Source: Trueperaceae bacterium (GTDB taxonomy: Bacteria; Deinococcota; Deinococci; Deinococcales; Trueperaceae). Taken from it: DNA of 64,000 nucleotides. Below the pieces are notes generated by a model. That model was given only the letters and a program-made list of their open reading frames with translations, had not been told where the DNA came from and made no database searches. The translations under genes and the position numbers were made by a program. Positions 1 through 64,000 of this stretch are shown here, piece after piece; within the stretch, counting starts at the first letter, position 1; each line of letters opens with the position of its first letter. The stretch spans positions 2,368,001 through 2,432,000 of the forward strand of contig CBDCDZ010000004.1 of NCBI GenBank assembly GCA_965215565.1. Reading direction: 5' to 3'.

Positions 1-3
1 GAG

Positions 4-267
4 ATGGTGGCGGATTTGCGCTACTGCATCCGGCAAGATTTGGACTGCGCCGACATCTGTAACGCGACGGGGCGCGTGCTCTCGAGGCAAACCGAGCCCG
101 ACATGAAAATACTGCGCGCTCAAGTAGAGGCGTGTGCGGCTGCGTGCAAATCGTGCGGCGACGAGTGCGAAAAGCACGCCGAGATGCACGAGCACTGCCG
201 CCTTTGCGCCGAGGCGTGCCGCCGCTGTGAGGAGAGCTGCCAACAGGTATTGCAGGCGCTGAACTGA
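4..267 (+). CDS. Four-helix-bundle copper storage protein (Csp/DUF326); 5' end probably outside the window
   Basis: Dense CxxC/CxxxC repeats (CIRQDLDCADIC, CAAACKSCGDECEKH, HEHCRLCAEACRRC). Confidence 0.85.
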   Translation: MVADLRYCIRQDLDCADICNATGRVLSRQTEPDMKILRAQVEACAAACKSCGDECEKHAEMHEHCRLCAEACRRCEESCQQVLQALN

Positions 268-339
268 GTATTAAACGACGACGGAGAGGGGGCGACGCTC
301 GAGTCTAAAGCGCCGCCCTTTCTTTAGCTATCGGCGCAT

Positions 340-969
340 CTAACTTTGCTGAGCTTGACCTTTATTTCCCCTGCTCAGCCAGCGACGCGCCGGGGGGAGC
401 AAGAGGTAAACGAGCAGCAGGGCGTCGAGCGTAAGCTCAAAAATCGTGAACGGTATACCGTAGTGCTCGGGGTCCCAGTAGCTCACCGGGCTCTGGAAGC
501 GCAGGCCCCAGTTGAAGGGAAAGAGGACAAGGGGTCCGTCCATTGCGTGCGTGAAGATGTCGATGGTGGTGTGGACCAAACACGCGGCGAAGAACCAGAA
601 GAGCCAGTGGCGCAGGGAATGGGCTCGAGCCTCCGTCTGGGCGAAGTCCGGGTCTCGCCGCACCCTCCCTCTTGAACGCCAGGTGAGACCGAGCCCGGCC
701 AACACGACGAGCGGCGCGTGCAGGAAGTTGTGCAACCCCTTCCACCACAAACTGTTGAAGAAAAGCTCATCGAACATCAGCTCAGCCGCCGCCCGCGTCT
801 CCATCCCCACAATCTGCGTGTAGTAGAGCCCGCCCCCCACCGAGAGCAGATAAAGTGAAATATCCGGCGCAACCGAGCCCCAGAGCACTGCCGAAAGAGG
901 GACGCCCCAGCGCTCGCCGTATCCTTTGCGGAGCGCCGCGCCGATAAGTGCGTGTGAAGGGGTATTCAA
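340..969 (-). CDS. Membrane metal-dependent hydrolase (YdjM-like)
   Basis: N-terminal TPSH, GSVAPD, LH and HTTIDIFTH motifs with transmembrane segments. Confidence 0.7.
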   Translation of the reverse strand: MNTPSHALIGAALRKGYGERWGVPLSAVLWGSVAPDISLYLLSVGGGLYYTQIVGMETRAAAELMFDELFFNSLWWKGLHNFLHAPLVVLAGLGLTWRSRGRVRRDPDFAQTEARAHSLRHWLFWFFAACLVHTTIDIFTHAMDGPLVLFPFNWGLRFQSPVSYWDPEHYGIPFTIFELTLDALLLVYLLLPPARRWLSRGNKGQAQQS

Positions 970-1017
970 GATGCTGTATTCTACACGGTTTGTGAGAAGG
1001 GGTTGGTGGATGAAGCC

Positions 1018-1071
1018 GTTAGCTATTAGCTGTTAGCGAAAACCAAAAGCTAACGACTAAACGCTAACAGC
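1018..1071. repeat. Heptamer-based palindromic repeat (AGCTATT/AGCTGTT ... GCTAACG/GCTAACA)
   Basis: Tandem 7-mers in inverted arms; related copy at 34801-34851. Confidence 0.65.
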
Positions 1072-1166
1072 CCCGACGAGGCGACGCTCTAGCGCGAACT
1101 TCAAAGTACAACCCGTCTAACCCACCTCTCCAAACCCGTTATAGTGACGCCAGAGAGGTGAAAATT

Positions 1167-2159
1167 ATGGCTGATACATTCACGGCCTACCGGGTCGAAA
1201 AAGAGGGTGACAAGACGACGCGCTCGCTGCAAGAGCTTAACGTGAGCAATCTGCCTGAAGGAGACGTGACGGTCAAAGTTGCGTACTCGTCGCTCAACTA
1301 TAAGGACGCGCTCTCCGCTACGGGCAACCCCGGCGTGACGAAGAACTATCCGCATACGCCGGGAATCGACGCGGCGGGTACGGTTGTGTCCTCGAGCGTC
1401 GCCGACTTCAGCGAGGGCGACGAGGTCATCGTCACCAGTTACGACCTCGGTATGGAGACCGACGGCGGCTTCGGCGAAATGATCCGCGTGCCCGCTGATT
1501 GGGTCATCCCGCTGCCGCAAGGTCTGGACTTGCGCGCGTCAATGGTCCTGGGAACCGCCGGGCTCACCGCTGCGCTTTGTTTGGACGCGCTTCTAAGACA
1601 GGGTTTGACGAAAGAGGATGGACCCGTCGTGGTGACAGGCGCGACGGGTGGCGTCGGCAGCGCCGCGGTAACGCTTCTCAGCAAGCTCGGTTTCGAGACG
1701 GTGGCGAGCACGGGCTCGGAGGAGGCGCATGACCTCTTAAAATCATTAGGTGCGTCCGAAGTCATCGACCGTCATGAACTGTCTGAAGAGCAAAAGCGCC
1801 CGATGCTCAAAAGTCGCTGGGGCGGCGCAATCGACACCGTGGGCGGCTCCACCCTGACAAACGTGGTGAAGTCGCTCAAGTGGGGTGCGTCGGTGGCGGC
1901 GTGCGGGCTCGTGGCGGGGCCGAAACTGGGGCTCACAGTCTTTCCTTTTATCTTGCGCGGCGTCAACCTCTTAGGTGTAGACTCGGCGCAGTGTCCTATG
2001 GCGAAGCGCAAAGAGGTGTGGGGTAAACTCGCGGGCGAGTGGAACGTGGACCTGGACAAGATCACAAACGAAATCACGCTAGATGGACTCGACGACGCGG
2101 TGAACGCGATTTTGCAGGGGCAAACGCAAGGGCAAACGCTGGTTAGGCTAAAGGGTTAG
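1167..2159 (+). CDS. acuI: Acryloyl-CoA reductase/YhdH-type MDR oxidoreductase
   Basis: YSSLNYKDAL, PGIDAAG, GTAGLTA, PFILRGVNLLGVDS motifs. Confidence 0.85.
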   Translation: MADTFTAYRVEKEGDKTTRSLQELNVSNLPEGDVTVKVAYSSLNYKDALSATGNPGVTKNYPHTPGIDAAGTVVSSSVADFSEGDEVIVTSYDLGMETDGGFGEMIRVPADWVIPLPQGLDLRASMVLGTAGLTAALCLDALLRQGLTKEDGPVVVTGATGGVGSAAVTLLSKLGFETVASTGSEEAHDLLKSLGASEVIDRHELSEEQKRPMLKSRWGGAIDTVGGSTLTNVVKSLKWGASVAACGLVAGPKLGLTVFPFILRGVNLLGVDSAQCPMAKRKEVWGKLAGEWNVDLDKITNEITLDGLDDAVNAILQGQTQGQTLVRLKG

Positions 2160-2245
2160 GTTAGAGGCGTAAAGAGGTGGCACTTAGCCGCACAATCTTG
2201 CTAGCTTACTAGGCGCGACTTCGTTCTCTACGCACCCTTCTTACT

Positions 2246-2722
2246 ATGGTTGTATTTTCCAAAGTCTTTCTCGCACTCCTTTTGACCTTCTCTACTCACG
2301 GAGTCTCTATGTCTGAGCAAAACCAAACCGAGCAGGAACGTTCACCTAAAGACTTGGGCGTTGTGAACGGTCAATTCGCCCCCTGCCCGAACAGCCCGAA
2401 CTGCGTCTCGACCCAAGCGCCGCAGGACGACCCTACGCACTACATCGCGCCCGTTCCCTTTGAAGACGTGCCGAGCAACACGGTGAACCGCATCGTGCAA
2501 GAGGTCACGAGGATGCCGCGCACGCGCATCGTTAAGCGAGACGGCAACTACTTACGCGCCGAGTTTCGCAGCCGCATCTTCGGCTTTGTGGACGACGTGG
2601 AATTCTACTTAGACGCCGAAAACAGCCTCATCCACTTCCGCTCGGCGGCGCGACGGGGCTACGGCGACTTCGGCGTCAACCGCGAGCGGATGGAGGCGCT
2701 TTCGGAACTACTCGGTTCCTAG
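2246..2722 (+). CDS. DUF1499 domain protein
   Basis: PCPNSPNCVS and FGFVDDVEF...RSAARRGYGDFGVNRER signatures. Confidence 0.9.
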   Translation: MVVFSKVFLALLLTFSTHGVSMSEQNQTEQERSPKDLGVVNGQFAPCPNSPNCVSTQAPQDDPTHYIAPVPFEDVPSNTVNRIVQEVTRMPRTRIVKRDGNYLRAEFRSRIFGFVDDVEFYLDAENSLIHFRSAARRGYGDFGVNRERMEALSELLGS

Positions 2723-3222
2723 TCGGCAAGCTCATCCGGCAGGAAGACGACGTCATCTCCTACGCGAATGGTGCCGCCTTGCAAGACCCTCGCTAAAATC
2801 CCCCCGTGACCTCGCATGACGTTGTAGCCGCCTTCGCCTAGCGTCTCTTCCATCCTCGAGCACGGGTGACAGAGCCCTGACCCCTCAAAAACAACTTCAC
2901 CAATTTTGAACCGCTTGTCCTTGAGCGCTAAGAGGTTGACGCCCGACACGACCAAATTACGCCGCGTATCCTCCGGTCTGACCTCATGACCCATCATCGC
3001 CGAGAGCGCCGGGAAGTGCTCCGCCTGAATGAGCGTGACTTGGCGCTTACTCTGCATGTTGACCTCTTTGCGTTTCGTCCGGTGGTCGCCCGCCAAGCCT
3101 AGACCCGCGATGACTTCGGTTTCTTCGACGCGCTTAACCTCACCTCTTCTTTCGGTGCGCAGGGCGATGTGCCTGAGCTTTCCAGTTTGAGGCAGCGTGT
3201 TCATCAGCTCGTGAATTGTCAC
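2719..3222 (-). CDS. MOSC domain protein
   Basis: GLAGD, RQVTLI, RRNLVVSG, CHPCSRM, GHGGILARV motifs. Confidence 0.9.
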   Translation of the reverse strand: MTIHELMNTLPQTGKLRHIALRTERRGEVKRVEETEVIAGLGLAGDHRTKRKEVNMQSKRQVTLIQAEHFPALSAMMGHEVRPEDTRRNLVVSGVNLLALKDKRFKIGEVVFEGSGLCHPCSRMEETLGEGGYNVMRGHGGILARVLQGGTIRVGDDVVFLPDELAD

Positions 3223-3338
3223 GCCTTATTTTAGCCTGACCTTCGGGGTCTGATAAGCGCGTTGTTGTGGGGGTGAGGGCTGAGCTTGAAACACAAAACG
3301 GTAGGGTGACGCTCCAACAAGGTCTCAACGAAGACGGT

Positions 3339-3815
3339 TCAGTTTTCCGTATGCCACTGGTAGTCAAAGCCGTTCCACTTCACCGAGATATTTCTCTGCG
3401 CTCGCACACCTCCTGACTCATACACAATACGGGCACGGTAAGCTCGGTTCAAACAGCTACTTCGGTACACTCGGCAGGGACGGAGCGCCGTCTTCCAATA
3501 GTCAGGCTTCACCGTCACACTAATAACGTTGGTATCGACTTCAGGAAAGAGATCAAGGTATCGCACCTCTAGAGGTTCACTCGTACCATCTATTTGAGCA
3601 TTGAGATGGGCTTCTAGGTAAGAAATAGCTGAGTTTTGTATCTCATTCGGCACACTTCCAAAGCTCAACACGAGACCGAGCCACAGCAAACCGACGAAGA
3701 GGCTAACGACAATGAGCGAGCAGAAGATGAGGTGCAGGATAAACCCGCTGCCATTACTAAAGTCATTTGGTGACCTCTTCGCTTGCATAGGGTAGTTTAG
3801 GGGCTCGAGGTTCAC
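3339..3815 (-). CDS. Hypothetical membrane-anchored protein
   Basis: ORF with an N-terminal transmembrane helix; family not recognised. Confidence 0.5.
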   Translation of the reverse strand: MNLEPLNYPMQAKRSPNDFSNGSGFILHLIFCSLIVVSLFVGLLWLGLVLSFGSVPNEIQNSAISYLEAHLNAQIDGTSEPLEVRYLDLFPEVDTNVISVTVKPDYWKTALRPCRVYRSSCLNRAYRARIVYESGGVRAQRNISVKWNGFDYQWHTEN

Positions 3816-3969
3816 GTACCGCTACCAAGACTCACAGCCAACTGGGATGAAACGCCAGAAGTCAAAAATATAGCAAATCCGTATAGCTCCGGCTACAAAA
3901 CCTTATACAACCTCTATCAAGAAACCTGCCTTACATCTTTTCTCGGTGTGCCTGATACGATTGCCATAT

Positions 3970-4533
3970 ATGAATAGGATGCACGGAACAACCATCGTCG
4001 CCGTTCACAAGGACGGCGTTTCAGCCATCGCGGGCGACGGTCAGGTGACGCTCGGCGATACGATTGTCAAGCGCGGTGCGACCAAAGTACGCAGCCTGAT
4101 GGACGGGCAAGTTATCGCGGGCTTCGCGGGCGCGGTCGCGGACGCCTTTACGCTCCTAGAAAAGTTCGAAGGCTACCTCTCGTCCGCGAAGGGCAACCTG
4201 CTCAAAGCCTCCGTTGAAACCGTTAAAGAGTGGCGTTCTGACAAGATGTTGCGCAACTTAGAGGCGATGCTCATCGTCGCGGATAGCGAGCAAATCCTGA
4301 CCCTTTCGGGCGTCGGTGACGTGATTGCACCTGACGAGTCGGTGATGGCGACGGGCTCGGGCGGCGCGTACGCGCAAGCCGCCGCGATCGCCCTGATGCG
4401 CCACAGCGACATGGGCGCGAAAGAGATTGCCGAAATCGCCCTCAAGATTGCCGCCGACATCGACATCTACACGAGCGGCACGGCGACGGTGCTCACGGTG
4501 AGTGACAGTGATGAAGAGGATGGTGACGCATGA
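3970..4533 (+). CDS. hslV: ATP-dependent protease peptidase subunit HslV
   Basis: HGTTIVAV, GDGQVT, GFAGAVADA, GSGG, DIYT; overlaps hslU. Confidence 0.97.
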   Translation: MNRMHGTTIVAVHKDGVSAIAGDGQVTLGDTIVKRGATKVRSLMDGQVIAGFAGAVADAFTLLEKFEGYLSSAKGNLLKASVETVKEWRSDKMLRNLEAMLIVADSEQILTLSGVGDVIAPDESVMATGSGGAYAQAAAIALMRHSDMGAKEIAEIALKIAADIDIYTSGTATVLTVSDSDEEDGDA

Positions 4534-5840
4534 CCTTAGAACTGAGCAAGCCCGCGACGGGCATGAACTTGACGCCTTTAGAAATCGTCGCCGAATTGGA
4601 CAAGCACATCATCGGGCAGCACAAGGCGAAACGCTCAGTCGCCGTCGCGCTGCGCAATCACTACCGCAGAAGGCAACTCTCCGAAGCGATGCAAGCGGAG
4701 GTGACGCCCAAAAACATCCTGATGATAGGACCTACGGGCGTCGGCAAGACCGAAATCGCTCGCAGGCTCGCCAAACTCGCCAAAGCGCCTTTTCTCAAAG
4801 TCGAAGCGACGAAATTCACCGAAGTGGGTTACGTCGGGCGCGACGTCGAGTCGATGGTGCGGGACTTGGTGCAGGCGTCGTATGTGATGGTCGAAGAGGA
4901 GCAACTTTCAGGCGTACAAGAACGCGCCGCTAGAAATGCCGAAGAAAAGCTCTTGGATTACCTCTTACCCGGCGGTACGGAAGAGGGGCGCGAGAAGATG
5001 CGTGCGCTTTTAGAAGCGGGTAAGTTGGAAGAGCGCACCATCGAAATCGAAGTCAAGGACGAGCGCCCGAATCAGATGATGATTCCGGGCATGGAAGAGA
5101 TGGGCATGAACCTTCAAGATATGATGTCGAACTTCATGCCCAAAAAGCGCACGCGCCGCAAGACGAGTGTGAAAGACGCTCGAGAAGCCCTCAAAGCCGA
5201 AGAAGCTGAAAAACTCGTGGACTACGACGATGTCTCCAGAGAAGCCATCTGGCGAGCTGAGAACTCGGGCATCATCTTCATCGACGAACTCGATAAGGTG
5301 GCGGGCAACGAGCAGGGCGGCGGCTCGGACGTCTCAGGCGAAGGGGTGCAGCGCGACATGTTACCCATCGTCGAGGGGACGCAGGTCAAGACGCGCTACG
5401 GGCAGGTCAAAACGGACCACACGCTCTTCATCGCGGCGGGCGCGTTCAACGTCTCGAAGCCCAGTGACCTCATTCCCGAGTTGCAAGGACGCTTTCCCAT
5501 TCGGGTGGAGTTAGAAGAACTCTCTGCCAACGACTTCCAACTCATCCTGACGCAGCCGCAGCACTCCCTCACAAAGCAGTACATCGAACTCCTCAAAGTG
5601 GACGGCACGCGCGTCCGCTTCGACGACTCGGGCATCGAAGCGATTGCCGAGTACAGCGCCCAAGTCAATCAAGAGGTCGAGGATATCGGAGCGCGGCGGC
5701 TGCACACGGTTTTGGAGACGGTCTTAGAAGACCTCTCGTTTGGCACAGAGCTAGGCGACGTCACCATCAACGGCGAGTATGTGACGAAGAAGCTCGAGTC
5801 CATCGTCGAAGATGAAGATTTGAGTCGCTACGTCTTGTAA
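4530..5840 (+). CDS. hslU: ATP-dependent protease ATPase subunit HslU
   Basis: PKNILMIGPTGVGKTE, GYVGRDV, IIFIDELDK, ELQGRFP, DLSRYVL. Confidence 0.98.
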   Translation: MTLELSKPATGMNLTPLEIVAELDKHIIGQHKAKRSVAVALRNHYRRRQLSEAMQAEVTPKNILMIGPTGVGKTEIARRLAKLAKAPFLKVEATKFTEVGYVGRDVESMVRDLVQASYVMVEEEQLSGVQERAARNAEEKLLDYLLPGGTEEGREKMRALLEAGKLEERTIEIEVKDERPNQMMIPGMEEMGMNLQDMMSNFMPKKRTRRKTSVKDAREALKAEEAEKLVDYDDVSREAIWRAENSGIIFIDELDKVAGNEQGGGSDVSGEGVQRDMLPIVEGTQVKTRYGQVKTDHTLFIAAGAFNVSKPSDLIPELQGRFPIRVELEELSANDFQLILTQPQHSLTKQYIELLKVDGTRVRFDDSGIEAIAEYSAQVNQEVEDIGARRLHTVLETVLEDLSFGTELGDVTINGEYVTKKLESIVEDEDLSRYVL

Positions 5841-5847
5841 AATAAAG

Positions 5848-6312
5848 ATGTCAGAGTTAGAGCATTACGAAGAGGTCTACGGCGACGCAATCTACTACGC
5901 GAGCGATGGTGACGAAGACCTTGCTTTTACGCTAAGTCAGAAGGAAACAGGCGCGAACCTCTTCGGAGGTCGCGCCTTTACGCTGGTTACGGCGCAGAAT
6001 CCGCAGAGCACGCTACTTTCGGATGAGGAGAATAGAGAGAGGAATGAGCGGCTCGAGCAACACCTCTTAGACCAGGAGTATGAATTTGGCTCGAGCACAG
6101 GCGAATCTCCCGTAGGCGATTGGCGCGAAGAGGGCTTCACCGTTTTTGACCTCTCGTTAGAGGATGCTCTAGCGCTAGGGTCTCAGTTTGGGCAACACGC
6201 AGTAGTTTATGGAAGAGGTGAGCGAGTCGCGCTGGCGTGGTGTGAGAGTGGGCGGCTCGAGTGGTTCTATCCCAAACTTTTACCTCTCGAAAACGAAAGT
6301 CTTACAAGTTGA
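5848..6312 (+). CDS. DUF3293 domain protein
   Basis: TAQNP..LSDEENRERN, WREEG, FGQHAV motifs. Confidence 0.75.
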   Translation: MSELEHYEEVYGDAIYYASDGDEDLAFTLSQKETGANLFGGRAFTLVTAQNPQSTLLSDEENRERNERLEQHLLDQEYEFGSSTGESPVGDWREEGFTVFDLSLEDALALGSQFGQHAVVYGRGERVALAWCESGRLEWFYPKLLPLENESLTS

Positions 6313-6406
6313 CCTCTTGTCAGCCAAATAGCGCTCTTCACTATTTGCGCTCTCCTTTTCGCCTGCTAAGGTTAGGGCTAATGAACCTATTCGAGCGAGA
6401 AAACCC

Positions 6407-7372
6407 GTGAAGAGTATCCTAGTACGTGAATACGGTGAGCCGAGCGTCCTTGAAGTCGCAGACCTGCCCGTCCCTGAGCCGAGCGTCGGTCAGGTGCGCA
6501 TCAAAACGGCGTTTACGAGCGTCAACTTTGCGGATATCAAGATGCGGCGTGGAGGCGCACCGCGCCTTCCTTTCACCCCTGGGCTCGACGCGAGCGGTGT
6601 AGTGGACGCGGTTGGGGACAACGTTCAGAACTTCGAAGTCGGGCAGCGCGTGGCAGCGTACGTGGCGGCGGGCTCCTACGCGGCGTACGTTCTCGCTGAA
6701 GCTGAGCTTTGTTATCCCTTGCCGGAAGTCTCGCTCGAGCAGGGCGCAGGCATCGGCATCCTCATCACCGCGTACAACGTACTGACGAATGCAGGGCGAT
6801 TTCGAAGGGGAGAAAGTGTCCTCGTTCATGCGGGCGCGGGTGGCGTCGGGAGTACTTTAGTACAACTCGCCAAAGCGCTAGGCGCTGAGCGCATCTTTGC
6901 CACGGTTGGCAGTGACGAAAAAGCAGAAGTTGCCGCGCAACTCGGAGCCGATGAGGTCATCAACTACAGAAAAAGCGCGTTCGATGAGGTTGTGAATGAA
7001 AAAACTAGTGGAGAGGGCGTAGACCTCATCCTCGATTCGGTGGCTGGACCCAACGCCGAACGGGGGATGAACTGTCTGGCTGACTTTGGGCGCTTAGTGA
7101 TTTACGGACATACGGGCGAAGGCGGCGCGGCAGCGATTAAGAGCACGCTGCTTCACAAGAACAACCGCGCGGTAATCGGCTACAGCAGCGGTGGCTACCG
7201 CAAGGCGCGTCCCGAGGTGTTGCGAGAGGTGGCGGAGCGGGGGTTGAGGCTGCTCGCCTCCGGTGAGGTGGAAATCTTGCTGGGCGAACGCTTCAAGCTA
7301 AAGGACGCCGCCGCCGCGCACGAATTCGTGGAGAGTCGGCGGAGCGTGGGGAAGGTGTTGTTGGAACTTTGA
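6407..7372 (+). CDS. NADPH:quinone oxidoreductase (MDR family)
   Basis: VNFAD, HAGAGGVG, GKVLL motifs. Confidence 0.9.
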   Translation: MKSILVREYGEPSVLEVADLPVPEPSVGQVRIKTAFTSVNFADIKMRRGGAPRLPFTPGLDASGVVDAVGDNVQNFEVGQRVAAYVAAGSYAAYVLAEAELCYPLPEVSLEQGAGIGILITAYNVLTNAGRFRRGESVLVHAGAGGVGSTLVQLAKALGAERIFATVGSDEKAEVAAQLGADEVINYRKSAFDEVVNEKTSGEGVDLILDSVAGPNAERGMNCLADFGRLVIYGHTGEGGAAAIKSTLLHKNNRAVIGYSSGGYRKARPEVLREVAERGLRLLASGEVEILLGERFKLKDAAAAHEFVESRRSVGKVLLEL

Positions 7373-7517
7373 TTGAGCGAAGCTATCTCCGCTTCCGTAG
7401 GCTGCTCCTTTAGGGAGGAGACGGAACGAAGTAACCTGCTATGATCTGCGCCGCACACGCAAGAACGTAATCAAATACCCAACGCACCCCCAAGCTGTGC
7501 TAAACTCCTAAACAAGA

Positions 7518-8978
7518 ATGAGTGATCCTCCTTTAGACGATCCGCCTACGCGATCGCGTCGTCCCAAGCCAATCTTCCTTTTCATCCTCCTCCTACCTAG
7601 CGCGTTCGCGCAAGGCGTCGCGCCTCTGAGCTTTTTGGGTTTAGGGTTTCTAGGTGACGTGTCGGGGCAGCAAGTCGGTCTGCTCGTAGTGCTTTTGGCG
7701 CTCTCCGGGCTGATGTCGGGCTCCGAGACGGCGCTCACGGCGGTAGGGCAGTGGAAAATCCGCCAGATTCGTGAAGACGGCGAGGACCCGAGCGGCGTTT
7801 TTGCGCTTTTGGAACGTGACAGACCCCGTTTTATCACCACGCTTTTAATCGGCAACAACTTAGTCAACATCGCTGCGACCGCGCTGGTGACGCAAATTGC
7901 GCTCGAGCTTGCCGCTTCGCTCGGCACGGCGGAGTCGTTAGCGATCGCCTACGCAACAGGCTTTATGACGCTCTTGGTGCTGATCTTCGGCGAAATCACG
8001 CCCAAGTCGTTCGCGGTGCACCACTCGGTGTCCATGTCGCGCTGGGTGATTCGCCCGGTCTACTACCTCTCGGTGGTGTTTTATCCCGTCGGGATTTTCT
8101 TCACCTTTTTGGCGAACACGGTGCTGAGACTTCTGCGGCTCGAGCCCGTCGAAGGTCCCCTCATTACCGAAAACGAACTCCGCCTGATGCTGCGGAGCGC
8201 CGAAGAGTCGGGCGTCATCGAGGCGCAGGAGCAGGAGATGATTCGCGGCATCATCGACTTAGAAGAGACTGTCGTACGCGAAGTGATGACCCCCCGCGTG
8301 GACGTCGTCGCAGTGTCCGAAGGGAGCACGCTAGAGGACATTTTGGCGCTCGTCACCGAGCACGGTTACAGCCGCTTGCCCGTCTACGCCGAGTCGATCG
8401 ACAACGTACGGGGGCAGGTCTACGCGCGCGACCTCTTGGCGTATTTGGGTCACCCCGAGGAACTCGCCACGACGAGAGCCGCCGACATCATGAACGCGCC
8501 GCAGTACGTTCCCGAAACCTTGTCGATTTTGAATCTCTTAAAGGACATGCGTAGCCGCAAAAACCACATGGCTATTGTGGTGGACGAGTTTGGCGGCACG
8601 GCGGGCTTGGTCACGTTGGAGGACATCATCGAAGAGGTCACGGGCGAAATCTATGACGAGACCGACGTCGAAGAGGACGAGGAGATTCTTTCTTTGGAGG
8701 AGGGGCACTACCGCATCCAGGGCTCGGCGCACTTAGAGGATGTCGGCGTCGAACTCGATCTAGTCTTCGACGACGACGGCGAATACGACACGCTGGCGGG
8801 CTTTCTGATCAGCCGCTTCGGGTACATCCCGCAGCCCGGCGAGACGTATGATTTTAACGACTACCAGTTCATTGTCGAGGAGGCGGACGAGCGCCGCATC
8901 ATCTCGACGTTCGCGTCGCCCGTCGAGGTTGAATCCGTGGAGATGACGGACGCGGGAGAGAATCTCCCTAGTAGCTGA
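7518..8978 (+). CDS. Hemolysin/CNNM family (DUF21-CBS-CorC) membrane protein
   Basis: SGSETAL, LIGNNLVN, GEITPK, MTPR, DEFGGTAGLVTLEDIIEE. Confidence 0.93.
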   Translation: MSDPPLDDPPTRSRRPKPIFLFILLLPSAFAQGVAPLSFLGLGFLGDVSGQQVGLLVVLLALSGLMSGSETALTAVGQWKIRQIREDGEDPSGVFALLERDRPRFITTLLIGNNLVNIAATALVTQIALELAASLGTAESLAIAYATGFMTLLVLIFGEITPKSFAVHHSVSMSRWVIRPVYYLSVVFYPVGIFFTFLANTVLRLLRLEPVEGPLITENELRLMLRSAEESGVIEAQEQEMIRGIIDLEETVVREVMTPRVDVVAVSEGSTLEDILALVTEHGYSRLPVYAESIDNVRGQVYARDLLAYLGHPEELATTRAADIMNAPQYVPETLSILNLLKDMRSRKNHMAIVVDEFGGTAGLVTLEDIIEEVTGEIYDETDVEEDEEILSLEEGHYRIQGSAHLEDVGVELDLVFDDDGEYDTLAGFLISRFGYIPQPGETYDFNDYQFIVEEADERRIISTFASPVEVESVEMTDAGENLPSS

Positions 8979-9055
8979 CGTGCCCTCATTACCCGGGAAG
9001 CAACGAGACAGAACGTGAAAAGGCACCGGACCACATCTGGCTCAGTGAGCGACTG

Positions 9056-9769
9056 ATGAACCTTCGAGACGCACGCGAACGAATAAGGAACGCCGGTACC
9101 ATCGCTGTTTTGACGGGCGCGGGCGTCAGCGCTGCGTCGGGCGTCGCCACCTTTCGCGGCGCGGACGGTCTGTGGCGCACCTACCGCGCTCAGGACTTGG
9201 CGACGCCGCGAGCCTACGCGAGGGACCCACAGCTCGTGTGGGAGTGGTACGCCATGCGCTTTCAAAAGGTGATGAGCGTGGAGCCGAACCCTGCGCACGA
9301 CCTCTTGTCGAGGTTAGAGGCGCAAACGCCCGAATTTACCCTCGTCACGCAGAACGTGGACGGTCTGCACGAACGCGCCGGGTCTAAAAATATCCAGGAG
9401 CTTCACGGCAACCTGACGAAGAGCCGCTGTGAGCGCTGCGGCAACTTGGACGCGCTCCCGCTCGACTTTCCCATCCCGCCGCACTGCTCTCTATGCGGGG
9501 CTCGCGCGCGTCCTAACGTGGTGTGGTTCGGCGAAACGCTGCCCGCCGCGCCTTTTCAGAGCGCTGTGGACGCTTTTGAGCGCGCCGACGTCGCGCTCAT
9601 CGTCGGCACCTCCGCCGTCGTCGAGCCCGCCGCGAGTTTAGGACGCTTAGCCGCGCGCAGCGGCGCGTACGTCGTCGAAATCAACCCCGAGGAGACGCCG
9701 CTCAGCCCTCTAGCGCACGTATCGGTGCGCGAAGACGCGGTGACGGGGCTAACAGAATTGGTGGGTTAG
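9056..9769 (+). CDS. cobB: NAD-dependent protein deacylase (sirtuin)
   Basis: GAGVSAASG.TFRG, TQNVDGLH, zinc CxxC pairs, VGTS, INP. Confidence 0.95.
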   Translation: MNLRDARERIRNAGTIAVLTGAGVSAASGVATFRGADGLWRTYRAQDLATPRAYARDPQLVWEWYAMRFQKVMSVEPNPAHDLLSRLEAQTPEFTLVTQNVDGLHERAGSKNIQELHGNLTKSRCERCGNLDALPLDFPIPPHCSLCGARARPNVVWFGETLPAAPFQSAVDAFERADVALIVGTSAVVEPAASLGRLAARSGAYVVEINPEETPLSPLAHVSVREDAVTGLTELVG

Positions 9770-9830
9770 GGCTCGAGAAAAACTCACCAATCTACTAAAC
9801 GCACCTCACACGCGCTGGGTAGCGTGGGGA

Positions 9831-10364
9831 ATGCTCCGCCGTCACGCTCTACCTTGTTCCCCACATAATGATTTACATGACGACCCGCACAATGACCTGC
9901 GCGACAGCTTTTACAGTAACCTCGTATCACGCTGCACCCTCGCCCTACTCGAGCGCTATTTCACCTGGCGCACGCTCGGCCTGCTCGCCTCTTGTCTGCG
10001 CCTAAGCAAACAAGAGGTTGAGACGGTCGTTCGCTACGCCGGCAGCTTGGAGGGACTCGAGGACCTCAGCTTGCAGGATTTAGAAGGGAGTGGCGTTAGC
10101 GAAAGCGCGGCGCAGAAGCTCTTCTACTTCGCGCAGTGGGACAAGCTTCAGCGTCACCTAGAATGCTACGACGCCCTGCCGGAGGACGCTGACCTCAGCG
10201 CACTTCTCGCTACCTTGACACCTATCCGCGAACGTCACTTTCGGCGCGCGCACATAAGTGCGTCGCTCATCGCTAGCTACAGGGCGTACCTCCGACATAT
10301 AGCAAGTATCATTTGGTTTGAAACGCTCTCACGATGTAGAACACCGTGCAGCACGCACATTTGA
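9831..10364 (+). CDS. Hypothetical protein with an HhH-like segment; C-terminus encoded by repeat copy A
   Basis: YAGSLEGLEDLSLQDLEGSGVSESAAQKL resembles a helix-hairpin-helix; last 21 aa lie in the repeat. Confidence 0.5.
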   Translation: MLRRHALPCSPHNDLHDDPHNDLRDSFYSNLVSRCTLALLERYFTWRTLGLLASCLRLSKQEVETVVRYAGSLEGLEDLSLQDLEGSGVSESAAQKLFYFAQWDKLQRHLECYDALPEDADLSALLATLTPIRERHFRRAHISASLIASYRAYLRHIASIIWFETLSRCRTPCSTHI

Positions 10365-10410
10365 GAATGATACTTGCGCTATTCCAATCAGTACTTATGT
10401 TAATTGCTAT
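10299..10410 (+). mobile_element. TAGCA repeat family (MITE-like), copy A, 112 bp
   Basis: ATAGCAA...TTGCTAT ends; internal stem GCAAGTATCATT/AATGATACTTGC; near-identical reverse copy at 24643-24754. Confidence 0.85.
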
Positions 10411-10428
10411 ATTGGAAAGAGGATAATT

Positions 10429-11526
10429 TTACTGCGCTGGCTCAGTGACGGGCCGAACATTGGTGATCAAGAAGACGTTGTCCTGGTAGTCACAGTTAGC
10501 GAAGCCTTCGCCGCAGCCCTGCTGCACGTAGTCCTCGGCGACGATATAAGCGTCCGCAATGACCTCACCGTCCCTACCCACAACCGGCCAAAGCCGCACG
10601 CCTAAGTTGCCATCCGTGTTCGTGCTGTACGTATCACCTACCGCGCCTACAACGATTTCGAAAGCGCCAGCGGACGTCGGAGGCAGGACTAGCTCGGCAG
10701 GACCCGTCTCGCCGGATATCGGAGGGAGCACCGACTGCCCATAGCTCGCCGCGTGAAAAAAGCTTCCTAAGCTCTCGCCACTGCGCCCGAGCAGCTCGAT
10801 GAAGTTCTCCTCGTCGCAACAGCCGTGGTAGGCGGCAAGTTGGCGCACGTAGATGGGCTCGCCCGGGTTCGCCCTCTCCCAAAAGCTAGCGCGCACCTCA
10901 TCTCCTGCGGGCACGTCGTCAGGAGATTCAGAGAGCCTTTCGCCCTCTAAGCCGATATCGGTGGTGTAGCCGAAAGCGTCTACGATCTGCTGGAGGTTGA
11001 CCTCGTCGTTGCCTTCGGGTCTTTCCATGAACACGCCGGCGAGTTGAACCTGGGCGCTGCCGCCACTCGAGCCTACTGCGAGCGCCCCTCGGCGCACTCC
11101 CCGCTCACCCTGCGACGCAGTGAATTTCACCGTAAGCTCGAACGCGCCTCCGGGCGCGATCTCTAAAGGGAGTTCGGGGCGCTGCGGCAAGGTGAACGCC
11201 ACTGTGTCCACCGCTAAGCGTGTAAGGTAAAGTGGCTCCTCGGTACTCAAATTACTCAGGCGCAACACTGCGGTATCCTGAAACTTAAGGTTCTCCCACG
11301 CAGCGCGCCCGTTGTCTTCGTCCGGGTCCGTAGGCACCCGCGCGATGCGGCTCATCGTCAGCCAGTCGTTAAAAAATCCGGGGGGCGTCTCGCCGCCGAC
11401 GTCTGCAATGAGGTTGCGAAGCTCGAGTTGCCCACTCGCTTCGGGCACACCTCTCTCGCCGCAAGCGGTGATGAAGAGGCCGAGAAGTAAGAGGCTTAAA
11501 AGGTGTAGATGACGTGATGTGCGCAT
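10429..11526 (-). CDS. Lipoprotein with an Ig-like (ASH/choice-of-anchor D-like) domain
   Basis: Lipobox ITAC; LPLEIAPGGAFELTVKF Ig motif; C-terminal DYQDNVF. Confidence 0.7.
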   Translation of the reverse strand: MRTSRHLHLLSLLLLGLFITACGERGVPEASGQLELRNLIADVGGETPPGFFNDWLTMSRIARVPTDPDEDNGRAAWENLKFQDTAVLRLSNLSTEEPLYLTRLAVDTVAFTLPQRPELPLEIAPGGAFELTVKFTASQGERGVRRGALAVGSSGGSAQVQLAGVFMERPEGNDEVNLQQIVDAFGYTTDIGLEGERLSESPDDVPAGDEVRASFWERANPGEPIYVRQLAAYHGCCDEENFIELLGRSGESLGSFFHAASYGQSVLPPISGETGPAELVLPPTSAGAFEIVVGAVGDTYSTNTDGNLGVRLWPVVGRDGEVIADAYIVAEDYVQQGCGEGFANCDYQDNVFLITNVRPVTEPAQ

Positions 11527-11856
11527 GGCATTCTCCTGATGGGCTTAGGTAGCAACAAAAAACCGCGGGCAGTGTTGCGCGCAGAAACCGCAATCCTCAG
11601 TTACTGACCTTTGGCATTAAGGTAAGCTAGGCGAGAGTATAGCGGTCTCCACGGTGAGAGACAGTTATACAGCATGATACCTAACCTCTAAACGAGTGAT
11701 GGTGTAAATGACCCAGGCGTCGGAGAAGTTCCGTGTAGGCAAGTCTTACACCGACTCACCTTGAAAAGGTCGCAAAAAGTCACATCATCTCAACGAGTAG
11801 AAAGTGTTAGGAGTTCCAAGACATACCGAGACCGGGTGCCGCAGTTCTCAACTCAT

Positions 11857-12016
11857 ATAGCACTTCTAGAACTTACTGAGACAGATTGCCGCAGATCTCT
11901 GTCCGCAAGGACTAGCGGGATTTCATCTCTGAAAGTGGGTGCTCATCAATGCTTTCTACAGTGAGAGTGTTGCTTTGCAAAACTTACGTACACTCAAACC
12001 AGATGATACCTGCTAA
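11857..12016 (-). mobile_element. TAGCA repeat family copy C, with two micro-insertions
   Basis: Ends ...CAAACCAGATGATACCTGCTA; aligns to copies D and K. Confidence 0.8.
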
Positions 12017-12173
12017 TAGACCGGACTTTAATACCTGCTACGTGCGCGACATAAACGAAACGAGCAGGGAGATTCATGAATTTCTCCTACATTCGCCTCT
12101 TTCTGTGGCTTTTCCAGCGCGGTTTACCAGTATAAATGTAAGTCCCTATGCAGAAATAAACCAAACTGTCAAG

Positions 12174-12239
12174 ATGGGAAGAATCAAGGTAGTCGAACTA
12201 AGCGAAGCAGAGCGCCAAGCCCTCGAACTATGCCTAATA
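12174..12239 (+). pseudogene. Putative IS630-like transposase N-terminal stub
   Basis: MGRIKVVELSEAERQALE resembles IS630-family N-termini; reads directly into repeat copy D. Confidence 0.45.
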
Positions 12240-12352
12240 ATAGCAGGTATCATCTGGTTTGAAACACTCTTACTGTAAAGAACACCATCTAGCACGCACA
12301 TTGTGAGATGACATCTGCGCTCATCTGTCTCAGTATATTTTGGAAGTGCTAT
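12240..12352 (+). mobile_element. TAGCA repeat family copy D, 113 bp
   Basis: ATAGCAGGTATCATCTGGTTTGAAAC...GTCTCAGTATATTTTGGAAGTGCTAT. Confidence 0.85.
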
Positions 12353-12503
12353 AAGTAGCGTAGGCACGAAAGCAAAGTCTGGGAGACGACCCTCTTCGGC
12401 GACTTCATGAAACCCATCTGTATACTTTCAGGTTGTTCAAGCTCTTCCTTGTAAGAACCTTGTCATGATAAACTTGCTATAAAGATTAACGAGGTGTTCA
12501 TAC

Positions 12504-12779
12504 ATGAAATTATCGAAGCACCAACGAGAACAGCATAGAGGCGCGGCCCACCAGCTCATTCAGCGCATCGAAAGCCGCCTGGAACCCCAGGGGCGGCGCT
12601 ACGGCGCGAATGAGGGCGAGCGCATCGCCCAGAAGGTCAGCTTTTGCAAGGAGCGGTTGTGCCGTGACCCTAAAGATAAAGAGCTGCTCACCATCAATAT
12701 GGAGCTTGCGGACCTCTTCTACCTGACCAGCAACGCGGCGAAGAGTGCGCCGCGCCAGAAGCCTCATTACACACACTAA
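12504..12779 (+). CDS. Hypothetical small protein
   Basis: RBS GAGGTG upstream of ATG; 91 aa. Confidence 0.55.
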   Translation: MKLSKHQREQHRGAAHQLIQRIESRLEPQGRRYGANEGERIAQKVSFCKERLCRDPKDKELLTINMELADLFYLTSNAAKSAPRQKPHYTH

Positions 12780-12822
12780 GCCCAACACGTACTAAACCTA
12801 GTGCTGACAGGTCTTGACGCCT

Positions 12823-13458
12823 TCAGCGCGCGTGCGCAAGCCTCTCTGCGAAGAGCGGAGGTAGAACGCCGTCGGCCGTCGGCAGCGTGCAGGGCTCCGT
12901 CAACGCATCTGTAAGTGACACGTCCGCGCTGTCTTTGGTGACCGCATCGTACCCGATGGTTAGGGCGTCGAGACCGCACCGCGCCGTATAAGCGTAACGC
13001 CAAGCTTCGGCGTACCCCTCGGCGGGTACACAGTAGTAAGCGCCGTAAGCGCAACCCTCCCGCGCAAACGCATTGTGGCTGAAGCCCAGATGCGCGGCGT
13101 CTGCGCAGTGCCCGACCTCGTGAAACACCACCGCGAGATGCTCTTCTCGACTCGCGTACTTGGCGAGCCAACTATCGATGTAGACGTAACAGGTCTGCGT
13201 TTCTCTGGCAAAGACGAAGTATCCGAGCGACGAAAACCCTTCCAAACTCACCAGATGATAGCGCAGGCGCAGCCCGCCTACCTCGGCAGACCAGGTTTCA
13301 GCGGGGAGTGCGCGCAACTGGGCAGCGTTCGGAAACTCGTAGGGCGACGCGCCCTCGGCGCGCACGTCCGACTGAGCCGCCGCGCAGCCAAAACTCAGCA
13401 GCGCGAGTAGCGCGGTACATAAACGCCGTAATGCTACCTGCCCCCTCACGGCGTTCAT
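12823..13458 (-). CDS. Secreted zinc metallopeptidase-like protein (HEXXH)
   Basis: Signal peptide, VVFHEVGHC, downstream E.YAE; ATGA overlap with the upstream ORF. Confidence 0.6.
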   Translation of the reverse strand: MNAVRGQVALRRLCTALLALLSFGCAAAQSDVRAEGASPYEFPNAAQLRALPAETWSAEVGGLRLRYHLVSLEGFSSLGYFVFARETQTCYVYIDSWLAKYASREEHLAVVFHEVGHCADAAHLGFSHNAFAREGCAYGAYYCVPAEGYAEAWRYAYTARCGLDALTIGYDAVTKDSADVSLTDALTEPCTLPTADGVLPPLFAERLAHAR

Positions 13459-13730
13459 GGCAGCGAGATGGGCGCGAAGATATCGCCGGGCGCGTCCTTG
13501 TAACGCAGAATCGCGGCGATCATCAGCGCGGCGGTGTAGTGAAACTGCGGAAAGCCTAGGCAAAAAGCGACGAAGAAGAGCGAGACGATGGTGAGCTGCC
13601 AGGTGACTCGGGCGCTCAAGCTAGGTGCGTCCGCTTGCGGATCTACATATGGGTCTAAATACGTGTCGGCATCTGTTACCGTGCCTATTTTCAATTCTGT
13701 TTTCAGTTTCTTCCGTAAATGCGTGCTCAT
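13455..13730 (-). CDS. Small membrane protein
   Basis: Two hydrophobic segments; RBS AGGGGG; coupled to the downstream gene. Confidence 0.55.
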   Translation of the reverse strand: MSTHLRKKLKTELKIGTVTDADTYLDPYVDPQADAPSLSARVTWQLTIVSLFFVAFCLGFPQFHYTAALMIAAILRYKDAPGDIFAPISLP

Positions 13731-13863
13731 AAAACCCCCTGTTACAGTTCGGTCCGTATCGCGCCGTGCGTTCTAAAGCGTTGAGCGAGTGTACGCAAGT
13801 CGGTGTTACACCGCCGTTCCTGAGCGAGAACCCAAGTTCAAGTTCTTGTCTGCAGAAGCTAGG

Positions 13864-13879
13864 TGTGAAGTTTTCCACA
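13864..13879. promoter_or_regulatory. CRP-like box TGTGA-N6-CCACA
   Basis: 9/10 match to TGTGA-N6-TCACA in the divergent region upstream of pta. Confidence 0.5.
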
Positions 13880-14065
13880 TAAGCGTACCATGAGAAGCGC
13901 GTTGTAGCCCGAACGATGAAGGAAGAGGTAATACGAGGTTGAGTTTACGGAAGAGTTGGCGGCACTGCCCACAGTCACACGAGGGGGTGCTGGGTAACCT
14001 TCTAGATAGATTTGGAGCAAGCCCCAACCCCTCGTGATCAACAAGAATTTCGCAAAAGGAGACCT

Positions 14066-16231
14066 ATGGTTCAGTACATCATGACGGTTCCGACCGGCGT
14101 GCGCGTCGGTTTGACGACGGTATCCGTGGGTCTCGTTCACGCGCTCGATAGGCGCGGCAGGGCGGTGGGCTTCGCCAAGCCCATCGCGCAGCGCCACCTT
14201 TCGGACACGGGACCAGAGCGCTCGACGCGGCTCGTGGAAATGGTCTCGAGCCTCACCCCGCCTACACCCATCGCGATGGAACGCGCCGAAGACCTGTACG
14301 GGCGCGGCGAGCAAAACCAGCTTTTAGAAGAGGTCGTCGTCCGGGCGCAAGAAGCGGCGCAGGGCGCAGACATCGTTATTTTAGAGGGGCTCGTCTCGAC
14401 GCCGCAGCAACCTTACGCGGCGGGGCTCAACGCGAGCGTGGCGAGGAGTTTAGACGCCGATATCATCATCGTCACCACGCCCGGCGAGCGTAGCCCGGAG
14501 GCACTTTCAGACGCGCTCGAGCTGACCGCCAGAGACTTCGGCGGCGTGACCCATCCGCGCGTCCTGGGCTGCGTCTTAAACCAGGTCGGCGCGCCCCAGA
14601 GCAGCGGCTTTTTGCAGCTCGATCTGCCCTCCGAAGAGGAGATGACCGAGCGGACGCGCCGCCGCACCGAAGCGCTCGCGCAAGCCGACGTCTTTAGAGG
14701 CGACTTCAAGCTGCTCGGCTGCGTCCCGTGGAGCCGTGACCTGCTCGCACCGAGAGTGCGCGACGTTGCGCGTCTATTAGACGCGCAGGTACTGAACGCG
14801 GGCGATCTGGAGCGGCGCGTCACCGACGTCGCGCTCGGCGCGAGCACGGTGCGCAACGCGGCGCAGCGGCTCCTGCCCGGCACGCTCTTTATCACAGCGG
14901 GCGACCGCGACGACCTCGTTTTAGCGGCGGCGATGGCGGCGCTGAACGGTCAGCCCATCGCCGCCCTGCTGCTGACCAACGACCGCAGACCTGACGATAA
15001 CCTCCTCGAACTCTGCCGCCAGGGTCTAGAGACGGGCTTGCCTATCCTGCTCGTGCCGCAAGACTCCTTTCAGTCGGCGCTGAACGTTCGGGAGATGAAC
15101 TTAGAAGTCCCGCTCGACGACCGCGAACGCATCGACCTCACGATCAGCAGCGTAGCGACGCGCCTCGACGTCGAGGCGCTCGAAGCCAGACTTCAGCTCA
15201 ACCCGGACGAGCGGCGGCTCAGCCCGCCCGCCTTCCGTCACCTCTTAGTCGAACGCGCTAAGGACGCGCGCAAGCGCGTCGTGCTGCCCGAGGGGAGCGA
15301 GCCGCGCACCCTGCAAGCCGCGAGCATGTGCGAAGAGCGGGGCGTCGCGCATTGCATCCTCTTGGCGGACCCAGGCGAGGTGCAGCGCGTCGCGGCGCGG
15401 CAGGGCGTCCGGCTGCACGAAGGGTTGGAGATCATCTCGCCGCAAGAGGTCATAGGCGACTACGTTGCGCCGCTCGTCGAGCGGCGCAAGCATAAAGGGA
15501 TGACGGCCGCCGTCGCTGAAGAAGCGCTGCAAGACACCGTCATGTTGGGAACGATGATGCTCGCACAGGGCGAGGTGGACGGGCTCGTCTCGGGCGCGGT
15601 CCACACCACCGCCAACACGATCCGCCCCGCCTTTCAGCTCATCAAGACCGCGCCCGAAGTCAAGGTGGTCTCCTCCGTGTTCTTCATGTGCTTGCCCGAG
15701 CAGGTCTTGGTCTACGGCGACTGCGCGGTGAATCCTGACCCCAACCCCGAAGAGCTGGCGGACATCGCTGTGCGCAGCGCCGAGTCCGCGCACACCTTTG
15801 GCATCGAGCCGCGCGTGGCGATGCTTTCGTACAGCACGGGCACCTCGGGCACCGGAAGCGACGTGGAAAAGGTTGTGGAGGCCACCCGACTTGCCCAAGC
15901 CGCCCGCCCCGACCTCTTGATCGACGGACCTCTCCAGTACGACGCGGCGGCGATTCGCGCCGTCGCCGAGAGTAAAGCGCCTGACAGCCGAGTGGCAGGG
16001 CGGGCGACGGTCTTCATCTTTCCCGACCTCAACACGGGCAACACCACCTACAAAGCGGTGCAGCGCAGCGCAAACGTGATCAGCATCGGCCCAATGCTCC
16101 AGGGCTTGCGCAAACCCGTCAACGACCTCTCGAGAGGTGCCCTAGTCGAAGACATCATCTATACGGTTGCCCTCACTGCGATTCAGGCGGCGCAGGTGGA
16201 AGAAGTGGAGGAGGCTCGAGTCGAGGTTTGA
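14066..16231 (+). CDS. pta: Phosphate acetyltransferase (long form with DRTGG domain)
   Basis: RBS AGGAG; LPEGSEPR, GAVHTTANTIRP, DCAVNPDP, GNTTYKAVQR, PVNDLSRG. Confidence 0.97.
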   Translation: MVQYIMTVPTGVRVGLTTVSVGLVHALDRRGRAVGFAKPIAQRHLSDTGPERSTRLVEMVSSLTPPTPIAMERAEDLYGRGEQNQLLEEVVVRAQEAAQGADIVILEGLVSTPQQPYAAGLNASVARSLDADIIIVTTPGERSPEALSDALELTARDFGGVTHPRVLGCVLNQVGAPQSSGFLQLDLPSEEEMTERTRRRTEALAQADVFRGDFKLLGCVPWSRDLLAPRVRDVARLLDAQVLNAGDLERRVTDVALGASTVRNAAQRLLPGTLFITAGDRDDLVLAAAMAALNGQPIAALLLTNDRRPDDNLLELCRQGLETGLPILLVPQDSFQSALNVREMNLEVPLDDRERIDLTISSVATRLDVEALEARLQLNPDERRLSPPAFRHLLVERAKDARKRVVLPEGSEPRTLQAASMCEERGVAHCILLADPGEVQRVAARQGVRLHEGLEIISPQEVIGDYVAPLVERRKHKGMTAAVAEEALQDTVMLGTMMLAQGEVDGLVSGAVHTTANTIRPAFQLIKTAPEVKVVSSVFFMCLPEQVLVYGDCAVNPDPNPEELADIAVRSAESAHTFGIEPRVAMLSYSTGTSGTGSDVEKVVEATRLAQAARPDLLIDGPLQYDAAAIRAVAESKAPDSRVAGRATVFIFPDLNTGNTTYKAVQRSANVISIGPMLQGLRKPVNDLSRGALVEDIIYTVALTAIQAAQVEEVEEARVEV

Positions 16232-16786
16232 ACCACAAGTCGCAATGAAGAGGTCAGCCTTGGGTTCCGTGATCTCGTCCGCGTATTCCTGCGAAGGCGC
16301 GCCCGGCAGCGACACCCCGAGCAGAGTAGCGCACCATTCCTCACTTAGAAAAAGGGTAGTACCAAACTCCAAACGCTTTACCTCATCCTCTAAGGAGAGC
16401 TGCACCTCTTCCGCCCTGATGCGTTCAATTCGCCACTCCGCCACGAGGTCCGCGCCGCGCGGGGCGTTGTCCAAGAAGATGAGGTGCGTGTCAGCGTGAC
16501 GAAGCTCGAGCCGCTGCGTCAGACCGTCCGGCATCAAGTGGCTCGAGCCGCGCGCCCGCCACCTCTTCCCCGGTTCTACCTCACTTAGTTCCACCTCGTC
16601 AGGCCAGAACGAGAGGGAAACCGTGCGCTTTCCTCTTTCAGTGCGAAGCTCGAGCGTAACCTCTTCCTCCGAGTGTTCCTTCCAAGCCTCTCCCGCAAAT
16701 TCTCCTAAAGGAAGACCGGAGATGACCAGGCCCTCCCCGCGCTGTTCGCCTTGAAGGGCGAAGAAGAGTAGCGCGAGGAGTGCCAC
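16142..16786 (-). CDS. Hypothetical exported protein
   Basis: Signal-like N-terminus; starts 2 nt after the stop of the PKD gene. Confidence 0.55.
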   Translation of the reverse strand: MALLALLFFALQGEQRGEGLVISGLPLGEFAGEAWKEHSEEEVTLELRTERGKRTVSLSFWPDEVELSEVEPGKRWRARGSSHLMPDGLTQRLELRHADTHLIFLDNAPRGADLVAEWRIERIRAEEVQLSLEDEVKRLEFGTTLFLSEEWCATLLGVSLPGAPSQEYADEITEPKADLFIATCGSNLDSSLLHFFHLRRLNRSEGNRIDDVFD

Positions 16787-16788
16787 GC

Positions 16789-19700
16789 TCAGGGGGTCAG
16801 GAGCGCGGGCTCGTCGGCGACGGGCTGCCTGTCGTCTTGGAGGGGCTCGAGTACCTCTTCGGTGTTCAGCACCGAAATCGCGTCCTCGCCGCCCTCCGCG
16901 TTGCCAAAGGGGAGCGCGAGGCTGCCCCAGTCATCATGGTCACGCAAGGTGCTCAAGTCGTCGTCGTCGTTGAGATCGAACTCGAGGTTGCTCTGCGCCG
17001 CGCCGTCGTTGTTGAAGTCGACGAACGCCGCACCCCGCCCGAGCCCACCATTTTCATTTAAGCTGCGTTCATTGAGAGGCGCGCCGCTGCCGTCCGAGTA
17101 GTCGATAACGAAATCGTCGCCGAAGGGCGAGTTGGCGAAGTCGCGGAGGTCGCCCTCGAAGTAGCGGCTGTAGAGGTAGCGCTCCCCGGCGGCGTCGCCC
17201 GTCGCGGGTCCGATGCCCGCCACGGTGTAGAGGTAGTTCATCACGCTCAGGTAGTTGGGCTTGTCGTTCGTGTCGTCGTCGCCACCATGCTCCAAGCCTA
17301 AGTTGTGCCCGAGTTCATGCATGAACGTACCAGCCTGAAAGTTCGCCATAACCGCTTCGCTGTAGCCTAAGTTACCCAGGGTCACGAAGAAGTCGTTGCC
17401 GCCCACCTCGCCCCTGCCCACGGAGCCGGGCGCGCCGTTCACCTGCTGCGACAGCGCGAACACCGCGTAGTGAAACACTTGGCGGCGCGTGATGTCCATG
17501 TATTCGGCTTTGATCTCAAAGAAGTTGGCGTGTCCTTCGCCCGTTTCGAAGAAAGCAATGCCTTGACTGAGGGGCACTACGGGTCTGCCGCCGCCTAAAT
17601 TATAGGCGTCCGGCGAGAACGACGCGCTGAAGAGTGTGCCCGCGTCGAGGTGAAGGCTGATGTCTTCCTTCGCAAAGGCGGCGACAACCTTATTCAGCGC
17701 GGCGCGTTGCGGCACTACGCCCGTGTCGGCGATGTTCATATAGTCCACCTCGACAAAGATGTCGGACTGCGCGGTGCGCGCGCCCATTGCGAAGAGGTCG
17801 AGCCCCGCGAAGGTGCCACCCGCGGCTTCGGCGCTGTCGGGGATGCCGTCGTCGTCGTCGTCACGCGCGCCATTAGGCACGTCGTTCGGACCGCCCGCCG
17901 TCGCGAAGGTGTTCAGGCTCCAGTCGTCCGCAGCGTCCGTGTCGGTATTGTCTTCGTCTCTCGCTAAAGATTCAGCGCCGCCTAACGCGGGCGCACCGCC
18001 GCCGCCCCACGCGCCCGCGCTCGCGGGCTCCTCAGCGCTGTTGCCAAAGCGCACGAAGTCGAGCGTCGCGCCGTCCTCTAGGAGTTCGGCGAAGCCGTCC
18101 TCACTCCAAGCGGGCACGGCGTCGCCCTCACGCACGTGCACGTGACGCGGGCCACCAAACATCTCATCGTCCACTTCGCTGATGATGAGCGCGTAGCCGC
18201 CCGCGGAGATATTGAGGGGCGGCAGCGAGAAGACTGCGTTGCCTCTCGCTCTGAAAGGCGAGGTGCGCCCGCTCGAGGGGCTGCGCAGCGCGTAGTCCTC
18301 CAAGTTGAGGGTGTCATCCGAAGCGTTGTAGACCTCTACCCAGTGGGCGCTGCCGGGACCTGAGTTGCTCACTTCGGTGATGACGAGCGTCGGCTCGGCG
18401 GCGCTCGGCGCGTCCGGCTGGACCACCTCGACGAACTTGCTCGCCGTCGCGCGCGCCCCGTCGTCGTCCTCTAAGGTGAGCGTGACGGTGTAGTCACCTG
18501 CTTCTTCGTAGACATGCTCGACTTGGACGCCTTCGCCCGCTTCGCCGTCGCCGAAGTCCCAGGTGTAGGCGGCGACGCGGCCGTCCGGGTCTGTTGAGGC
18601 GGAGGCATCGAAATTCACAACGAGGGGCACGTCGCCCTCACTGGGCGCGAAGCTGAAGAGAACGCTCGGCGCTTGATTGGGCGTTTCGGGCGGCGGGGGC
18701 GGCGCGGCGCTCACCTCGAAGGTTTTCTCTGCTTGGGCGCTCTTGCCGCCGTCGTCGGTCACGGTGAGCCCGACGGTGTAGGTGCCCGCTTCGGCGTAGG
18801 TGTGGCTCACGCTCTCGCCCTCGCCCACTTCGCCGTCGCCGAAGTCCCAGGTATAGGAAACGACGCGGCCGTCCGGGTCTTCCGAGGCTGAGGCGTCGAA
18901 CGCGCCTGCTAGTTCGTCAAAGGTTGCGCTAAAGGCAGCTTGGGGGGCGCTGTTCTCCGGCGGCGTCTGCGCCACCTCAACGGACTTCGTTACCTGTGCA
19001 CTCGCGCCCTCGTCATCGGTGACGGTGAGGGTCACGTCGAACGTGCCCGCGGCCGCGTAGGTGTGGCTCACGCTCTCGCCTTCACCTGTTTCACCGTCGC
19101 CGAAAGTCCAAGTGTAAGCCTCAACACTACCGTCCGCATCTTCCGAGGCGGAGGCGTCAAAGCTCACTGACAGCTCAGCCGCCGAAAAGGTGAAGTCGGC
19201 GCTCGGCGCTTCGTTGAGGTCGGGCGTGCCGGGCGGAGACGCGCTCACCACCTGAACGGACTTCTCCACTGTGCTGCTTTTACCCTCGTTATCCGTAACG
19301 GTGAGCGTGACGGCATACGTGCCCACCGCTGCGTAAACGTGACTCACGCTTTCGCCCTCGCCCGTTGCGCCGTCGCCGAAGGTCCAAGTGTAGGCGGCGA
19401 CGCTACCGTCCGCGTCCGCCGAGGCGGAGGCGTCGAACGTCACACTCAACGGGTTAGCCTCAGCCGCCGAAAAGGTGAAGTCGGCGCTCGGCGCTTCGTT
19501 GAGGTCAGGCGTGCCGGGCGTGTCCGGCGCGTCGCTCACGATGATAGTGGCAGTGGCGCTCTTGCTGGAGTCGGCGACGCTCGTCGCCGTAAGAGTGTAT
19601 TCGCCGGACGCAGTCGGTGCGGTGTACGTCGCCGCTGTCCCGTCCGCCGTGAAGCTCGAGTCCCCGCTGCTCGCCGCCCACGTCACCTCGGCGTTATCCG

Positions 19701-20403
19701 TCCCCATGACCTCTGCGCTAAAGGTGCGGCTCGCTCCCGGCTCGAGCGTCTCGCTCGCCGGAGTGATGCTCACGCCGATTTCGCTCACCGTAATGGTGGC
19801 CGTGGCGCTCTTGCTGGAGTCGGCAACGCTCGTCGCGGTGAGCGAATACGTACCTGGTGCATCCGGCGCGGTGTACGTCGCCCTTGCGCCGTCGGCCTCT
19901 ACCGCGCCGCCCTCCACTTGCCAGGTGACGCTCTGGTCGTCCGCTTCGGTCACGGACGCCGTGAAAACTTGCGTCTGCCTCGGCGCGAGCGCCACCACAC
20001 CTGGGCTCAGTGTGACGTTGACCTCGCCCGGCGGCAACACGATGGGCTCCGACACGCTGACCTCTACCGTCTGCTCGGCGCTACCTAGCTCATTGGTTGC
20101 ACGGAGCGTGTAGAGCGTGCTTTCGCTCGGCGAGACGACGACGTTGTCGCTTCCCGTTACGTCGCCCAGTCCCGACGTAGCCGGTTCTGATGCGAGCGTG
20201 ACCTGGGGCGGCGGCTCGCCGGTGACACGCCAACTCAGCTTCGTGGAGCCTCCCTGATCGAGCGTCTCCGGCTCAGCGCTAAACGCGCCGATCTCCGGCG
20301 CTTGGTCTGGGATAAAGGGGGCGGAGGTCTCCTCGTCGTCCGAACAAGCGACGAGAGAGATGAGCAGGAGGAAAACTAGGTAGAACCAGCGAATATGCAA
20401 CAC
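16789..20403 (-). CDS. Large lipoprotein: Ig-like repeats, 4 PKD domains, lamin-tail-like domain, zinc metalloprotease domain
   Basis: Lipobox LVAC; four FDASAS...W(T/D)FGDG repeats; LVITEV/WVEVYN; HELGHNLGLEH followed by SVMNY Met-turn. Confidence 0.85.
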   Translation of the reverse strand: MLHIRWFYLVFLLLISLVACSDDEETSAPFIPDQAPEIGAFSAEPETLDQGGSTKLSWRVTGEPPPQVTLASEPATSGLGDVTGSDNVVVSPSESTLYTLRATNELGSAEQTVEVSVSEPIVLPPGEVNVTLSPGVVALAPRQTQVFTASVTEADDQSVTWQVEGGAVEADGARATYTAPDAPGTYSLTATSVADSSKSATATITVSEIGVSITPASETLEPGASRTFSAEVMGTDNAEVTWAASSGDSSFTADGTAATYTAPTASGEYTLTATSVADSSKSATATIIVSDAPDTPGTPDLNEAPSADFTFSAAEANPLSVTFDASASADADGSVAAYTWTFGDGATGEGESVSHVYAAVGTYAVTLTVTDNEGKSSTVEKSVQVVSASPPGTPDLNEAPSADFTFSAAELSVSFDASASEDADGSVEAYTWTFGDGETGEGESVSHTYAAAGTFDVTLTVTDDEGASAQVTKSVEVAQTPPENSAPQAAFSATFDELAGAFDASASEDPDGRVVSYTWDFGDGEVGEGESVSHTYAEAGTYTVGLTVTDDGGKSAQAEKTFEVSAAPPPPPETPNQAPSVLFSFAPSEGDVPLVVNFDASASTDPDGRVAAYTWDFGDGEAGEGVQVEHVYEEAGDYTVTLTLEDDDGARATASKFVEVVQPDAPSAAEPTLVITEVSNSGPGSAHWVEVYNASDDTLNLEDYALRSPSSGRTSPFRARGNAVFSLPPLNISAGGYALIISEVDDEMFGGPRHVHVREGDAVPAWSEDGFAELLEDGATLDFVRFGNSAEEPASAGAWGGGGAPALGGAESLARDEDNTDTDAADDWSLNTFATAGGPNDVPNGARDDDDDGIPDSAEAAGGTFAGLDLFAMGARTAQSDIFVEVDYMNIADTGVVPQRAALNKVVAAFAKEDISLHLDAGTLFSASFSPDAYNLGGGRPVVPLSQGIAFFETGEGHANFFEIKAEYMDITRRQVFHYAVFALSQQVNGAPGSVGRGEVGGNDFFVTLGNLGYSEAVMANFQAGTFMHELGHNLGLEHGGDDDTNDKPNYLSVMNYLYTVAGIGPATGDAAGERYLYSRYFEGDLRDFANSPFGDDFVIDYSDGSGAPLNERSLNENGGLGRGAAFVDFNNDGAAQSNLEFDLNDDDDLSTLRDHDDWGSLALPFGNAEGGEDAISVLNTEEVLEPLQDDRQPVADEPALLTP

Positions 20404-20800
20404 GAAAAATATCTCCTCAACCTAAAATTATGACGGCGACGTCCCTGTAGCACATCTCATAGAACACGCAGCGTACGCCGTAAACACCGCCATTGACGCT
20501 TACTTAAAGACCTTATAGTGCCGAATCGCTCACGGTGAGTGAAAAATGCCATAAAGCTTCAGGAAAGCTTAACAGAGCTTCGGTGAGGAATGCTACCAAA
20601 TTGTATGCCTGGCTCGCGACAGACTCTGCTCCAGAGGCTGCTACTTATACAGAATTGTACGTTTTACTTATTACTTATCCTTACTAAGGGCGTTGCTTCG
20701 CCCAGCGGGAGCAGAGCGACTTTACTTCGTGCATAGAGCTTTTCAGCGGCTCAGCTTTAGCTAGCGGGTTCGGGCCGAGTTTACGTCCCATCCGTGACGG

Positions 20801-20830
20801 GCACGAGATAGTTTGCAAACTATCTCGTGC
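20801..20830. repeat. Perfect 30-bp palindrome
   Basis: GCACGAGATAGTTTG/CAAACTATCTCGTGC. Confidence 0.9.
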
Positions 20831-20868
20831 AACCGTGTATTAGAAGTTTCTTCTGTTAGCATGAGCGT

Positions 20869-22038
20869 ATGCCTCGCCCCCTCATCCTCTTCGCAACGAT
20901 TGCCGCTGGCGGGTCGCACGTTTCTTCAGCAGAGGCGATGGCGCAAGCGGTTGAAGCGAGTTACCCCGGAATGTACCGCTTGGAGCTGTCCGACCTCATG
21001 AAAGACCTGGGCTTCAGTCGCTTCGACGCGCTGCATAAGCGCTCCTGGCGACGCGCGTTGGAGAATCCTTGGACCGTCACCTGGGGACAGCGCCTGATCG
21101 ACTCTATGCCGAGTCTCACCGTCAGGGCGCACCGCACGCTGCTGCGCCGCTTCGCCGAGGCCGCTGCGGCGCGCCTACGCGAGCGCCGCCCCAAACTTAT
21201 CGTCGCCAATCACGGCTGGCTCACTACAGCGCTGACGCTGGCTCAGCGCCGCTTCGCTCTGGACGTTCCCGTGCTCACCTTTCAAACTTCAACGCTCGAC
21301 GCCAGCGCGCTCTGGGCCGACCCGCAAGCCGAACGCTTCATGCTCGGCTCGCCCGTTGCCAAAGAGATGTTAGTGCGGCTCGGCGTGAACCGCGACAAAA
21401 TAGACGTGGTCGGCTACCCCGTCAAGCAGTCGTTCATTCACGCGCCCGATAAAGGGCGCGCCAGAGAGACGTTGGGGCTCAAAAACCTCTTCACCTGCCT
21501 CATCTTGCTGGGCGGCGAAGGGGTAGGCGGGCAGCCTACGGCGCTCATACGCGCTCTGCGCAGCTTGGACTTCCCTGTTCAGATCGTCGTCATCGCGGGG
21601 CGCAACGCCGCCCTGAAACGCACGTTGGACAGCTTGAGCGCCAGTGACCCTCTACTATGCCCACAAGGATTCGTGAGCAACGTGGCGGACTTTGTAGCGG
21701 CTAGCGACGTCGTCATCGGTAAAACCGGACCGGCAACAGTATTTGAAAGCTTGGCGGTGGGGCGTCCGGTCTTAGCGCCGCGTCTCTCGGGCGGCAACGA
21801 GAACCGGATGCTCCGCTTTTTAGAAACGCACGAACTCGGGTGCTATGTGCCGACCGCGGACACCTTAGAAGAGACGCTCAGCCGCTACTACCATGAACCC
21901 GAACAGCTCACCCGAGTCGAGTTGCGAGCGCAAGCCTTCGACTTTCCCGGCATGACCGAGCGCGTCGCCCGCTACATCGTCCACTACGCCGAGACGCGCC
22001 GCCCCGACCCGGCACTTCTAGGTCAGGGGATAAGCTGA
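20869..22038 (+). CDS. MGDG synthase/UgtP-type GT28 glycosyltransferase
   Basis: GGSH, GYPV, GGEGVG, AGRN, IGKTGP motifs. Confidence 0.85.
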   Translation: MPRPLILFATIAAGGSHVSSAEAMAQAVEASYPGMYRLELSDLMKDLGFSRFDALHKRSWRRALENPWTVTWGQRLIDSMPSLTVRAHRTLLRRFAEAAAARLRERRPKLIVANHGWLTTALTLAQRRFALDVPVLTFQTSTLDASALWADPQAERFMLGSPVAKEMLVRLGVNRDKIDVVGYPVKQSFIHAPDKGRARETLGLKNLFTCLILLGGEGVGGQPTALIRALRSLDFPVQIVVIAGRNAALKRTLDSLSASDPLLCPQGFVSNVADFVAASDVVIGKTGPATVFESLAVGRPVLAPRLSGGNENRMLRFLETHELGCYVPTADTLEETLSRYYHEPEQLTRVELRAQAFDFPGMTERVARYIVHYAETRRPDPALLGQGIS

Positions 22039-23031
22039 GTGCGTAGATTCTGGCAAACGCTCCTCATCTCCCTCTTTCTAGGCCTCGGCAGCCTCTATCT
22101 CATCCTCCCTGAGACCTTTCAGTGGGAGACGCTGCGCACGTTAGGAACGTTGGGGATACCCCAACTCGCGCTCCTAGTCAGCGTGCTCGCCCTGCGTTGG
22201 CTCGTCGGCGGTTGGCGCACCGCGCTGCTCGTGCGGCTGAGCGGCGCGTCCCTCTCGCTCTGGCAAGGCGTAAGAGCGCACGTCGTCGGGATTTTCGCTT
22301 CGGTCATTACGCCAGCGGGAGGCGGCAACGCGCTCGGCGTCACCTGGCTCCTGACCCGTTACAACGTGCCCTTACAAAACGCAGTGATGACGAGCGTGCT
22401 CGTGACGGTGCTCGACATGGCGTTTTTCGCCTGGGGCGTGCCCGTCGCCTTTCTCTACCTCCTGCACGTCGGGACGTCCTTACCCTTGGCGGGGCTCGGC
22501 TGGTTGGTGGCGCTCTTCTCGACGGTTGTCTTTTCGCTGAGCTTTCTCGTGACGTTTCGCCTGCGCCTCTTTATCAAAGGGGTTCGCGCCCTGTTTCGGC
22601 TCCCTGGGCTGCGCCGCTACGCGGAGAGGATCAGCACTTTTCTCACGAATTTGGAGTCTGCGAGCCGCACGTTCGCCAGGGCACCTTGGTACGTTCACCT
22701 CGCTATGCACGCCTGCTCCGCGCTTTTTTGGGTCGTCAGCTTCGCCTTTCTCAACGCGGTCGCGCTCGCCTTGCAGCTCGGCGTGCCGCAGCTCGAGCTG
22801 CTCGCCATCCGCACCCTCATTCACGCCTTCGCCTTCGCCGTGCCGACGCCGGGCGCGAGCGGCTACATGGAGGGCGCGCTCTCGCTCGCCTTGGCCGGAC
22901 GCGCCACCCCGCAACTCGTCTCGACAACCGTGCTCGTGTGGCGCTCGCTCACCTATTACCTCTACTTCGTGCTGGGCCCGCTCATCAGCGGGCGGGCGCT
23001 GACGAAGCGTAGGGCGGTGGGGCTCGAGTAA
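22039..23031 (+). CDS. Lysylphosphatidylglycerol synthase TM/flippase-like protein
   Basis: ITPAGGG, PTPGASG..E, WRSLTYY; abuts the glycosyltransferase gene. Confidence 0.8.
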   Translation: MRRFWQTLLISLFLGLGSLYLILPETFQWETLRTLGTLGIPQLALLVSVLALRWLVGGWRTALLVRLSGASLSLWQGVRAHVVGIFASVITPAGGGNALGVTWLLTRYNVPLQNAVMTSVLVTVLDMAFFAWGVPVAFLYLLHVGTSLPLAGLGWLVALFSTVVFSLSFLVTFRLRLFIKGVRALFRLPGLRRYAERISTFLTNLESASRTFARAPWYVHLAMHACSALFWVVSFAFLNAVALALQLGVPQLELLAIRTLIHAFAFAVPTPGASGYMEGALSLALAGRATPQLVSTTVLVWRSLTYYLYFVLGPLISGRALTKRRAVGLE

Positions 23032-23043
23032 ACGCGCGCTTGG

Positions 23044-24555
23044 CTATTCCTTGCCCAGCCGCTGCGGTCTCACCCAGCTACGTCCGTCCCTCGCGATGAG
23101 TTCGGTAGCGCTGTCCGGTCCCCACGTGCCCGCGTCGTATGTGGAGATACCGGGGCTCCGCTGCCAATATTCCAGCACAGGCATCACGATTTCCCACGCC
23201 TTCTCCACCTGGTCGCTGCGCATAAAGAGCGTCGCGTCGCCGCGCATGGCGTCTAGGAGCAGGGCTTCGTACGCTTCGGGTGAGGCAGTCTGAAAGGCGT
23301 TTTTGTAACTAAACGTCATGTCCACGCCGCCGAGCTGCATCTCTAGGCCCGGCACCTTCGCCTGCATCCGAATGGCGATTCCCTCGTTCGGCTGCAAAAA
23401 CATCAAGAGGTCGTTGGGTTGCCAGTGCGAGGAGAGCGTCTCGGGAAAGGCTTGGTGCGGCACCGGCTTAAAGCGGATGACCACCTCCGAGACGCGCTCG
23501 CTGAGCCGCTTGCCGCTACGCAGATAGAAGGGCACGCCGCGCCAGCGCCAGTTGTCGATGTAGAGTTTTAGCGCGGCGAAGGTTTCCGTCGTGGAGCCTT
23601 CCGCCACGTCGGGCTCGTCACGGTACGCCGGGGCGTGGTCGCCGTGGATCCAGCCGTCGCCGTATTGACCTCGCGCCGCCATGTCGGGTACGTCCCCCAG
23701 TTCGAGCGGCCTTACCGCCCGCAGCACGTCCACCTTGCGGCTGCGAATCTCGTCCGCGCCGAACGAGACGGGCGGCTCCATCGCGACGAGGCAGAAGACC
23801 TGCATGAGGTGGTTCTGCACCATGTCGCGCAGCGCACCCGCGTGGTCGTAGTAACCGCCCCGGTGCCCCACGCCGACGCTCTCGGTCACGGTAATCTGCA
23901 CGTGGTCGATGTAGTTGCGGTTCCAGATGGGCTCGTAGAGGGCGTTCGCAAAGCGAAAGGCGAGAATGTTCTGCACCGTCTCCTTGCCCAGATAGTGGTC
24001 GATGCGGTAAATCTGCTCCTCGGGACAGATGTTGAGGAGCTTGCGGTTCAGCTCTCGAGCGGACTCCAAGTCATGCCCGAACGGTTTCTCCACGACGATG
24101 CGGCTGCGCACGTGGTCGTTTAAGAGCCCTGCCGCGTTGAGGTTTTCCGCGATGGTCTCCACAAAGGTCGGCGCGGTGGCCAAGTAGAAGATGTGATCGG
24201 CCTCGAGCCCCCACGCTTGGTCACACGCCTCCAACCTCTTGTCAAGCGCCTGATAGGTCTCCGCTTGGCTGAAGTCACCCTGCAAATAGCTCAGCTTCTC
24301 CGCGAACGCCTCCCAAGTCTCCTCTATCTTCTTCTGATAGCGAGCGTGCTTGTTCACGCCGTCCTTCGCGTGCGCCTTGAAACCTGCGTCGTCAAACTCC
24401 CGAATATCTACGCCGATGATGTTCACCTCGTCGGGCAAGTAGCCCGCCGCGTAGAGGTCGAATAGAGCTGGAACGAGCTTGCGCCAGGTGAGGTCGCCGC
24501 CTGCGCCGAAGATGGTGATGATATTGGGTGGTGGTTGGATGCTCTGGTGTGCCAC
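23044..24555 (-). CDS. zwf: Glucose-6-phosphate 1-dehydrogenase
   Basis: GAGGDL, EKPFG, RIDHYLGKE, RDMVQNH. Confidence 0.98.
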   Translation of the reverse strand: MAHQSIQPPPNIITIFGAGGDLTWRKLVPALFDLYAAGYLPDEVNIIGVDIREFDDAGFKAHAKDGVNKHARYQKKIEETWEAFAEKLSYLQGDFSQAETYQALDKRLEACDQAWGLEADHIFYLATAPTFVETIAENLNAAGLLNDHVRSRIVVEKPFGHDLESARELNRKLLNICPEEQIYRIDHYLGKETVQNILAFRFANALYEPIWNRNYIDHVQITVTESVGVGHRGGYYDHAGALRDMVQNHLMQVFCLVAMEPPVSFGADEIRSRKVDVLRAVRPLELGDVPDMAARGQYGDGWIHGDHAPAYRDEPDVAEGSTTETFAALKLYIDNWRWRGVPFYLRSGKRLSERVSEVVIRFKPVPHQAFPETLSSHWQPNDLLMFLQPNEGIAIRMQAKVPGLEMQLGGVDMTFSYKNAFQTASPEAYEALLLDAMRGDATLFMRSDQVEKAWEIVMPVLEYWQRSPGISTYDAGTWGPDSATELIARDGRSWVRPQRLGKE

Positions 24556-24642
24556 GTTTCCCCCTATAAAAGCTCAGTTGTAAGTATCAGAAGTTTGGTC
24601 TTTATTGGATGAGGCAGGAACCTTGATCGAGTTCGGTTGAAT

Positions 24643-24754
24643 AGAGCAATTAACATAAGTACTGATTGGAATAGCGCAAGTATCATTCTCAAATGTGCGT
24701 GCTACACGGTGTTCTACATCGTGAGAGCGTCTCAAACCAAATGATACTTGCTAT
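24643..24754 (-). mobile_element. TAGCA repeat family copy B, 112 bp
   Basis: Reverse complement of copy A with about 3 differences. Confidence 0.85.
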
Positions 24755-24780
24755 AGAGGATAACACCTGTAAAATCGAGG

Positions 24781-25587
24781 ATGACGAAGAACCATGACCC
24801 TTATGATGCCGCTAAGGACGTCGCGGCGCAATTCGCCAAGCTTGGTGAAGTCGAAGTCGTGTGGCTCGGCGGCTCACAAGCGACGGGTCGAGCCAATGCT
24901 CACTCCGACATCGACCTCTACATCTATTCTCAGGATGCGTTGTCTGTAGAGGCTCGAGCCTCCATTACCAAACCCAGGGCGAGAGAAGCACAACTCGACA
25001 ATCCTTTTTGGGAGGTCGAGGACTTTTGGCTCGAGCGAGAGAGCGGCACTAAAGTCGAAGCGATGTACCGCAAGCTCGACTGGGAAATCGACTATCTCGA
25101 GGACTTATTCCGCAACAACCGCGCCCAGATGGGTTTCAGCACGAGCCGCTGGCACGCGATTCGTACGGCTAAAATTTTATTTGACCGCGAAGGACGGGCG
25201 GCGTCACTTCAAAGGTCAGCGGACGTCCCCTATCCCGACGCACTTGCCCACGCCATCATCAAAACGAACTTCGCCCTGCTCCGGGGGAGTTTGGCGGCGC
25301 ACCCCAAACAGATAGCAGCGGCTACCGCGCGTGATGACCTCGTCTTCGTCCACAGCCGCATCGACGCCCTGCTCGACAGCTATTTCGACGTCGTCTTCGC
25401 GCTCAACCGAGCCCTGCACTCCGGCGCGAAGCGGCAACTCACCTATGCTGAAGAACTAAGGCTGAAACCAGAGAGGATGAGAGAAGACGTCACCGCGCTG
25501 CTCACCTACCGTGACCCTCAACAGGTCGTTGGCAACGTCGAGGTGCTGATTGATCGCCTCGAGGCGCTGTTAGTGGCGCATTCCTAA
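24781..25587 (+). CDS. Nucleotidyltransferase domain protein (DUF4037-like)
   Basis: LGGS.ATG...SDIDLY motif; YFDVVFALN...H.G.KR. Confidence 0.8.
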   Translation: MTKNHDPYDAAKDVAAQFAKLGEVEVVWLGGSQATGRANAHSDIDLYIYSQDALSVEARASITKPRAREAQLDNPFWEVEDFWLERESGTKVEAMYRKLDWEIDYLEDLFRNNRAQMGFSTSRWHAIRTAKILFDREGRAASLQRSADVPYPDALAHAIIKTNFALLRGSLAAHPKQIAAATARDDLVFVHSRIDALLDSYFDVVFALNRALHSGAKRQLTYAEELRLKPERMREDVTALLTYRDPQQVVGNVEVLIDRLEALLVAHS

Positions 25588-25618
25588 GTACGTTTTGACT
25601 CTGTTGCAATTCTCGAGC

Positions 25619-27223
25619 CTAACTCTCACCCTCCTCACCCCAGCCGCCCCCGCCCGGCGAGGCAATCACCAAACGGTCTCCGGGCTCCGCCCGAAAACTC
25701 ACTTTGCCCTCGAGCTTTTTCTCCTCACCGTTTCGGTAAAGCCTGTTCTCACCTCTCGCCCCCGCTTGCCCGCCTTGCAGACCATAAGGCGACCGCTTGC
25801 GCCGCTCGCTTAAAATCGTCACGTCGGCAGGCACTTCGAAGGTCAACTCGCGCTCTAAACCGTCGCCCCCTCTCGCTTCGCCTTTTCCGCCAGAATCACT
25901 GCGCAGCCGATACGCTGTAATTCGCATCGGATAGGCGTACTCGAACGCCTCGATGGGCGTATTCAGCGTATTGCTCATGTGCGTGTGGACGCCGGAGAGC
26001 CCGTCCATGTGAGGACGCGCGCCCATGCCGCCACCCATCGTCTCGTAGTAGGCAAACGTCGCACCCGTATGCGAGTCCACACCGCCCGCCGTCACGTTGT
26101 TCATCGTGCCCTGGCTCGCTGCCGGAACTCTCTCGGGGAGCACTTTGGCAAGTGCGCCGAAGACGACATCGGTGATGCGCTGCGAAGTCTCGACGTTGCC
26201 TTGCGCGACAGCGGCGGGTTCTTGCGCGTTTACCACGGTTCCTTTTGGCGCGATAACCTCGACGGGCGCAAACGTTCCGTGGTTCGTCGGCGCGTCCTCA
26301 GGCATGAGACAGCGCACCACATAGTAGGCCGCCGACTTCGCCACCGCCGCCACCGTGTTCACGTTGCCGCGCACCTGAGGGCTACTGCCTGTGAAGTCCA
26401 CGGTGAGGTCGCTTCCTTGTACAGTTAGTTTGACGCGGATAGGGACGACATCATCCGTGACGCCGTCGCTGTCTAGGGCGTCTTCGAAGCTATATTCACC
26501 GTCGGGGACCTCTTCCAAGGCGCTTCTCGTCAAGCGCTCGGTGTAGGCGATAAGTTCGTCCACGTGGGCTCGGACGGTCTCCAGACCCCACCTCGAAACC
26601 AGCTCCTGCAACCGTTTGTTCGCCGTGCGGTTTGTCGCAATCTGCGCGTTCAAGTCCCCGCGCCGCTCGCCTGGCGTACGCACGTTGCGGTAGATGAGCC
26701 CCAACACGCCCTCGTTCGCCTTACCTGCTTCGTAGAGTTTCGTCGGCGGAATGATGATGCCCTCTTGATACAACTCCGTCGCTTTCGGCATCGAGCCCGC
26801 CGACATACCGCCCACGTCCGAGTGGTGGGCGCGGTTCGCGGCGTAGCCGATGAAGACCTTTTCGTTATCCAGCTCCACGTACATCGGCGAAACAACGGTG
26901 ATGTCCGGTAAGTGCGTCCCACCCAAAAAGGGGTCATTAAGCGCCACCACATCGCCCTCGTCCAGCTTGCCGAAAACCTCCACCGCCGCCGTGACCGAGT
27001 CGGGCATCGAGCCGAGGTGCACGGGCATATGCGCCCCCTGCGCAATCATGCGAGCGTCCGCGTCGTAAATCGCGCAGGAGAAGTCGCGCCGCTCCTTGAT
27101 GTTGGGCGAGTACGAGGTGCGTGTCAAGACCGCGCCCATCTCCTCGGCGATGGCGGTCAAGCTGCTGCGAAAGATTTCTAAGCTTACAGGTGTGACTTTT
27201 GGGTCTACTTTCGCTTTGCTCAC
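25619..27223 (-). CDS. Hydantoinase B/oxoprolinase family protein
   Basis: SPNIKERRDFSC, PVHLG, NDPF.GGTHLPD, GGGGWG. Confidence 0.93.
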   Translation of the reverse strand: MSKAKVDPKVTPVSLEIFRSSLTAIAEEMGAVLTRTSYSPNIKERRDFSCAIYDADARMIAQGAHMPVHLGSMPDSVTAAVEVFGKLDEGDVVALNDPFLGGTHLPDITVVSPMYVELDNEKVFIGYAANRAHHSDVGGMSAGSMPKATELYQEGIIIPPTKLYEAGKANEGVLGLIYRNVRTPGERRGDLNAQIATNRTANKRLQELVSRWGLETVRAHVDELIAYTERLTRSALEEVPDGEYSFEDALDSDGVTDDVVPIRVKLTVQGSDLTVDFTGSSPQVRGNVNTVAAVAKSAAYYVVRCLMPEDAPTNHGTFAPVEVIAPKGTVVNAQEPAAVAQGNVETSQRITDVVFGALAKVLPERVPAASQGTMNNVTAGGVDSHTGATFAYYETMGGGMGARPHMDGLSGVHTHMSNTLNTPIEAFEYAYPMRITAYRLRSDSGGKGEARGGDGLERELTFEVPADVTILSERRKRSPYGLQGGQAGARGENRLYRNGEEKKLEGKVSFRAEPGDRLVIASPGGGGWGEEGES

Positions 27224-29220
27224 GCCGTTTCTCCAACTTCGATGATGAGGTTCTTGACGGCGTCTACTTTCGCGTGCCAGCCTGGAGGAATTACGGTTGT
27301 GGTGTCGTACTGTGTGACGACGGCGGGACCATCAAAGCGTGCGCCCGGCTTTAAGTCATCACGTTCAAAGATACCTGTTTTCAACCGCTCAACCTCTCCC
27401 TCTTTTTCGAACACAACCTCTTGCACGCTGCTGGGTTCCGCCTCACGCTCCGAGACCTCTTCTGTGGGAAGCTCCGGTTTCTCCGCGCTCGCTTTCGCCT
27501 TCAATCTCGCGTTGACAATTTGCACCCGCTCCTCTTCGTTGCTGTGACCAAAGCGCTGTTCGTGGGCGTCGTGAAAAACCTTTACCGCATTTTTCACATC
27601 GCCTTCATAGGGCACGACCAACTCAAAGGATTGACCCTGATAGCGCAAGTCTAAGAAGGGCTCCAACGCCATCTCCTCATCCGAAAACCCTTCGTGCTCC
27701 AACTCACCTCTTCCCTGTTCGTACAACCCTTCAAACGTCCTCTCGACCTCTTCTTGCGCTTCGTCCGCGGGGCGCATCACGGTCTGCACGTAGTCCTTTT
27801 TCACGTCCGCCGCGAGCATCCCTAATGCGGATAAAACGCCTGCCGCGTTGGGGATAAGAACTTTGGGAATACTTAGAGCGGAGGCGAGTTCGCACGCTTG
27901 AAGCGGTCCCGCCCCGCCAAACGCCGTGAGCGTACATTCGCGCTGGTCCACGCCGCGCTCCACGGTGATGACGCGAATCGCCGCCTCCATGTTCGCATTC
28001 GCCACGCGGACGATGCCGAGTGCGGCGTCTTCGGAAGAGGTCCCCAACCTCTCTGCAATTTTCTCAACCGCTCTTTTTGCTGCCTCTTGCTCGAGCCTCA
28101 TCTCCCCGCCCAGAAAGTTATCGGGTAAGAGCCGCCCCAACACCACGTTCGCGTCTGTGAGCGTCGCCTCCTCGCCCCCGTTGCCGTACGCCGCCGGTCC
28201 CGGCTCCGCGCCCGCCGACTTTGGACCTACGCGGAGCGCCCCGCCCGCGTCGAACCACGCCACGCTGCCGCCGCCCGCCCCAACCGTGTGAATGTCGATC
28301 ATCGGCAGCTTGCAGGGATAGCCGCCTACTTTACCTTCCGTCGTCTCGCTCAGCTCACCGTCAATCAGCGCCACATCCGAAGAGGTGCCGCCCGTGTCGA
28401 AGCTGATGACCTTGTCGAATCCAGACGCGCCCGCCACAAACGCCGCGCCGACGACGCCCGCCGCCGGACCGGACAAGAGGGTGCGGGCGGCGTTTTGACG
28501 CGCCGTTTGGCTCGAGATAGACCCCCCGTTACTCTGCATCACCCGGAAGGGAAGCTTGTTGGGTAGTGCTCCCTCGAGCCGCTCCAAATACCGCCCCATC
28601 ACCGGCGCGACGTAAGCGTTCAGAACGACTGTGCTGGTGCGTTCGTATTCTCTAAATTCGGGGACGACTTCGGAGGAAACGGAGATAGGCACACCTAGAG
28701 ACTTCGCAGCTTTGGCGACCTCTTGCTCGTGTTCAGGATTCGTGAAGCTGAAGAGCAAGCAGATGGCGACAGACTCGACCTCTTCATCTTTCAACGCTTG
28801 GACGGCTTTTTCCAACGACGCTTCATCTAATTCCGTCATCACCTCGCCGCGCTCGTTCAACCTCTCCGTGACCTCGATGCGGCGTTCACGCGGCACCAAA
28901 GGCGGCTCCTTCTCCTGGCGCAAGTCGTAAAGTTTAGGGCGAGTTTGGCGTCCTATCTCTAAAACATCCCGAAAGCCCGCCGTCGCGATGAGCCCCGTTC
29001 GTGCACCTCGGTGCTCCAATACGGCGTTCGTCGCCACCGTCGAGCCGTGGACTAAAGCGTCCAACTCGCCCAGCGTCCCCAACGCCTTTAAGCCCTCTAA
29101 AATCGCTTTAGACGGGTCTTCTGGCGTTGACAGCACCTTGTGAACGCGCAGCTCACCTCTTTCAAACCAGACGATATCCGTAAATGTTCCGCCCGTGTCT
29201 ACCCCGACAAGAACGCTCAC
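27220..29220 (-). CDS. Hydantoinase A/oxoprolinase family protein
   Basis: DTGGTFTD, HGSTVATN, SGPAAG, GAGGGS, GPAAYG. Confidence 0.93.
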   Translation of the reverse strand: MSVLVGVDTGGTFTDIVWFERGELRVHKVLSTPEDPSKAILEGLKALGTLGELDALVHGSTVATNAVLEHRGARTGLIATAGFRDVLEIGRQTRPKLYDLRQEKEPPLVPRERRIEVTERLNERGEVMTELDEASLEKAVQALKDEEVESVAICLLFSFTNPEHEQEVAKAAKSLGVPISVSSEVVPEFREYERTSTVVLNAYVAPVMGRYLERLEGALPNKLPFRVMQSNGGSISSQTARQNAARTLLSGPAAGVVGAAFVAGASGFDKVISFDTGGTSSDVALIDGELSETTEGKVGGYPCKLPMIDIHTVGAGGGSVAWFDAGGALRVGPKSAGAEPGPAAYGNGGEEATLTDANVVLGRLLPDNFLGGEMRLEQEAAKRAVEKIAERLGTSSEDAALGIVRVANANMEAAIRVITVERGVDQRECTLTAFGGAGPLQACELASALSIPKVLIPNAAGVLSALGMLAADVKKDYVQTVMRPADEAQEEVERTFEGLYEQGRGELEHEGFSDEEMALEPFLDLRYQGQSFELVVPYEGDVKNAVKVFHDAHEQRFGHSNEEERVQIVNARLKAKASAEKPELPTEEVSEREAEPSSVQEVVFEKEGEVERLKTGIFERDDLKPGARFDGPAVVTQYDTTTVIPPGWHAKVDAVKNLIIEVGETA

Positions 29221-29328
29221 GCGACACCTCTCGTGTTGATAATTTTCATGTCCACACTATACGGCGTCGTGCGAACGCGCTTAGCCTCGAGCTTTTCAAA
29301 ATGCTATCTTAGCGCCATGCTGCAAATA

Positions 29329-29441
29329 GTAGCAGTTCCACGACATACTGAGACAGTTGAGCGCAAATATCATCCCTCGAAGTGCGTGCTAGACTGTTCA
29401 TCTCTCACTAAGGGTGTTTCTGACCAGATGATACCTGCTAT
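29329..29441 (-). mobile_element. TAGCA repeat family copy E, 113 bp
   Basis: TAGCAGTTCCACGACATACTGAGAC...GACCAGATGATACCTGCTAT. Confidence 0.85.
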
Positions 29442-29465
29442 AGTAAAGATAATCTCGAGGACTCC

Positions 29466-30437
29466 ATGCGCTTCGACCTCCCGTTAGAAGAACTCCAAGT
29501 TTATAAGCCGCCGCGCCAAGAGCCAGACGACTTCGATACCTTTTGGCAGCGTTCATTAGAAGAAGCACGTCAGTTCGACCTCAACGCGGTTTTTGAGCCC
29601 GTAGATTACAATTTAGTCACCATAGATACCTTCGACGTGACCTTTTCGGGCTACGGCGGGCAAAGAATCAAGGGCTGGTTTCTACTCCCGAAGCAGCGCC
29701 GCGCACCTCTTCCCTGCATTATCGAGTACATCGGCTACGGCGGTGGACGCGGCTTTCCTACGGACTGGCTCTTCTGGGCGAGCATGGGTTACGCCTACTT
29801 TGTGATGGACACGAGAGGTCAGGGGAGCGCGTGGCGGCAAGGGGATACGCCGGATTTACACGAGGGCTCGAGCCCTCACCACCCCGGCTTCATGACTTTA
29901 GGAGTTTTAGACCCCGAGACGTACTATTATCGCCGTTTATTCATAGACGCTGTACGCGCTTTGGACGCGGTGAAGGAACGCGAAGAGGTCGACTCGAGCA
30001 AACTTATTGTTACAGGTGCGAGTCAAGGCGGCGGCGTTTCACTAGCCGTTGCTGGACTTGTCCAAGAGGTCAGCGCCGTCATGCCCGACGTGCCCTTCTT
30101 ATGTCACTACCGCCGCGCCACTGAGATTACAGATAACACGCCCTACTCCGAAATCGCGCACTTTTGCAAAATCCACCGCGATAAGGTGGAGACGGTATTT
30201 CAAACGCTTAGCTACTTCGATGGGGTGAACTTCGCCTCGAGAGCCAAAGCTAAAGCCCTCTTCTCCGCCGCGCTGATGGACCTCACCTGTCCGCCTTCGA
30301 CGGTTTTTGCAGCGCACAACCACTACGCGGGGGAGAAAGATATTCGCGTTTATCCCTATAACAATCATGAGGGTGGAGAAAGTTTTCAGAGGTTGGAGCA
30401 GGTGAGGTGGTTGAAAGGCGTTTTAAACGGAAAGTGA
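29466..30437 (+). CDS. Acetyl xylan esterase/cephalosporin-C deacetylase (CE7)
   Basis: [24 protein letters not shown]. Confidence 0.92.
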
Positions 30438-30447
30438 ACTGAAAACC

Positions 30448-30789
30448 TCAAGGCAAGTCACCTATCTCCACGAGGTTTTCACCTGATTCGAGCAGCACCA
30501 AAGCCTTCTCAAACGTCCTCTTCAGTACGAACTTCAGATGGGTATTCGTCGTATTGCCGAGGGTTAGCCAGATAATTTGGGGAGGTGGACCGTACTGCTC
30601 GAGCATCGCAACAAAATCAGCGTCTTTAGTGATGACCACAGCAGACGCTTCCCTAGCAGCTCCAAAAATCACCTTATCTGCTGCGTCTCGGTAGCCGAGA
30701 AATTTAACCGAATAGGCTTCTACGCCGAAGGTCTCAGTGAGCCAAGGTGCTAACGCAGGTGAGAGTTGCGCGTCAATCCAAAAGGTCAC
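30448..30789 (-). CDS. DUF5615 PIN-like toxin
   Basis: WIDAQLSP, D..IF, ITKDADF, GPPPQIIWL. Confidence 0.88.
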   Translation of the reverse strand: MTFWIDAQLSPALAPWLTETFGVEAYSVKFLGYRDAADKVIFGAAREASAVVITKDADFVAMLEQYGPPPQIIWLTLGNTTNTHLKFVLKRTFEKALVLLESGENLVEIGDLP

Positions 30790-30799
30790 GCCCGAAAGA

Positions 30800-31036
30800 T
30801 CAAGCTGCGAGCACGGGGTGGTCTAATCTCCGTGACGCGAACATGAGCGAGGCGGTAATATCCTCAGCTTCTAAGTCGGGTAGCTCCTCAAGAACTTGCT
30901 CGTGAGATAGACCAGCAGCCAGCAAGTCGAGCACATCAATGACACGAATCCGCATACCCCTGATGCAAGGGCGTCCTCCGCACTGTTCGGGGTTGATGGT
31001 GATTCGTTTTAGTAGGTGGCTCGAGTCGTTGCTCAT
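30800..31036 (-). CDS. DUF433 antitoxin
   Basis: RITINPEQCGGRPCIRGMRIRV. Confidence 0.92.
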   Translation of the reverse strand: MSNDSSHLLKRITINPEQCGGRPCIRGMRIRVIDVLDLLAAGLSHEQVLEELPDLEAEDITASLMFASRRLDHPVLAA

Positions 31037-31161
31037 AAAGGTATTGTACGTAATGGCAGAGAAAGAAAACAAGCATTGGAGGTTGGAGCGGGTGAGGGGG
31101 TTAGATGATACGCTATAGCGATACCAAAGTAACTGACAAGCACTACGGGTACACTGATTGC

Positions 31162-31740
31162 ATGAAAAACACCATCATCTATCTTTTGGGTCACGAAGGA
31201 GTTGGTAAATACACCATCGGCAAAGCGCTTGCTGCTTTAACGGGTGCAAAATTGGTGGATAATCACAGTATCAACAATCCAATTTTTAGCGTGATACATA
31301 CGGACGGAAAGAATACCTTGCCATCAGGTGTATGGCACCGAGTAAGACAAATTCGCGCGGCTGTTTTCGAAACGATTGCAACGCTTTCACCTCCCGAGTA
31401 TAGCTTTATCTTCACCAACGCTTCTACAGGGCGACCCAAAGACATCGTGGTTTACAATCAGATACTCGAGATTGCGACCTTACGCTCGAGTCTTTTTGTC
31501 GTGGTGCGTTTGGCTTGTAGCACAGAGGAAATAACCAAAAGAATCGTAAGAGATGACCGAAAAGCTCGCTATAAATCGATAAATGCTGTTGCGGCGAAGT
31601 ACCGTAATGAAAACGAAGAAGTTTACAGCCCACCGCATGAGCATGTATTTGACCTTGATGTTTCAACTTTATCGCCAGAAACCGCTGCAAAAGAAATTGT
31701 AAATTTTGTAAAAGAATGCAGAAAGGCGTCAGTGTTTTGA
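31162..31740 (+). CDS. P-loop kinase-like protein (AAA_33/shikimate kinase-like)
   Basis: GHEGVGKYT Walker A; LVDNH; AT-richer codons. Confidence 0.7.
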   Translation: MKNTIIYLLGHEGVGKYTIGKALAALTGAKLVDNHSINNPIFSVIHTDGKNTLPSGVWHRVRQIRAAVFETIATLSPPEYSFIFTNASTGRPKDIVVYNQILEIATLRSSLFVVVRLACSTEEITKRIVRDDRKARYKSINAVAAKYRNENEEVYSPPHEHVFDLDVSTLSPETAAKEIVNFVKECRKASVF

Positions 31741-31757
31741 CACCTCAAGACGCTCCA

Positions 31758-31976
31758 TCAAGGTTGTGCGACAGGGCGAAGCTCATAAATCTGCCCATAC
31801 CGAGCCGCCGAGTCTAAATCGTTCTGGCGAAGCGCATCTCTCACGTCGTCCAATCTGTACGCATCCTCGACGCTCAAGAGGGGCGACCAACCGGTTTCGT
31901 CCTCAACGAATGTGACTTCAACCTCTGCTACGTATTGCCCTTCGTGCACGTACTTCGTTTTCAGCCGCCGTTTCAT
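31758..31976 (-). CDS. Small conserved protein, putative antitoxin
   Basis: KYVHEGQYVAEVEV...WSP.LSVEDAYRLDDVR. Confidence 0.7.
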   Translation of the reverse strand: MKRRLKTKYVHEGQYVAEVEVTFVEDETGWSPLLSVEDAYRLDDVRDALRQNDLDSAARYGQIYELRPVAQP

Positions 31977-32023
31977 CTTCACCGCCTTTTCGTGAAACCT
32001 TCGTCCCACCACTCAGGATTCAG

Positions 32024-32455
32024 CTACGTTGCACCTAACTTTGCTCTAAGCGTGTCACTCGTCCATGTCACTACGCCGCAGCCTAGGAAATCTTTGTCTT
32101 GCGTCCAAATATTAGCCCTCATGGCTAGAGCGAGTGCTACCGAGTGCCAGTCATCGGGGTCACGCGGAATGCGGGTCAAAGCTTCATCTTTGAAATGGCT
32201 GTACTCTATCTCGTCAGATACGGTAAGCCGCTGCTCCGCTGAAGTTGCGGCAACCGCGAGTATCGCTGTAGCTATTTCCTCAGAAAGCTTCTTTCGCTCT
32301 GCAACAATATCGACACGTTTACGGAGTTCATGCTGAGCCTCTTCCCACACTTTTGCGGCTAGGAAAAGCTCGAGCCTTTTACCCGCTATAAGTTTTCTAC
32401 CTTTCGCTTTCAGAAGTTCCCCAACAAGAATATTAGCGTCAACGACTAAACGCAT
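32024..32455 (-). CDS. PIN domain toxin (VapC-like)
   Basis: LVVDANIL, RDPDD, IWTQDKDF. Confidence 0.88.
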   Translation of the reverse strand: MRLVVDANILVGELLKAKGRKLIAGKRLELFLAAKVWEEAQHELRKRVDIVAERKKLSEEIATAILAVAATSAEQRLTVSDEIEYSHFKDEALTRIPRDPDDWHSVALALAMRANIWTQDKDFLGCGVVTWTSDTLRAKLGAT

Positions 32456-32696
32456 TGTCTCGCTTGATTGTAAAGAGGTCTGCCAACTCGTCCTCGGTCA
32501 AGCCACTTTCATCCATAGCGCGTTGAATGAGCGCTTCTAAACGCGCCGTGGTCTTCTCTATCTCCGCCTCGTCTTTCTTCTTGACTGGAATAAAGTAGCC
32601 TACAGGGTGTCCATGCCGCTCAATCAGCATCGTCTCACCCGTTGCAAGCAGCTTCGTCGCGTTATCCCTAAATTCTTTGATGCCTACTTTGCGCAT
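32439..32696 (-). CDS. Phd/YefM-type antitoxin
   Basis: VGIKEFRDN...IERHGHPVG; overlaps the PIN gene. Confidence 0.85.
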   Translation of the reverse strand: MRKVGIKEFRDNATKLLATGETMLIERHGHPVGYFIPVKKKDEAEIEKTTARLEALIQRAMDESGLTEDELADLFTIKRDNAFSR

Positions 32697-32796
32697 AGTG
32701 GCTCCTTAGTGGTCACTTTTTAGTAGTTTAGCACGACTCGAGCCCCAACCACAAAAAAGCGCACCTGCCGAAACAGATGCGCCCTGATGCTAAGTT

Positions 32797-32884
32797 TGTA
32801 TCACGCAGAAATCATCTCTGAAAGTGCGTGCTAATCTGGCAGCTTAAACACCCAGAGCGTTTGTGACCAGATGAGGTTCCGCTA
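32797..32884 (-). mobile_element. TAGCA repeat family copy F, short diverged form
   Basis: GCAGAAATCATCT...AGTGCGTGCTA...GACCAGATGAGGTTCCGCTA. Confidence 0.7.
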
Positions 32885-32905
32885 GCCCAGGGGCTGAGAC
32901 CTGCT

Positions 32906-33610
32906 TTACTCACTAGCCTCATCTAAAAACTGCTGCAACTTATCCATATTCACCGCAATCGGTGCACGGCGGCGGCGGACTGCACCGTACTCTAAGAGGC
33001 GAGCCAAGCAGTGCGAGACGGTCTCGCGGGTCGCGCCGATCATCTTGGCGAGGTCTTGCTGGGTGAGGTTGAGGTCGATGACCGTGCCGCGGTCGCCTTC
33101 GTAGCCAAAGTCATGAGCTAAGCGGAGGAGCAGATTGGCTAAGCGTCCGGGTGCGTCGAACGCGCCGACTTCCGCGAAGCGGGTCTGGGCTTGCCAGAGG
33201 TTCGTGGACATGACCTGCATGAACTTCATGGCGATGCGGGGCTGCTGCTGCAAGAGGCGCTGGAAGTCGCTCTCGGGCAAGACGATGAGCGTGGTGTCCA
33301 TGACCGCTTCGGCTTGGTTGGGGCGGCGCTCGCTCGGGAGGAGCAAGAGTTCACCGAAGGTATCGTACTTGCCGAAAAGCGCTAAGATCATCTCTTTACC
33401 GTTCGGGAAGTACATGGAGATTTTGACCATGCCCTCGCGGACGAAGTAGAGCGCGTCGGCGGGGTCTTCCATGTGGTAGATGATGTCGCCCGTCTTAAAG
33501 CGCTTGTACGGGGTGATGCGCGAGAGTTCCTCGAGTTCGTCTTCGGAGAGGTCTTCGAAGAGCTGCGTGTTTTTCAGGTGCCACACTAAGCTTGGGTAAT
33601 CTTGCATCAT
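32906..33610 (-). CDS. Crp/Fnr family transcriptional regulator
   Basis: cNMP domain FGE motif; HTH LTQQDLAKMIGATRETVS. Confidence 0.95.
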   Translation of the reverse strand: MMQDYPSLVWHLKNTQLFEDLSEDELEELSRITPYKRFKTGDIIYHMEDPADALYFVREGMVKISMYFPNGKEMILALFGKYDTFGELLLLPSERRPNQAEAVMDTTLIVLPESDFQRLLQQQPRIAMKFMQVMSTNLWQAQTRFAEVGAFDAPGRLANLLLRLAHDFGYEGDRGTVIDLNLTQQDLAKMIGATRETVSHCLARLLEYGAVRRRRAPIAVNMDKLQQFLDEASE

Positions 33611-34076
33611 GGGGAAAGTCTACCCTACCCGTGCCCCCTTTGTGTGGCGTTTTTCACGTTAAATATCTTACATCAGGGTTTTTTCGTACACAGGGGAATG
33701 TTGATAAATTCGCTGTCCGCCGCACTTTCCGCGTTTTTTCTTACACTTCACTTCACCGCGTGATGGTTGTACATATAGATTTTCTCACACAATTTTACAG
33801 TAATTATTTTACGTTTTTGTGAAGTTTTTTACCGAAAACGCGAAGTGTGAAGTCGGTATGAAATAATGTGAAGTCGCATAATAGACTTTTATACAGCGAA
33901 CTATGCACCACAAGAGTCGATTCTACACCAGGCAGGGTTATGGTTCAGGGTAGTTTTCTGGTCGAGCGGTTGGAAGTCGAACTAAACCTCTCAACTTTTA
34001 AGAAGGACGGCTCCACCTCTCGCCTTTCAAACGCTGGAGAGGTTTCCTCTGCCTATCCGCAAGTTACCCTACAACC

Positions 34077-34529
34077 TTACGCCTTCACGTTCTCCTCCGA
34101 GGGCTCCGCCCCTTCGCTGCCGCAGGCGTCCCATTCGTCCACGCTATTCTCCTCTTCGTAGATGGTGAGACCGTGCAGATAGCCCGAACGCGCCACCATG
34201 TAGCCCGATAGGGGCGCAGTGAGCAGAAAGAACATCGCGATAAGCAGCAGCCGCGTCGTCGCCAGGGTATCGTTAAAGACGAGCGCGGAGCCAAGAAAGA
34301 TGCCGAAACCGCCGAGCGTTACGACCTTCGTCGAGGCGTGCAGGCGCGTGTAGAAGTCAGGGAAGCGGAACATGCCGAGTGCGCCCACAAGGATGAAAAA
34401 GCTGCCGATGAGGGTGAGTAAATCGAAGATGAAGTAGGGCGCACTCCGGTCTATCGTCGTTTCGGACTGGGCGTAGCCCGCCGACGCGAGGAGCAGAGTA
34501 ACCGTGAGTAGAGGCGCGGTACGCTTCAT
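34077..34529 (-). CDS. mrpG: Mrp Na+/H+ antiporter subunit G
   Basis: RFPDFYTRLHASTK, LTAP. Confidence 0.92.
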   Translation of the reverse strand: MKRTAPLLTVTLLLASAGYAQSETTIDRSAPYFIFDLLTLIGSFFILVGALGMFRFPDFYTRLHASTKVVTLGGFGIFLGSALVFNDTLATTRLLLIAMFFLLTAPLSGYMVARSGYLHGLTIYEEENSVDEWDACGSEGAEPSEENVKA

Positions 34530-34783
34530 TTCATCACCTTGCCCGAGAGCAAGTAGCGGGCGAGGGCGACGGTGCCCAAAAAGCCCAAGATGGAGACGAG
34601 TAGGGCGACGTCTAGGAGGCTCGAGTACCCCGTCCTGAGCGCCACCACGACGATCAAAAGCGCCAAATTCACGGCTAAAAAGTCGAACGCGGCGATGCGG
34701 TCGCCGACGGTTGGACCCTTCAAGACGCGGTAGGTGCCGAGACCGAAGGAAATAATTAAACAGACCAGTGCGATAAAAACCAT
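34526..34783 (-). CDS. mrpF: Mrp antiporter subunit F
   Basis: GPTVGDRIAAFD, GFLGTVALARY. Confidence 0.92.
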   Translation of the reverse strand: MVFIALVCLIISFGLGTYRVLKGPTVGDRIAAFDFLAVNLALLIVVVALRTGYSSLLDVALLVSILGFLGTVALARYLLSGKVMK

Positions 34784-34800
34784 GCGTTCCTTTCTAAAGA

Positions 34801-34851
34801 AGCTTTTAGCTATTAACTGTTAGCTAAAAGCTGACGGCTAATAGCTAAAGC
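34801..34851. repeat. Heptamer-based palindromic repeat
   Basis: AGCTTTT AGCTATT AACTGTT AGCT / AGCTGACG GCTAATA GCTAAAGC; related to 1018-1071. Confidence 0.65.
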
Positions 34852-34867
34852 AATTTTTGGTAGTTCG

Positions 34868-34951
34868 GCTAGCACGGGTATCATCTATAAACGTATGAGC
34901 TAAGCGGTGGCTTCTCTACTCATAGCGTCTGTGACCAGATAATACCTGCTA
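34868..34951 (-). mobile_element. TAGCA repeat family copy G, short form, inside the mrp operon
   Basis: GGGTATCATCT...GACCAGATAATACCTGCTA; its terminal TAG is the mrpE stop codon. Confidence 0.75.
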
Positions 34952-35422
34952 CTTCATAAACCCCATAATGAGCGTCTCCATCTTCGTCACGCTCTCCTTA
35001 GCGTCCTCCAAACTCGCGCCCATCGCGTGCGCGTAGAGCTGTTTGCGGTCATTGGATACCCCCATCGCCACGGTGCCGGGTAAGAGGGTGATCGTCGCGG
35101 AGAGGAGCGAGATCGCGGCGTCGCTCTCTACACGGATGGGAACGGCGATGACGTTGGTGTCGAAAGCGGACTTGGGCTGCAAGGTGAGCTTGGCGATAAT
35201 GAGGTTAGCGATGACGAGTTCTTTGGTAAAGGAGAGAACAAAGCGCCCGAACGCCACGAGCTTGCGCGGGAAGGAGCGTTCGTTGCTGCTGACGAGGCTG
35301 ATGAGGAGTAAACCCAGCACGAGCCCGACGAGCAGGTTGAAGAGGGCGGACTCCACCGTTCCTGCGCCGATGATAAAAACCCAGAGGAGCGTGATGAGGA
35401 CGACTGCTAAAATGTCATTCAC
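34949..35422 (-). CDS. mrpE: Mrp antiporter subunit E
   Basis: ITLLPGT, LYAH; GTG start overlapping the mrpD stop. Confidence 0.88.
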   Translation of the reverse strand: MNDILAVVLITLLWVFIIGAGTVESALFNLLVGLVLGLLLISLVSSNERSFPRKLVAFGRFVLSFTKELVIANLIIAKLTLQPKSAFDTNVIAVPIRVESDAAISLLSATITLLPGTVAMGVSNDRKQLYAHAMGASLEDAKESVTKMETLIMGFMK

Positions 35423-36968
35423 TTCTAGCCTCCGCTTGTTCTGCCGGTTCATTACCTGCTTGGTCTGCGTCACCTAGCACAGCGGTGATGTACTCGCTGG
35501 TGTTACTAAGTTGCGCCGCGACACGCTCGGTAGCGTTATAAACGGGACCGCTCAGCACCGTCAGGACGACGATGAGGCTCACTGCGGACCCTGTCGCAAT
35601 GGACATCCCCCTCGGCAAGCTCACGCGGTGCACGGCGTCGCTTTCGCCCCAGAAGAAGTTGCGCCAGATGGATAAGCCCGCATATAAAAGGAGGAAGCTC
35701 GAGACCATCGCCGCCGCCACCGCCCAAGCGTTGAGCGCTCCGCCGTCCGCGAGGAGTGCCTGCACGAGTCCGAACTTGCCGATAAAACCGCTCAGTGGCG
35801 GCAAGCCAGCCAGCGCAATCGCCCCGATGAAAAAGCCCGCGCCGAGAAACGGGTACGACGCCAAATGCCCTTCGCTGTAGTAGTTTTGCCCGCCGAGCTT
35901 CTCACTCAACCCTGCAATTAAGAAGAGCGCAAAGATGACCAAGACCGAGTTGATGAAGTAGTAGAGCGTCGCGCTCAGCGCGGCTTCCGTGCCGACAAAG
36001 GTACCCATCACGATGTACCCGACGCTCGCCACGTTCGCGAACGACAGGAGGTAACGCCAGCGCTGCTGCGAAATCGCGCCGAAGCCGCCCACCACCATCG
36101 TCACCGCCGCGAGCGCCAAGAGGACGCTCTGCAGGAGCGTCTGGTCAGGGAACATGAGCGTAAAGGCGCGAATGAGCGCGTACGCGCCGACTTTGGTCAA
36201 AATCGCGCCGAAGTAGGCGCTGATGGCGGACGGCGGCACCGGGTAGCTGTACGGCAGCCAGAAGCCGAGCGGGAAGACGGCTGCTTTAGTCGCGAAGACA
36301 AGCGCGAGCATGAGGGCGACGACGGTCACGCGGGGGTCCGTGACCCCTTCCAAACGCTGCGCGATGTCCGCCATGTTGAGCGTCCCAAAAAGCCCGTACG
36401 AAAAGCCCGCCGCGACGACGAAAATCGCCGAGGCGACGAGGTTGATGACGACGTACTTGAAGCCTTCGCGGAGCTGCGCCACCTCGCCGCCGATGATGAG
36501 GAGCCCGTACGAGGCGATGAGCATGACCTCGAACGAGACGAAGAGGTTGAACAGATCGCCCGTCAAGAAGGACATGTGGACGCCCATGAAAAGGAACTGG
36601 AGGAGCGCGTGTGCGCCGAAGGATTCGCGGGCGCGGTTTAAGAGCGCCGTCTGCCCCCTCCTCGGGGTGTGTTGGAAGCTCGAGGAGGCAAAAATCACGC
36701 AGATGAGCGACACGGTGCCCGACAACACGAGCATGATGCCCGTGAGCCCGTCCGCCACGACGGAGATGCCGAAGGGCGCGGGCCAGTCCGCCATCTGCAA
36801 GACGAGCACCTCGCCCGAGAGGGTGCGCATGAAGATAAGTACGCTGACCGCGAGCGTCACGGCGCTGCCGAGCACGGCGACGGCGGTCCTCGCGCGGTGC
36901 CCCTGAACGACGAGCAGCACGATACCTAAAAATAGCGGGATGAGGATGGGGAGGCTAACGAGGTTCAA
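35415..36968 (-). CDS. mrpD: Mrp antiporter subunit D
   Basis: TGDLFNLFVSFEVML, WLP.SY, LTKVG, GLPPLSGF.GK. Confidence 0.95.
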   Translation of the reverse strand: MNLVSLPILIPLFLGIVLLVVQGHRARTAVAVLGSAVTLAVSVLIFMRTLSGEVLVLQMADWPAPFGISVVADGLTGIMLVLSGTVSLICVIFASSSFQHTPRRGQTALLNRARESFGAHALLQFLFMGVHMSFLTGDLFNLFVSFEVMLIASYGLLIIGGEVAQLREGFKYVVINLVASAIFVVAAGFSYGLFGTLNMADIAQRLEGVTDPRVTVVALMLALVFATKAAVFPLGFWLPYSYPVPPSAISAYFGAILTKVGAYALIRAFTLMFPDQTLLQSVLLALAAVTMVVGGFGAISQQRWRYLLSFANVASVGYIVMGTFVGTEAALSATLYYFINSVLVIFALFLIAGLSEKLGGQNYYSEGHLASYPFLGAGFFIGAIALAGLPPLSGFIGKFGLVQALLADGGALNAWAVAAAMVSSFLLLYAGLSIWRNFFWGESDAVHRVSLPRGMSIATGSAVSLIVVLTVLSGPVYNATERVAAQLSNTSEYITAVLGDADQAGNEPAEQAEARSE

Positions 36969-37429
36969 TCTGCCGCCTCGTCCATCTCGCCCTTGGAGGC
37001 GGGCTCGTTCGAATCTGCCTTACCCGAATCTGACTTCGTGGTTTCGGGTGAAATCGAAGGCTGCTCAGGGTCGGCGTAGACGTGCTGCGGTCTAACCGGG
37101 TCGGGCTTATCAATGAGTTCTTGCACGTGGTCGGTGTTCGTCGCTTGGTACGCCCGCACCGAGAGAACTAAAAGGAGCGCCGTCGTGCCGAAGCCGATGA
37201 CGATAGCGGTCAGGATGAGGGCTTGGGGCAAGGGGTCCACGTAGGTCTCGCCTGCGCCCAAAAGGGGCGGCGCGTTGAGTTCCATGCCCGTCACCAGCAA
37301 GATGCTGATGTTGACACCATACGCAATCAGGGAAAGCCCGATAATAAGGCGAATCATCGCCCGCGACAGGACGAGAAACACGCCCGTGCCGACTAAAACA
37401 GCGGCGAGCAGCGGTAAGAGGAGTTCCAT
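36965..37429 (-). CDS. mrpC: Mrp antiporter subunit C
   Basis: DPLPQALILTAIVIGF. Confidence 0.95.
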   Translation of the reverse strand: MELLLPLLAAVLVGTGVFLVLSRAMIRLIIGLSLIAYGVNISILLVTGMELNAPPLLGAGETYVDPLPQALILTAIVIGFGTTALLLVLSVRAYQATNTDHVQELIDKPDPVRPQHVYADPEQPSISPETTKSDSGKADSNEPASKGEMDEAAD

Positions 37430-38011
37430 CTAATCGGTTCCTTCCGGTGCGTTTTGCTGATCGGATTGGGCGCTCTCCTTCATGTCGGGGTGCGCTTGAA
37501 GCGTCCCAGGGTCCATCTCGCCATAATCGCTCAGGGTCTCATCGGTGTTGCCCGCGAGCAGCTCGATGATGGTCAAGGTCGAGCCTACCACCACCATAAA
37601 GACGCCCGCGTCAAAGAGCACCGCCGTCGCCCACTCGAACTCGCCGATGAGGGGCCATGTCAGGTAGCCGTAGGCGCTCGTCAGGAAGGGCAAACCGAGA
37701 AAGAGCGGCACGACGCCCGTCGCGAAGGCTAAAAGTAACCCCCAGGGGATGAGGGCGCTGGGCGAGCCGCGCACGAGGGGGCGGTCTAACACGATGCGCG
37801 ACAAAAGCGCCGCCACCGCGATGACGAGCCCCGCGATAAAGCCGCCCCCCGGCGAGCCGTGACCGCGCAAGAAGAGGTGCAAGCCTAGTAGAACGAGCAC
37901 GTAGATGACGGGCCGCGTAAAGGTGCGGAAGAAGATTTCTAGGTGGTCCGTCGTCGCGCCGACGCCCTGCTCGCCCTTATGGTCACTACCTTTTACGGGT
38001 TGGTCAGCCAC
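37430..38011 (-). CDS. mrpB: Mrp antiporter subunit B
   Basis: GHGSPGGGFIAG, FDAGVF.VV. Confidence 0.92.
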   Translation of the reverse strand: MADQPVKGSDHKGEQGVGATTDHLEIFFRTFTRPVIYVLVLLGLHLFLRGHGSPGGGFIAGLVIAVAALLSRIVLDRPLVRGSPSALIPWGLLLAFATGVVPLFLGLPFLTSAYGYLTWPLIGEFEWATAVLFDAGVFMVVVGSTLTIIELLAGNTDETLSDYGEMDPGTLQAHPDMKESAQSDQQNAPEGTD

Positions 38012-40310
38012 CTTCGTCCCCCTTCTCTTCTCGTGATGCGTCTTCTGCTATAGGTGCGGTTTTCATCTTGAGGAGCGCGTAGACCGACACGCCTACGACG
38101 GCGAGCACGGTAATCTCCCCCATCGTGTCGTAGCCGCGAAAGTCCACCAGAATCACGTTGACGACGTTGTTGCCGCCGCCGCCCTTCTTGCTGTTCTCTA
38201 AAAACCAGTCCTTGAGCCGCTCGGCGATGGGCGTCTGCACCGCGACGAGCGTGGTGAAGACCGTCAGCCCCACGGACGACGCCAGGAGCGTGTCGAACGC
38301 GGTGCTCGCTTTAGAGCGCGTGTAGCGCGTGAGCTGCGGCAAATAGCGAAAGACCGCCAAGAACAAGATGACCGTGACCGTCTCGATGAGAAGCTGCGTC
38401 AGGGCTAAGTCGGGGGCGCGGAGCATGACGAAAATCGCCGCCGACGAGAGCCCTGCTAAACCCATGAAGATAAGAGCGCTGAGGCGGGTTCTCGAGACCA
38501 GCAGCCCCCCCGCGCCCGAAAGTACCAAGAGAGAAGGCACGATGAACTCCAACGGCACCGGATTGAGTTGCGACAAGAAATCCGCAGAGATAAAGCGCCA
38601 CCCGAGCACGAGCCCCGCCAGCGCAAAGGGAATCCAGATGAGGCGCACGTGGTTGGCGAAACTCGTGTTCTGCGTGTGGTTCGTAACGAAGTTGGAGAGC
38701 CCTTCCAAGCCGCGCACCGAGGCGTAGTAGATGGTGTTGACGTTCCACGAAGGCGTGAGCGCCTCCTGCACCGAGGTGAAGCGTTTTTGAAACCAGTAGA
38801 TCGCGAAGCCGACTGCCCACGTGAGGACGGAAAGCCACAACACGAGCGAAAAACCGTGCCAGAGGTAGAGGTCGTGCGGCTCGAAACCCAAGGACGGCGC
38901 GGCGAGGTTCGTGAGCCACGTCGCGGTGACGGGCAGAAGACCGAACGCGAGCACGCCCAAGACGAGCGGCGTGACGGGCAGCCAGAAGCTCACCGAGGGG
39001 CGGTGAACGTCGGGCTTCTCCATCTTCAACTCGCCCCAGAAGACATCCAAAAAGCGCAAGCTGTACGCGAACGTCATCATGCTGCCCGTCACCGCGATAA
39101 CCATCGGTAAAACACCCTCATGCAGTATCTCCTCGTAGAAAAGCTCCTTGGAGATAAAGCCGCCGAAAGGAGGCAACCCCGCCATCGAAAGCGTCGCGGG
39201 CAGTGCCAGCGCGAACACGACGGGAAATTTGCGCATCAGCCCCGAGAGGTTGCGCAGGTCGCGGCTGCCCGTCTCGTGGTCGATGATGCCCACCACCATA
39301 AAGAGCGTCGCCTTGAACGCCGCGTGGTTGATGAGGTGCGCGGTCGCCGCGAAGGGGTGCCCCGCGCCGTAAAGCGCCATCAAGATGCCTAACTGCGAGA
39401 CCGTCGAGTACGCCAGGAGCGCTTTGAGGTCGTACTGGCGAATTGCCAGATACGAACCCCAGAACATCGTCGCCAGACCGATGAACAGAAGGGCAGTCGA
39501 GAACACCGTGCCGACAAAAAAGGGTCCTAACTTCGCCACCAAAAGCACGCCCGCCTTGACCATCGTCGCGGAATGCAGGTAAGCCGAAATCGGTGTGGGC
39601 GCTTCCATCGCGGTGGGCAGCCAGAGGTGAAAGGGAATTTGCGCCGACTTGGTCATGGCTGCCAAAAGGAGAAGTAAAGCGGCAGGGAAGAAAAGCGGTG
39701 ATTCTTGAATCGCCACTAAATCAAGTTCCGAGAGCTGCCCGCTGCCGCCTGCGATGCTCAGAAGCACTACACCGACCAGAAGCGCCAAGCCGCCGATGGC
39801 GGTAATCAGCATCGCCTTCATCGCCCCGTCTTGCGACGCCTTGCGGAAGTCCCAGTAGCCGATAAGTAGGAACGATGCAATCGAGGTCAGTTCCCAAAAG
39901 GCGAACAGCGCGACTAAGTTATCCGTCAGTACGAGCCCCATCATCGCGCCGCCAAAGAGCAAGAGGTAGCTGTAAAAGCGCCCGTAGCGCTCGCCCTTAC
40001 CCAAGTACGCCGAGGCGTAAAGCATAATCAGCGTGCCGATGCCCGAGACGACGAGCGCGAACAGCAGAGAGTAACCGTCCGCGCGGAAGGTGAGGGCTAG
40101 GTCGATGCCGGGCACCCACTCGAGATTCGCCACCGCCGGATTCCCTGACTTCGCCGCGCCCGAAAGCGTCGCCAGCCAGAGCCCCGGTACAAACGAAAGC
40201 GCGAGCAAGAGCCCCGTTCTCGCCTTGAGGACCGTCGCTACTAAGGGCGCGAGCAGCGCCGCGACAAAGGGCGAAAAGACCGCCGCGAAAAGAAGTATCT
40301 GTGCGTTCAT
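38004..40310 (-). CDS. mrpA: Mrp antiporter subunit A
   Basis: [52 protein letters not shown]. Confidence 0.96.
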
Positions 40311-40535
40311 AAAATTACGGTCATCCTGCTATAGACCCCACCACATATCGCTCACGTCACCCAACCTCCTATAGATTCGTTCACGAGATAGAAACCGCAC
40401 TACAAGGACGGTGCAGCGCGTGAACTATCTCACTCGAGTGTCGCTGCCCAGTCTAACAGGATAGGGGTGGCTCGAGAAAGCCTTCCGCCTCATAAGTATT
40501 CGGTGTAGGGATGGCTCGAGGGAGCCAATGCGGGT

Positions 40536-41336
40536 CTAGGGATTGATACCCACCTCAACGCCACCCTCTTCAAAGAGCGTCTTGAGCGTCGCCAAGTTTT
40601 TAAGGGCGTGACCTTTCGTCGTGTTCATCATCATGATGTAGACTTGGCTGAGTTTGTCTTGCCGCGCCAAAATATCCACGACCCATTCGCGCAGTTCGTC
40701 CTTGTCGTAGAGATAGTCGTGCCGCTCCGCCGCGCTGTCCGCGCCGTACCAGTTCTTCTCGTTGCGCCCGTGCATCCTCAGATACGCCGTGTCCGAGGTG
40801 AGGTAGAGCTGCGGCGCAGGCATTCCGCTCACCTGCGGGTAGTCCACGCTGACGTAAACGAGACCCATCTCCTTGAAGCTGTCTCGCACCTCATCCATAT
40901 CCCACTGCTGATTGCGAAACTCGACGGCTAAGCGCTCGTCCTTGAAGTGCTCGACTAAGCCCGCGAGATACTTGCGGTTTTCGGGGGTGCGGTGGAAGGA
41001 GTAGGGGAACTGCGCTAAGAAGGGGCCGAGCATTCCGGCGTCGCGCAAAGGTTGGACGGACTCGAGCATCCGCTTATAAAGCTCCCCGTCCGCCTTTCTA
41101 TCGTGCGTCATCACCTTGTTGAGCTTCACCGCGAAGCGCACCTTCGCCTCGCTCTTGCGCACCATGCCCTCGAAGGCTTTGAGCCCTGGGATGGCGTAAA
41201 AGCTGCTGTTGAGTTCGACGGCGTTGAAGTGTTGGGCGTAGATGTTCAAGTAATCCGCAGATTTTGTGCCTTCTGGGTAGAGTTTGCCGAGCCAGTCGTC
41301 GTTGGAGTAGCCACCGGTGCCTAAGTAGACTTCCAT
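40536..41336 (-). CDS. DUF72 domain protein
   Basis: GTGGYS..W, VELNSSFY, QFPYSF, VEFR, RMHGR, YLY. Confidence 0.92.
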   Translation of the reverse strand: MEVYLGTGGYSNDDWLGKLYPEGTKSADYLNIYAQHFNAVELNSSFYAIPGLKAFEGMVRKSEAKVRFAVKLNKVMTHDRKADGELYKRMLESVQPLRDAGMLGPFLAQFPYSFHRTPENRKYLAGLVEHFKDERLAVEFRNQQWDMDEVRDSFKEMGLVYVSVDYPQVSGMPAPQLYLTSDTAYLRMHGRNEKNWYGADSAAERHDYLYDKDELREWVVDILARQDKLSQVYIMMMNTTKGHALKNLATLKTLFEEGGVEVGINP

Positions 41337-41374
41337 ATTTTTATTGTAGCCTCTAAGCAGCTTTCTTCTCTAAG

Positions 41375-42076
41375 CTATACCCTTTTCGAATCACTAACTC
41401 GCTGTAACGCCGAACTTTGCCCCGCTTCCAGCTTAGGTTTAGGCTGCCACAGATACGTTGCTATAAGCGAGGCCAAAATCGCTCCAAGTATAGGCGCAAA
41501 CCAATAGAGCCAGTGCTGTGACCAACTTCCTGCAAAAAGTGCGGGTGCAAAGCTCCTCGCAGGGTTCATGGACGCGCCCGTCAGCGTGCCACCCGCAACC
41601 GCGCACAAGGCTACGGTAAAACCGATATAGAGACCCGCCTGAGCCTGTTTCTGGATGACGCAAGTAGCAATGACAAACATCAGAAAGAACGTTAGCACAA
41701 CCTCTGTGGCGACGCCTTGTGCAGTGGATACCTCGGGCGCAAGCAGTGTCGCGCCGTAGCGAACGGCGTCTAGGCGTTCTGAACCATAAGTCGTTCGCAG
41801 TAAGAGCACAGCCAGCACCGCCCCTGAAAGTTCAGCGCTCCAGTAGAGTAAGAGGTTTCGAAAGCTCACGCGCCTCATCACCCAAAAACCAACGGTCACA
41901 GCGGGATTGAAGTGGGCGAAGGAGAGGGCTCCAACGGCCGCAATCATCACCGAAACCGTCAGGCCGAAAGCGAGCGCAACCGCTAAACTACTTGCTCCTG
42001 ACGCTATCGCTGCGACGCCTACGAATACAAGCGCAAACGTACCGATAAGTTCTGCCAACCAGATTCTTAGGCTCAC
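41375..42076 (-). CDS. MIP-family aquaporin, putative arsenite channel
   Basis: HFNPAVT and SMNPARS motifs; overlaps arsC. Confidence 0.9.
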   Translation of the reverse strand: MSLRIWLAELIGTFALVFVGVAAIASGASSLAVALAFGLTVSVMIAAVGALSFAHFNPAVTVGFWVMRRVSFRNLLLYWSAELSGAVLAVLLLRTTYGSERLDAVRYGATLLAPEVSTAQGVATEVVLTFFLMFVIATCVIQKQAQAGLYIGFTVALCAVAGGTLTGASMNPARSFAPALFAGSWSQHWLYWFAPILGAILASLIATYLWQPKPKLEAGQSSALQRVSDSKRV

Positions 42077-42525
42077 GTCGTCGCTTGCGGGTTGAGCGCT
42101 TTCTCGGTGGGAGTATCACCAGCTTTGAGCGTTTCAACAAGCGTTTTGCAGCTCATTCTTAAAGCGTCACGAACATCACGCCAGCGGTCCAAAGATTCGC
42201 CTGAAGGGTCAGGAAATGAGACGTGCAAGCGGGTCGTGCGAGCAGGATAAGCGGGACACGCTTCGTTTGCGCTGTCGCAAACAGTGAGGACCACGGCGAA
42301 GTTCCACATGTCGGGTAGGTCTGCGAGGGTTTTAGAGGTATGAGCGCTCAAATCGACGCCCACCTCTTGCATGACCGTTACCGCGTCCGGTTTCACGGCG
42401 GTCTTTTCAGTACCAGCCGAAAAAACCTCAGCGTCTAAGCCAAATGTTTCAGCGTAGTGTCTGAGCCAACCTTCCGCCATCTGACTACGGGCGGAATTAT
42501 GTGAACACAAAACGAGTAGGCGCAC
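42073..42525 (-). CDS. arsC: Arsenate reductase (LMW-PTP type)
   Basis: CSHNSARSQMAE, TVCD...EACP, FPDP. Confidence 0.9.
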   Translation of the reverse strand: MRLLVLCSHNSARSQMAEGWLRHYAETFGLDAEVFSAGTEKTAVKPDAVTVMQEVGVDLSAHTSKTLADLPDMWNFAVVLTVCDSANEACPAYPARTTRLHVSFPDPSGESLDRWRDVRDALRMSCKTLVETLKAGDTPTEKALNPQATT

Positions 42526-42837
42526 TTAGGAACACGTCTTTTCTGGCACGCCTTCAAACCTCTCGAGCACATCTTTAACCCCTCTAAAAGCACCAGGAAC
42601 CAGTTCATAAAAGACCCAACGTCCGCGCCGCTCTCCGGTAACGAAACCCGCCCGCTCGAGCTGCTTCATGTGATGACTAATCGTCGGTTGTTTGAGCCCT
42701 AAAAAGGTTTCCAGATCGCAACCGCACACGCCCTCTTCGCGGGAGCAACAACTTTGAACAGGAGCGTGTAAAAACTCGAGAATGCTGAGGCGCGTGGGGT
42801 CCGCGAGCACCTTGAACTTATCGGATAAGTGACTCAT
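42526..42837 (-). CDS. arsR: ArsR/SmtB repressor
   Basis: LADPTRL, CC....VCGCDL, QPTISHH. Confidence 0.9.
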   Translation of the reverse strand: MSHLSDKFKVLADPTRLSILEFLHAPVQSCCSREEGVCGCDLETFLGLKQPTISHHMKQLERAGFVTGERRGRWVFYELVPGAFRGVKDVLERFEGVPEKTCS

Positions 42838-43040
42838 AGATAAAAGCCTATCAATAGATGGCGGTCTATATGTCAAGACAGTGTCAGGTCGATAGGCAAT
42901 CTCTGAATATTTGGTTACATCCGGGCAAGCATTCTCTGCCAACAACCTGTGCGCCTTACTGAGCCTCGAGCCTTGACCCCTTCCCCTCCACAGCGTAGAG
43001 TGTCCTACTTGACAAACTAAGAGGTTAAGAGGAGGGCATC

Positions 43041-44501
43041 ATGCAAGGTCTAGGTTTAGGCAGGCGTATCGCACTCGTAGCAGGACCGCTGCTCTGCGTC
43101 ATCCCTTTTATATTCTCCGCCCCGGCGGGCTTGTCCGACCCTGCTTGGCGCTTGGTAGGGCTGACGCTTTGGATGGCGACGTGGTGGCTGAGCGAGGTCA
43201 TCCCGCTCGCCGCCACCGCCCTCATCCCGATTCCGATGATGCCGCTTTTGGGCATCGCTGAAGAGGACCCCATCGCCGCGAGCTACGCCGACCCTCTTAT
43301 CTTCCTCTTTCTAGGCGGCTTTCTCATCGCCGCCGCCATGCAGCGCTGGGGACTGCACCGCCGCATCGCCCTCAATATCGTGCGCGTCGTCGGGACGAGT
43401 CCGGGCGGCATCATCGGTGGGTTCATGATCGCTACCGCGTTTTTATCCATGTGGATTTCGAATACAGCGACGTCAGTCATGATGTTCGCCGTCGGTATCT
43501 CTCTAATCGACTACATCGAAGACCACAGCGACGACGCGGCGAAGGTGCGTAATTTCGGCGTGGCGCTCATGTTGGGAATTGCGTATAGCGCCTCAATTGG
43601 TGGGGTTGCGACGCTCATCGGCACGCCGCCGAACGGCCTCATGGCGAGCTTTCTCTCCGACACCTACCAAACGGACATCAACTTCAGCACTTGGATGCTC
43701 ATCGGCGTGCCGATTATGCTCGTCATGCTGCCTATCGTGTGGGTGTGGTTGACCCGCTTAGCGTTTCCGATTAGCGGGATGCAACTTAGCGGGGCGAGCG
43801 ACGTGATTCAAAATGAGGTGGACGAACTCGGCGCGATGAGCCGAGGCGAAAAGATTGTCCTTATCATCTTTGTACTTACCGCCTTGTGCTGGATTGCTGG
43901 TGACTTCATCACGGGAGTTTTAGGGTTGAGCATTTCCGATACAGGCGTCGCTATCGCAGCGTCGGTGGCGCTTTTCGCCATACCCGTGTCGCTCAAGGAC
44001 CGGGAGTTCGCCCTCGACTGGGAGTCGGCGGTGGACATTCCTTGGGGCGTGCTGCTCCTCTTCGGCGGCGGCTTGGCTTTAGCAAGTGCGTTTGGCAGTA
44101 CGGGCTTGGCGGAGTCCATCGGCAACGGCGTCAGCGGGCTGCAAAACGTCAATATTTGGCTCATCGTTCTAGTGGTGAGCGTCGTGATTATCTTCTTGAC
44201 CGAACTCACCTCCAACACGGCGACGGCGGCGACCTTCTTGCCCATCATGGGCGCGGCGGCAGTTGGGCTGGGGCAGAGCCCCTTGCTGCTCGTCGTACCG
44301 GTTGCGGTGTCCGCGTCGATGGCGTTCATGATGCCCGTCGCCACGCCGCCCAACGCGATTGTCTTTGCTTATGAGGGCTTGCGCATTCAAGATATGGTGA
44401 AAGCGGGCGCAATTTTGAACGTATTGACCATCGGCATCGTATTTTTGGCAATGTATTTCTTAGTGCCTCTGGTGCTGGATGTGTCGGTGGGAGTGGGTTA
44501 A
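43041..44501 (+). CDS. DASS/SLC13 sodium:dicarboxylate or sulfate symporter
   Basis: SMWISNTAT, GTPPN, TSNTAT, PVATPPNA. Confidence 0.93.
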   Translation: MQGLGLGRRIALVAGPLLCVIPFIFSAPAGLSDPAWRLVGLTLWMATWWLSEVIPLAATALIPIPMMPLLGIAEEDPIAASYADPLIFLFLGGFLIAAAMQRWGLHRRIALNIVRVVGTSPGGIIGGFMIATAFLSMWISNTATSVMMFAVGISLIDYIEDHSDDAAKVRNFGVALMLGIAYSASIGGVATLIGTPPNGLMASFLSDTYQTDINFSTWMLIGVPIMLVMLPIVWVWLTRLAFPISGMQLSGASDVIQNEVDELGAMSRGEKIVLIIFVLTALCWIAGDFITGVLGLSISDTGVAIAASVALFAIPVSLKDREFALDWESAVDIPWGVLLLFGGGLALASAFGSTGLAESIGNGVSGLQNVNIWLIVLVVSVVIIFLTELTSNTATAATFLPIMGAAAVGLGQSPLLLVVPVAVSASMAFMMPVATPPNAIVFAYEGLRIQDMVKAGAILNVLTIGIVFLAMYFLVPLVLDVSVGVG

Positions 44502-44520
44502 GAATAAGCAATGAGTTCCG

Positions 44521-44583
44521 AGCAATCCAGTCGAGCTGGACGGTACAGTGAGCAATGAGTGAAAATCTTCAGACTCATTGCTC
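44521..44583. repeat. TGAGCAA-type palindromic repeat, shared with 61089-61299
   Basis: 35-nt hairpin with 2 mismatches to 61265-61299, plus AGCAATCCAGTCRAGCTGG at both loci. Confidence 0.75.
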
Positions 44584-44628
44584 GTTGCTTTTAACTTTTC
44601 TCAGTGCCTATTGCTCCCGGCTGAGGGC

Positions 44629-45651
44629 TCAGCCCAACGTCCGCGCTCCATAATCCCGAATCATTCGATAAGGATACAGCTCTGGCAGAGCGCTCACCTC
44701 ATCTAACTTTGAGCGTTCCTCGTCGCTTAAAGTTAAATCAGCCGCGCCTAAATTGTCTTCTAACTGCGCCATCGTCCGCACGCCCAAAATGACGCTCGAG
44801 ACCTCTTCTCTTCCCCGTAACCAAGCCAGCGCCACCTGCGGCACGCTCGCGCCGTGCGCTTGGGCGACCTCTTCCACGACCTCTAAAATGCGCCAGTTCT
44901 GCTCCGTGTTGCGCCGCTCCCACGACTCCTCGTTGGCGTCGCCCGTCGTTGCGATGCGCCCTTCCTGAGGGTCCTCGGGTTTTTCGTCTCGCTTGTATTT
45001 GCCCGATAAAAAGCCGCCACCGAGCGGTCCCCAAGGTGTGAGTCCGACCCCCTCGGAGAGCGCTAGGTCGCTAAACTCGTGCTCGATGTCGCGCTTGACC
45101 AAGCTGTACTGATACTGCCCCGCCACGAAGCGGCTCCAGCCGTGCGCGTCGCTTACACTCAGCGCCTTCATCAGTTGCCACGCCTTGAAGTTCGACACGC
45201 CGATGTAGCGCACGTGCTCGTGTTGGATGAGGGTGTCTAAAGCGCGTAGGGTTTCCTCGAGCGGCGTAAAGGGGTCCCAGCAGTGAACGTACAAGAGGTC
45301 GATTCGGTCCGTATTTAGACGCTTTAAGCTCTCTTTTACGCCGTTCAAAATGTGATGGCGCGACAAACCTACGTCGTTTCTGCCCTCACCTGTTGGAAAA
45401 CGTACTTTCGTCGCTAGGATGACCTCATCGCGCCGGTCTTTAATCACTTCGCCGACGATCTCTTCGGAGCGTCCGCCTACGTACACGTCCGCTGTGTCGA
45501 TGAAGTTGCCGCCCGCATCTAGAAAACGGTGGATGATGTTGGTTGCGTCCTCTTTGGACGTACCTCTCGGACCCTCTTCGCCGAAAATCATCGTGCCGAG
45601 CGAGAGGTCCGAGACGATGAGTCCGCTGTTGCCGAGTCGTTTGTAGTTCAT
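44629..45651 (-). CDS. Aldo/keto reductase
   Basis: LGTM.FG, DTADVY, IDLLYVH, GVSN, PLGGG.L.GKY. Confidence 0.93.
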   Translation of the reverse strand: MNYKRLGNSGLIVSDLSLGTMIFGEEGPRGTSKEDATNIIHRFLDAGGNFIDTADVYVGGRSEEIVGEVIKDRRDEVILATKVRFPTGEGRNDVGLSRHHILNGVKESLKRLNTDRIDLLYVHCWDPFTPLEETLRALDTLIQHEHVRYIGVSNFKAWQLMKALSVSDAHGWSRFVAGQYQYSLVKRDIEHEFSDLALSEGVGLTPWGPLGGGFLSGKYKRDEKPEDPQEGRIATTGDANEESWERRNTEQNWRILEVVEEVAQAHGASVPQVALAWLRGREEVSSVILGVRTMAQLEDNLGAADLTLSDEERSKLDEVSALPELYPYRMIRDYGARTLG

Positions 45652-45755
45652 GTTTGCCTCCTTAAAAACGCTCAACAGCATAGTCGCGTGAAGTTGACAA
45701 CGTATGTAAGATAGGCGCATACTTGCGATGAAGGGTTTTTCAGCGGTCACTGCGC

Positions 45756-45866
45756 TTGTATCACGCAGATATCATCTCTAAACGTGCGCGTTGCATGGTG
45801 TTAATTTTAGTGAGAGCGTTGATGACCAGCTCCGAACGTAGTGAGACAGACTTTGATACCTGCTAT
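45756..45866 (-). mobile_element. TAGCA repeat family copy H, short form with a 24-nt insertion
   Basis: GCAGATATCATCT...GACCAG[CTCCGAACGTAGTGAGACAGACTT]TGATACCTGCTAT. Confidence 0.75.
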
Positions 45867-46203
45867 TAGCCTTGAAAGGGGGTGACGCTATGCTCACAAG
45901 GACCTTGACAGAGAATCTATATACGCGGGCGTGGCGCGTCCTCTCGTTGAATTTTTGAAGTAGCGCCACACCTCAACTTAAAATTAGGCGTCTTGTGAAA
46001 TCTGCCGTATGTGCGGTCTTGAAATGGGGTCATGATGAAGCGACCTGTGACTCGAGTCCAAGCTACAAAACGTCTTTACAGCTTTAGCCTCTCAAGAGGT
46101 TAAAACAACTCGCGAGCATCATCTTTATCAAGCACGCACGAAGTAGCGGCTTACTGACCGATTGCGTTCCTACCTAGATGATACCTCGCTCTGGAGGAAT
46201 TAC

Positions 46204-47088
46204 TTGTACGATTACGATGATTTTGAAGACATGGAAGAATCCTTTGCCAAGCGCAAAGACCGCCGCAAACCCAAAGGGCGGCGCTCGGTCAAGGAACTCG
46301 AGCAAACCAAGGAGAAGAACGAACCCCGCTTCGAAGAACCCGGCTTACAGCATGTCTTCGAACTCGGCGCAATGAACGAACTCATCGGTGAGCTTAAAAG
46401 TGGCAAAGAGGCGACGGTCTACCTTGCCAAAGGTCCGCAAGGTCTTCTAGCCGCTAAGCTCTACAGCGATATGGCGGTGCGCTCGTTCAAAAATGACCAG
46501 GTGTACCGCGACGGTCGCTTTATCGGCGACGCGAAGATAGAAAAGGCGATTGCACAGCGTTCGCGCACGGGGCTCAACGTGCAGCAAGCGCTCTGGATTT
46601 TGCACGAATACATTCAGCTTTGGGAACTTCATGAAGCGGGCATCCCAGTGCCGAAACCCGCCGTGGGTCCGGGTCTAAACGAATGCGCGAAAGCCGGGCG
46701 CGTCGTTTTGATGGAGTTCATCGGTGACGAAGCGGGCGTCGCTGCGCCGCGTCTCGCGGACGTGAGGCTCGAGCCAGAAGAAGCTGAAGACGCCTTTCAG
46801 CAGAGCCTAGACATCATGGTGAGCTTGCTTAAACTCGGCAAGGTGCATGGCGACTACTCCGCGTACAACCTCTTGTGGTGGGAAGAACGTGTCATCGTCA
46901 TCGACGTGCCGCAGATGGTGAATGTCAAGGAGAACAAGCACGCGCCAGAGTTGCTAGAACAAGATGTGGAGTCGCTCTGTCAGTCGTTTAGGCGCATGGT
47001 AGACGCGGACCCGCAGATAGTTTTGCACAAAGTGAGGCAGCGAGCGGGACTGAACCCGGCGCTGAATCCGCTCGGTCAGGGTGGATAA
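46204..47088 (+). CDS. RIO1-family atypical Ser/Thr kinase
   Basis: KSGKEATVY, AAK.Y, LMEFIG, VHGDYSAYNLL, IDVPQ; GGAGGA RBS before TTG. Confidence 0.9.
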   Translation: MYDYDDFEDMEESFAKRKDRRKPKGRRSVKELEQTKEKNEPRFEEPGLQHVFELGAMNELIGELKSGKEATVYLAKGPQGLLAAKLYSDMAVRSFKNDQVYRDGRFIGDAKIEKAIAQRSRTGLNVQQALWILHEYIQLWELHEAGIPVPKPAVGPGLNECAKAGRVVLMEFIGDEAGVAAPRLADVRLEPEEAEDAFQQSLDIMVSLLKLGKVHGDYSAYNLLWWEERVIVIDVPQMVNVKENKHAPELLEQDVESLCQSFRRMVDADPQIVLHKVRQRAGLNPALNPLGQGG

Positions 47089-47314
47089 GGTGGAGGCCTG
47101 AGCCCTTCCTCACATTCGAGAGGTCTTTCCACCTCTTCTAGATTTTTGCGAAAGAGGTCTCAACCTCTTCAGCGTGAGCTAACTCACTTTCGTGAAAAAA
47201 TTACGTCAATACTTAGGAAGTTTGTTCTCAAAGCGCTAATTACGCCCTGTTTAGAGGATTATGGTGAAGTGTGTAAATAGATTTCACTTTTCATTTCTCA
47301 ATTGAGGGGGAAGT

Positions 47315-47875
47315 ATGGGACAGTTAGATAACAAACGCATCGCCGCGCTCGTCACCGACGGCTTCGAGCAAGTTGAACTCACCGAGCCGATGAAAGCGCT
47401 GCAAGACGCGGGCGCACAGGTAGATATCGTCTCGCCGAAAGACGGCAAGGTCACGGGCTGGGCGTCCACCGATTGGGGCGATGAGTTCAGCGTGGACATC
47501 AAGCTCGAGAACGCCGAAGTGGGCGACTACGACGGGCTTCTCTTGCCAGGCGGACAGATCAACCCCGACAAGCTCCGCACCGAAGAGAAAGCGGTCTCGT
47601 TCGTGAGAGACTTTTTCGAAGCGCATAAGCCCGTCGCTGCGATTTGTCACGGACCTTGGCTCTTAGTCGAGGCGGATGTGGTCAAGGACCGCAAAGTGAC
47701 CTCTTACCCGAGCATCAAGACCGACCTCAAAAATGCAGGCGCGAACTGGGTGGATCAAGAGGTAGTCACCGATCAAGGGCTCGTCACCAGCCGTAACCCG
47801 GACGACCTGCCCGCGTTTAACGCTAAGATGATCGAGGAGTTTGCTGAAGGCAAGCACGCAGAACAGACAGTTTAG
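47315..47875 (+). CDS. PfpI/DJ-1 family protein
   Basis: GFEQVE, PGG..NPD.LR, AICHGPW, TSR.P.DL. Confidence 0.93.
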   Translation: MGQLDNKRIAALVTDGFEQVELTEPMKALQDAGAQVDIVSPKDGKVTGWASTDWGDEFSVDIKLENAEVGDYDGLLLPGGQINPDKLRTEEKAVSFVRDFFEAHKPVAAICHGPWLLVEADVVKDRKVTSYPSIKTDLKNAGANWVDQEVVTDQGLVTSRNPDDLPAFNAKMIEEFAEGKHAEQTV

Positions 47876-47940
47876 GAAAACGGTCTGAGCGAACCGCTCA
47901 AGTCAACTCCGTAGCGATTCATATCTTTGGGAGGAATCAC

Positions 47941-48384
47941 ATGGCAGTAAACAACGACAAAGCAGTTGAGTCCCTGAATTACCTCATCGGTACCTTACAC
48001 GATGGTGAAACGGGCTACCGCGAGGCTGCTGACGAGATAGAAACCGCGCAGTTCAAAACTGTTTTTAACCGCATTGCGCAGGAGCGGGCGAGCTTCCGCG
48101 CAGAACTGGAACAAGAGGTGCGCCGTCACGGAGGCGAGCCGCAAGAGGGCGGCAGCACCGCAGCCTCACTTCACCGCACCTGGATCAACGTGCGCGACAC
48201 CATCACGGGCAAGAGCGACGAGGACGTTTTAGCCGAGGTCGAGCGCGGCGACGAGACCGCTATCGAAAACTACAACGACGTTTTGCAGCGCGACCTGCCC
48301 GGCGACCTTGCACCGACCGTTCGGCAGCAGCACGACAAGATTCAACAAACGTTGCAAGAGGTCCGCACGCTCAAAAAGGTTTAA
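47941..48384 (+). CDS. PA2169/DUF2383 four-helix-bundle protein
   Basis: LN.LI....DG..GY, LHR.W, ERGD..A...Y. Confidence 0.88.
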   Translation: MAVNNDKAVESLNYLIGTLHDGETGYREAADEIETAQFKTVFNRIAQERASFRAELEQEVRRHGGEPQEGGSTAASLHRTWINVRDTITGKSDEDVLAEVERGDETAIENYNDVLQRDLPGDLAPTVRQQHDKIQQTLQEVRTLKKV

Positions 48385-48399
48385 GGATATCCGAACGTG

Positions 48400-48428
48400 A
48401 AAGCACGCCTTTAGCGCGTGCTTTTTTT
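48400..48428 (+). terminator. Intrinsic terminator
   Basis: AAGCACGC/GCGTGCTT stem followed by a T-run. Confidence 0.7.
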
Positions 48429-48450
48429 AGCGCTACTTTGTAGGGGGTAG

Positions 48451-48876
48451 ATGATGGCGACGGTTTTAGGACTTTACGACGATTTGGACGGACTTTACAA
48501 GGCGATTGACGTTTTGGAGAAAGAAGGCTTGGGCGACGACATCAGCCACGTGTTTGAAGGTAGTGAGGGTGAGGGCGCGTCCGATGCGGGCGGCAACGCC
48601 GACCAAGAGGTCAGCAATGAGGGGCTTTTGGGCACGACCCAAACGATCGGTGCGGGCGGCGTGGCGAATCAAGGTGGGAGCACGCACCCGATGACGGTTG
48701 ACCTGCAGGGGACGCTTACGCGTTTAGACGGCTTAGGTGAGGAGGGCGACTTCTTCCGCAACAGCGTGCAGCACGGCGGCAAGCTCGTCATGTTGGACAC
48801 CGACGACACGAGCAGAGTCGTCGAAGTGCTCGAGGAGACGGGCGCAGAACGCATTCACGACCCGCGTGACACCTAG
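48451..48876 (+). CDS. Hypothetical acidic protein, general-stress-protein-like
   Basis: RBS AGGGGG; TVLGLYDD N-terminus; GG.LV C-terminal region. Confidence 0.6.
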   Translation: MMATVLGLYDDLDGLYKAIDVLEKEGLGDDISHVFEGSEGEGASDAGGNADQEVSNEGLLGTTQTIGAGGVANQGGSTHPMTVDLQGTLTRLDGLGEEGDFFRNSVQHGGKLVMLDTDDTSRVVEVLEETGAERIHDPRDT

Positions 48877-48890
48877 TTTGCGGCTCGGAC

Positions 48891-49979
48891 ATGATCACAC
48901 CTAAAAACGCGCTCTTACTCGAGGGCGATCCTGAAGTCTCAGCCAAGCTCGCTAGACTTCACTACGTCCACGACGACGAACCGGGCATCAGGCGCAAGCC
49001 GTGGGGCAAGGGTTTTACCTACCTTAAGCCGGACGGGTCTAGGCTTACGGATAAGGAGGAGAAAGCGCGCATCAAGTCGCTCGCGGTTCCGCCTGCCTAC
49101 ACAGACGTGTGGATTTGCACCTCCCCCCGAGGACACATTCTCGCCACCGGGCGCGACGATAGAGGGCGCAAGCAGTACATCTATCATCCTGAGTGGCGCA
49201 AGGTGCGCGATGAAACCAAGTACAACCGCATGGTGGCGTTTGGCGAAATTCTGCCCAAACTGCGCCACCGGATCGACGAGGACATGGCGCAGCCGGGCTT
49301 AGGGCGCGACAAGGTGCTAGCGACGGTGGTCAAGCTTTTAGAAACCACTTTGATTCGCGTGGGCAACGCCCAGTACGCGCAGGAAAACGAGTCATACGGG
49401 CTCACCACCATCCGCAAAAAGCACGTGGAGGTAGACGACGACACCGTCACCTTTGAGTTTGTGGGCAAGGGCGGTAAGGACTGGCATATCGAGTTGGAAG
49501 ACGAGCGCATCGCTGAAATCGTCAGTGCGTGCGAGGATGTGCCGGGTTACGAGCTGTTCAAATACTTTGACGAAGACGGCGAACGTGTGGACGTCGAGTC
49601 GGCGCACGTCAACGAGTATTTGCAGCGCATCTCCGGGCAGGAGATCACCGCAAAGGATTTTCGCACCTGGGCGGGTACGGTTTTAGCGGCGTTAGCACTG
49701 GAGGAATTCGAGGCGTTCGACTCCGAAACACAAGCCAAGAAGAACGTTGTAAGGGCCATCGAGCGCGTCGCGCAACACCTCGGCAACACGCCGAGCATTG
49801 CGCGGCAGTCGTACGTGCATCCGCAAATCATCGACGCTTACTTGGAAGGGTCGCTGCGCGAGTCTCTCAGGAAACGCGCGGAGAAGAAGCTCAAGAAGCT
49901 GCGCGGGCTCGAGCCCGAAGAGGCGGCTGTACTGGCGTTCTTGAAAAGTCGGTTAGAAGAGGCGAAGCCAGCCCGGTAA
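48891..49979 (+). CDS. DNA topoisomerase IB (bacterial/poxvirus type)
   Basis: VPPAY.DVWI, GRKQYIY, IRVGN, GKGGK, KDFRTW, HLGNT....R.SYVHP. Confidence 0.95.
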   Translation: MITPKNALLLEGDPEVSAKLARLHYVHDDEPGIRRKPWGKGFTYLKPDGSRLTDKEEKARIKSLAVPPAYTDVWICTSPRGHILATGRDDRGRKQYIYHPEWRKVRDETKYNRMVAFGEILPKLRHRIDEDMAQPGLGRDKVLATVVKLLETTLIRVGNAQYAQENESYGLTTIRKKHVEVDDDTVTFEFVGKGGKDWHIELEDERIAEIVSACEDVPGYELFKYFDEDGERVDVESAHVNEYLQRISGQEITAKDFRTWAGTVLAALALEEFEAFDSETQAKKNVVRAIERVAQHLGNTPSIARQSYVHPQIIDAYLEGSLRESLRKRAEKKLKKLRGLEPEEAAVLAFLKSRLEEAKPAR

Positions 49980-50000
49980 TGTAACCGGGTACTCCAACGC

Positions 50001-50029
50001 GCAGGGACGGGTTTAGAACCCGCCCCCAC
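50001..50029 (-). repeat. REP-like palindrome
   Basis: GTGGGGGCGGGTTCTAAACCCGTCCCTGC resembles GTAG-type REPs; single copy in the window. Confidence 0.45.
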
Positions 50030-50091
50030 ACACTTGTATTCATCTAAACGCAGCACCAAACTGTAGGAGGATTTCATCCCCCTACAGTGCT

Positions 50092-50475
50092 TTACTGCTC
50101 TGCGCCCTCAGGTAAAAAAGCGGCGGAGTCGTAGTAGGTCCGAAAGCGCACGACTTCGCCCCCTTCGGTATCAAAGGAGCTGACGCCTTGATAGTCGATG
50201 TCGTGGCCGTTCGCGAGTTTGCCCTTAGACTCCCACTCGAGCACCACCGTCTCGTCATCCTCCGTGACTTTGAAAAACTCAGTGCTGATGGTATCAAAAG
50301 GCTCTAAGTACTCCTGCCAGAACCGCGTCGCCTCCTCTTTGCCTTCGTACGTTTTATGCGTCAGCCGCGTCAGCTCTGCCCCGTCGCTGAACAACTCGAC
50401 GAGGGCGTCCACCTGGTTTTCCTTTTCGGTGGTCTGCAGCGCGTTCATGAACTTCTCCGCAATTTCGCTTGCCAT
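50092..50475 (-). CDS. SnoaL/NTF2-like protein
   Basis: LFSDGAEL, LEW...G, RFRTYYD. Confidence 0.8.
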   Translation of the reverse strand: MASEIAEKFMNALQTTEKENQVDALVELFSDGAELTRLTHKTYEGKEEATRFWQEYLEPFDTISTEFFKVTEDDETVVLEWESKGKLANGHDIDYQGVSSFDTEGGEVVRFRTYYDSAAFLPEGAEQ

Positions 50476-50693
50476 TGCTACCTCCTGGTGAAATCCAGCT
50501 TACCGATTTACGCTCCAAACAATAGCGTTCGGGCGCAAAATGTGTAGGGTTGCGTCTCGAAGCTCGAGCTTCGAGACAGAAATATCGGTTGCGGCAATTT
50601 ATAGAGGGCGATCAGGCATCAGAATTCAGCTTGAAGATGATGCTAAATTCTGACTACCCAAAACCCCGCCGCCTTTATTCCACCTGCGCTCAA

Positions 50694-51470
50694 CTACCCC
50701 TGCAGCAGCGACTGCGCCCCGTCGATCCACACCTCGGTCCCGGTGATGTGGCTCGACGCCTCCGACGCTAAAAACGCCACGAGTTGCGCGACTTGCTCCG
50801 AAGAACCAGGCTCGCCGTCCGTGAGAGGGATTTTGCCCGCCGGGTACTTCACGGGTTCGCCCGCTTGGTCTAGGTCCTCGCGTTCCGTATTCTGGTCAAT
50901 CTGTGTGTCGATCATGCCGGGGCAGATCACGTTGACGCGGATGCGGTCTTTGGCAAGCTCGAGAGCGAGCATCTTGGTCATGGCAACCTGCGCGGCTTTG
51001 GTACTTGAGTAGGCTGTTGCGCCGCTATTAACGAAGTTGCGCGTGCCGTTGACCGAAGAGGTCACGATGACCGAGCCGCCGCGCGCTCTAAGGTGCGGCA
51101 CGGCATATTTAAGGGTGAAAAAGGTTCCGTTCAGGTTGATGTCTACCGTTTTGCGGAACTCGTCTGGCTCGAGTTCGTCAATCGGAGCCCACGTGCCGTT
51201 GACGCCCGCGTTCGCGAAGACGATGTCCAGACGTCCATACCTCTCCATAATCTGTGCGTAGGCGTTTTTTAAGTCATCGACTTCGGAAATATCTGCCGTG
51301 ACAGCTAGCGCTTCACCGCCTTCACTCTCGATCTCTTCAACGACCGCGTCTAGGTCCTCTTTCGTCCGTCCTGAAATGACGACTCTAGCACCTCTTTGTG
51401 CGAGCAACTTCGCGCTCGCCGCGCCGATGCCGGAGCCGCCGCCCGTGATAAAAGCAACTTTGTCCTTCAC
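50694..51470 (-). CDS. Short-chain dehydrogenase/reductase
   Basis: TGGGSGIG, NAG, YSSTK, ITG.E..IDG. Confidence 0.93.
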   Translation of the reverse strand: MKDKVAFITGGGSGIGAASAKLLAQRGARVVISGRTKEDLDAVVEEIESEGGEALAVTADISEVDDLKNAYAQIMERYGRLDIVFANAGVNGTWAPIDELEPDEFRKTVDINLNGTFFTLKYAVPHLRARGGSVIVTSSVNGTRNFVNSGATAYSSTKAAQVAMTKMLALELAKDRIRVNVICPGMIDTQIDQNTEREDLDQAGEPVKYPAGKIPLTDGEPGSSEQVAQLVAFLASEASSHITGTEVWIDGAQSLLQG

Positions 51471-51726
51471 AGTTTCCCCTCCTAAACGTATGCTAGGGAG
51501 GAGCGGCTCGGATAACTGAAGGGGAGCTTACAGGATGCAAGTAGCAGAAACCGAAGAGGTCATACTCGTACGCTGAATTTATGTATACTGCTAGCGGTTC
51601 CGTCGCTCGACGCGCTCCCACTTGGTAGGCTGCGCGTAGACTAGGTTGGCACAACATCATCCACTTTATTACCTCATAGCAGACTCGTCCGCCCCTGGTC
51701 TAGCGTCTCATCCTTGGAGGTTTTTG

Positions 51727-52707
51727 GTGCTTAGTATACGCGCGCTTATCAGTCTTTTCCTTCTCACGATTCTTGCGGCGTGTGGCGGCGGTGCTACGTT
51801 CGTAGCGCCAGCAGAGGCTACTGTCAACGGTGTCACGAGCCTTGACCGAGAAACGGGGGCAGCCGAGCTTAGCGTGAGCGGACTCGACGCCAATAACGGT
51901 GTGGTGGCGAGCGGTACGCTTAGCAACGTGTCCGCTACGGTTGCACAGGCGGGGCTCGAGGTTAAAAGCGGCGTATGCGGCGGCGGACAGATCAGCGCGT
52001 TGGGTCCGGTTGTCGCCGCGTTGACTTTCGATGCGTCGCCATCACTGCAGGGCGGCTGTCTCGGCTGCGGCGCTCCTACCGATCCTTTCAGCGAGAACGG
52101 GAGCACGGTGCGGCGCGAGGGCGGCTTGGAATTTGTAGCGCGGATGGCAGAGGACGCTCGAGCGGCTGTTTCGTACTTTAATCAGAGCGCAGGTTTCGTC
52201 AACGTACAGGGCTTTACGGAGGATGAGGAGGCGCTCAGGTCAGCGGTGGTCACAGCGACGTCGCCTGAAGCGATCGGCAGCTTAACGCCTCTATGGTCTG
52301 CAAGTGTCAGCACGGTAGACCTACTAGGCGATGTTCAGGGCGACAACCGCATTGCAATCGTCTTCACCGATGGTCAAGACACGACCTCTGCTGACCCCGA
52401 TGAAGTTGCGGCGGCGGCGCGCGCTTCGGGCGTGCGGGTGTTTTACATCGGTCTCGGCGAGACCACCAACGTGAGCGAGATGATTGATATTGCGCAAGCC
52501 ACCGAGCCCAGCGGTCTCTACGTTTCGGCGAGAGACAGGTCCGAACTCCTCAGCGCGTTCGAAGGCGTGATCAACGGCTCTCAAGCCTCCGGTTGTATCG
52601 ACTTGGTCTTTACGCCCGTTCCTTCTGCTGGCGAGACCGTAAGCGGCGGGCTCACTTTCGATATTAATGGGGGCACGTTTGAGAGCGATTACGAGGTGAC
52701 GTTTTAG
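51727..52707 (+). CDS. VWA-domain lipoprotein
   Basis: GGAGG RBS; lipobox LAAC; MIDAS-like DASPS, TPLW, FTDGQD. Confidence 0.8.
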   Translation: MLSIRALISLFLLTILAACGGGATFVAPAEATVNGVTSLDRETGAAELSVSGLDANNGVVASGTLSNVSATVAQAGLEVKSGVCGGGQISALGPVVAALTFDASPSLQGGCLGCGAPTDPFSENGSTVRREGGLEFVARMAEDARAAVSYFNQSAGFVNVQGFTEDEEALRSAVVTATSPEAIGSLTPLWSASVSTVDLLGDVQGDNRIAIVFTDGQDTTSADPDEVAAAARASGVRVFYIGLGETTNVSEMIDIAQATEPSGLYVSARDRSELLSAFEGVINGSQASGCIDLVFTPVPSAGETVSGGLTFDINGGTFESDYEVTF

Positions 52708-52712
52708 CCTTT

Positions 52713-52825
52713 GTAGCAAGCATCATTTGGTTTGAGCCAGTCTCACGTTAGAGAACTTGGGCGAACACGCACATTCTTAAATGATGCTTGCGCTATCCCA
52801 ATTCAGCACTTCTGTGAACTGCTTT
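52713..52825 (+). mobile_element. TAGCA repeat family copy I
   Basis: GCAAGCATCATT/AATGATGCTTGC stem with a compensatory pair relative to copy A. Confidence 0.8.
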
Positions 52826-52845
52826 AGTTAGGCAAGTAGCGTACA

Positions 52846-52881
52846 GAAAAGCGTCTCAACATCAAAGTTGAGACGCTTTTC
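52846..52881. terminator. Bidirectional terminator
   Basis: 15-bp perfect stem GAAAAGCGTCTCAAC/GTTGAGACGCTTTTC between convergent genes. Confidence 0.8.
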
Positions 52882-52889
52882 CAGGTTGC

Positions 52890-54455
52890 CTACAGCGGGA
52901 TGTTCCCGTGCTTCTTAAAGGGTCTTTCTTCTACTTTACCTTCCAACATCCGCAGATGCCGCACGAGCTGTCTGCGCGTGTCCTTAGGATCGATCACGTC
53001 GTCGATGTAGCCGCGCCCCGCCGCCCAGTACGGGTTGTCGAAACGCTTCTTGTATTCGTCGATGCGGGCGGCGCGCGCCATCTTGGGTTGCTCCGAGCCG
53101 GCAATCTCACGGCGGTAGATGATATTCGCTGCGCCTTCCGCGCCCATGACCGCCACCGCCGAGGTGGGCCAAGCGAGCACCACGTCCGCGCCCATGTCCC
53201 TAGAATTCATCGCCAAGTACGCGCCGCCGTAGCTCTTGCGCACGATGAGCGTGATTTTGGGAACCGTCGCTTCGGCGTAGGCGTAGAGCATCTTCGCGCC
53301 GTGCCGGATGATGCCCGCGTGCTCTTGGGCGACGCCTGGCAAAAAGCCCGTCACATCCACAAAGGTCAGAATCGGAACGTTGAAGCAGTCGCAGGTGCGG
53401 ATGAAGCGCGACGCTTTATCTGAGGCGTCGATATTGAGCGTCCCCGCCATGTGACGCGGATTATTCGCCACGATTCCCACCGACTGCCCACCGAGCCGCG
53501 CAAAACCGCAGAGGATGTTTTTGGCAAACTCAGGCTGCACCTCTAAAAAGTGCTTGTCGTCCACGACGGTTTTAATAACTTCCGTCATCGGATAAGGGCG
53601 GCGCTGGTCGGGGTGGACGATGGACAGAACTTCGGGCGTTTCGCGCCCTATAGGGTCTCGAGTCTCTTGCAGTGGCGTACGCTCTTTCGCGGACTGGGGC
53701 AGAAAGGAGAGCAGTTCGCGAATCGTCTCTAAAACGCCTTCGTCGTCCGCCGCCTCGAAATGCGCCACGCCCGACTTGCGGTTGTGCACGTCCGCCCCGC
53801 CTAAACCTTCAAACGTCACGTTCTCTTTCGTCACCGACTTGATGACTTCCGGCCCGGTGATGAACATATACGACGAGCCTTTCGCCATCAGCACAAAGTC
53901 GGTCAGCGCAGGGCTATAGACCGCGCCGCCCGCGCACGGTCCTAAAATCGCCGAAATCTGCGGCACCACGCCCGAATAGATGGCGTTGCGGTAGAAGACC
54001 TCGCCGTAGCCCGAGAGCGAGTCCACACCCTCTTGAATTCGCGCACCCGCCGAATCGTTGAGCCCGACGATCGGCGCACCCGTTTTCACCGCTAGGTCCA
54101 TGACTTTAGCGATTTTCTGCGCGTGCATCTTCCCTAGTGAGCCGCCCAACACGGTGAAGTCCTGGCTGAACACGAAGACCGTGCGCCCCTCCACCTTGCC
54201 GTAGCCCGTCACCACGCCCTCGCCGGGCGCGTCCACGCCCTGCATCATCTCGCCGCCCAAGTGCTCGACGAACGCACCCAACTCCACGAAAGTTCCTTCG
54301 TCTAAGAGGGTGTGGATGCGCTCCCTAGCGGTGAGCTTGCCCTGCTCGTGTTGTTTCTTGATGCGCTTCTCGCCGCCGCCCTTCTCGACGCGCTTACGGC
54401 GCTCTTCCATCTCGGCGGTCAGTTCGTTCATCCAGGCTAAGGTATCGTCAGACAT
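52890..54455 (-). CDS. pccB: Acyl-CoA (propionyl-CoA) carboxylase beta subunit
   Basis: GKLTARER, GARIQEG, GPCAGGAVYSPALTD, KKHGNIPL. Confidence 0.92.
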   Translation of the reverse strand: MSDDTLAWMNELTAEMEERRKRVEKGGGEKRIKKQHEQGKLTARERIHTLLDEGTFVELGAFVEHLGGEMMQGVDAPGEGVVTGYGKVEGRTVFVFSQDFTVLGGSLGKMHAQKIAKVMDLAVKTGAPIVGLNDSAGARIQEGVDSLSGYGEVFYRNAIYSGVVPQISAILGPCAGGAVYSPALTDFVLMAKGSSYMFITGPEVIKSVTKENVTFEGLGGADVHNRKSGVAHFEAADDEGVLETIRELLSFLPQSAKERTPLQETRDPIGRETPEVLSIVHPDQRRPYPMTEVIKTVVDDKHFLEVQPEFAKNILCGFARLGGQSVGIVANNPRHMAGTLNIDASDKASRFIRTCDCFNVPILTFVDVTGFLPGVAQEHAGIIRHGAKMLYAYAEATVPKITLIVRKSYGGAYLAMNSRDMGADVVLAWPTSAVAVMGAEGAANIIYRREIAGSEQPKMARAARIDEYKKRFDNPYWAAGRGYIDDVIDPKDTRRQLVRHLRMLEGKVEERPFKKHGNIPL

Positions 54456-54464
54456 AGGTCTCCT

Positions 54465-54575
54465 CAGCAGGTATCATCCGGTCGTAAACGCTCTCTATGG
54501 ATCAAGCTGCTTAACGCAAACATCGTAGGCTGATACCTGCGGCAATTTTCCTCAGTTAATCTTGGAGCTACTGCT
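54465..54575 (+). mobile_element. TAGCA repeat family copy J, abutting the pccB RBS
   Basis: GCAGGTATCA/TGATACCTGC stem; CTCAG...TTGGA...CTGCT right end. Confidence 0.7.
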
Positions 54576-54715
54576 TACTCCAAGTCTCCATGATGCCTAA
54601 CCATACCCGGATAAAAGAAGGGATGTAGGTGTTGTTCGGCTGAACTGGACGAAACTGGTAGGTTGAAAACAAAAAAGGCGGCTTTGCGCCGCCTCTATTT
54701 TCTCTAAAATTGAGC

Positions 54716-55390
54716 TTAGTCTCGAGCCATGAAAATCTGCAGCACGTACCAGAACATCAGCGCCACCGACGCGAAGAGCGCCAAGGACGCCGCGACGTAG
54801 CGCTCTTGCGGGTAGTGATGGAGCACGCCCGAGGTTTGGTAGAGGATGGACGCGCCCGCGAGCACCACCATCGCTACCGAAAAAAACGTGCCGAGCCCAA
54901 AGCCGAAGATAAAACCTGCGACGATCACGAGCAGCGCGCCTATGAAGCCCCACTTGAGCAGCCCACCCAAAAAGCTGAAGTCGCGCCGCTCGCTCCAAGC
55001 GACGGCTGTGAGACCGGAGAAGCCGATGAGCGTGACGAGCGCCGCACTCTGGATGACGCCGGGCGCGTAAGACTGCGCGACGAAGAGGAGCGGCACAAAG
55101 ATAATTGCCTCCGCGACGACGAAACCAATGAGCGCCGCGTACTGCACCTCCGGCGACGTGGAGCGCGCCGCGAAGTGGTTCGCCACCCCGCTCACGCCGA
55201 TGAAGACGAACAGAACTACCAGCCAAGGCAAGCTGAGCAAAAAGCTCGCGATAGGAAAGGCTAGACCCGTCTGAAAAAAGATGACCTCTAGAGCGGTGAA
55301 CCCCAAGATCGCGCCCAAGAGGTGCGCGTAGGTTTGGGTAACGAAGCTCGAGCGGTCCGTTACGGTTACATTTGGTGTGATTGAAGCCAT
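54716..55390 (-). CDS. Bax inhibitor-1/YccA family membrane protein
   Basis: About 7 transmembrane segments; DFSFLG, ILYQTS, LFAS...MFWY.L. Confidence 0.88.
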   Translation of the reverse strand: MASITPNVTVTDRSSFVTQTYAHLLGAILGFTALEVIFFQTGLAFPIASFLLSLPWLVVLFVFIGVSGVANHFAARSTSPEVQYAALIGFVVAEAIIFVPLLFVAQSYAPGVIQSAALVTLIGFSGLTAVAWSERRDFSFLGGLLKWGFIGALLVIVAGFIFGFGLGTFFSVAMVVLAGASILYQTSGVLHHYPQERYVAASLALFASVALMFWYVLQIFMARD

Positions 55391-55562
55391 AGTGTCCTTC
55401 TCCCGTACATAGTGTGGGGCGCGCGCTCACGGAGGGCAAACGCGCCCTGGTATAAAGAAGTTTAACGAGTCTAGGGCGCGCTCTAAACGGATAACATCAC
55501 GGCGAGAGCGGTTCTTAGAGAACGGTGAATGTAGCGTTAAGGCATCTATCAGGAGGCTCATA

Positions 55563-55841
55563 GTGACATTTTTTATCGTAGCTAAAGACGCGGCGGACGC
55601 TTCGGAGCGCCGCCAAAAGGTGCGAGACCAACACCTGCGCGAGATCGAGTCGCACGTCAAGGCGAAGCGCGTCCTCATGGGCGGGGCAATCTTAGATGAC
55701 GATGGCAATGTCATCGGCTCGGGGTTGGTGGCGGAATTTTCCTCGAGGGAGACCTTGGACGAATTTTTGCAGAGCGACATCTATACCAGAGAAGGCGTCT
55801 GGGAGAGCTTCGAGATTTATCCATTTAAGCGGGCTGTCTAA
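55563..55841 (+). CDS. YciI family protein
   Basis: R...R..HL, GG..LD, GS, D.Y...GVW. Confidence 0.88.
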   Translation: MTFFIVAKDAADASERRQKVRDQHLREIESHVKAKRVLMGGAILDDDGNVIGSGLVAEFSSRETLDEFLQSDIYTREGVWESFEIYPFKRAV

Positions 55842-55844
55842 CTA

Positions 55845-56053
55845 ATAGCAGGTATCATCTGGTTTGAGTGCGCGGAGCGATGCGAAGCAACACTCTCACT
55901 ATGCAAAGCGGTGTTGCTAAGCAGCAAACTTGCGCAACTAGCACGCACATTCGAAGATGAAATCCCGCAACGGCAGGGCGGCCTGCCCGTAACGCTAGTC
56001 CTTGCGGACAGAGATCTGCGCTCATCCGTCTCAGTATGTCTTGGAACTGCTAC
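55845..56053 (+). mobile_element. TAGCA repeat family copy K, 209 bp, four micro-insertions (one nested)
   Basis: Both ends match copies D/E; insertions at the same sites as in copy C. Confidence 0.85.
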
Positions 56054-56066
56054 AAGAGGTCCCAAA

Positions 56067-56612
56067 CTGACGCTCTACGACTGGCTCGTCCGCGCCGACT
56101 TCGTGCTCGCGGTGCTCCTCACGGTACTCGCGCCGCTCGGTCTACTCCTCTGGTCCGCGTTGAGAGGGCGAGAGGTCATCGTCCGCCAACTCGTCACCTA
56201 TTGGCGCGTCTCGTCGCTGCTCATGGTCACGGTTTACCTGCTCGCGGCGGCCGCGCCGATAGGCTTTCTTACGGGCGTGCTGGCGAGGGTGCTCATCCCT
56301 CTCTCGTTGGGATTCGGGTGGCTGAAAGATAAGGGGGAGGGGAGGCTCGAGACCACCTTCTACCGCTGGAAGCAAGTCGTAAGTCTGTACTGTCTCGTCG
56401 GCGTCCTCTTCAACCTGCCGCTCCTACGCTGCACCTTCACCTGGCAAATTCAGCCCCCCTGTACCGCTTGGCTGGGTCCGGTGAGGGAGTTCGTGGGGCT
56501 CGTACATCCGGGTGTAAGCCTCGACGTCCTCGGGGTGCTGGCTTGGATCGCGCTCGGCATTTACATCGTAGTGTTCGTTACTCTTTACGCTCGAGATACG
56601 AATGCGACTTAG
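56067..56612 (+). CDS. DUF3177-like membrane protein (start uncertain)
   Basis: D..LAVLLTV..PL.LL.W, YWRVSSLL.VTVYL. Confidence 0.7.
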   Translation: MTLYDWLVRADFVLAVLLTVLAPLGLLLWSALRGREVIVRQLVTYWRVSSLLMVTVYLLAAAAPIGFLTGVLARVLIPLSLGFGWLKDKGEGRLETTFYRWKQVVSLYCLVGVLFNLPLLRCTFTWQIQPPCTAWLGPVREFVGLVHPGVSLDVLGVLAWIALGIYIVVFVTLYARDTNAT

Positions 56613-56773
56613 CATGAAGTCGAGAGCTACGCACCATGCAACCTCTTCGTTCCCCTTTACTCCGCAGATTCACTCGCCGTGACAACAAAACATAGCGGCG
56701 CTCCTTTACCCCCGTAAACTTAAATACCGCACTGTGACGACTACACTGTCATAATTGTAGTAAGGAGTTTGAT

Positions 56774-57379
56774 ATGAGACTAAGACTACTCGCACCCCTT
56801 TTCCTAGCTTTAGCCGGACTACTCATCGCCATACCTTACGCCCTTTCGCAGGACAACGCTGAAACGATGCAGGCGACTCAAGAGGTCAGAGGTGTCGCAC
56901 CGTTAGGCTTCGACGCCGCTAGCTTCACCAAGCCCAGCGACGACGTGCTCCGCCAAAAACTCACCGACATCCAGTACCGCGTCACCCAAAAAGACGCCAC
57001 CGAGCGCCCTTTCGACAACCCTTACTGGGACAACAAGGAGCCCGGCATCTACGTAGATATCGTCTCGGGCGAGCCGCTCTTCTCGTCGGCGGACAAGTAC
57101 GTCTCTGGGACGGGCTGGCCCTCCTTCACAAAGCCTCTAGAGCCCGCCAATGTCGTCGAAAAACCTGACCGCACGCTCTTCGTCGTTCGTACCGAGATTC
57201 GCAGCACGCACGCGAATTCACATCTGGGCCATGTTTTTGAAGACGGTCCCGAGCCCACCGGCTTGCGTTACTGCATGAACTCGGCGGCACTACGTTTTGT
57301 GCCCGCAGCGGAGTTGGAGGCGCAAGGGTACGGGGAGTACGCGGCGCTCTTTGAGGGGACGAAGAACGCTTCGAATTAG
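56774..57379 (+). CDS. msrB: Exported peptide-methionine (R)-S-oxide reductase
   Basis: Signal peptide; [28 protein letters not shown]. Confidence 0.95.
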
Positions 57380-57397
57380 ACGGACTTAACTTTTAGG

Positions 57398-57431
57398 GGA
57401 GCCTCGAGTGTTGACTCGAGGCTCCTTTTTT
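57398..57431 (+). terminator. Intrinsic terminator built from two CTCGAG sites
   Basis: GGAGCCTCGAGT/ACTCGAGGCTCC stem followed by T6. Confidence 0.8.
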
Positions 57432-57434
57432 AGC

Positions 57435-58025
57435 TTAGGTTCTTAGTCCCTCTAAAACCTGTTTTAGCACCCCCTTGACCTCTTCTAGTTTTTGTTCAGG
57501 CTGAGGCGACTGTGCGACCCACAGCGCGGCCTGGTTCATCGCGCCATTCAAGAGGTGAAGCAAGGCTCCTTCAGATTCAACTTTTATCAGCTTAGCTGCT
57601 ACAAGCTCCTCAATCCCTTCTTGGAGGAGCCTCGAGCCGTGTTCGGCGTCTAGCTCTGAACATTTCTCCCACCCTAAAACAGCGGGCGCGTCAATTAGGA
57701 GAATCTGCTGTGCGGCGCGGTTTGTTACAGCGTCTAACCAGGTGAAGCAACCTCTTAAAAAGCGCTGCCAGGGATCGTTTACTGCCGCAGTTTCTCTCTC
57801 TACAGCCACAGCGACGCGCTTTTGCAACCGCTCAGCAACCGCTTCAAAAAGTCCCTTTTTGTTACCAAAGTGATGGTAGAGTACGCCCCGCGTGAGTCCG
57901 ACCTCTTGCACCAGGGCGTCCGTCGAGACCACCGCGTAGCCTAGCTCAGCGAAGTGCTGTTCAGCCACCCTCAAAACTGTCTCACTCGTCTTTTCTGAAC
58001 GTTCCTTCTGTGTTCTTTTAGCCAT
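57435..58025 (-). CDS. TetR/AcrR family regulator
   Basis: GLTRGVLYHHFGNKKGLF HTH; DAPAVLGW. Confidence 0.92.
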   Translation of the reverse strand: MAKRTQKERSEKTSETVLRVAEQHFAELGYAVVSTDALVQEVGLTRGVLYHHFGNKKGLFEAVAERLQKRVAVAVERETAAVNDPWQRFLRGCFTWLDAVTNRAAQQILLIDAPAVLGWEKCSELDAEHGSRLLQEGIEELVAAKLIKVESEGALLHLLNGAMNQAALWVAQSPQPEQKLEEVKGVLKQVLEGLRT

Positions 58026-58043
58026 CTTTTCTCCTAGAACCTA

Positions 58044-58097
58044 TTGACATGCAGGTTGTATGTATCTTACTATAGGTTTTACATACAAGCTGTATGT
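58044..58097 (+). promoter_or_regulatory. Sigma70-like promoter with two palindromic operators (ACATRCA-N3-TGTATGT)
   Basis: TTGACA 58044-49, TACTAT 58068-73; operators at 58047-63 and 58081-97. Confidence 0.8.
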
Positions 58098-58111
58098 TTT
58101 AGGAGGTAGAA

Positions 58112-58525
58112 ATGAAGCTGACGAGTGTTTACCCCGTTATCTGCACGGAAGAGGTGGCTGAATCTAAGGCGTTCTATCTCGAGCACTTTCCCCTCGAGCT
58201 AACCTTCGATTCGGATTGGTATGTGAGCCTCAAAACCACCGGGGAGGGAACTTTCGAACTCGCCCTTTTAGACTTTCGCCATGAAACGATACCTGAAGGG
58301 TATAGGCACCCCTTCTCAAGTGGACTCATCATCAATTTTGAAGTCGAAGAGGTTGACCGTATCTTTGAGCAGTTTAGGGAAGCGGGGCTACCTATCTATC
58401 TGGAACTTCGCAGTGAACCGTTCGGACAAAGGCATTTCATCACCTCTGACCCAAACGGCATATTGATTGATGTCATCAAAGTCATCCCTTATTCGGATGA
58501 ATTTCTGCAGAGCGTACAAAACTAA
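58112..58525 (+). CDS. VOC/glyoxalase family protein
   Basis: FY...[13 protein letters not shown]...DPNG. Confidence 0.9.
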
Positions 58526-58536
58526 CAGGGTGGCGT

Positions 58537-59529
58537 TTAGGGCTTGTGCGCCCACTTTTCGGGAAACCGCGTCCTCGGAAAAATCTCTTGCGCCTCCGCC
58601 AAGAGCGACCCCCACCCCTGCGCCTGATAACGGTCCGACACGTGAATCAGCACCAGTTCACCGACCTCCGCTCGCGCCGCTAACTTCGCCACCTGCACCG
58701 AGGTCAGGTGATAGCGCTGCGTTGCCAACACTAAGTCTTCGTGGCGGTAGTGGCTCTCACAAATGAGCGTCGTACAACCCCGTAAGAACTCCGTAAGCTT
58801 ATCTTCAGTCTCTCCTACCATGCCGAAATCAGTCAGGTACGCCACCGACTCGCCCGGCGTCTCGGTGAGGAGTTCGGCTCGGAGCCGCTCAGGGCTGACC
58901 CCTTCGGGTCCACGCCGCGCCGCCTCATCTAAGCGTCCTTCTTTGAGGTCTTGGAGCCAGGGACCAGGCGGTAAGCCCGACGCTTTAAGCTTCGCTTTGT
59001 CGAGGTTGAGGCGGGGTTTCTCCTGCACTAAGTAGCCCATAGAGGGCGTGTGGTGGTCTAAGTGGATGGCTTCGACGCTAAAGTGTTCTGTCTCCAGGAC
59101 TGTACCTGTAAAAGGATGTGTCACAACCTCTTGCACGCATTCGAAACCGTCTCTCGTCGCAAGGCGAATCTGCTCGACCTCTTCTTGATGAATATCGCCA
59201 ACCCACCACGTCCCCTTCTGCCCCTTGTAGTTCCACATGAAGCCCTGCGTCCGGTGGTGGATGATGCGCCCCGTCTCGGGCGGTCCCCACACATAAACGG
59301 GCTCTCTGCGGTTGAAGTTCAGGCGGAAAAACCCATCGAAGCCGCTCACGTGGTCCATATGCAGGTGTGAAAAGAAGAGGTGCTCTGTCGCGCGGAGTTC
59401 GGAGGTGTCGGCAAAACGGAGGCAGTCGCCGCAGTCGAACAAGAGGCGGTAGGTCTCTTGACCGCTCTCCACTTTGACGAACAGGGCGTTGTCGTCACCG
59501 GGGACGCCTAAAACTTGAGGCTTAATCAC
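58537..59529 (-). CDS. Ribonuclease Z-like metallo-beta-lactamase
   Basis: FDCG, SHLHMDH, G.PPGPW exosite, YLTD, H.S.RY. Confidence 0.85.
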   Translation of the reverse strand: MIKPQVLGVPGDDNALFVKVESGQETYRLLFDCGDCLRFADTSELRATEHLFFSHLHMDHVSGFDGFFRLNFNRREPVYVWGPPETGRIIHHRTQGFMWNYKGQKGTWWVGDIHQEEVEQIRLATRDGFECVQEVVTHPFTGTVLETEHFSVEAIHLDHHTPSMGYLVQEKPRLNLDKAKLKASGLPPGPWLQDLKEGRLDEAARRGPEGVSPERLRAELLTETPGESVAYLTDFGMVGETEDKLTEFLRGCTTLICESHYRHEDLVLATQRYHLTSVQVAKLAARAEVGELVLIHVSDRYQAQGWGSLLAEAQEIFPRTRFPEKWAHKP

Positions 59530-59605
59530 CCCTTAGTTTAAGCGGAAATGATCCGAACGTATGGGTTCTGCGTAATGCTGAGCGCTACGGTTAGCTTCGG
59601 TTCAA

Positions 59606-59899
59606 CTACGGTTGTAAGCGCGTCTGCGCCTTGACGCAGCGGACGCTCCCGTACGAGCAGTACACGCAGCATTCCCAGCTTTGAGGCTCTAAAACCGTGT
59701 CGCACTCGGTGCAGGTATAGTTGAGTTTGACGGTATATTTGGGCATGGTCTCGAGCTTGCTACACCCACAGCTCGGACAGGTAACAATCGACCACAAGGA
59801 CACGTTCGGTGAGATTTTAGGCGCACGCCTAAGTTCGATGCGCTTGCGGCTCCTCGCCGTCAAGCGCTTGACCGCTGGAAATAAGGTGCTGAGGGTCAT
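59606..59899 (-). CDS. GDCCVxC-domain small Cys-rich protein
   Basis: TCP.CG....ETMP, C..C...L.P..WECCVYCSYG. Confidence 0.75.
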   Translation of the reverse strand: MTLSTLFPAVKRLTARSRKRIELRRAPKISPNVSLWSIVTCPSCGCSKLETMPKYTVKLNYTCTECDTVLEPQSWECCVYCSYGSVRCVKAQTRLQP

Positions 59900-60068
59900 A
59901 AAGTATGATACTTCACCCCAGTGAGAGAGGTGGGCGTTGTGCTCACGTTTTGGGACACAGAAGCAGGGCTGAGGTGAAAGGACTGAGGTTTTCACTTTTC
60001 TCTCAGTCCTTTCCTCTTTAACCTTTTGGAAAACACCGCCTCACTCCCTCGCCCTTTACACTAGCTCC

Positions 60069-61052
60069 ATGACTCAAGCTTCAAGCCCCTTAGGGGTCAA
60101 AATGTTCGACGCGCATATCGGCAACACGCCGATTGTCAAACTCGCCAAAGTGACAGGACCTGACATGGCAGAGGTGTGGATCAAGTTGGAGGGACAAAAC
60201 CCCGCTGGCTCCATTAAAGACCGCACTGCGTTAGGCATGATTCAAGACGCTGAGGAAAGAGGTATCCTGACGCCAGGCAGCGGTCAGACTATCATCGAGC
60301 CAACCAGCGGCAATACAGGTATCGGCTTAGCCTTTTTATCCGCCGTGCGCGGCTACCGCTGCATCATTGTCCTGCCCGATTCGATGAGCATGGAGCGGCA
60401 GAAGACTTTAGAGGCGTACGGCGCGGAGTTGGAATTCACCCCCGGCGAGGAGCGGATGCAAGGGGCGATTCCCCGCGCTCAAGAACTCGCCGAGGAGCTG
60501 GGCGCGTGGATGCCCTCGCAGTTCGACAACCCCGCCAACCCGCGCTACCATCACCGCGTGACCGGACCGGAGATGTGGCGGCAGATGCAGGGGCGCATCG
60601 ACGCCTTCGTGTGGGCGTCGGGGACGGGCGGCTCGATCAGCGGCGTCGGGCGTTACCTTAAAGAGCAAAACCCGAACATCAAGGTGTACGCCGTCGAACC
60701 TGCCCGGAGCGCGGTTATCAACGGTCATAAGAAGGGCTCGCACAAGTTTCAGGGGATGGGACCGGGCTTCATCCCCGGCAACCTAGACGTTGACCTCTTG
60801 GACGAGGCCCTCATGGTCTACGAAGAGGACGCCTTTCCGCTGGCGCGGCGGCTCGCCCGTGAAGAGGGTATCTTCATCGGTATGTCGTCGGGCGCAACGG
60901 TCTGGGCGGCACTGCAAGTGGCGCGAGAACTAGGACCGGGCAAAGTCGTCACCTGCATCGCGGCAGATACGGCGGCGCGGTACGTGAGCACCGAACTCTT
61001 TAGAGACGAGGACAAGGCGGAGGACGTGAGTCGTCCGGCGGGGCTAGCGTAA
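60069..61052 (+). CDS. cysK: Cysteine synthase
   Basis: NPAGSIKDR, PTSGNTG, QFDNPAN, GTGG, QGMG.GFIP. Confidence 0.93.
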   Translation: MTQASSPLGVKMFDAHIGNTPIVKLAKVTGPDMAEVWIKLEGQNPAGSIKDRTALGMIQDAEERGILTPGSGQTIIEPTSGNTGIGLAFLSAVRGYRCIIVLPDSMSMERQKTLEAYGAELEFTPGEERMQGAIPRAQELAEELGAWMPSQFDNPANPRYHHRVTGPEMWRQMQGRIDAFVWASGTGGSISGVGRYLKEQNPNIKVYAVEPARSAVINGHKKGSHKFQGMGPGFIPGNLDVDLLDEALMVYEEDAFPLARRLAREEGIFIGMSSGATVWAALQVARELGPGKVVTCIAADTAARYVSTELFRDEDKAEDVSRPAGLA

Positions 61053-61500
61053 AGTACATGGACTGCAAGACTACGCCGTTCTAAAAGAAGCAATCCAGTC
61101 AAGCTGGTTCGCGCTAGCACTTGCGAAGCAAACGAACGGTGAGTTAAAAGCACAGGTCAGAGCGAAGCTCAAATAGGTTAGAGCAAAGCTCAGTAGGCTC
61201 TTACAGGTGAGCACAAAGTGCAACGGCTTTCAGCCTTAACCTGTGCACTATGTGCTTCACCTAATGAGCAATGCGTGAAAATCTTTAGACTCATTGCTCA
61301 TTGCCCACTACTCCGCGCAGCCGAATCAAAACTTATAGCCATCCTCTCCTCACATCCCCTCAAATATTAGCCCCCGTCCCTTTTCAACAAGTCACTCGAG
61401 CGAGTAGAGTACGGGTGAATAGACCTATAGAGGAAGCAGACGCATGGCGGGACCTGCTCCTATGCGCTTTTACAGGTCTTTGACAGAAGGGACTAAACCT

Positions 61501-62940
61501 GTGACGATGACGGTAAATGAACGTTACGAGCGCGTCAAAGAGACCCTAGAAACCCACGACCAAACGCACCTCTTGACCTTTTATGGCGAGTTGAATCAAG
61601 AGGAGCAGGCGTCGCTCTTGGCGCAGATCGAAGCGCACGACTGGGACGAAATCGCCGAGTTAACTCAGAGTCACGTCTTAAACGAGCCCGACGACGGCAT
61701 TCCCGACGTGGACGACATCGAGCCGCCCCCCTACTATCCTTTAGCGCCGAATGGCGAGCTAAAAAGCAAGTACGAAGAGGCGTATAAAAAGGGTGAAGAC
61801 CTCTTACGAGAGGGTAAAGTCGCGGCGTTTACCGTCGCAGGCGGACAGGGTACACGCCTCGGCTGGGACGGACCCAAAGGCACCTTTCCCGCGACACCCA
61901 TAAATGGCAAGCCGCTCTTTCAGGTGTTTGCAGAATACATTCAAAAGGTGCAAAAGGATTACGACACCACGGTGCCTTGGTACGTGATGACAAGCCCTAT
62001 CAACGACGAAGCGACTCGAAAGTTTTTTAGCGAGCACGACTTTTTCGGGCTGGATAAGGCGAACGTCACCTTTTTTTCGCAAGGGACGATGACGAGCATC
62101 GGGCGGGGCGGCAAGGTGCTCTTGGCGGAGAAGGGCAAGTTAGCGGAGAACCCCGACGGACACGGTGGCAGCCTTAAAGCGCTCTACAAGAGCGGCGCGG
62201 TGGAGGATATGGAGGGACGCGGCGTCACACAGATCAGCTACTTTCAGGTGGACAACCCGAACGTCAAATGCTTAGACCCGCTCTTTATCGGTCTCCACAC
62301 GCTAGACGGCGCGGGCATGTCCTCGAAGATGCTCGAGAAAGTCGGACCCAAGGAGAAAGTCGGTAACTTCGTACAGGTAGACGGGCGCATTCAGATTATC
62401 GAATACTCGGACATCCCTGACGAATTGGCTGAAGCTCGAGATGAGGACGGCTCGCTCCAATTCAACGCGGGCTCGATTGCCATTCACGTGATTTCGGTAG
62501 ATTTCGTGAAGCAACTCAATGAGGGCGAAGGGGGCTTCGCACTGCCCTTTCACCGAGCGAACAAGGCGGTGCCGCACCTCGATTTGGAGACGGGCGAGCG
62601 CGTCGAGCCTGATGAACCCAACGCGGTCAAGCTCGAAATGTTCGTCTTCGACGCGCTACCTCTTGCCGAGACGAGCATCATCCTAGAAACCGACCGCGTA
62701 GAGGAGTTCGCGCCCATCAAAAACGCCGAAGGCGACGACTCACCCCGTACGAGCCGCCAGTTGCAGAGCCAGCGGGCGGGGCGGTGGTTGCGTCAGCAGG
62801 GAGTTGAAATCCCGCTCAACGAAGAGGACGACGTGGACGCGACGATTGAACTGAGCCCCCTTACAGCAATTAGACCGAGTGACCTGGAGAACGCCGACTT
62901 ACCCCAAGAGGTTAAGCAGGGGGAAGAGGTAGCGCTGTAG
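61501..62940 (+). CDS. UDP-N-acetylglucosamine pyrophosphorylase-like protein (UAP1/UDPGP type 1)
   Basis: AGGQGTRLG..GPKG, PDGHGG, VDN, EYS, KLE.FVFD, EFAPIKN. Confidence 0.88.
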   Translation: MTMTVNERYERVKETLETHDQTHLLTFYGELNQEEQASLLAQIEAHDWDEIAELTQSHVLNEPDDGIPDVDDIEPPPYYPLAPNGELKSKYEEAYKKGEDLLREGKVAAFTVAGGQGTRLGWDGPKGTFPATPINGKPLFQVFAEYIQKVQKDYDTTVPWYVMTSPINDEATRKFFSEHDFFGLDKANVTFFSQGTMTSIGRGGKVLLAEKGKLAENPDGHGGSLKALYKSGAVEDMEGRGVTQISYFQVDNPNVKCLDPLFIGLHTLDGAGMSSKMLEKVGPKEKVGNFVQVDGRIQIIEYSDIPDELAEARDEDGSLQFNAGSIAIHVISVDFVKQLNEGEGGFALPFHRANKAVPHLDLETGERVEPDEPNAVKLEMFVFDALPLAETSIILETDRVEEFAPIKNAEGDDSPRTSRQLQSQRAGRWLRQQGVEIPLNEEDDVDATIELSPLTAIRPSDLENADLPQEVKQGEEVAL

Positions 62941-62962
62941 GGCTCGAGACCCTTCAAAGCAC

Positions 62963-62998
62963 AAGAAGAGGTCGAGCCGGGCGGCTCGACCTCTTCTT
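62963..62998. terminator. Bidirectional terminator
   Basis: AAGAAGAGGTCGAGCCG/CGGCTCGACCTCTTCTT. Confidence 0.8.
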
Positions 62999-63028
62999 TG
63001 TTACATATTTTAGCTAAACTGCTGACGT

Positions 63029-63979
63029 CTACTCAATAACGGCAACGTTGAATTTGGCGGTTCTCGAGCGGGTGTGGTAACGCCCCTCCGTGTCCGCGTA
63101 CTGCTTGCCGTCAGTCAGTATCACCGAGACTGAAGCAATATCTACAAAGGTGGCCGTTCCAAAGAAGCTAAGCTCTTCCGACGACGCGGCTAAAGACAGC
63201 GTGTTCGCTCCACCATCCGTTGAGAGCGTCTCCCCTCCATTAAGCTGCTCCATAAGCTTGCCCGTCTCATAATCTCTGAAAAAATTTGAGGAGCCGATAT
63301 GGTCTCCTGCTTCGTCGTAAACCCGTAGCCAACCGTCGTAAACGGTCTCGTCCTCAACCGAGAAGTTCACCTCTAAAGTTGACGCTTGCGCGTCGAGCGT
63401 TGCGTTCGTGACAGTAGCTCGCTTTGGCAACGCGACATAGTTGCTCGGCGGATTCCCTGCGCCACTGTAGTCCTCTGTGTACGCGAACTCATAGCCCTCT
63501 GTTGTCCTTGACCCCGGCGCAGGTACGAAGAGCGTCTTTTTCGCCTTGTTGCCGTTTTTCAGGGTGACTTCGACGGTGTAGTTGCCGAGTTCGACAGATG
63601 CGCCGCTATCTAAACTTGTAGAGTACATATTGCCCATGGGGTACCAGTTCTCTTCGCTATCGTACCATTCCACGAACTCGCTAGCTTCGTCCGCCCAAGT
63701 TCGACCTGTCGGGCTAGTTATCCGAACGGACGCGAAGTCCGTAGCTTCTAAGCCTGTATCAGCAAAGTTGATCGAAGCCCACAAGAACGCGCTCACACCG
63801 TTGGCGTCTTGACTAGGATCGTCATTTTTGATAACCCAGCCTAGGTCTTCAATCTCCACCTGCTTCTGCAAAGCAGGCGTTTCTGGTGTTGTGTCGGGCG
63901 TAGTGTCCGCTGTGCCGCCACACGCCGCGAGCAACAGGGCGAGCGCAGTAATGAAAATGAGTTTTGTACGAATGACCAT
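63029..63979 (-). CDS. Hypothetical lipoprotein
   Basis: GGAGG RBS; lipobox LAAC; Thr/Pro linker. Confidence 0.7.
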   Translation of the reverse strand: MVIRTKLIFITALALLLAACGGTADTTPDTTPETPALQKQVEIEDLGWVIKNDDPSQDANGVSAFLWASINFADTGLEATDFASVRITSPTGRTWADEASEFVEWYDSEENWYPMGNMYSTSLDSGASVELGNYTVEVTLKNGNKAKKTLFVPAPGSRTTEGYEFAYTEDYSGAGNPPSNYVALPKRATVTNATLDAQASTLEVNFSVEDETVYDGWLRVYDEAGDHIGSSNFFRDYETGKLMEQLNGGETLSTDGGANTLSLAASSEELSFFGTATFVDIASVSVILTDGKQYADTEGRYHTRSRTAKFNVAVIE

Positions 63980-64000
63980 AGATGAACTACCCTCCAAAAG

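Follow-up and report, generated by a model that had tools for sequence, protein, structure and literature searches.

The described elements closest to the repeat analysed here are RUP of Streptococcus pneumoniae (with IS630-Spn1), ERIC/MITEEc1 and the Correia elements, which have TA termini and symmetrical ends in the passages of the reports cited (PMC2229807, PMC3049150). As far as those passages describe them, they resemble the repeat in a length of about 110 bp, in being intergenic and non-coding, in IS630-like ends, in having a target duplication and an internal stem, and in inserting into IS genes and into their own kind. However, the ends of the repeat share only bases 1–6, 8 and 20–24, half of its complete copies have a non-TA 3-bp duplication, and its subfamilies match different transposases; this separation is one of description, with sequences compared only through Rfam and a plasmid search. 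Modular length variation is shared with the BOX elements, although BOX has one tandem unit in the portion cited (PMC3049150) and the repeat several unrelated hairpins. Mosaic small repeats also occur elsewhere in Deinococcota, as the SNRs of D. radiodurans in the part of the report cited (PMC1978522).

Enzymes of the IS630/Tc1/mariner group are described, in the passages cited, as inserting with a 2-bp stagger 'strictly at TA', and this target and stagger are given as their hallmark (PMC2170065, PMC5481204). ISY100 (ISTcSa) has a 24-bp inverted repeat and a TA duplication, with a 2-bp stagger at TA and insertion at TA in 34 of 39 cases and at AA/TT in two, according to the section cited (PMC2170065). 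The partner elements reported below are likewise about 1 kb long, with imperfect inverted repeats of about 26 bp and a transposase with HTH_Tnp_IS630 and DDE_3 domains, but, unlike these systems as described, their clade has loose 3-bp (sometimes 4-bp) duplications and a 2-residue insertion. The IS630-related enzymes of ISAzo13/TP36 and Zator are also said to make 3-bp duplications. They form separate clades in the cited part of PMC8533490, whereas the partner transposases fall within IS630 itself by score (NF033545) and branch among TA-type IS630 proteins. A search of the published literature, exclusive of the supplements of one MITE survey (PMC11602168), found neither this repeat family nor any group of IS630 elements with 3-bp duplications described.

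Copies of the repeat in the window and the genome

The initial annotation of the window (the whole 64-kb stretch of DNA analysed) listed 11 places as members of one repeat, and all 11 were borne out, with coordinates correct to within about 1–10 bases. Both ends are present in eight of them. Copies A (10300–10409, + strand) and B (24644–24753, − strand) are each 110 bp long with flanks TA/TA and, close to the roughly 3 nt previously estimated, have three differences in 110 bases. Copy A belongs to a TA-duplication subfamily and is 98–99 % identical to copies that occupy different sites in the related genomes G001 and G002. The 3-bp duplications TAT, TAA and CTA flank, respectively, copy C (11858–12015, − strand, 158 bp), in which the core carries hairpin inserts of 22 and 25 bp, copy D (12241–12351, + strand, 111 bp), with a right end of the type matching the IS630 element L058, and copy E (29330–29440, − strand, 111 bp). 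One mismatch separates the flanks of copy I (52714–52824, + strand, 111 bp; TG/TA, TA-type right end) and of copy K (55846–56052, + strand, 207 bp; TAA/CAA, 3-bp-type right end, core with inserts at three sites), while the diverged copy J (54465–54576, + strand) has no remaining duplication.

The right end is decayed in the other three copies. Copy F (approximately 32787–32884, − strand) is decayed and without a right end, and the orthologous place is also occupied in G001 and G002, copies that mark it as an old insertion. Copy G (approximately 34866–34951, − strand) is decayed, right end included, with the orthologous place in G001 also occupied, and copy H (approximately 45741–45865, − strand, lower boundary approximate) has a 23-bp insert after base 11. 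Copy C sits within an older, shorter and internally deleted remnant (11808–12040, − strand; left end 12040, right end 11808, flanks ACG/ACA, as read by eye), a twelfth member in the window.

The prediction of hundreds of copies genome-wide held. A first profile built from six window copies gave 570 matches on the genome of this Trueperaceae bacterium, and the refined profile gave 603, merged into 543 loci, all chromosomal and comprising 1.45 % of the chromosome. The family is not a product of chance, since the same profile had no matches on the reversed genome. The core is a non-coding 111 bp with TAGCA…TGCTA ends, and 534 of the 543 loci are intergenic by gene calls from our own codon model rather than an annotation. 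The repeat is short, lacks a transposase gene and is present in high copy number, as MITEs are. The window's 11 copies compare with a mean of 7.9 per 64 kb, and 24 % of windows reach 11. The end pattern proposed earlier, TAGCA(G/A/C)-N13-TGA, fits most ends, but the left end of copy E departs from it and an internal site near base 50 also matches.

Rfam 15, at the gathering score, had no matches in the window, and in four related loci its matches were confined to tRNAs outside the element; no Rfam family or tRNA model matched the repeat itself, in keeping with the initial annotation, which did not recognise it as a described family. No match to the repeat was found among 72,556 plasmid records, and none of 205 genomes from the remaining four families of the order, one of which is Deinococcus-like, contained the left 16-mer.

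Target-site duplications and empty sites

Among the 306 two-ended copies in the genome (G000), 151 had a 3-bp duplication, 82 TA and three another 2-bp duplication, with none in 70. Of 245 copies, 116 had a 3-bp direct repeat immediately outside their TAGCA and TGCTA termini, compared with 7.1 expected from shuffled flanks; the duplicated sequence is AT-rich but otherwise loose. A TA target had been taken as the rule, with copies often flanked by TA. This applies to copies A and B but overall to a minority only: the terminal TA is part of the element, and a TA duplication of the RUP/ERIC/Correia type, far from being family-wide, is characteristic of two subfamilies (75/80).

Empty sites in relatives, anticipated as a single TA, were found in that form for some copies and as 3-letter gaps for others. 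Ten spanning alignments for 51 copies of G001 and G002 included four clean 2-letter TA gaps, and 16 for the 306 copies of G000 included two clean and two spread 3-letter gaps, one of these 3-letter empty sites lying in an IS630 pseudogene. At paralogous sites, a 3-letter gap was present in 11 of 13 rows of the 3-bp class and a 2-letter gap in three of five rows of the TA class. The empty sites confirm both types of duplication. Two DNA runs from one sample, which may be the source sample, covered the copies at 60–80-fold depth and contained no clean joint of an empty site. Target-site duplications and empty alleles, in an element of 111 bp without a gene, bear out the initial view of a non-autonomous mobile family.

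Unequal ends and matching transposases

With regard to the terminal inverted repeats of at least 10–15 bp that characterise MITEs, the two ends share bipartite blocks only: identity between left and right is 0.7–0.98 at bases 1–6 and 8, <0.3 at most of bases 9–18 and 0.57–0.86 at bases 20–24. Clustering by right end separated the duplication types. Cluster 1 (176 copies; 131 3-bp, 0 TA) best matched L058, an IS630 element of a sister genome (22/26), and cluster 2 (22 copies; 16 3-bp, 0 TA) best matched L063 and L059 (22/26 and 21/26), so that the proposed IS630 derivation was upheld by elements with matching right ends. Clusters 3 (54 copies, 50 TA) and 4 (26 copies, 25 TA) best matched the TA-type elements L055 and L050, weakly (18/26 and 16/26) and from other genera. 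In G140, a TA-flanked copy matches TA-type L053/L054 at 20/26.

Duplication type follows the right end of the repeat. A single transposase generating both types, with the subfamilies reflecting age or target context rather than different enzymes, would fit a left end and core common to all subfamilies, the occasional 4-bp duplications of the 3-bp clade and the near-identical copies of a young subfamily in G020 (n=15; 3-bp TGA/TCA in eight, 2-bp in five, none in two). This is very unlikely, however, given a nearly absolute split in G000 (0 TA among 198 copies, 0 3-bp among 80) and the same two classes among autonomous elements on the protein tree. The G020 right end is nearest to TA-type L055 (20/26); either the simple right-end rule fails there or the cognate enzyme is yet to be found.

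The left end behaves differently. Its match to the ends of transposase-encoding elements is 15/26 overall, with bases 6–18 matching none, and no autonomous element with left-type ends was found in 30 loci from 27 genomes. Bases 19–26 change in step with the right end, while bases 6–18 are constant across nine genera and are the most constrained part of the repeat (three internal-branch versus 36 tip changes). Such constraint in a stretch without a matching transposase end is not predicted by a plain MITE model.

With its boundaries, duplications, empty sites and end matches observed, the 111-bp repeat is with high probability a MITE, a miniature transposon of the cut-and-paste kind mobilised in trans by transposases of the IS630 family, since lost from G000, with swapped right ends setting the duplication type. 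The right end would be the complete binding site of one particular transposase, while the left end would retain only the terminal TAGCA and an inner motif (bases 20–26) that changes with the right end. In the course of its history the family may have gained right ends suited to four or more transposase lineages, each with a characteristic duplication: TA in the case of ordinary IS630 enzymes and, in that of a Trueperaceae clade, three loosely chosen bases in a preferred context WWC-NNN-GWW, probably through insertion with a 3-bp stagger.

The genome no longer encodes a 3-bp-type (L058-like) transposase. In G000, no cognate transposase lay between ends that face each other across 4 kb or less, PF01710 had no matches and tblastn with 12 DDE domains gave a single match of 33 %. 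Three broken IS630 pieces were rejected as partners on account of their different ends. The sole Y1 domain in G000, the one candidate for a RAYT/HUH partner, lies within a 1322-aa frame.

Other IS families typically produce 3-bp duplications, and the genome has seven copies of an intact IS110 that is associated with the repeat. Movement of the 3-bp subfamilies by an enzyme from outside the IS630 family (the resident IS110 recombinase, HUH/RAYT, or an ISAzo13- or IS5-type transposase) is nevertheless extremely improbable: IS110 is inserted at base 11, within the left end, without affecting the termini, and the IS630 elements matched by the 3-bp right ends have 3-bp duplications themselves.

IS630 partners with 3-bp duplications

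The autonomous partners are 983–1051 bp long, with TAGCA ends, an IS630 transposase and 3-bp duplications (L058, L063 and L032, one copy each; G002, 5/5; G142, 8/12 two-ended copies). Of 27 metagenome relatives, seven had 3-bp and three 4-bp duplications, none TA, and 17 no duplication, of which chimeric assembly is a possible cause. The transposase exceeds the NF033545 cut-off (123 bits, cut-off 100) and those of PF01710 and PF13358, and combines an IS630-type HTH with a DDE domain (L058, overlapping frames of 120 and 201 aa; L056, 317 aa); its fold is nearest to Sleeping Beauty and Mos1.

TA duplications were seen for L027, L029, L050, L053, L054 and L055 but not for the clade of L058, L059, L063, L028 and L032. 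The 3-bp transposases form one clade nested among TA-type IS630 proteins (support 100/98, in a tree without the long rows L053 and L027 and without an ISAzo13 protein), which larger trees resolved and a 12-row tree did not. A 2-residue insertion is present in 22 of 22 clade rows and in none of the others. It is placed relative to the Mos1 loop by its position and by the alignment with Sleeping Beauty, since the profile alignment to Mos1 spanned the C-terminal half only.

A more tentative proposal, to which we give somewhat less than even chances, is that this clade exchanged the TA/2-bp-stagger rule for a near-random 3-bp stagger by a small change including the insertion, just before the loop with which Mos1 reads the flipped adenine, and that the MITE, as a 'universal passenger', swaps right ends but retains a fixed left end that any such enzyme accepts, its subfamilies recording target modes from TA through TNA to NNN. 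The IS630/Tc1/mariner group is the source of the Himar and Sleeping Beauty tools. The repeat family by itself is ordinary. Natural enzymes this closely related yet unlike in stagger and target, told apart by a single diagnostic indel and documented by hundreds of insertion sites, open the basis of TA specificity to direct testing, and the 3-bp clade could yield a small transposase free of the TA-site limit. The MITE is also a natural map of the end bases a transposase needs, and has a constant 13-mer besides.

Internal stem, gene context and inserts

The middle of the left end has an inverted copy at bases 66–78, giving a putative hairpin of 3–15 with 66–78. A free inner MITE of 80 bp ending at the inverted arm was rejected, the arm being followed by TA in only 2 of 220 two-ended copies. 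Stem pairing is kept at 95–99 %, with two compensatory pairs (6:75 and 14:67), and stem changes on the + strand favour G-T over A-C (internal branches 15 versus 2, tips 35 versus 27; P about 0.02). Gene starts within 60 bp are faced by the left end more often than by the right (49 versus 22, P=0.002). Such features would suit a structured RNA or host regulatory module, selected by the host and only incidentally mobile, but this is highly improbable as the primary nature of the repeat. Whole-element folding of most copies is unremarkable (z +1.5 to −3.6), both compensatory changes come from one lineage, and other genera retain only part of the stem; most sites are confined to one species and show duplications and empty alleles, and Rfam gave no match. 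Nor are outward extended −10 promoters enriched at the repeat ends, −10 boxes not being in excess at start-facing ends (15/65 versus 44/189). For a MITE, left bases 6–18 and their inverted copy would more probably be an accessory binding site or a single-strand hairpin needed for propagation.

Helical phasing is a candidate cause of the 21–23-bp steps in copy length, but the size of the inserts may account for these on its own. The hairpin inserts are several unrelated units of 19–25 bp at fixed internal sites of the repeat.

Abundance and distribution of the repeat

The initial annotation had assigned eleven places in the window to one family, and the same element was found at all 11. A profile built on six window copies gave 570 matches in the G000 genome and a refined profile gave 603, all located on the 4.39 Mb chromosome, with no matches in the three small contigs or in a reversed-genome control. 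Merging left 543 loci, in line with the hundreds of copies claimed, with both ends called in 306, the left only in 120, the right only in 72 and neither in 45. The repeat comprised 1.45 % of the chromosome and, judged from our own gene calls, 534 of the 543 loci were intergenic. The family had not been recognized as a described one, and neither Rfam nor tRNA matches were detected. Genome-wide, gene starts within 60 bp were faced by the left end in 49 cases and by the right end in 22; -10 boxes were not in excess at these start-facing ends.

Target duplications and empty sites

Boundaries were called by scoring every offset against shuffled flanks. The strongest signal was TAGCA…TGCTA with a 3 bp direct repeat (116 of 245 copies versus 7.1 expected). 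Among the 306 two-ended copies, the TA flanks described initially were present in 82, whereas 151 carried a 3 bp repeat instead, three had another 2 bp repeat and 70 had none. The 151 repeats represented 45 different triplets, AT-rich in composition, and clean 3 bp sites (n=130) had a preferred context of WWC-NNN-GWW.

Both duplication modes were confirmed by empty sites, the absence of which the initial annotation had named among the points that would argue against mobility. For related genomes G001 and G002, 1.83 Mb was fetched and 51 two-ended copies were aligned to G000; ten aligned across the site, with a clean 2-letter TA gap in four. Spanning alignments were obtained for 16 of the 306 G000 copies, with a 3-letter gap that was clean in two and spread in two, the remainder being too diverged. 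One G000 copy with such a 3-letter gap interrupted an IS630 pseudogene. Paralogous empty sites within G000 (22 rows) had a 3-letter gap in 11 of 13 rows of the 3 bp class and a 2-letter gap in three of five of the TA class, with one 4-letter gap overall.

Decayed copies F and G were common to orthologous places in relatives, so insertion ages span old to recent. The subfamily of copy A had 98–99 % identity across three species at different sites. Copy A (window 10300–10409) matched copies at unrelated sites in G001 (L025:8082 and L026:8161) and G002 (L024:7243) at this level, while genes of the three species are only about 75–90 % identical; this likeness may reflect recent activity or cross-species spread.

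Right ends and IS630 partner elements

Two-ended copies were clustered by their last 26 bases, leaving 24 copies in small clusters out of the tabulation. Repeats of 3 bp flanked 131 of 176 copies in one cluster and 16 of 22 in another, with TA in neither; TA flanked 50 of 54, 25 of 26 and two of four copies in three others. Duplication type follows the right end. A young subfamily in G020 (15 copies) counts against a simple form of this rule, as its right end was nearest the TA-type element L055 (20/26) and its duplications were TGA/TCA in eight copies, 2 bp in five and none in two. Copies L191–L206, L009 and L014 of this genome had TGA/TCA 3 bp or 2 bp duplications within a CTNAG-like context. 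This subfamily, for which a search detected no partner element, is possibly an intermediate from TA to loose 3 bp targeting.

No cognate transposase was found in G000. PF01710 matches occurred in 20 of 128 Trueperaceae family genomes, and several of these loci were 920–1050 bp elements with TAGC ends. IS630 elements with matching ends, which the initial annotation had proposed to look for, were present in relatives: L058 (G001; flanks TAA/TAA) matched the 176-copy cluster at 22/26, and L063 and L059 matched the 22-copy cluster at 22/26 and 21/26. L059 had 3 bp repeats at all five copies in G002. An element in G142 (18 loci, both ends in 12) had 3 bp repeats in eight of 12 and, by eye, 4 bp repeats in two further copies. 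Metagenome loci were two-ended in 27 of 46 cases (3 bp, seven; 4 bp, three; TA, none; no repeat, 17). TA flanked other TAGC-ended elements (L027, L029, L050, L053, L054 and L055), and TA-flanked repeat groups matched TA-type elements best, but only at 16–20/26. Duplications, empty sites and these end matches support the proposal of a non-autonomous, IS630-derived mobile family. Two copies of a 1013 bp IS630 element in G002 (L071, L073, L075) had reciprocally swapped flanks (CTA/TTA, TTA/CTA), which suggests rearrangement between them.

A transposase clade with 3 bp duplications

The partner proteins were IS630 transposases with a fold nearest Sleeping Beauty and Mos1. Those with 3 bp duplications formed one clade, unresolved in a first 12-row tree, with support of 100/98 in a 30-row tree that left out long rows L053 and L027, and 95 in a quick 46-row tree. 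Some 45 protein clusters (≥47 % identity) made up the clade. ISAzo13/Zator elements also make 3 bp duplications. The IS630/Tc1/mariner group is described as inserting at TA with a 2 bp stagger (PMC5481204, PMC2170065), whereas this clade shows 3 bp and some 4 bp duplications. Its distinguishing feature is an insertion of two residues a short distance before an S/T-V-D/N motif, which aligns with the corresponding stretch of Sleeping Beauty. A T-(V/I)-(N/T) loop in Mos1 is described as reading a flipped adenine (PMC5481204); judged by position, the motif is likely to be this loop, and the insertion could have a causal role in the 3 bp mode.

The left end

Left bases 1–5 and 20–26 resembled transposase ends, and bases 19–26 varied together with those of the right end: in a set of 22 copies, 13 had CAGCTACA at the left and 15 had TTGCTACA at the right end. 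Bases 6–18 matched no end among the partner elements compared and were the most constrained, with three internal-branch versus 36 tip changes in a 181-copy tree (ratio 0.08 versus 0.82–0.89 in free stretches, P=6e-7). With ≤1 mismatch allowed, the left-end 16-mer was present in 27 of the 128 genomes of the family; inspection by eye classed the first loci as true members of the repeat in nine genera and as chance matches in seven genomes. A search of 205 genomes from the remaining families of the order did not find the exact 16-mer. An inverted copy at bases 66–78 is able to pair with 3–15. Covariation was seen at two of the pairs, within a single lineage, and substitutions in the stem tended towards G-T on the + strand (P about 0.02, a value that depends on the parsimony reconstruction). 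We lean slightly towards bases 6–18 and the inverted copy being a second binding site, with the hairpin in a side role, over a single-strand hairpin. Arrays in which the left-end 18-mer, with only a few extra bases, recurs in tandem (up to six units, 19–32 bp period) were also observed (G000:C4:179891–179945 and 1994337–1994406; G108:C160:2094–2229; L212 in G046; L226 in G107).

Inserts in the repeat

Longer copies fell at 129–136, 153–160, 174–186 and 197–207 bp. Their hairpin inserts (19–25, 43 or 52 bp), mostly found inside the repeat, occupied fixed sites at about 8–11, 23, 33–36, 48–50 and 68–75; window examples were at 11858–12015, 45741–45865 and 55846–56052. GNA mini-hairpins were frequent, with 174 in long copies holding 7.4 kb of extra DNA. 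An intact IS110 element (315 aa) was present in seven near-identical copies (G000:C4 near 638.9k, 681.8k, 1227k, 1291k, 2530k, 3107k and 4136k) plus one deleted copy (3452.6k), all inserted into the left end at base 11 (TC core); its 5′ non-coding part had guide-like matches to both target and donor.

Comparison with known elements

Symmetrical repeats aside, the repeat showed each MITE feature that could be examined here, and it works like RUP/IS630-Spn1, ERIC and Correia as these are described (PMC2229807, PMC3049150); as a whole it differs from these TA-type MITEs. In literature searches, neither the family nor a 3 bp IS630 group was found to have been described, a term search of a MITE review found no mention of IS630 or Deinococcota, and the main text of a 183 000-genome survey does not mention Deinococcota. 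The repeat family is real, and we are strongly inclined to regard it as an IS630-family MITE with the whole mechanism as proposed. Its interest rests on the non-TA transposase clade and on a left end whose bases 6–18 matched none of the partner ends.

A second small hairpin repeat family (~45 bp, ATGAGCAAT arms) was observed at window 44546–44586 and 61263–61303, with 120 blastn matches genome-wide. Direct repeats of 260–290 bp in the window stem from the gene (16789–20403) for a 1204 aa protein in which repeated PKD domains are accompanied by a lamin-tail domain and a region weakly matching a metallopeptidase.

Follow-up and report, generated by a model that had tools for sequence, protein, structure and literature searches.

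Correia-type MITEs are linked to IS630. The Correia/NEMIS, ERIC and RUP MITEs are short, non-coding and intergenic, reach high copy numbers and carry IS-type ends, and in all these respects the repeat described here is like them. It differs from them, however, in that its stem joins the left end to an internal arm, while in Correia/NEMIS, ERIC and RUP the two termini are joined; in that most of its copies are flanked by 3-bp non-specific duplications; and in that its stem core is common to the spacers of stable-RNA genes, in a phylum sample in which no RNase III was found. Correia transcripts, by comparison, have terminal repeats at which RNase III cleaves them (PMC10969869).

Here, we analysed a window of 64,000 nucleotides (G000:C4:2368001-2432000) from a Trueperaceae genome (G000) of 4.49 Mb and 58% GC. 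The copy under study, its surroundings and its sister copies in the window are listed in Table 1. It has 13 close relatives, which differ from it at 4-13 positions each and nearly all of which have TA at both sides. The separate hairpin located between the convergent genes is likely to be a bidirectional terminator; a terminator scan requiring 5 T and a search for the promoter consensus each gave 0 sites between 52500 and 53100.

Table 1. The studied copy, its neighbourhood and its sister copies (positions are those of the window)
Feature	Position	Strand	Remark
MITE copy, 111 bp, TA-duplicating subfamily	52714..52824	+	nhmmer 89 bits
Left target duplication, TA decayed to TG	52712..52713	+	TA in all 13 nearest relatives
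Right TA target duplication	52825..52826	+	sequence
Left arm of 13-bp stem	52716..52728	+	52718-52727 is a variant of host motif AGGTATCATC
TC core, IS110 entry point in other copies (7/7 near-identical)	52723..52724	+	
Internal arm, 3' strand of stem, GATGATRCYT variant	52779..52791	+	
Right terminal inverted repeat, IS630/ISY100 type	52799..52824	+	resembles right end of TA-duplicating IS630 copies L372-L374
Upstream gene, VWA domain	51646..52707	+	stop codon 6 bp before MITE left end
Separate hairpin, A4/T4-flanked, between convergent genes, outside MITE	52847..52880	.	by eye
Downstream convergent acyl-CoA carboxyltransferase gene	52890..54455	-	Carboxyl_trans, E 2e-189
Sister copy, TA subfamily	10300..10409	+	
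Sister copy, two micro-insertions	11857..12015	-	one insertion at 11897-11921, in internal arm
Sister copy	12241..12351	+	stem with one G.T and one A.C
Sister copy, TA subfamily	24644..24753	-	
Sister copy, CTA 3-bp duplication	29330..29440	-	three G.T pairs
Sister copy F	32787..32906	-	left arm split by 24-nt micro-element at 32875-32898
Shorter sister copy	34845..34951	-	T-A replaces C-G at 11:70
Sister copy	45748..45864	-	insertion in left arm
Sister copy J	54465..54572	+	
Sister copy, 207 bp	55846..56052	+	nested micro-insertions

The repeat is almost certainly a non-autonomous MITE of the IS630 family. A profile search with nhmmer gave 559 matches on C4 at E<1e-3, that is about 560 copies which total 57.7 kb or 1.3% of the chromosome, and 0 matches on the reversed genome sequence. 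The modal length is 111 bp, copies from relatives measuring 101 or 111 bp. The element is short, non-coding and found mostly between genes: 3 of 400 left-end matches fall in called genes (a simple in-house caller, giving 3742 genes, was used for all counts of location and orientation). Its terminal inverted repeats are imperfect and bipartite, each end having TAGCA at the terminus and a further motif inward, at positions 20-25. Named records with the MITE left end are mostly from Trueperaceae; Truepera was not found among the top 15 of 514 matches of a search of the literature on MITEs, and 0 Rfam families scored above gathering in the 64-kb window.

Among 140 module-free copies, a 3-bp duplication was found in 53 of the 87 with the commonest right end, a loosely defined group that includes 12 TA-flanked copies (shuffle mean 2.8, maximum 9), while two other right-end types had TA flanking both ends in 24/29 and 18/19 copies. 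The studied copy belongs to a TA-duplicating subfamily; the largest subfamily and the partner ISs duplicate 3 bp. At C4:1933083 an IS630 gene is split by a copy flanked by a CTA duplication, beyond which the reading frame continues. Target duplications, an interrupted gene and ends matching those of ISs together demonstrate the mobility of the MITE, which consists of a constant left core and a right end fitted to different IS630 clades. Tandem arrays with a 23-27-bp period, composed of the MITE left end and a few flanking bases, were also seen (G000:C4:179865-179946 and 1994341-1994420; L030, L077). A REP/REPIN element mobilised by a RAYT was rejected, as PF01797 is absent from G001 and G002, which carry both the MITE and the micro-modules described below, and its sole match in G000 is a domain within a 1322-aa methyltransferase-like ORF.

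Autonomous partners were found in related genomes. IS630 elements with TAGCA..TTCCA..GAGAC/GCTAC ends occur in the sister genomes G001, G002 and G150, and the MITE ends match autonomous IS630 elements of these three and of G022. The last ~37 bases of the MITE correspond to the 3' end of the transposase gene plus the terminal repeat of sister-genome IS630/ISY100-type elements; the partner ISs match PF01710. In G000 itself no matching autonomous partner was present among multi-copy ISs or in end-pair scans. By eye, the MITE right end agrees with the ISY100 right repeat at 20/26 positions as printed in PMC2170065, which also states that ISY100 duplicates TA almost exclusively. Unlike ISY100, one clade here duplicates any 3 bp (L080-L089 and L360-L371, from G001, G002 and G150): such duplications flank 16 of the 27 IS copies with both ends visible in these genomes, as well as the 53/87 MITEs. 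Two IS copies devoid of them seem to have exchanged flanks, and three metagenome copies are also without them. More distant IS630 copies duplicate TA and their right ends resemble those of the TA MITE subfamilies. Our literature search found no report of a 3-bp target duplication in IS630 elements. An IS630 transposase acting in trans would cut and paste the MITE; the stem seems to have no evident part in this step, since copies with a disrupted arm keep intact duplications.

The left arm pairs with the internal arm, as the preliminary description of this locus had claimed: all 13/13 pairs of the studied copy are Watson-Crick and enclose a 50-nt loop (positions 3-15 with 66-78 in MITE numbering). 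The fold of this copy has z = -2.66 on the + strand and -2.71 on the - strand, and because these values are nearly equal, neither strand is favoured. In a set of 82 copies representing 7 genomes, 76 copies having been picked by hand from search listings, 91% of stem cells are paired and two-sided changes affect 8/13 pairs in 26 cells, a cell count reached in 0/500 shuffles, which ignore relatedness; slid-register controls gave at most 15 two-sided cells. When 212 copies were placed on trees, the left arm showed 65-76 changes, of which 18-23 were matched at the true partner, against a wrong-partner null with a mean of 4.8 and a maximum of 10 in 5000. These trees hold 72 of 80 hand-picked copies from six relatives, 8 having been dropped for doubtful arm register, and alignment A1 leaves out 4 of the 80. 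RNAalifold recovers 6/13 stem pairs, and a T-A to G-C transversion at 10:71 is present in 5/8 G10 copies vs 3/203 others.

The co-evolution of the arms proposed earlier is therefore borne out, while the individual examples cited for it are weaker than claimed. The change at 6:75 that separates copies A/B from J represents one subfamily split, shared with 14:67. The C-G pair of copy I arose when an inherited T.G underwent a private T-to-C change, and this copy has three such private changes in all. The sequence 'GCGGAA..TCATCT' cited from copy F is the tail of the 24-nt micro-element inserted in its left arm, not a compensation.

A bias toward G.T on one strand had also been put forward, and here the outcome differs between private and inherited changes. 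The stem cells of 140 copies comprise 1612 Watson-Crick pairs, 163 G.T, 24 A.C and 21 other; 143 of the 163 G.T come from three columns, the remaining ten columns having 20 G.T vs 19 A.C. Private changes are symmetric (28 G.T vs 23 A.C, p=0.58), while inherited ones are biased (14 G.T vs 1 A.C, p=0.001; private vs inherited, Fisher p=0.006). On two combined trees the inner-branch G.U excess was 26:2 (p=0.0007) and 20:5 (p=0.10, not significant). This lineage-level excess rests mostly on three columns, and G.G, T.T, G.A and C.A mismatches were also multiplied in some subfamilies. Sense and antisense copies contain similar amounts of G.U (39 in 30 and 41 in 35, respectively), and the MITE shows no orientation bias, either in tandem gene gaps (107 sense vs 122 antisense, p=0.35) or relative to replication (193/400). 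Since inherited changes are biased, private ones symmetric, and neither orientation nor sense/antisense G.U content differs, we conclude that the arms co-evolve in multiplying lineages and that resident copies mostly decay neutrally. Of the original proposal, the co-evolution of the arms as a helix is thus upheld, and selection on each resident copy is unsupported. The loop diverges in sequence, as had been noted, but its length hardly varies: most module-free relatives have the beginning of the internal arm at position 67.

It could be argued that the MITE stem is under no selection at all, that template switching or arm-to-arm conversion keeps the arms alike and that the G.T excess reflects a transition bias against a frozen left arm. 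The symmetric private mismatches, the double changes on terminal branches and the concentration of G.U in three columns would all agree with this. However, copying would remove G.T and A.C equally fast, yet the inherited ratio is 14:1; arm-mediated inversion of the MITE core yielded 0 strict cases; and the explanation does not account for the motif beside the ends of tRNA and 16S. We regard this explanation as the least probable of those considered.

The stem core occurs outside the MITE too. The duplex AGGTATCATC/GATGATACCT is found beside tRNA genes, before 16S and 5S and in the orthologous spacers of other genera, and is absent from autonomous IS630 ends. With up to 2 mismatches allowed, GATGATACCT lies in the 25 nt before the 5' end of 11/48 tRNA/tmRNA genes and AGGTATCATC follows the 3' end of 10/48; none is in the opposite orientation, and the expected number is 0.4-0.6. 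Both counts include MITE left ends, which directly adjoin ~7 tRNA genes; no right end does so. Of the 28 exact non-MITE sites, ten are within 150 nt of stable-RNA ends, a region equal to 0.7% of the genome, and other such sites lie at rplA, at rpsR-rplI and within rnpB. One exact stand-alone motif is located in the window at the start of a RIO-kinase gene (46177-46186, - strand).

Across genomes, a strict short-loop hairpin pattern was detected in 20 of 127 genomes of the family (Trueperaceae), 3 of 236 other Deinococcota and 0 controls; tRNA genes were present at 11 of 21 fetched family loci, and the other hairpin loci were the 16S trailer, rnpB, fusA-tuf and rplL-rpoB. In a set of 97 tRNA spacers, the motif was found in 38/89 from Trueperaceae vs 0/8 from other families. 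The loops of the 33 paired spacer hairpins are 5-48 nt long and unrelated to one another; the set leaves out L343 (G035), and also L301 and L353, which duplicate G000. On the transcribed strand these hairpins hold 27 G.U vs 6 A.C (p=3e-4), in a test whose cells are not independent and whose hairpins had been chosen because they resemble the motif. At pair 7, all 33 host hairpins have G-C, but half of the MITE copies have G.T. The 3' strand, as GAT(G/A)ATACC, stands 12-18 nt before the conserved 16S start in 9/81 genomes of 5 genera (by eye), and a degenerate 5' partner precedes 16S in these 9 motif-bearing genomes. Two genomes with 0 MITE pattern matches, G034 and G072, contain the motif. The same duplex, oriented, hence adjoins tRNA, 16S and 5S ends in several genera. 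Its position on the strand of tRNA spacers that is transcribed, where G.U outnumbers A.C by 27:6, points to RNA, and we consider it probable that the helix is an RNA helix.

Several observations made at these loci are given here in their own right. In most Trueperaceae genomes, and in G025, G150 and G151, a different element (GG..stem-AGCC-ATAA-stem) precedes 16S, and the motif is restricted to part of one family; by eye this other element resembles an H-type pseudoknot, and in the motif-bearing subclade the hairpin replaces it. The single 16S and 23S-5S genes of G000 are unlinked (C4:3583126-3584634 and 2580613-2583537). Its 23S has a long leader-trailer stem that does not contain the motif, though a search for RNase III found none. 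At G000:C4:1412720-1413200 lies a group of degenerate tRNA-like sequences, called by ARAGORN as Glu, Gln and Lys, which have odd ends and do not resemble the tRNA operons of the host. A second repeat family with its own inverted ends (G000:C4:2019, 11661, 1590578 and others) gave 33 pattern matches, some of which are this MITE, and has the motif just inside its left end; in G002 one of its copies interrupts the start of an IS110 gene (L152). Near position 1500 of L306 (G020), the reading frame of an apparent hemB runs through a perfect palindrome of the motif, in the manner of Rickettsia palindromic elements. A third palindromic family with TGAGCAATG ends is present in the window (44549-44588 and 61265-61304) and hosts micro-insertions elsewhere in the genome.

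The arms could, alternatively, be inverted binding sites on double-stranded DNA, for a transposase at subterminal sites or for a nucleoid protein, with subfamily-specific proteins explaining the concordant changes. The fixed 50-bp spacing, total lengths that lie one helical turn apart, insertion without strand bias, and positions 6 and 14, which covary as strongly as 6:75, would fit such sites. Against this, the motif is absent from the ends of autonomous IS630 elements, variability shows no helical (10-bp) periodicity (p=0.13), and the host copies combine loops of 5-48 nt with G.U on the transcribed strand; we find this explanation very unlikely.

Given an RNA helix, the question is what reads it. 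Our preferred answer, which we would put slightly short of an even chance, is that the 10-bp core serves as a signal read by a host protein during stable-RNA maturation. The main competitor is that the 10-bp hairpin is a selfish palindromic module (REP/RPE-like) which spreads into tolerant sites: tRNA spacers, RNase P helices, coding loops and MITEs. Selection would then act on pairing alone, and the shared sequence would result from common origin and turnover. Several copies per spacer in G000, G001, G002 and G071, a perfect palindrome both in the apparent hemB frame (G020) and in an rnpB helix (G121), hairpins of arbitrary sequence in the spacers of all Deinococcota examined, and the presence of the motif in several repeat families speak for such a module. 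However, the stem is kept while loops are unrelated within and between genomes. Moreover, before 16S the 3' strand is kept with a degenerate 5' strand and a similar distance to the mature end in 9 genomes, and the bare hairpin has no associated duplication or mobilising gene. On balance, both the selfish module and the selection on pairing alone that it entails seem unlikely to us.

A helix that protects transcripts from termination would also produce part of this distribution. According to this explanation the motif is an antitermination or anti-Rho signal, not one for cleavage, and MITEs carry it to avoid polar effects; the sites do cluster in untranslated parts of very highly transcribed units (tRNA/rRNA spacers, fusA-tuf, rplA-rplJ, rplL-rpoB). 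The spacing of 4-18 nt from mature 5' ends, however, would better fit a maturation signal, and we judge antitermination quite unlikely.

Probing for RNase III cleavage of the hairpin had been suggested initially. Such cleavage is not supported, because the RNase III domain (PF00636) was found in 0 of 251 Deinococcota genomes; PF14622 was likewise found in 0/5 genomes, with controls positive in 8-9/14. D. radiodurans is named in PMC8708148 as the exception among bacteria in lacking RNase III. For Mini-III of B. subtilis, a preference for ACC^U is reported (PMC4357697). Similarly to RNase III and Mini-III stems, the helix adjoins mature rRNA ends, and its core contains AGGU/ACCU. Unlike in those systems, neither enzyme domain was found here, and the helices are local hairpins while RNase III/Mini-III stems join leader and trailer. 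The ACCU likeness is a lead only, since Mini-III was not found. Nor can the motif be a phylum-wide substitute for RNase III, because it is restricted to part of one family.

The left arm is itself a target of other elements. Seven of seven near-identical IS110 copies, encoding a 312-aa recombinase (PF01548 + PF02371; DEDD and Tnp domains), are inserted in MITE left arms with a TC core on both sides. The 5' non-coding end of this IS110 folds strongly (z=-3.5) and contains guides that match the target on either side of the core. In G071 a homologue with 75% identity carries altered guides and is inserted 3 bp further along the same arm in 3/3 copies; guide and target change together in G071 (3/3) and in G066. 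A bridge-RNA IS110 thus targets the MITE left arm. Like IS621, ISPpu9 and ISPpu10 as presented in PMC11208160, it has a 2-nt core, and its 5' non-coding end holds one guide for each side of the target, both of which differ where the target differs. It differs from them in its target, here the end of an IS630 MITE, there REP, and in that two TC cores, lying 3 bp from each other within one arm, are used among its homologues. In an ISPpu10 preprint (bioRxiv 10.64898/2026.03.19.712850), the stem-loop of the target is described as an extra determinant. IS110 as the MITE's own transposase was rejected, because the IS bodies are near-identical (99.9%) while the MITE halves around them differ.

The MITE also carries nested 21-25-bp hairpin insertions at four fixed sites, and such micro-elements occur in other repeats and in an IS630 gene as well. 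Micro-element C inserts immediately before the TC core of the left arm (52723..52724 equivalent), and one type is found in both arms, each time oriented as the arm is. Its loops are C(G/A..A)G in 87 of 100 hairpins and the complement in 0. GCGNAGC/GCGNNAGC is described as a stable DNA mini-hairpin (PMC13037366), and since the C(G/A..A)G loops fit it, the sequences suggest that micro-elements may pass through a single-stranded DNA stage. Micro-elements were also noted in the window at 11897-11921, 32875-32898 and 55969-55995, with GNA/GNNA loops genome-wide, and a 22-bp one frameshifts the IS630 gene in L087-L089. A search for their mobilising gene identified none, with 0 PF01797 in G001 and G002, both of which have micro-modules. 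At G000:C4:3784710-3788675 (L001), the 1322-aa ORF resembling a restriction-modification methyltransferase has an embedded HUH Y1 (RAYT-like) domain adjoining short peptide repeats. Small dispersed repeats (SDR) were reportedly described in cyanobacteria by Elhai et al. in 2008. The micro-insertions, and these only, seem to resemble SDRs, SDR5 (PMC4390886) among them, in being 21-27-nt nested hairpins at precise sites. They differ from them in phylum and in sequence, loops here being mostly C(G/A..A)G.

Taken together, these results can be arranged into a working mechanism. The left 78 bases of the MITE bring along the co-evolving helix, with a 10-bp core that is the same as that of the hairpins beside host tRNA and rRNA genes. 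A transcript running through an insertion might then be handled like a normal tRNA spacer, being either cut or set aside. As a proposed consequence, insertions near stable-RNA genes and between genes would be tolerated and helix-keeping lineages would multiply, because their read-through transcripts are treated as tRNA spacers, with most resident copies later decaying neutrally. A more comprehensive scenario, which we offer tentatively and believe less than the maturation signal itself, is that a sequence-specific RNA-helix signal, GAUGAUACCU/AGGUAUCAUC, arose in a lineage devoid of RNase III, where it is read by a nuclease that separates and matures tRNA, 16S and 5S precursors; that at least 2 unrelated mini-transposon families captured it and so neutralise their own insertions at the RNA level; and that an RNA-guided IS110 and 21-25-nt DNA mini-hairpins parasitise the site.

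The main interest of these observations is a host RNA motif with a candidate function, shared with a MITE where no RNase III was found. This MITE family may represent a natural case of a mobile element carrying a host RNA signal, and it also offers an IS630 clade whose target duplications are 3 bp long, a set of IS110 elements in which guides and targets have changed in step, and mobile hairpins of very small size. Finally, the 10-bp helix at tRNA and 16S ends provides a concrete substrate for finding the stand-in for RNase III in this lineage, possibly a sequence-specific dsRNA nuclease.

Follow-up and report, generated by a model that had tools for sequence, protein, structure and literature searches.

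We describe families of 17-27-nt DNA inserts that lodge in the repeats of a Trueperaceae bacterium and in one another. The pieces are derived insertions at non-homologous sites, which we state with high confidence, and they are likely micro-elements of the kind known as small dispersed repeats (SDR), moving as single-stranded DNA. In the window, that is, the whole 64,000-nt stretch of DNA analysed, the copy of a 111-bp host repeat that we call copy K holds four such inserts. Copy K, its surroundings and the other host copies of the window referred to below are as follows.

55846..56052, + strand: copy K, the 111-bp host plus 96 nt of inserts, four in all, one inside another
55843..55845, + strand: left 3-bp target duplication of the copy K host, TAA, with one mismatch to the right copy
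56053..56055, + strand: right 3-bp target duplication of the copy K host, CAA, found once at the empty G001 site
55869..55889, + strand: insert 1 of copy K, family B, 21 nt, with two G-N-A mini-hairpins on the + strand, directly before a host A, no duplication
55915..55937, - strand: insert 2 of copy K, family A, 23 nt, a mini-hairpin and a larger hairpin read on the - strand, directly before the target A on the - strand, no duplication
55961..56013, - strand: insert 3 of copy K, family C, its own hairpin-plus-tail unit 26 nt long, replacing host base 72 (T on +, A on -) and interrupted by the nested piece
55969..55995, - strand: nested piece within insert 3 of copy K, family D, a 25-nt hairpin plus a 2-nt GC duplication
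55563..55841, + strand: YciI-like gene (PF03795), upstream of copy K
56067..56612, + strand: DUF3177 reading frame (PF11375), downstream of copy K, with an open frame that reaches back to 55911, inside the host
11858..12015, - strand: host copy C, with a 22-nt family-B variant at 11971-11992 and a family-C insert without D at 11897-11922
45830..45853, - strand: family-F insert in host copy H (which starts at 45865 and runs downward), 24 nt, replacing one host T at host position 12/13
32875..32898, - strand: family-C insert in a diverged host copy, at position 9, which is position 72's inverted twin
12241..12351, + strand: empty 111-bp host copy D
10300, 24645 (- strand), 29330 (- strand), 52714 and 54466: further empty host copies

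A preliminary description of this DNA had reported three inserts and a nested fourth in copy K, the third insert without the nested piece together with a variant of the first in copy C, and a different 24-nt insert in copy H. All of these are present in the sequence, the copy C variant being 22 nt long and the copy H insert lying at host position 12/13. The borders then given for inserts 1 and 2 were off by one base because copy K had been compared with the diverged copy D. The backbone of copy K is 1-2 nt away from four empty copies and equally close to three with other insert sets. In public data, contigs from one sample, which is probably the source, match pieces of copy K with no differences listed, and none of them spans the whole copy. 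Matches of copy K to plasmids numbered six, all short and chance-like, and an Rfam scan of the 64-kb window gave no match at gathering thresholds. A search of sequencing runs listed no RNA data set as a carrier. Through copy K, the DUF3177 open frame spans window positions 55911-56612, and the G001 ortholog lacks the host; copy K could in principle give this frame an N-terminal extension.

The host repeat is 111 bp long and MITE-like, with the ends TAGCAG and CTGCTA. A profile search of the genome under study (G000; G001 and G002 are sister genomes of the same genus) gave 528 host loci after chaining, of which 286 are full length. The exact 111-nt length is found in 122 of these 286, and longer copies cluster at steps of about 21-25 nt. 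Among 183 intact-ended copies, 110 have 3-bp direct repeats outside the host ends and 4 have 4-bp repeats. The host behaves as a MITE: it has a terminal inverted repeat, a target duplication and an empty orthologous site, the G001 site orthologous to copy K lacking the host and having CAA once. It is like the bacterial MITEs ERIC, RUP, Correia and Nezha, as presented in the accessible part of PMC3184786, in its hundreds of copies, short terminal inverted repeat, 3-bp duplication and empty orthologous site; this likeness, within the same part of PMC3184786, is limited to the host and does not extend to the inserts. The host is present in 5 of the 41 genomes searched. No autonomous element sharing its ends was found in G000, where IS5-family elements with TAG..CTA ends are present.

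Larger inserts of about 100 nt with their own inverted ends also sit at host site 48 (G000:C4 3,659,042-3,659,256; 3,126,784-3,127,045; near 610,000 and 4,098,800) and form a second MITE tier that targets the 111-bp host. In G020, from another genus (L031-L040), the host variant is young and homogeneous; a hairpin stretch of its own follows position 22, and some copies have an extra 18-nt unit. Within the window, a truncated host left end (7365-7441, - strand) has a family-B insert that is itself interrupted by further nested units.

Inserts were called by aligning long full-length hosts to the nearest 111-nt copy and counting insertions of at least 8 nt. This gave 224 inserts in the 286 full-length hosts, and 218 of the 224 lie at five fixed positions: position 11 (10 inserts), 22-23 (54), 47-50 (66), 67-69 (67) and 73-76 (21). 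They fall into at least seven families (A-G) of 17-27 nt overall, family E being shorter at 17-22 nt. Nesting is not confined to copy K; we saw A in A, A in B, E in A, E in B, C in C and D in C. The inserts far exceed chance expectation, with 91 matches to the family-B pattern compared to 3 in the reversed genome, and 37 matches to the pattern of the nested piece (family D) compared to none.

The same families also occur outside the host. A de novo search for 17-33-nt indels with an empty paralog, filtered by flank identity as the unfiltered list was mostly noise, gave 370 filled/empty pairs on contig C4, of which 113 lie outside the host mask. Many of these 113 are heavily nested hosts missed by the mask, or heptamer slippage, and about 35-40 were judged by inspection to be genuine insertions into repeats unrelated to the host, among them heptamer arrays and IS630 relics, in at least 10 target contexts. 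Such a search can detect inserts in multi-copy repeats only. One example from the window is a member of this group.

61109..61132, + strand: 24-nt two-hairpin insert in an unrelated heptamer-array repeat, with the empty form at window positions 44528-44550

A search inside and outside the host, as the preliminary description had proposed, thus finds the same families in unrelated repeats with empty paralogs, and its concern that the inserts might be confined to one site does not hold, as unrelated sites are occupied. Inserts interrupt IS reading frames as well. The heptamer tandem arrays (window 44500-44590 and 61090-61305) are a second host repeat, whose own 21-22-nt hairpin units take family A and B inserts, and two IS630 relics (L019 1-2230) are riddled with host copies, a mini element of about 40 bp with inverted ends, and family A, D and G inserts.

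Families differ in their spread. Family D was located in one element of the IS256 type, in an IS630 relic, in heptamer arrays and, in another genus, in two contexts, and is found in 5 of 102 genomes, from two genera; viral contigs gave no match, and metagenomes gave 12, all chance-like and within reading frames. The family-A tail exceeds its reversed control in three genomes of the genus under study (183 versus 24, 152 versus 18 and 111 versus 15). Across 35 genera and 102 genomes, it is clearly above the reversed control in this one genus only, with three other genomes about twofold above it on small counts. G092, an unpublished genome, enters the genome tallies (family-A tail, family D, Y1, GIY-YIG and Uma2) as one row and supports none of the claims.

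We then turn to the junctions, where the preliminary description had read 3-bp target duplications. Insert 3 was said to be flanked by a duplicated ATC. Across 112 filled sites of family C, the left and right triplets are equal in only 33, the left ATC belongs to the insert itself, and one host base is replaced. Of 206 empty copies, 191 have T at host position 72, 9 have G and 6 have C; of 70 filled copies, 53 have G there and 14 have A, the remaining 3 being unread. Family C therefore replaces one base, since the T of most empty copies is never found in filled ones. Families F and G also replace one target base. The nested piece was said to be flanked by a duplicated CGC; the actual repeat beside family D is 2 nt, GC or, in heptamer arrays, GA, with CGC in 2 of 7 contexts and mismatched sides in one D copy. 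Families A, B and E insert cleanly without any duplication, as inserts 1 and 2 exemplify, so the 3-bp target duplications read earlier are wrong. When held against IS200/IS605 insertion, which neither duplicates nor loses target bases, A, B and E fit in appearance, and C, F and G (one base lost) and D (2-nt repeat) do not.

A different regularity emerges when junctions are oriented by each insert's own G-N-A loops. Of 90 clean insert-site pairs, 83 then have A as the target base that follows on the G-N-A strand, compared to a background of 21%. Where a base is lost, it is A on this strand in 36 of 58 cases, and the other 22 (G 13, T 5, C 4) come, by inspection, mostly from imperfect paralog pairs. 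Family-A variants ending in G rather than A visibly replace the target A, at site 75 and elsewhere. Together this suggests one rule, by which the element would take the place of the target adenine, invisibly so when it ends in A. Family D does not clearly follow the adenine rule.

The architecture of the inserts is likewise oriented: each has one or two mini-hairpins and a tail, with strand polarity. Thus the earlier idea of a second tier of very short mobile palindromes stands as to the tier, its accumulation in the host, the nesting and the gains, and falls as to simple palindromes and 3-bp duplications. The stems covary. In the first stem of family B, 60 of 69 cells pair in 23 variants, compared to a mean of 36.5 and a maximum of 47 in 5000 shuffles, a figure that is not a probability, as the variants are related; the loops in this set were dictated by the search pattern. 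When host anchors alone were used to excise the inserts, G-N(N)-A loops are found at site 23 in 20 of 21 and 18 of 21 variants, and G-N(N)-A first loops at site 48, on the opposite strand, in 21 of 21. Single inserts fold no better than shuffles (z from -1.9 to +1.0). Mini-hairpins of GCGNAGC and GCGNNAGC DNA are, according to the portion of PMC13037366 available, exceptionally stable, nuclease-resistant and missed by standard models; the same portion of PMC13037366 describes TTC-loop DNA hairpins as lacking such stability and nuclease resistance. From the G-N-A loops on one strand and the stability of such DNA mini-hairpins we infer a single-stranded DNA form. The orientation of inserts has no bias relative to replication or transcription (p 0.3-1), in a genome whose hosts themselves move and whose GC skew, no more than about 0.06 per 150 kb, is too slight for such a bias to be judged fairly.

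How filled sites came to be distributed among host copies was examined on the host tree. Near-identical backbones frequently differ in insert content (122 of 163 pairs), and parsimony changes at sites 23, 48 and 69 number 43, 49 and 57, compared to shuffled means of 49, 57 and 63. The tree of the 111-nt host is poorly resolved, so scattered presence proves neither repeated insertion nor conversion; it is compatible with repeated insertion, with conversion among copies, or with the two combined. Many stem variants share a single site, and one of the variants is accompanied by differing bases at 1-3 nt from its junction. The many two-sided variants per site and the differing alleles beside the junction favour repeated insertion.

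We lean, with moderate confidence, towards the following account. The inserts would be families of non-autonomous 17-27-base hairpin elements, likely moved singly as single-stranded DNA and joined at a target adenine by a predicted trans-acting, structure-reading strand-transfer enzyme with HUH-like chemistry. The G-N-A strand would be the mobile form and would fold into nuclease-resistant mini-hairpins; the predicted protein would read structure more than sequence and join the piece at the target A, or in place of it; and replication or repair would then fix the joined piece. Movement of the host MITE, probably by an IS5-like DDE enzyme, and conversion between host copies may have spread filled copies further. 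To our knowledge, described HUH transposition involves no loss of one target base. HUH-like chemistry is nonetheless the best analogy in the accessible text of PMC8266576, where HUH Y1 enzymes cut and rejoin single-stranded DNA beside hairpins. Counting against this account are the lack of a mover gene, the 2-nt duplication of family D and its unclear fit to the adenine rule, the 22 of 58 lost bases other than A, the absence of strand bias (within the limits of the weak GC skew) and the shuffle-like folding of single inserts; excised or circular forms were not seen.

The alternative that survives best, although unlikely, is that a few old insertions were later shuffled among hosts by gene conversion or recombination, the pieces being rarely or no longer mobile. 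The scattered presence over the host tree and the many near-identical backbones with different content speak for it, as does the location of nearly all filled sites in multi-copy repeats, the only kind that the filled/empty search can see. Conversion cannot, however, put one family into non-homologous repeats, IS genes or other inserts, and the two-sided stem variants at one site and the differing junction-adjacent alleles argue for repeated entry.

Deinococcota are rich in repair functions, and we count this in favour of a second alternative, in which no dedicated transposase exists and host repair ligates nuclease-resistant mini-hairpin fragments into nicks or one-base excision gaps at A:T (or A:U). 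Such capture would explain the one target base lost in families C, F and G and agrees with the lack of a mover gene and with the nuclease resistance of mini-hairpins in the available portion of PMC13037366. Yet the strict choice of site and orientation and the family-specific targets would need recognition beyond generic repair, and family A is enriched in one of 35 genera though repair genes are expected throughout Trueperaceae. We give repair capture only a small chance.

Very improbable is movement of the pieces by a resident IS110 bridge recombinase. All 8 left and all 8 right IS110 ends in G000 join the host at positions 9-11, a site also used by families C and G, and one family-C end shares, by inspection, 9 nt with an IS110 end junction. 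Those 9 nt are in the opposite orientation and unsplit by the insertion, and, unlike C and G, which replace a base, IS110 retains the target base and duplicates a 2-nt core; no crossover in a duplicated 2-nt core matching the bridge RNA was found in the inserts. Moreover, most insert sites are unlike the IS110 target, G005 has family D (5 copies) but no IS110 match, and a 21-bp double-stranded circle is implausible on established knowledge.

Hardly any weight falls on the possibility, which the preliminary description had itself raised, that the short copies derive from an ancestral long form through microhomology deletion. Were a family-C insert deleted in this way, G or A would be left at position 72. 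No more than 9 of the 206 empty copies, those with G, can therefore be such losses, and some losses are probable. The T in 191 of the 206 could not be restored by such deletion, which largely refutes the idea; neither site 23 nor site 48 is flanked by repeats, the hosts inspected in G005 (8 loci) are about 111 nt long without such inserts by inspection, and the interruption of IS reading frames also speaks against it.

Finally, despite the 3-bp duplications of the host itself (110 of 183) and the presence of IS5-family elements, the reading of the inserts as micro-MITEs moved by a DDE transposase with 3-bp target duplications has next to no probability and is refuted for A, B, C, E, F and G, since the inserts have neither shared terminal inverted repeats nor fixed 3-bp duplications, which leaves a DDE/MITE-type mechanism for them unsupported and is why we do not class them as MITEs.

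With movement as single-stranded hairpin elements as the preferred reading, we compared the inserts with known systems. Elhai et al. in 2008 (Genome Res 18:1484) reportedly described SDR of Nostocaceae with shared structure and compensatory changes, located in mini-transposons and heptamer repeats and nested in themselves. The inserts described here are dispersed, about 21-27 nt long (family E shorter) and present in many copies, have covarying stems, and are found in a mini-transposon, in heptamer repeats and nested. SDR of Nostocaceae are also treated in PMC4390886, PMC5861425, PMC3116915 and PMC2884548, and the available parts of these SDR-citing papers place SDR5 between bases 3 and 4 of HIP1. 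With the SDR side taken as reported, the likeness comprises a size of about 20-27 nt, precise insertion, nesting, lodging in mini-transposons and heptamer arrays, covarying structure and no known mover. The inserts differ in belonging to Deinococcota rather than cyanobacteria, in their at least seven families with their own targets, and in the one-base replacement in C, F and G. The comparison with SDR1-8 is one of layout and description, not of family consensus sequence.

A pattern search, with the G-N-A loop built into the pattern, yielded 39 inserts of 21-27 nt that interrupt HIP1 in four cyanobacterial genomes, and none in G000. These cyanobacterial inserts consist of a G-N-A mini-hairpin and a second hairpin followed by the target A, and occupy the position given for SDR5. 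A 15-nt family-E motif, picked for its likeness to a known repeat, is found at no fewer than 119 loci, and 17 of those listed are cyanobacterial, in a related hairpin context. One 13-nt insert hairpin has an exact counterpart in a cyanobacterial HIP1 insert, an identity that could be coincidental for hairpins so short; the layout common to Trueperaceae and HIP1 inserts is the stronger point, by common descent or convergence. Identity with SDR5 was rejected, as its HIP1 target is absent (0 matches in G000).

Other systems resemble the inserts less closely or in part. REP/REPIN are short intergenic hairpins thought, in the accessible parts of PMC8266576 and PMC3116915, to be non-autonomous substrates of the single-strand enzyme RAYT (TnpA-REP). 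Identity with REP/REPIN-RAYT was rejected because the GTAG-type tag is absent, any of four tag-like 4-mers being found in only 2 of 42 insert variants, and there is no RAYT. By comparison with REP/REPIN as covered in those parts of PMC8266576 and PMC3116915, the inserts have no adjacent RAYT, doublets, BIMEs or C|T rule, and single units nest in other repeats. The IS200/IS605 peel-and-paste elements and their non-autonomous derivatives, treated in part in PMC8266576, are alike in their strand-specific hairpins, lack of target duplication and one-sided target; the inserts are far smaller, lose a target base in some families, come from genomes without a free TnpA (G000-G002), and display no guide-target covariation. 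The mosaic small noncoding repeats (SNRs) of Deinococcus radiodurans, modular short repeats from the same phylum, are likened by description only, as given in the part of PMC1978522 available.

A more far-reaching possibility, which we offer tentatively and hold to be rather less than probable, is that the inserts and the cyanobacterial SDR5-type elements are branches of one class of minimal mobile DNA that spans phyla: G-N-A-capped single strands of 17-27 nt, spliced at or in place of a single adenine by a putative enzyme that is not Y1, DDE, IS110 or reverse transcriptase. If true, this would mean a new transposition chemistry and a natural system of precise oligonucleotide insertion. We found no paper on these elements in Trueperaceae in a literature search that covered few subscription papers, and the strand and junction rules may already stand in Elhai et al. 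2008. How DNA pieces of about 21 bases move is said to have been an open question since that SDR report. In the present genome, filled and empty sites number in the hundreds and several families are represented; with clear strand polarity and a one-base junction rule, they supply exact oligonucleotide substrates with predicted products. A second phylum with the same design makes shared candidate genes searchable, and a dedicated enzyme, if one exists, would constitute a minimal and precise single-strand insertion system.

The search for such an enzyme included the linked HUH and RAYT genes that the preliminary description had named; none was found. No free-standing Y1/RAYT exists among the G000 matches, and a relaxed profile of our own, run on ORFs of at least 90 aa, gave no other. 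The sole Y1/HUH domain of G000 lies inside a type IIG restriction-methylase frame of 1319 aa (L017 2708-6667, - strand) that has its own palindromes. G001 and G002, both rich in family A, have no Y1 match, and Y1 matches are found in 20 of 60 other genomes of Trueperaceae. No cognate Y1 gene flanked by insert repeats was found, and HUH families had no match in the 65 of 89 ORFs scanned in the small contigs C1-C3. A standard Y1/RAYT is thus unlikely to be the mover here. Reverse transcriptase (PF00078) is absent from G000, which therefore gives no support to an RNA-templated route via a standard RT. Guide pairing for family A was rejected, as a variant with an AG/CT first stem is still found at AC targets.

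Other nucleases were considered as well. Small GIY-YIG genes are widespread and not flanked by inserts in the 10 loci read, although a host copy lies beside one in G001 and G002, and DUF559 has no match in G000. Uma2 nucleases are present in 26-35 copies in all five D-positive genomes, but G018, G050, G051, G052, G053, G054 and G101, which have neither D nor family-A enrichment, show an expansion too (17-35). Nor do Uma2 genes lie close to the elements, with 4 of 31 within 300 bp of a host (background 18%). Uma2 as the mover is a weak lead. Genes with elements on both sides (17 of 18 scanned) are housekeeping, unannotated or IS1 fragments.

Several further features were seen in the course of this survey. 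Uma2 genes (PF05685) number 26-35 each in G000, G001, G002, G005 and G049, compared to 0-2 in many other genera of Trueperaceae. The IS110-family element of G000 (L023 1229-2486; G000:C4 ~681,600-682,800) and six more copies always lie at host position 9-11 with a 2-nt TC core on both sides, and parts of the left non-coding end match the target and the end junction, as expected of a bridge RNA. The recA gene is present in two near-identical copies (L008 250-1353; G000:C4 ~292,000 and 3,841,100), with 99.9% identity over 999 bp. Small contig C2 has a Thg1-like gene (3'-5' nucleotide addition) beside an AAA_33 gene (L273 6644-7934).
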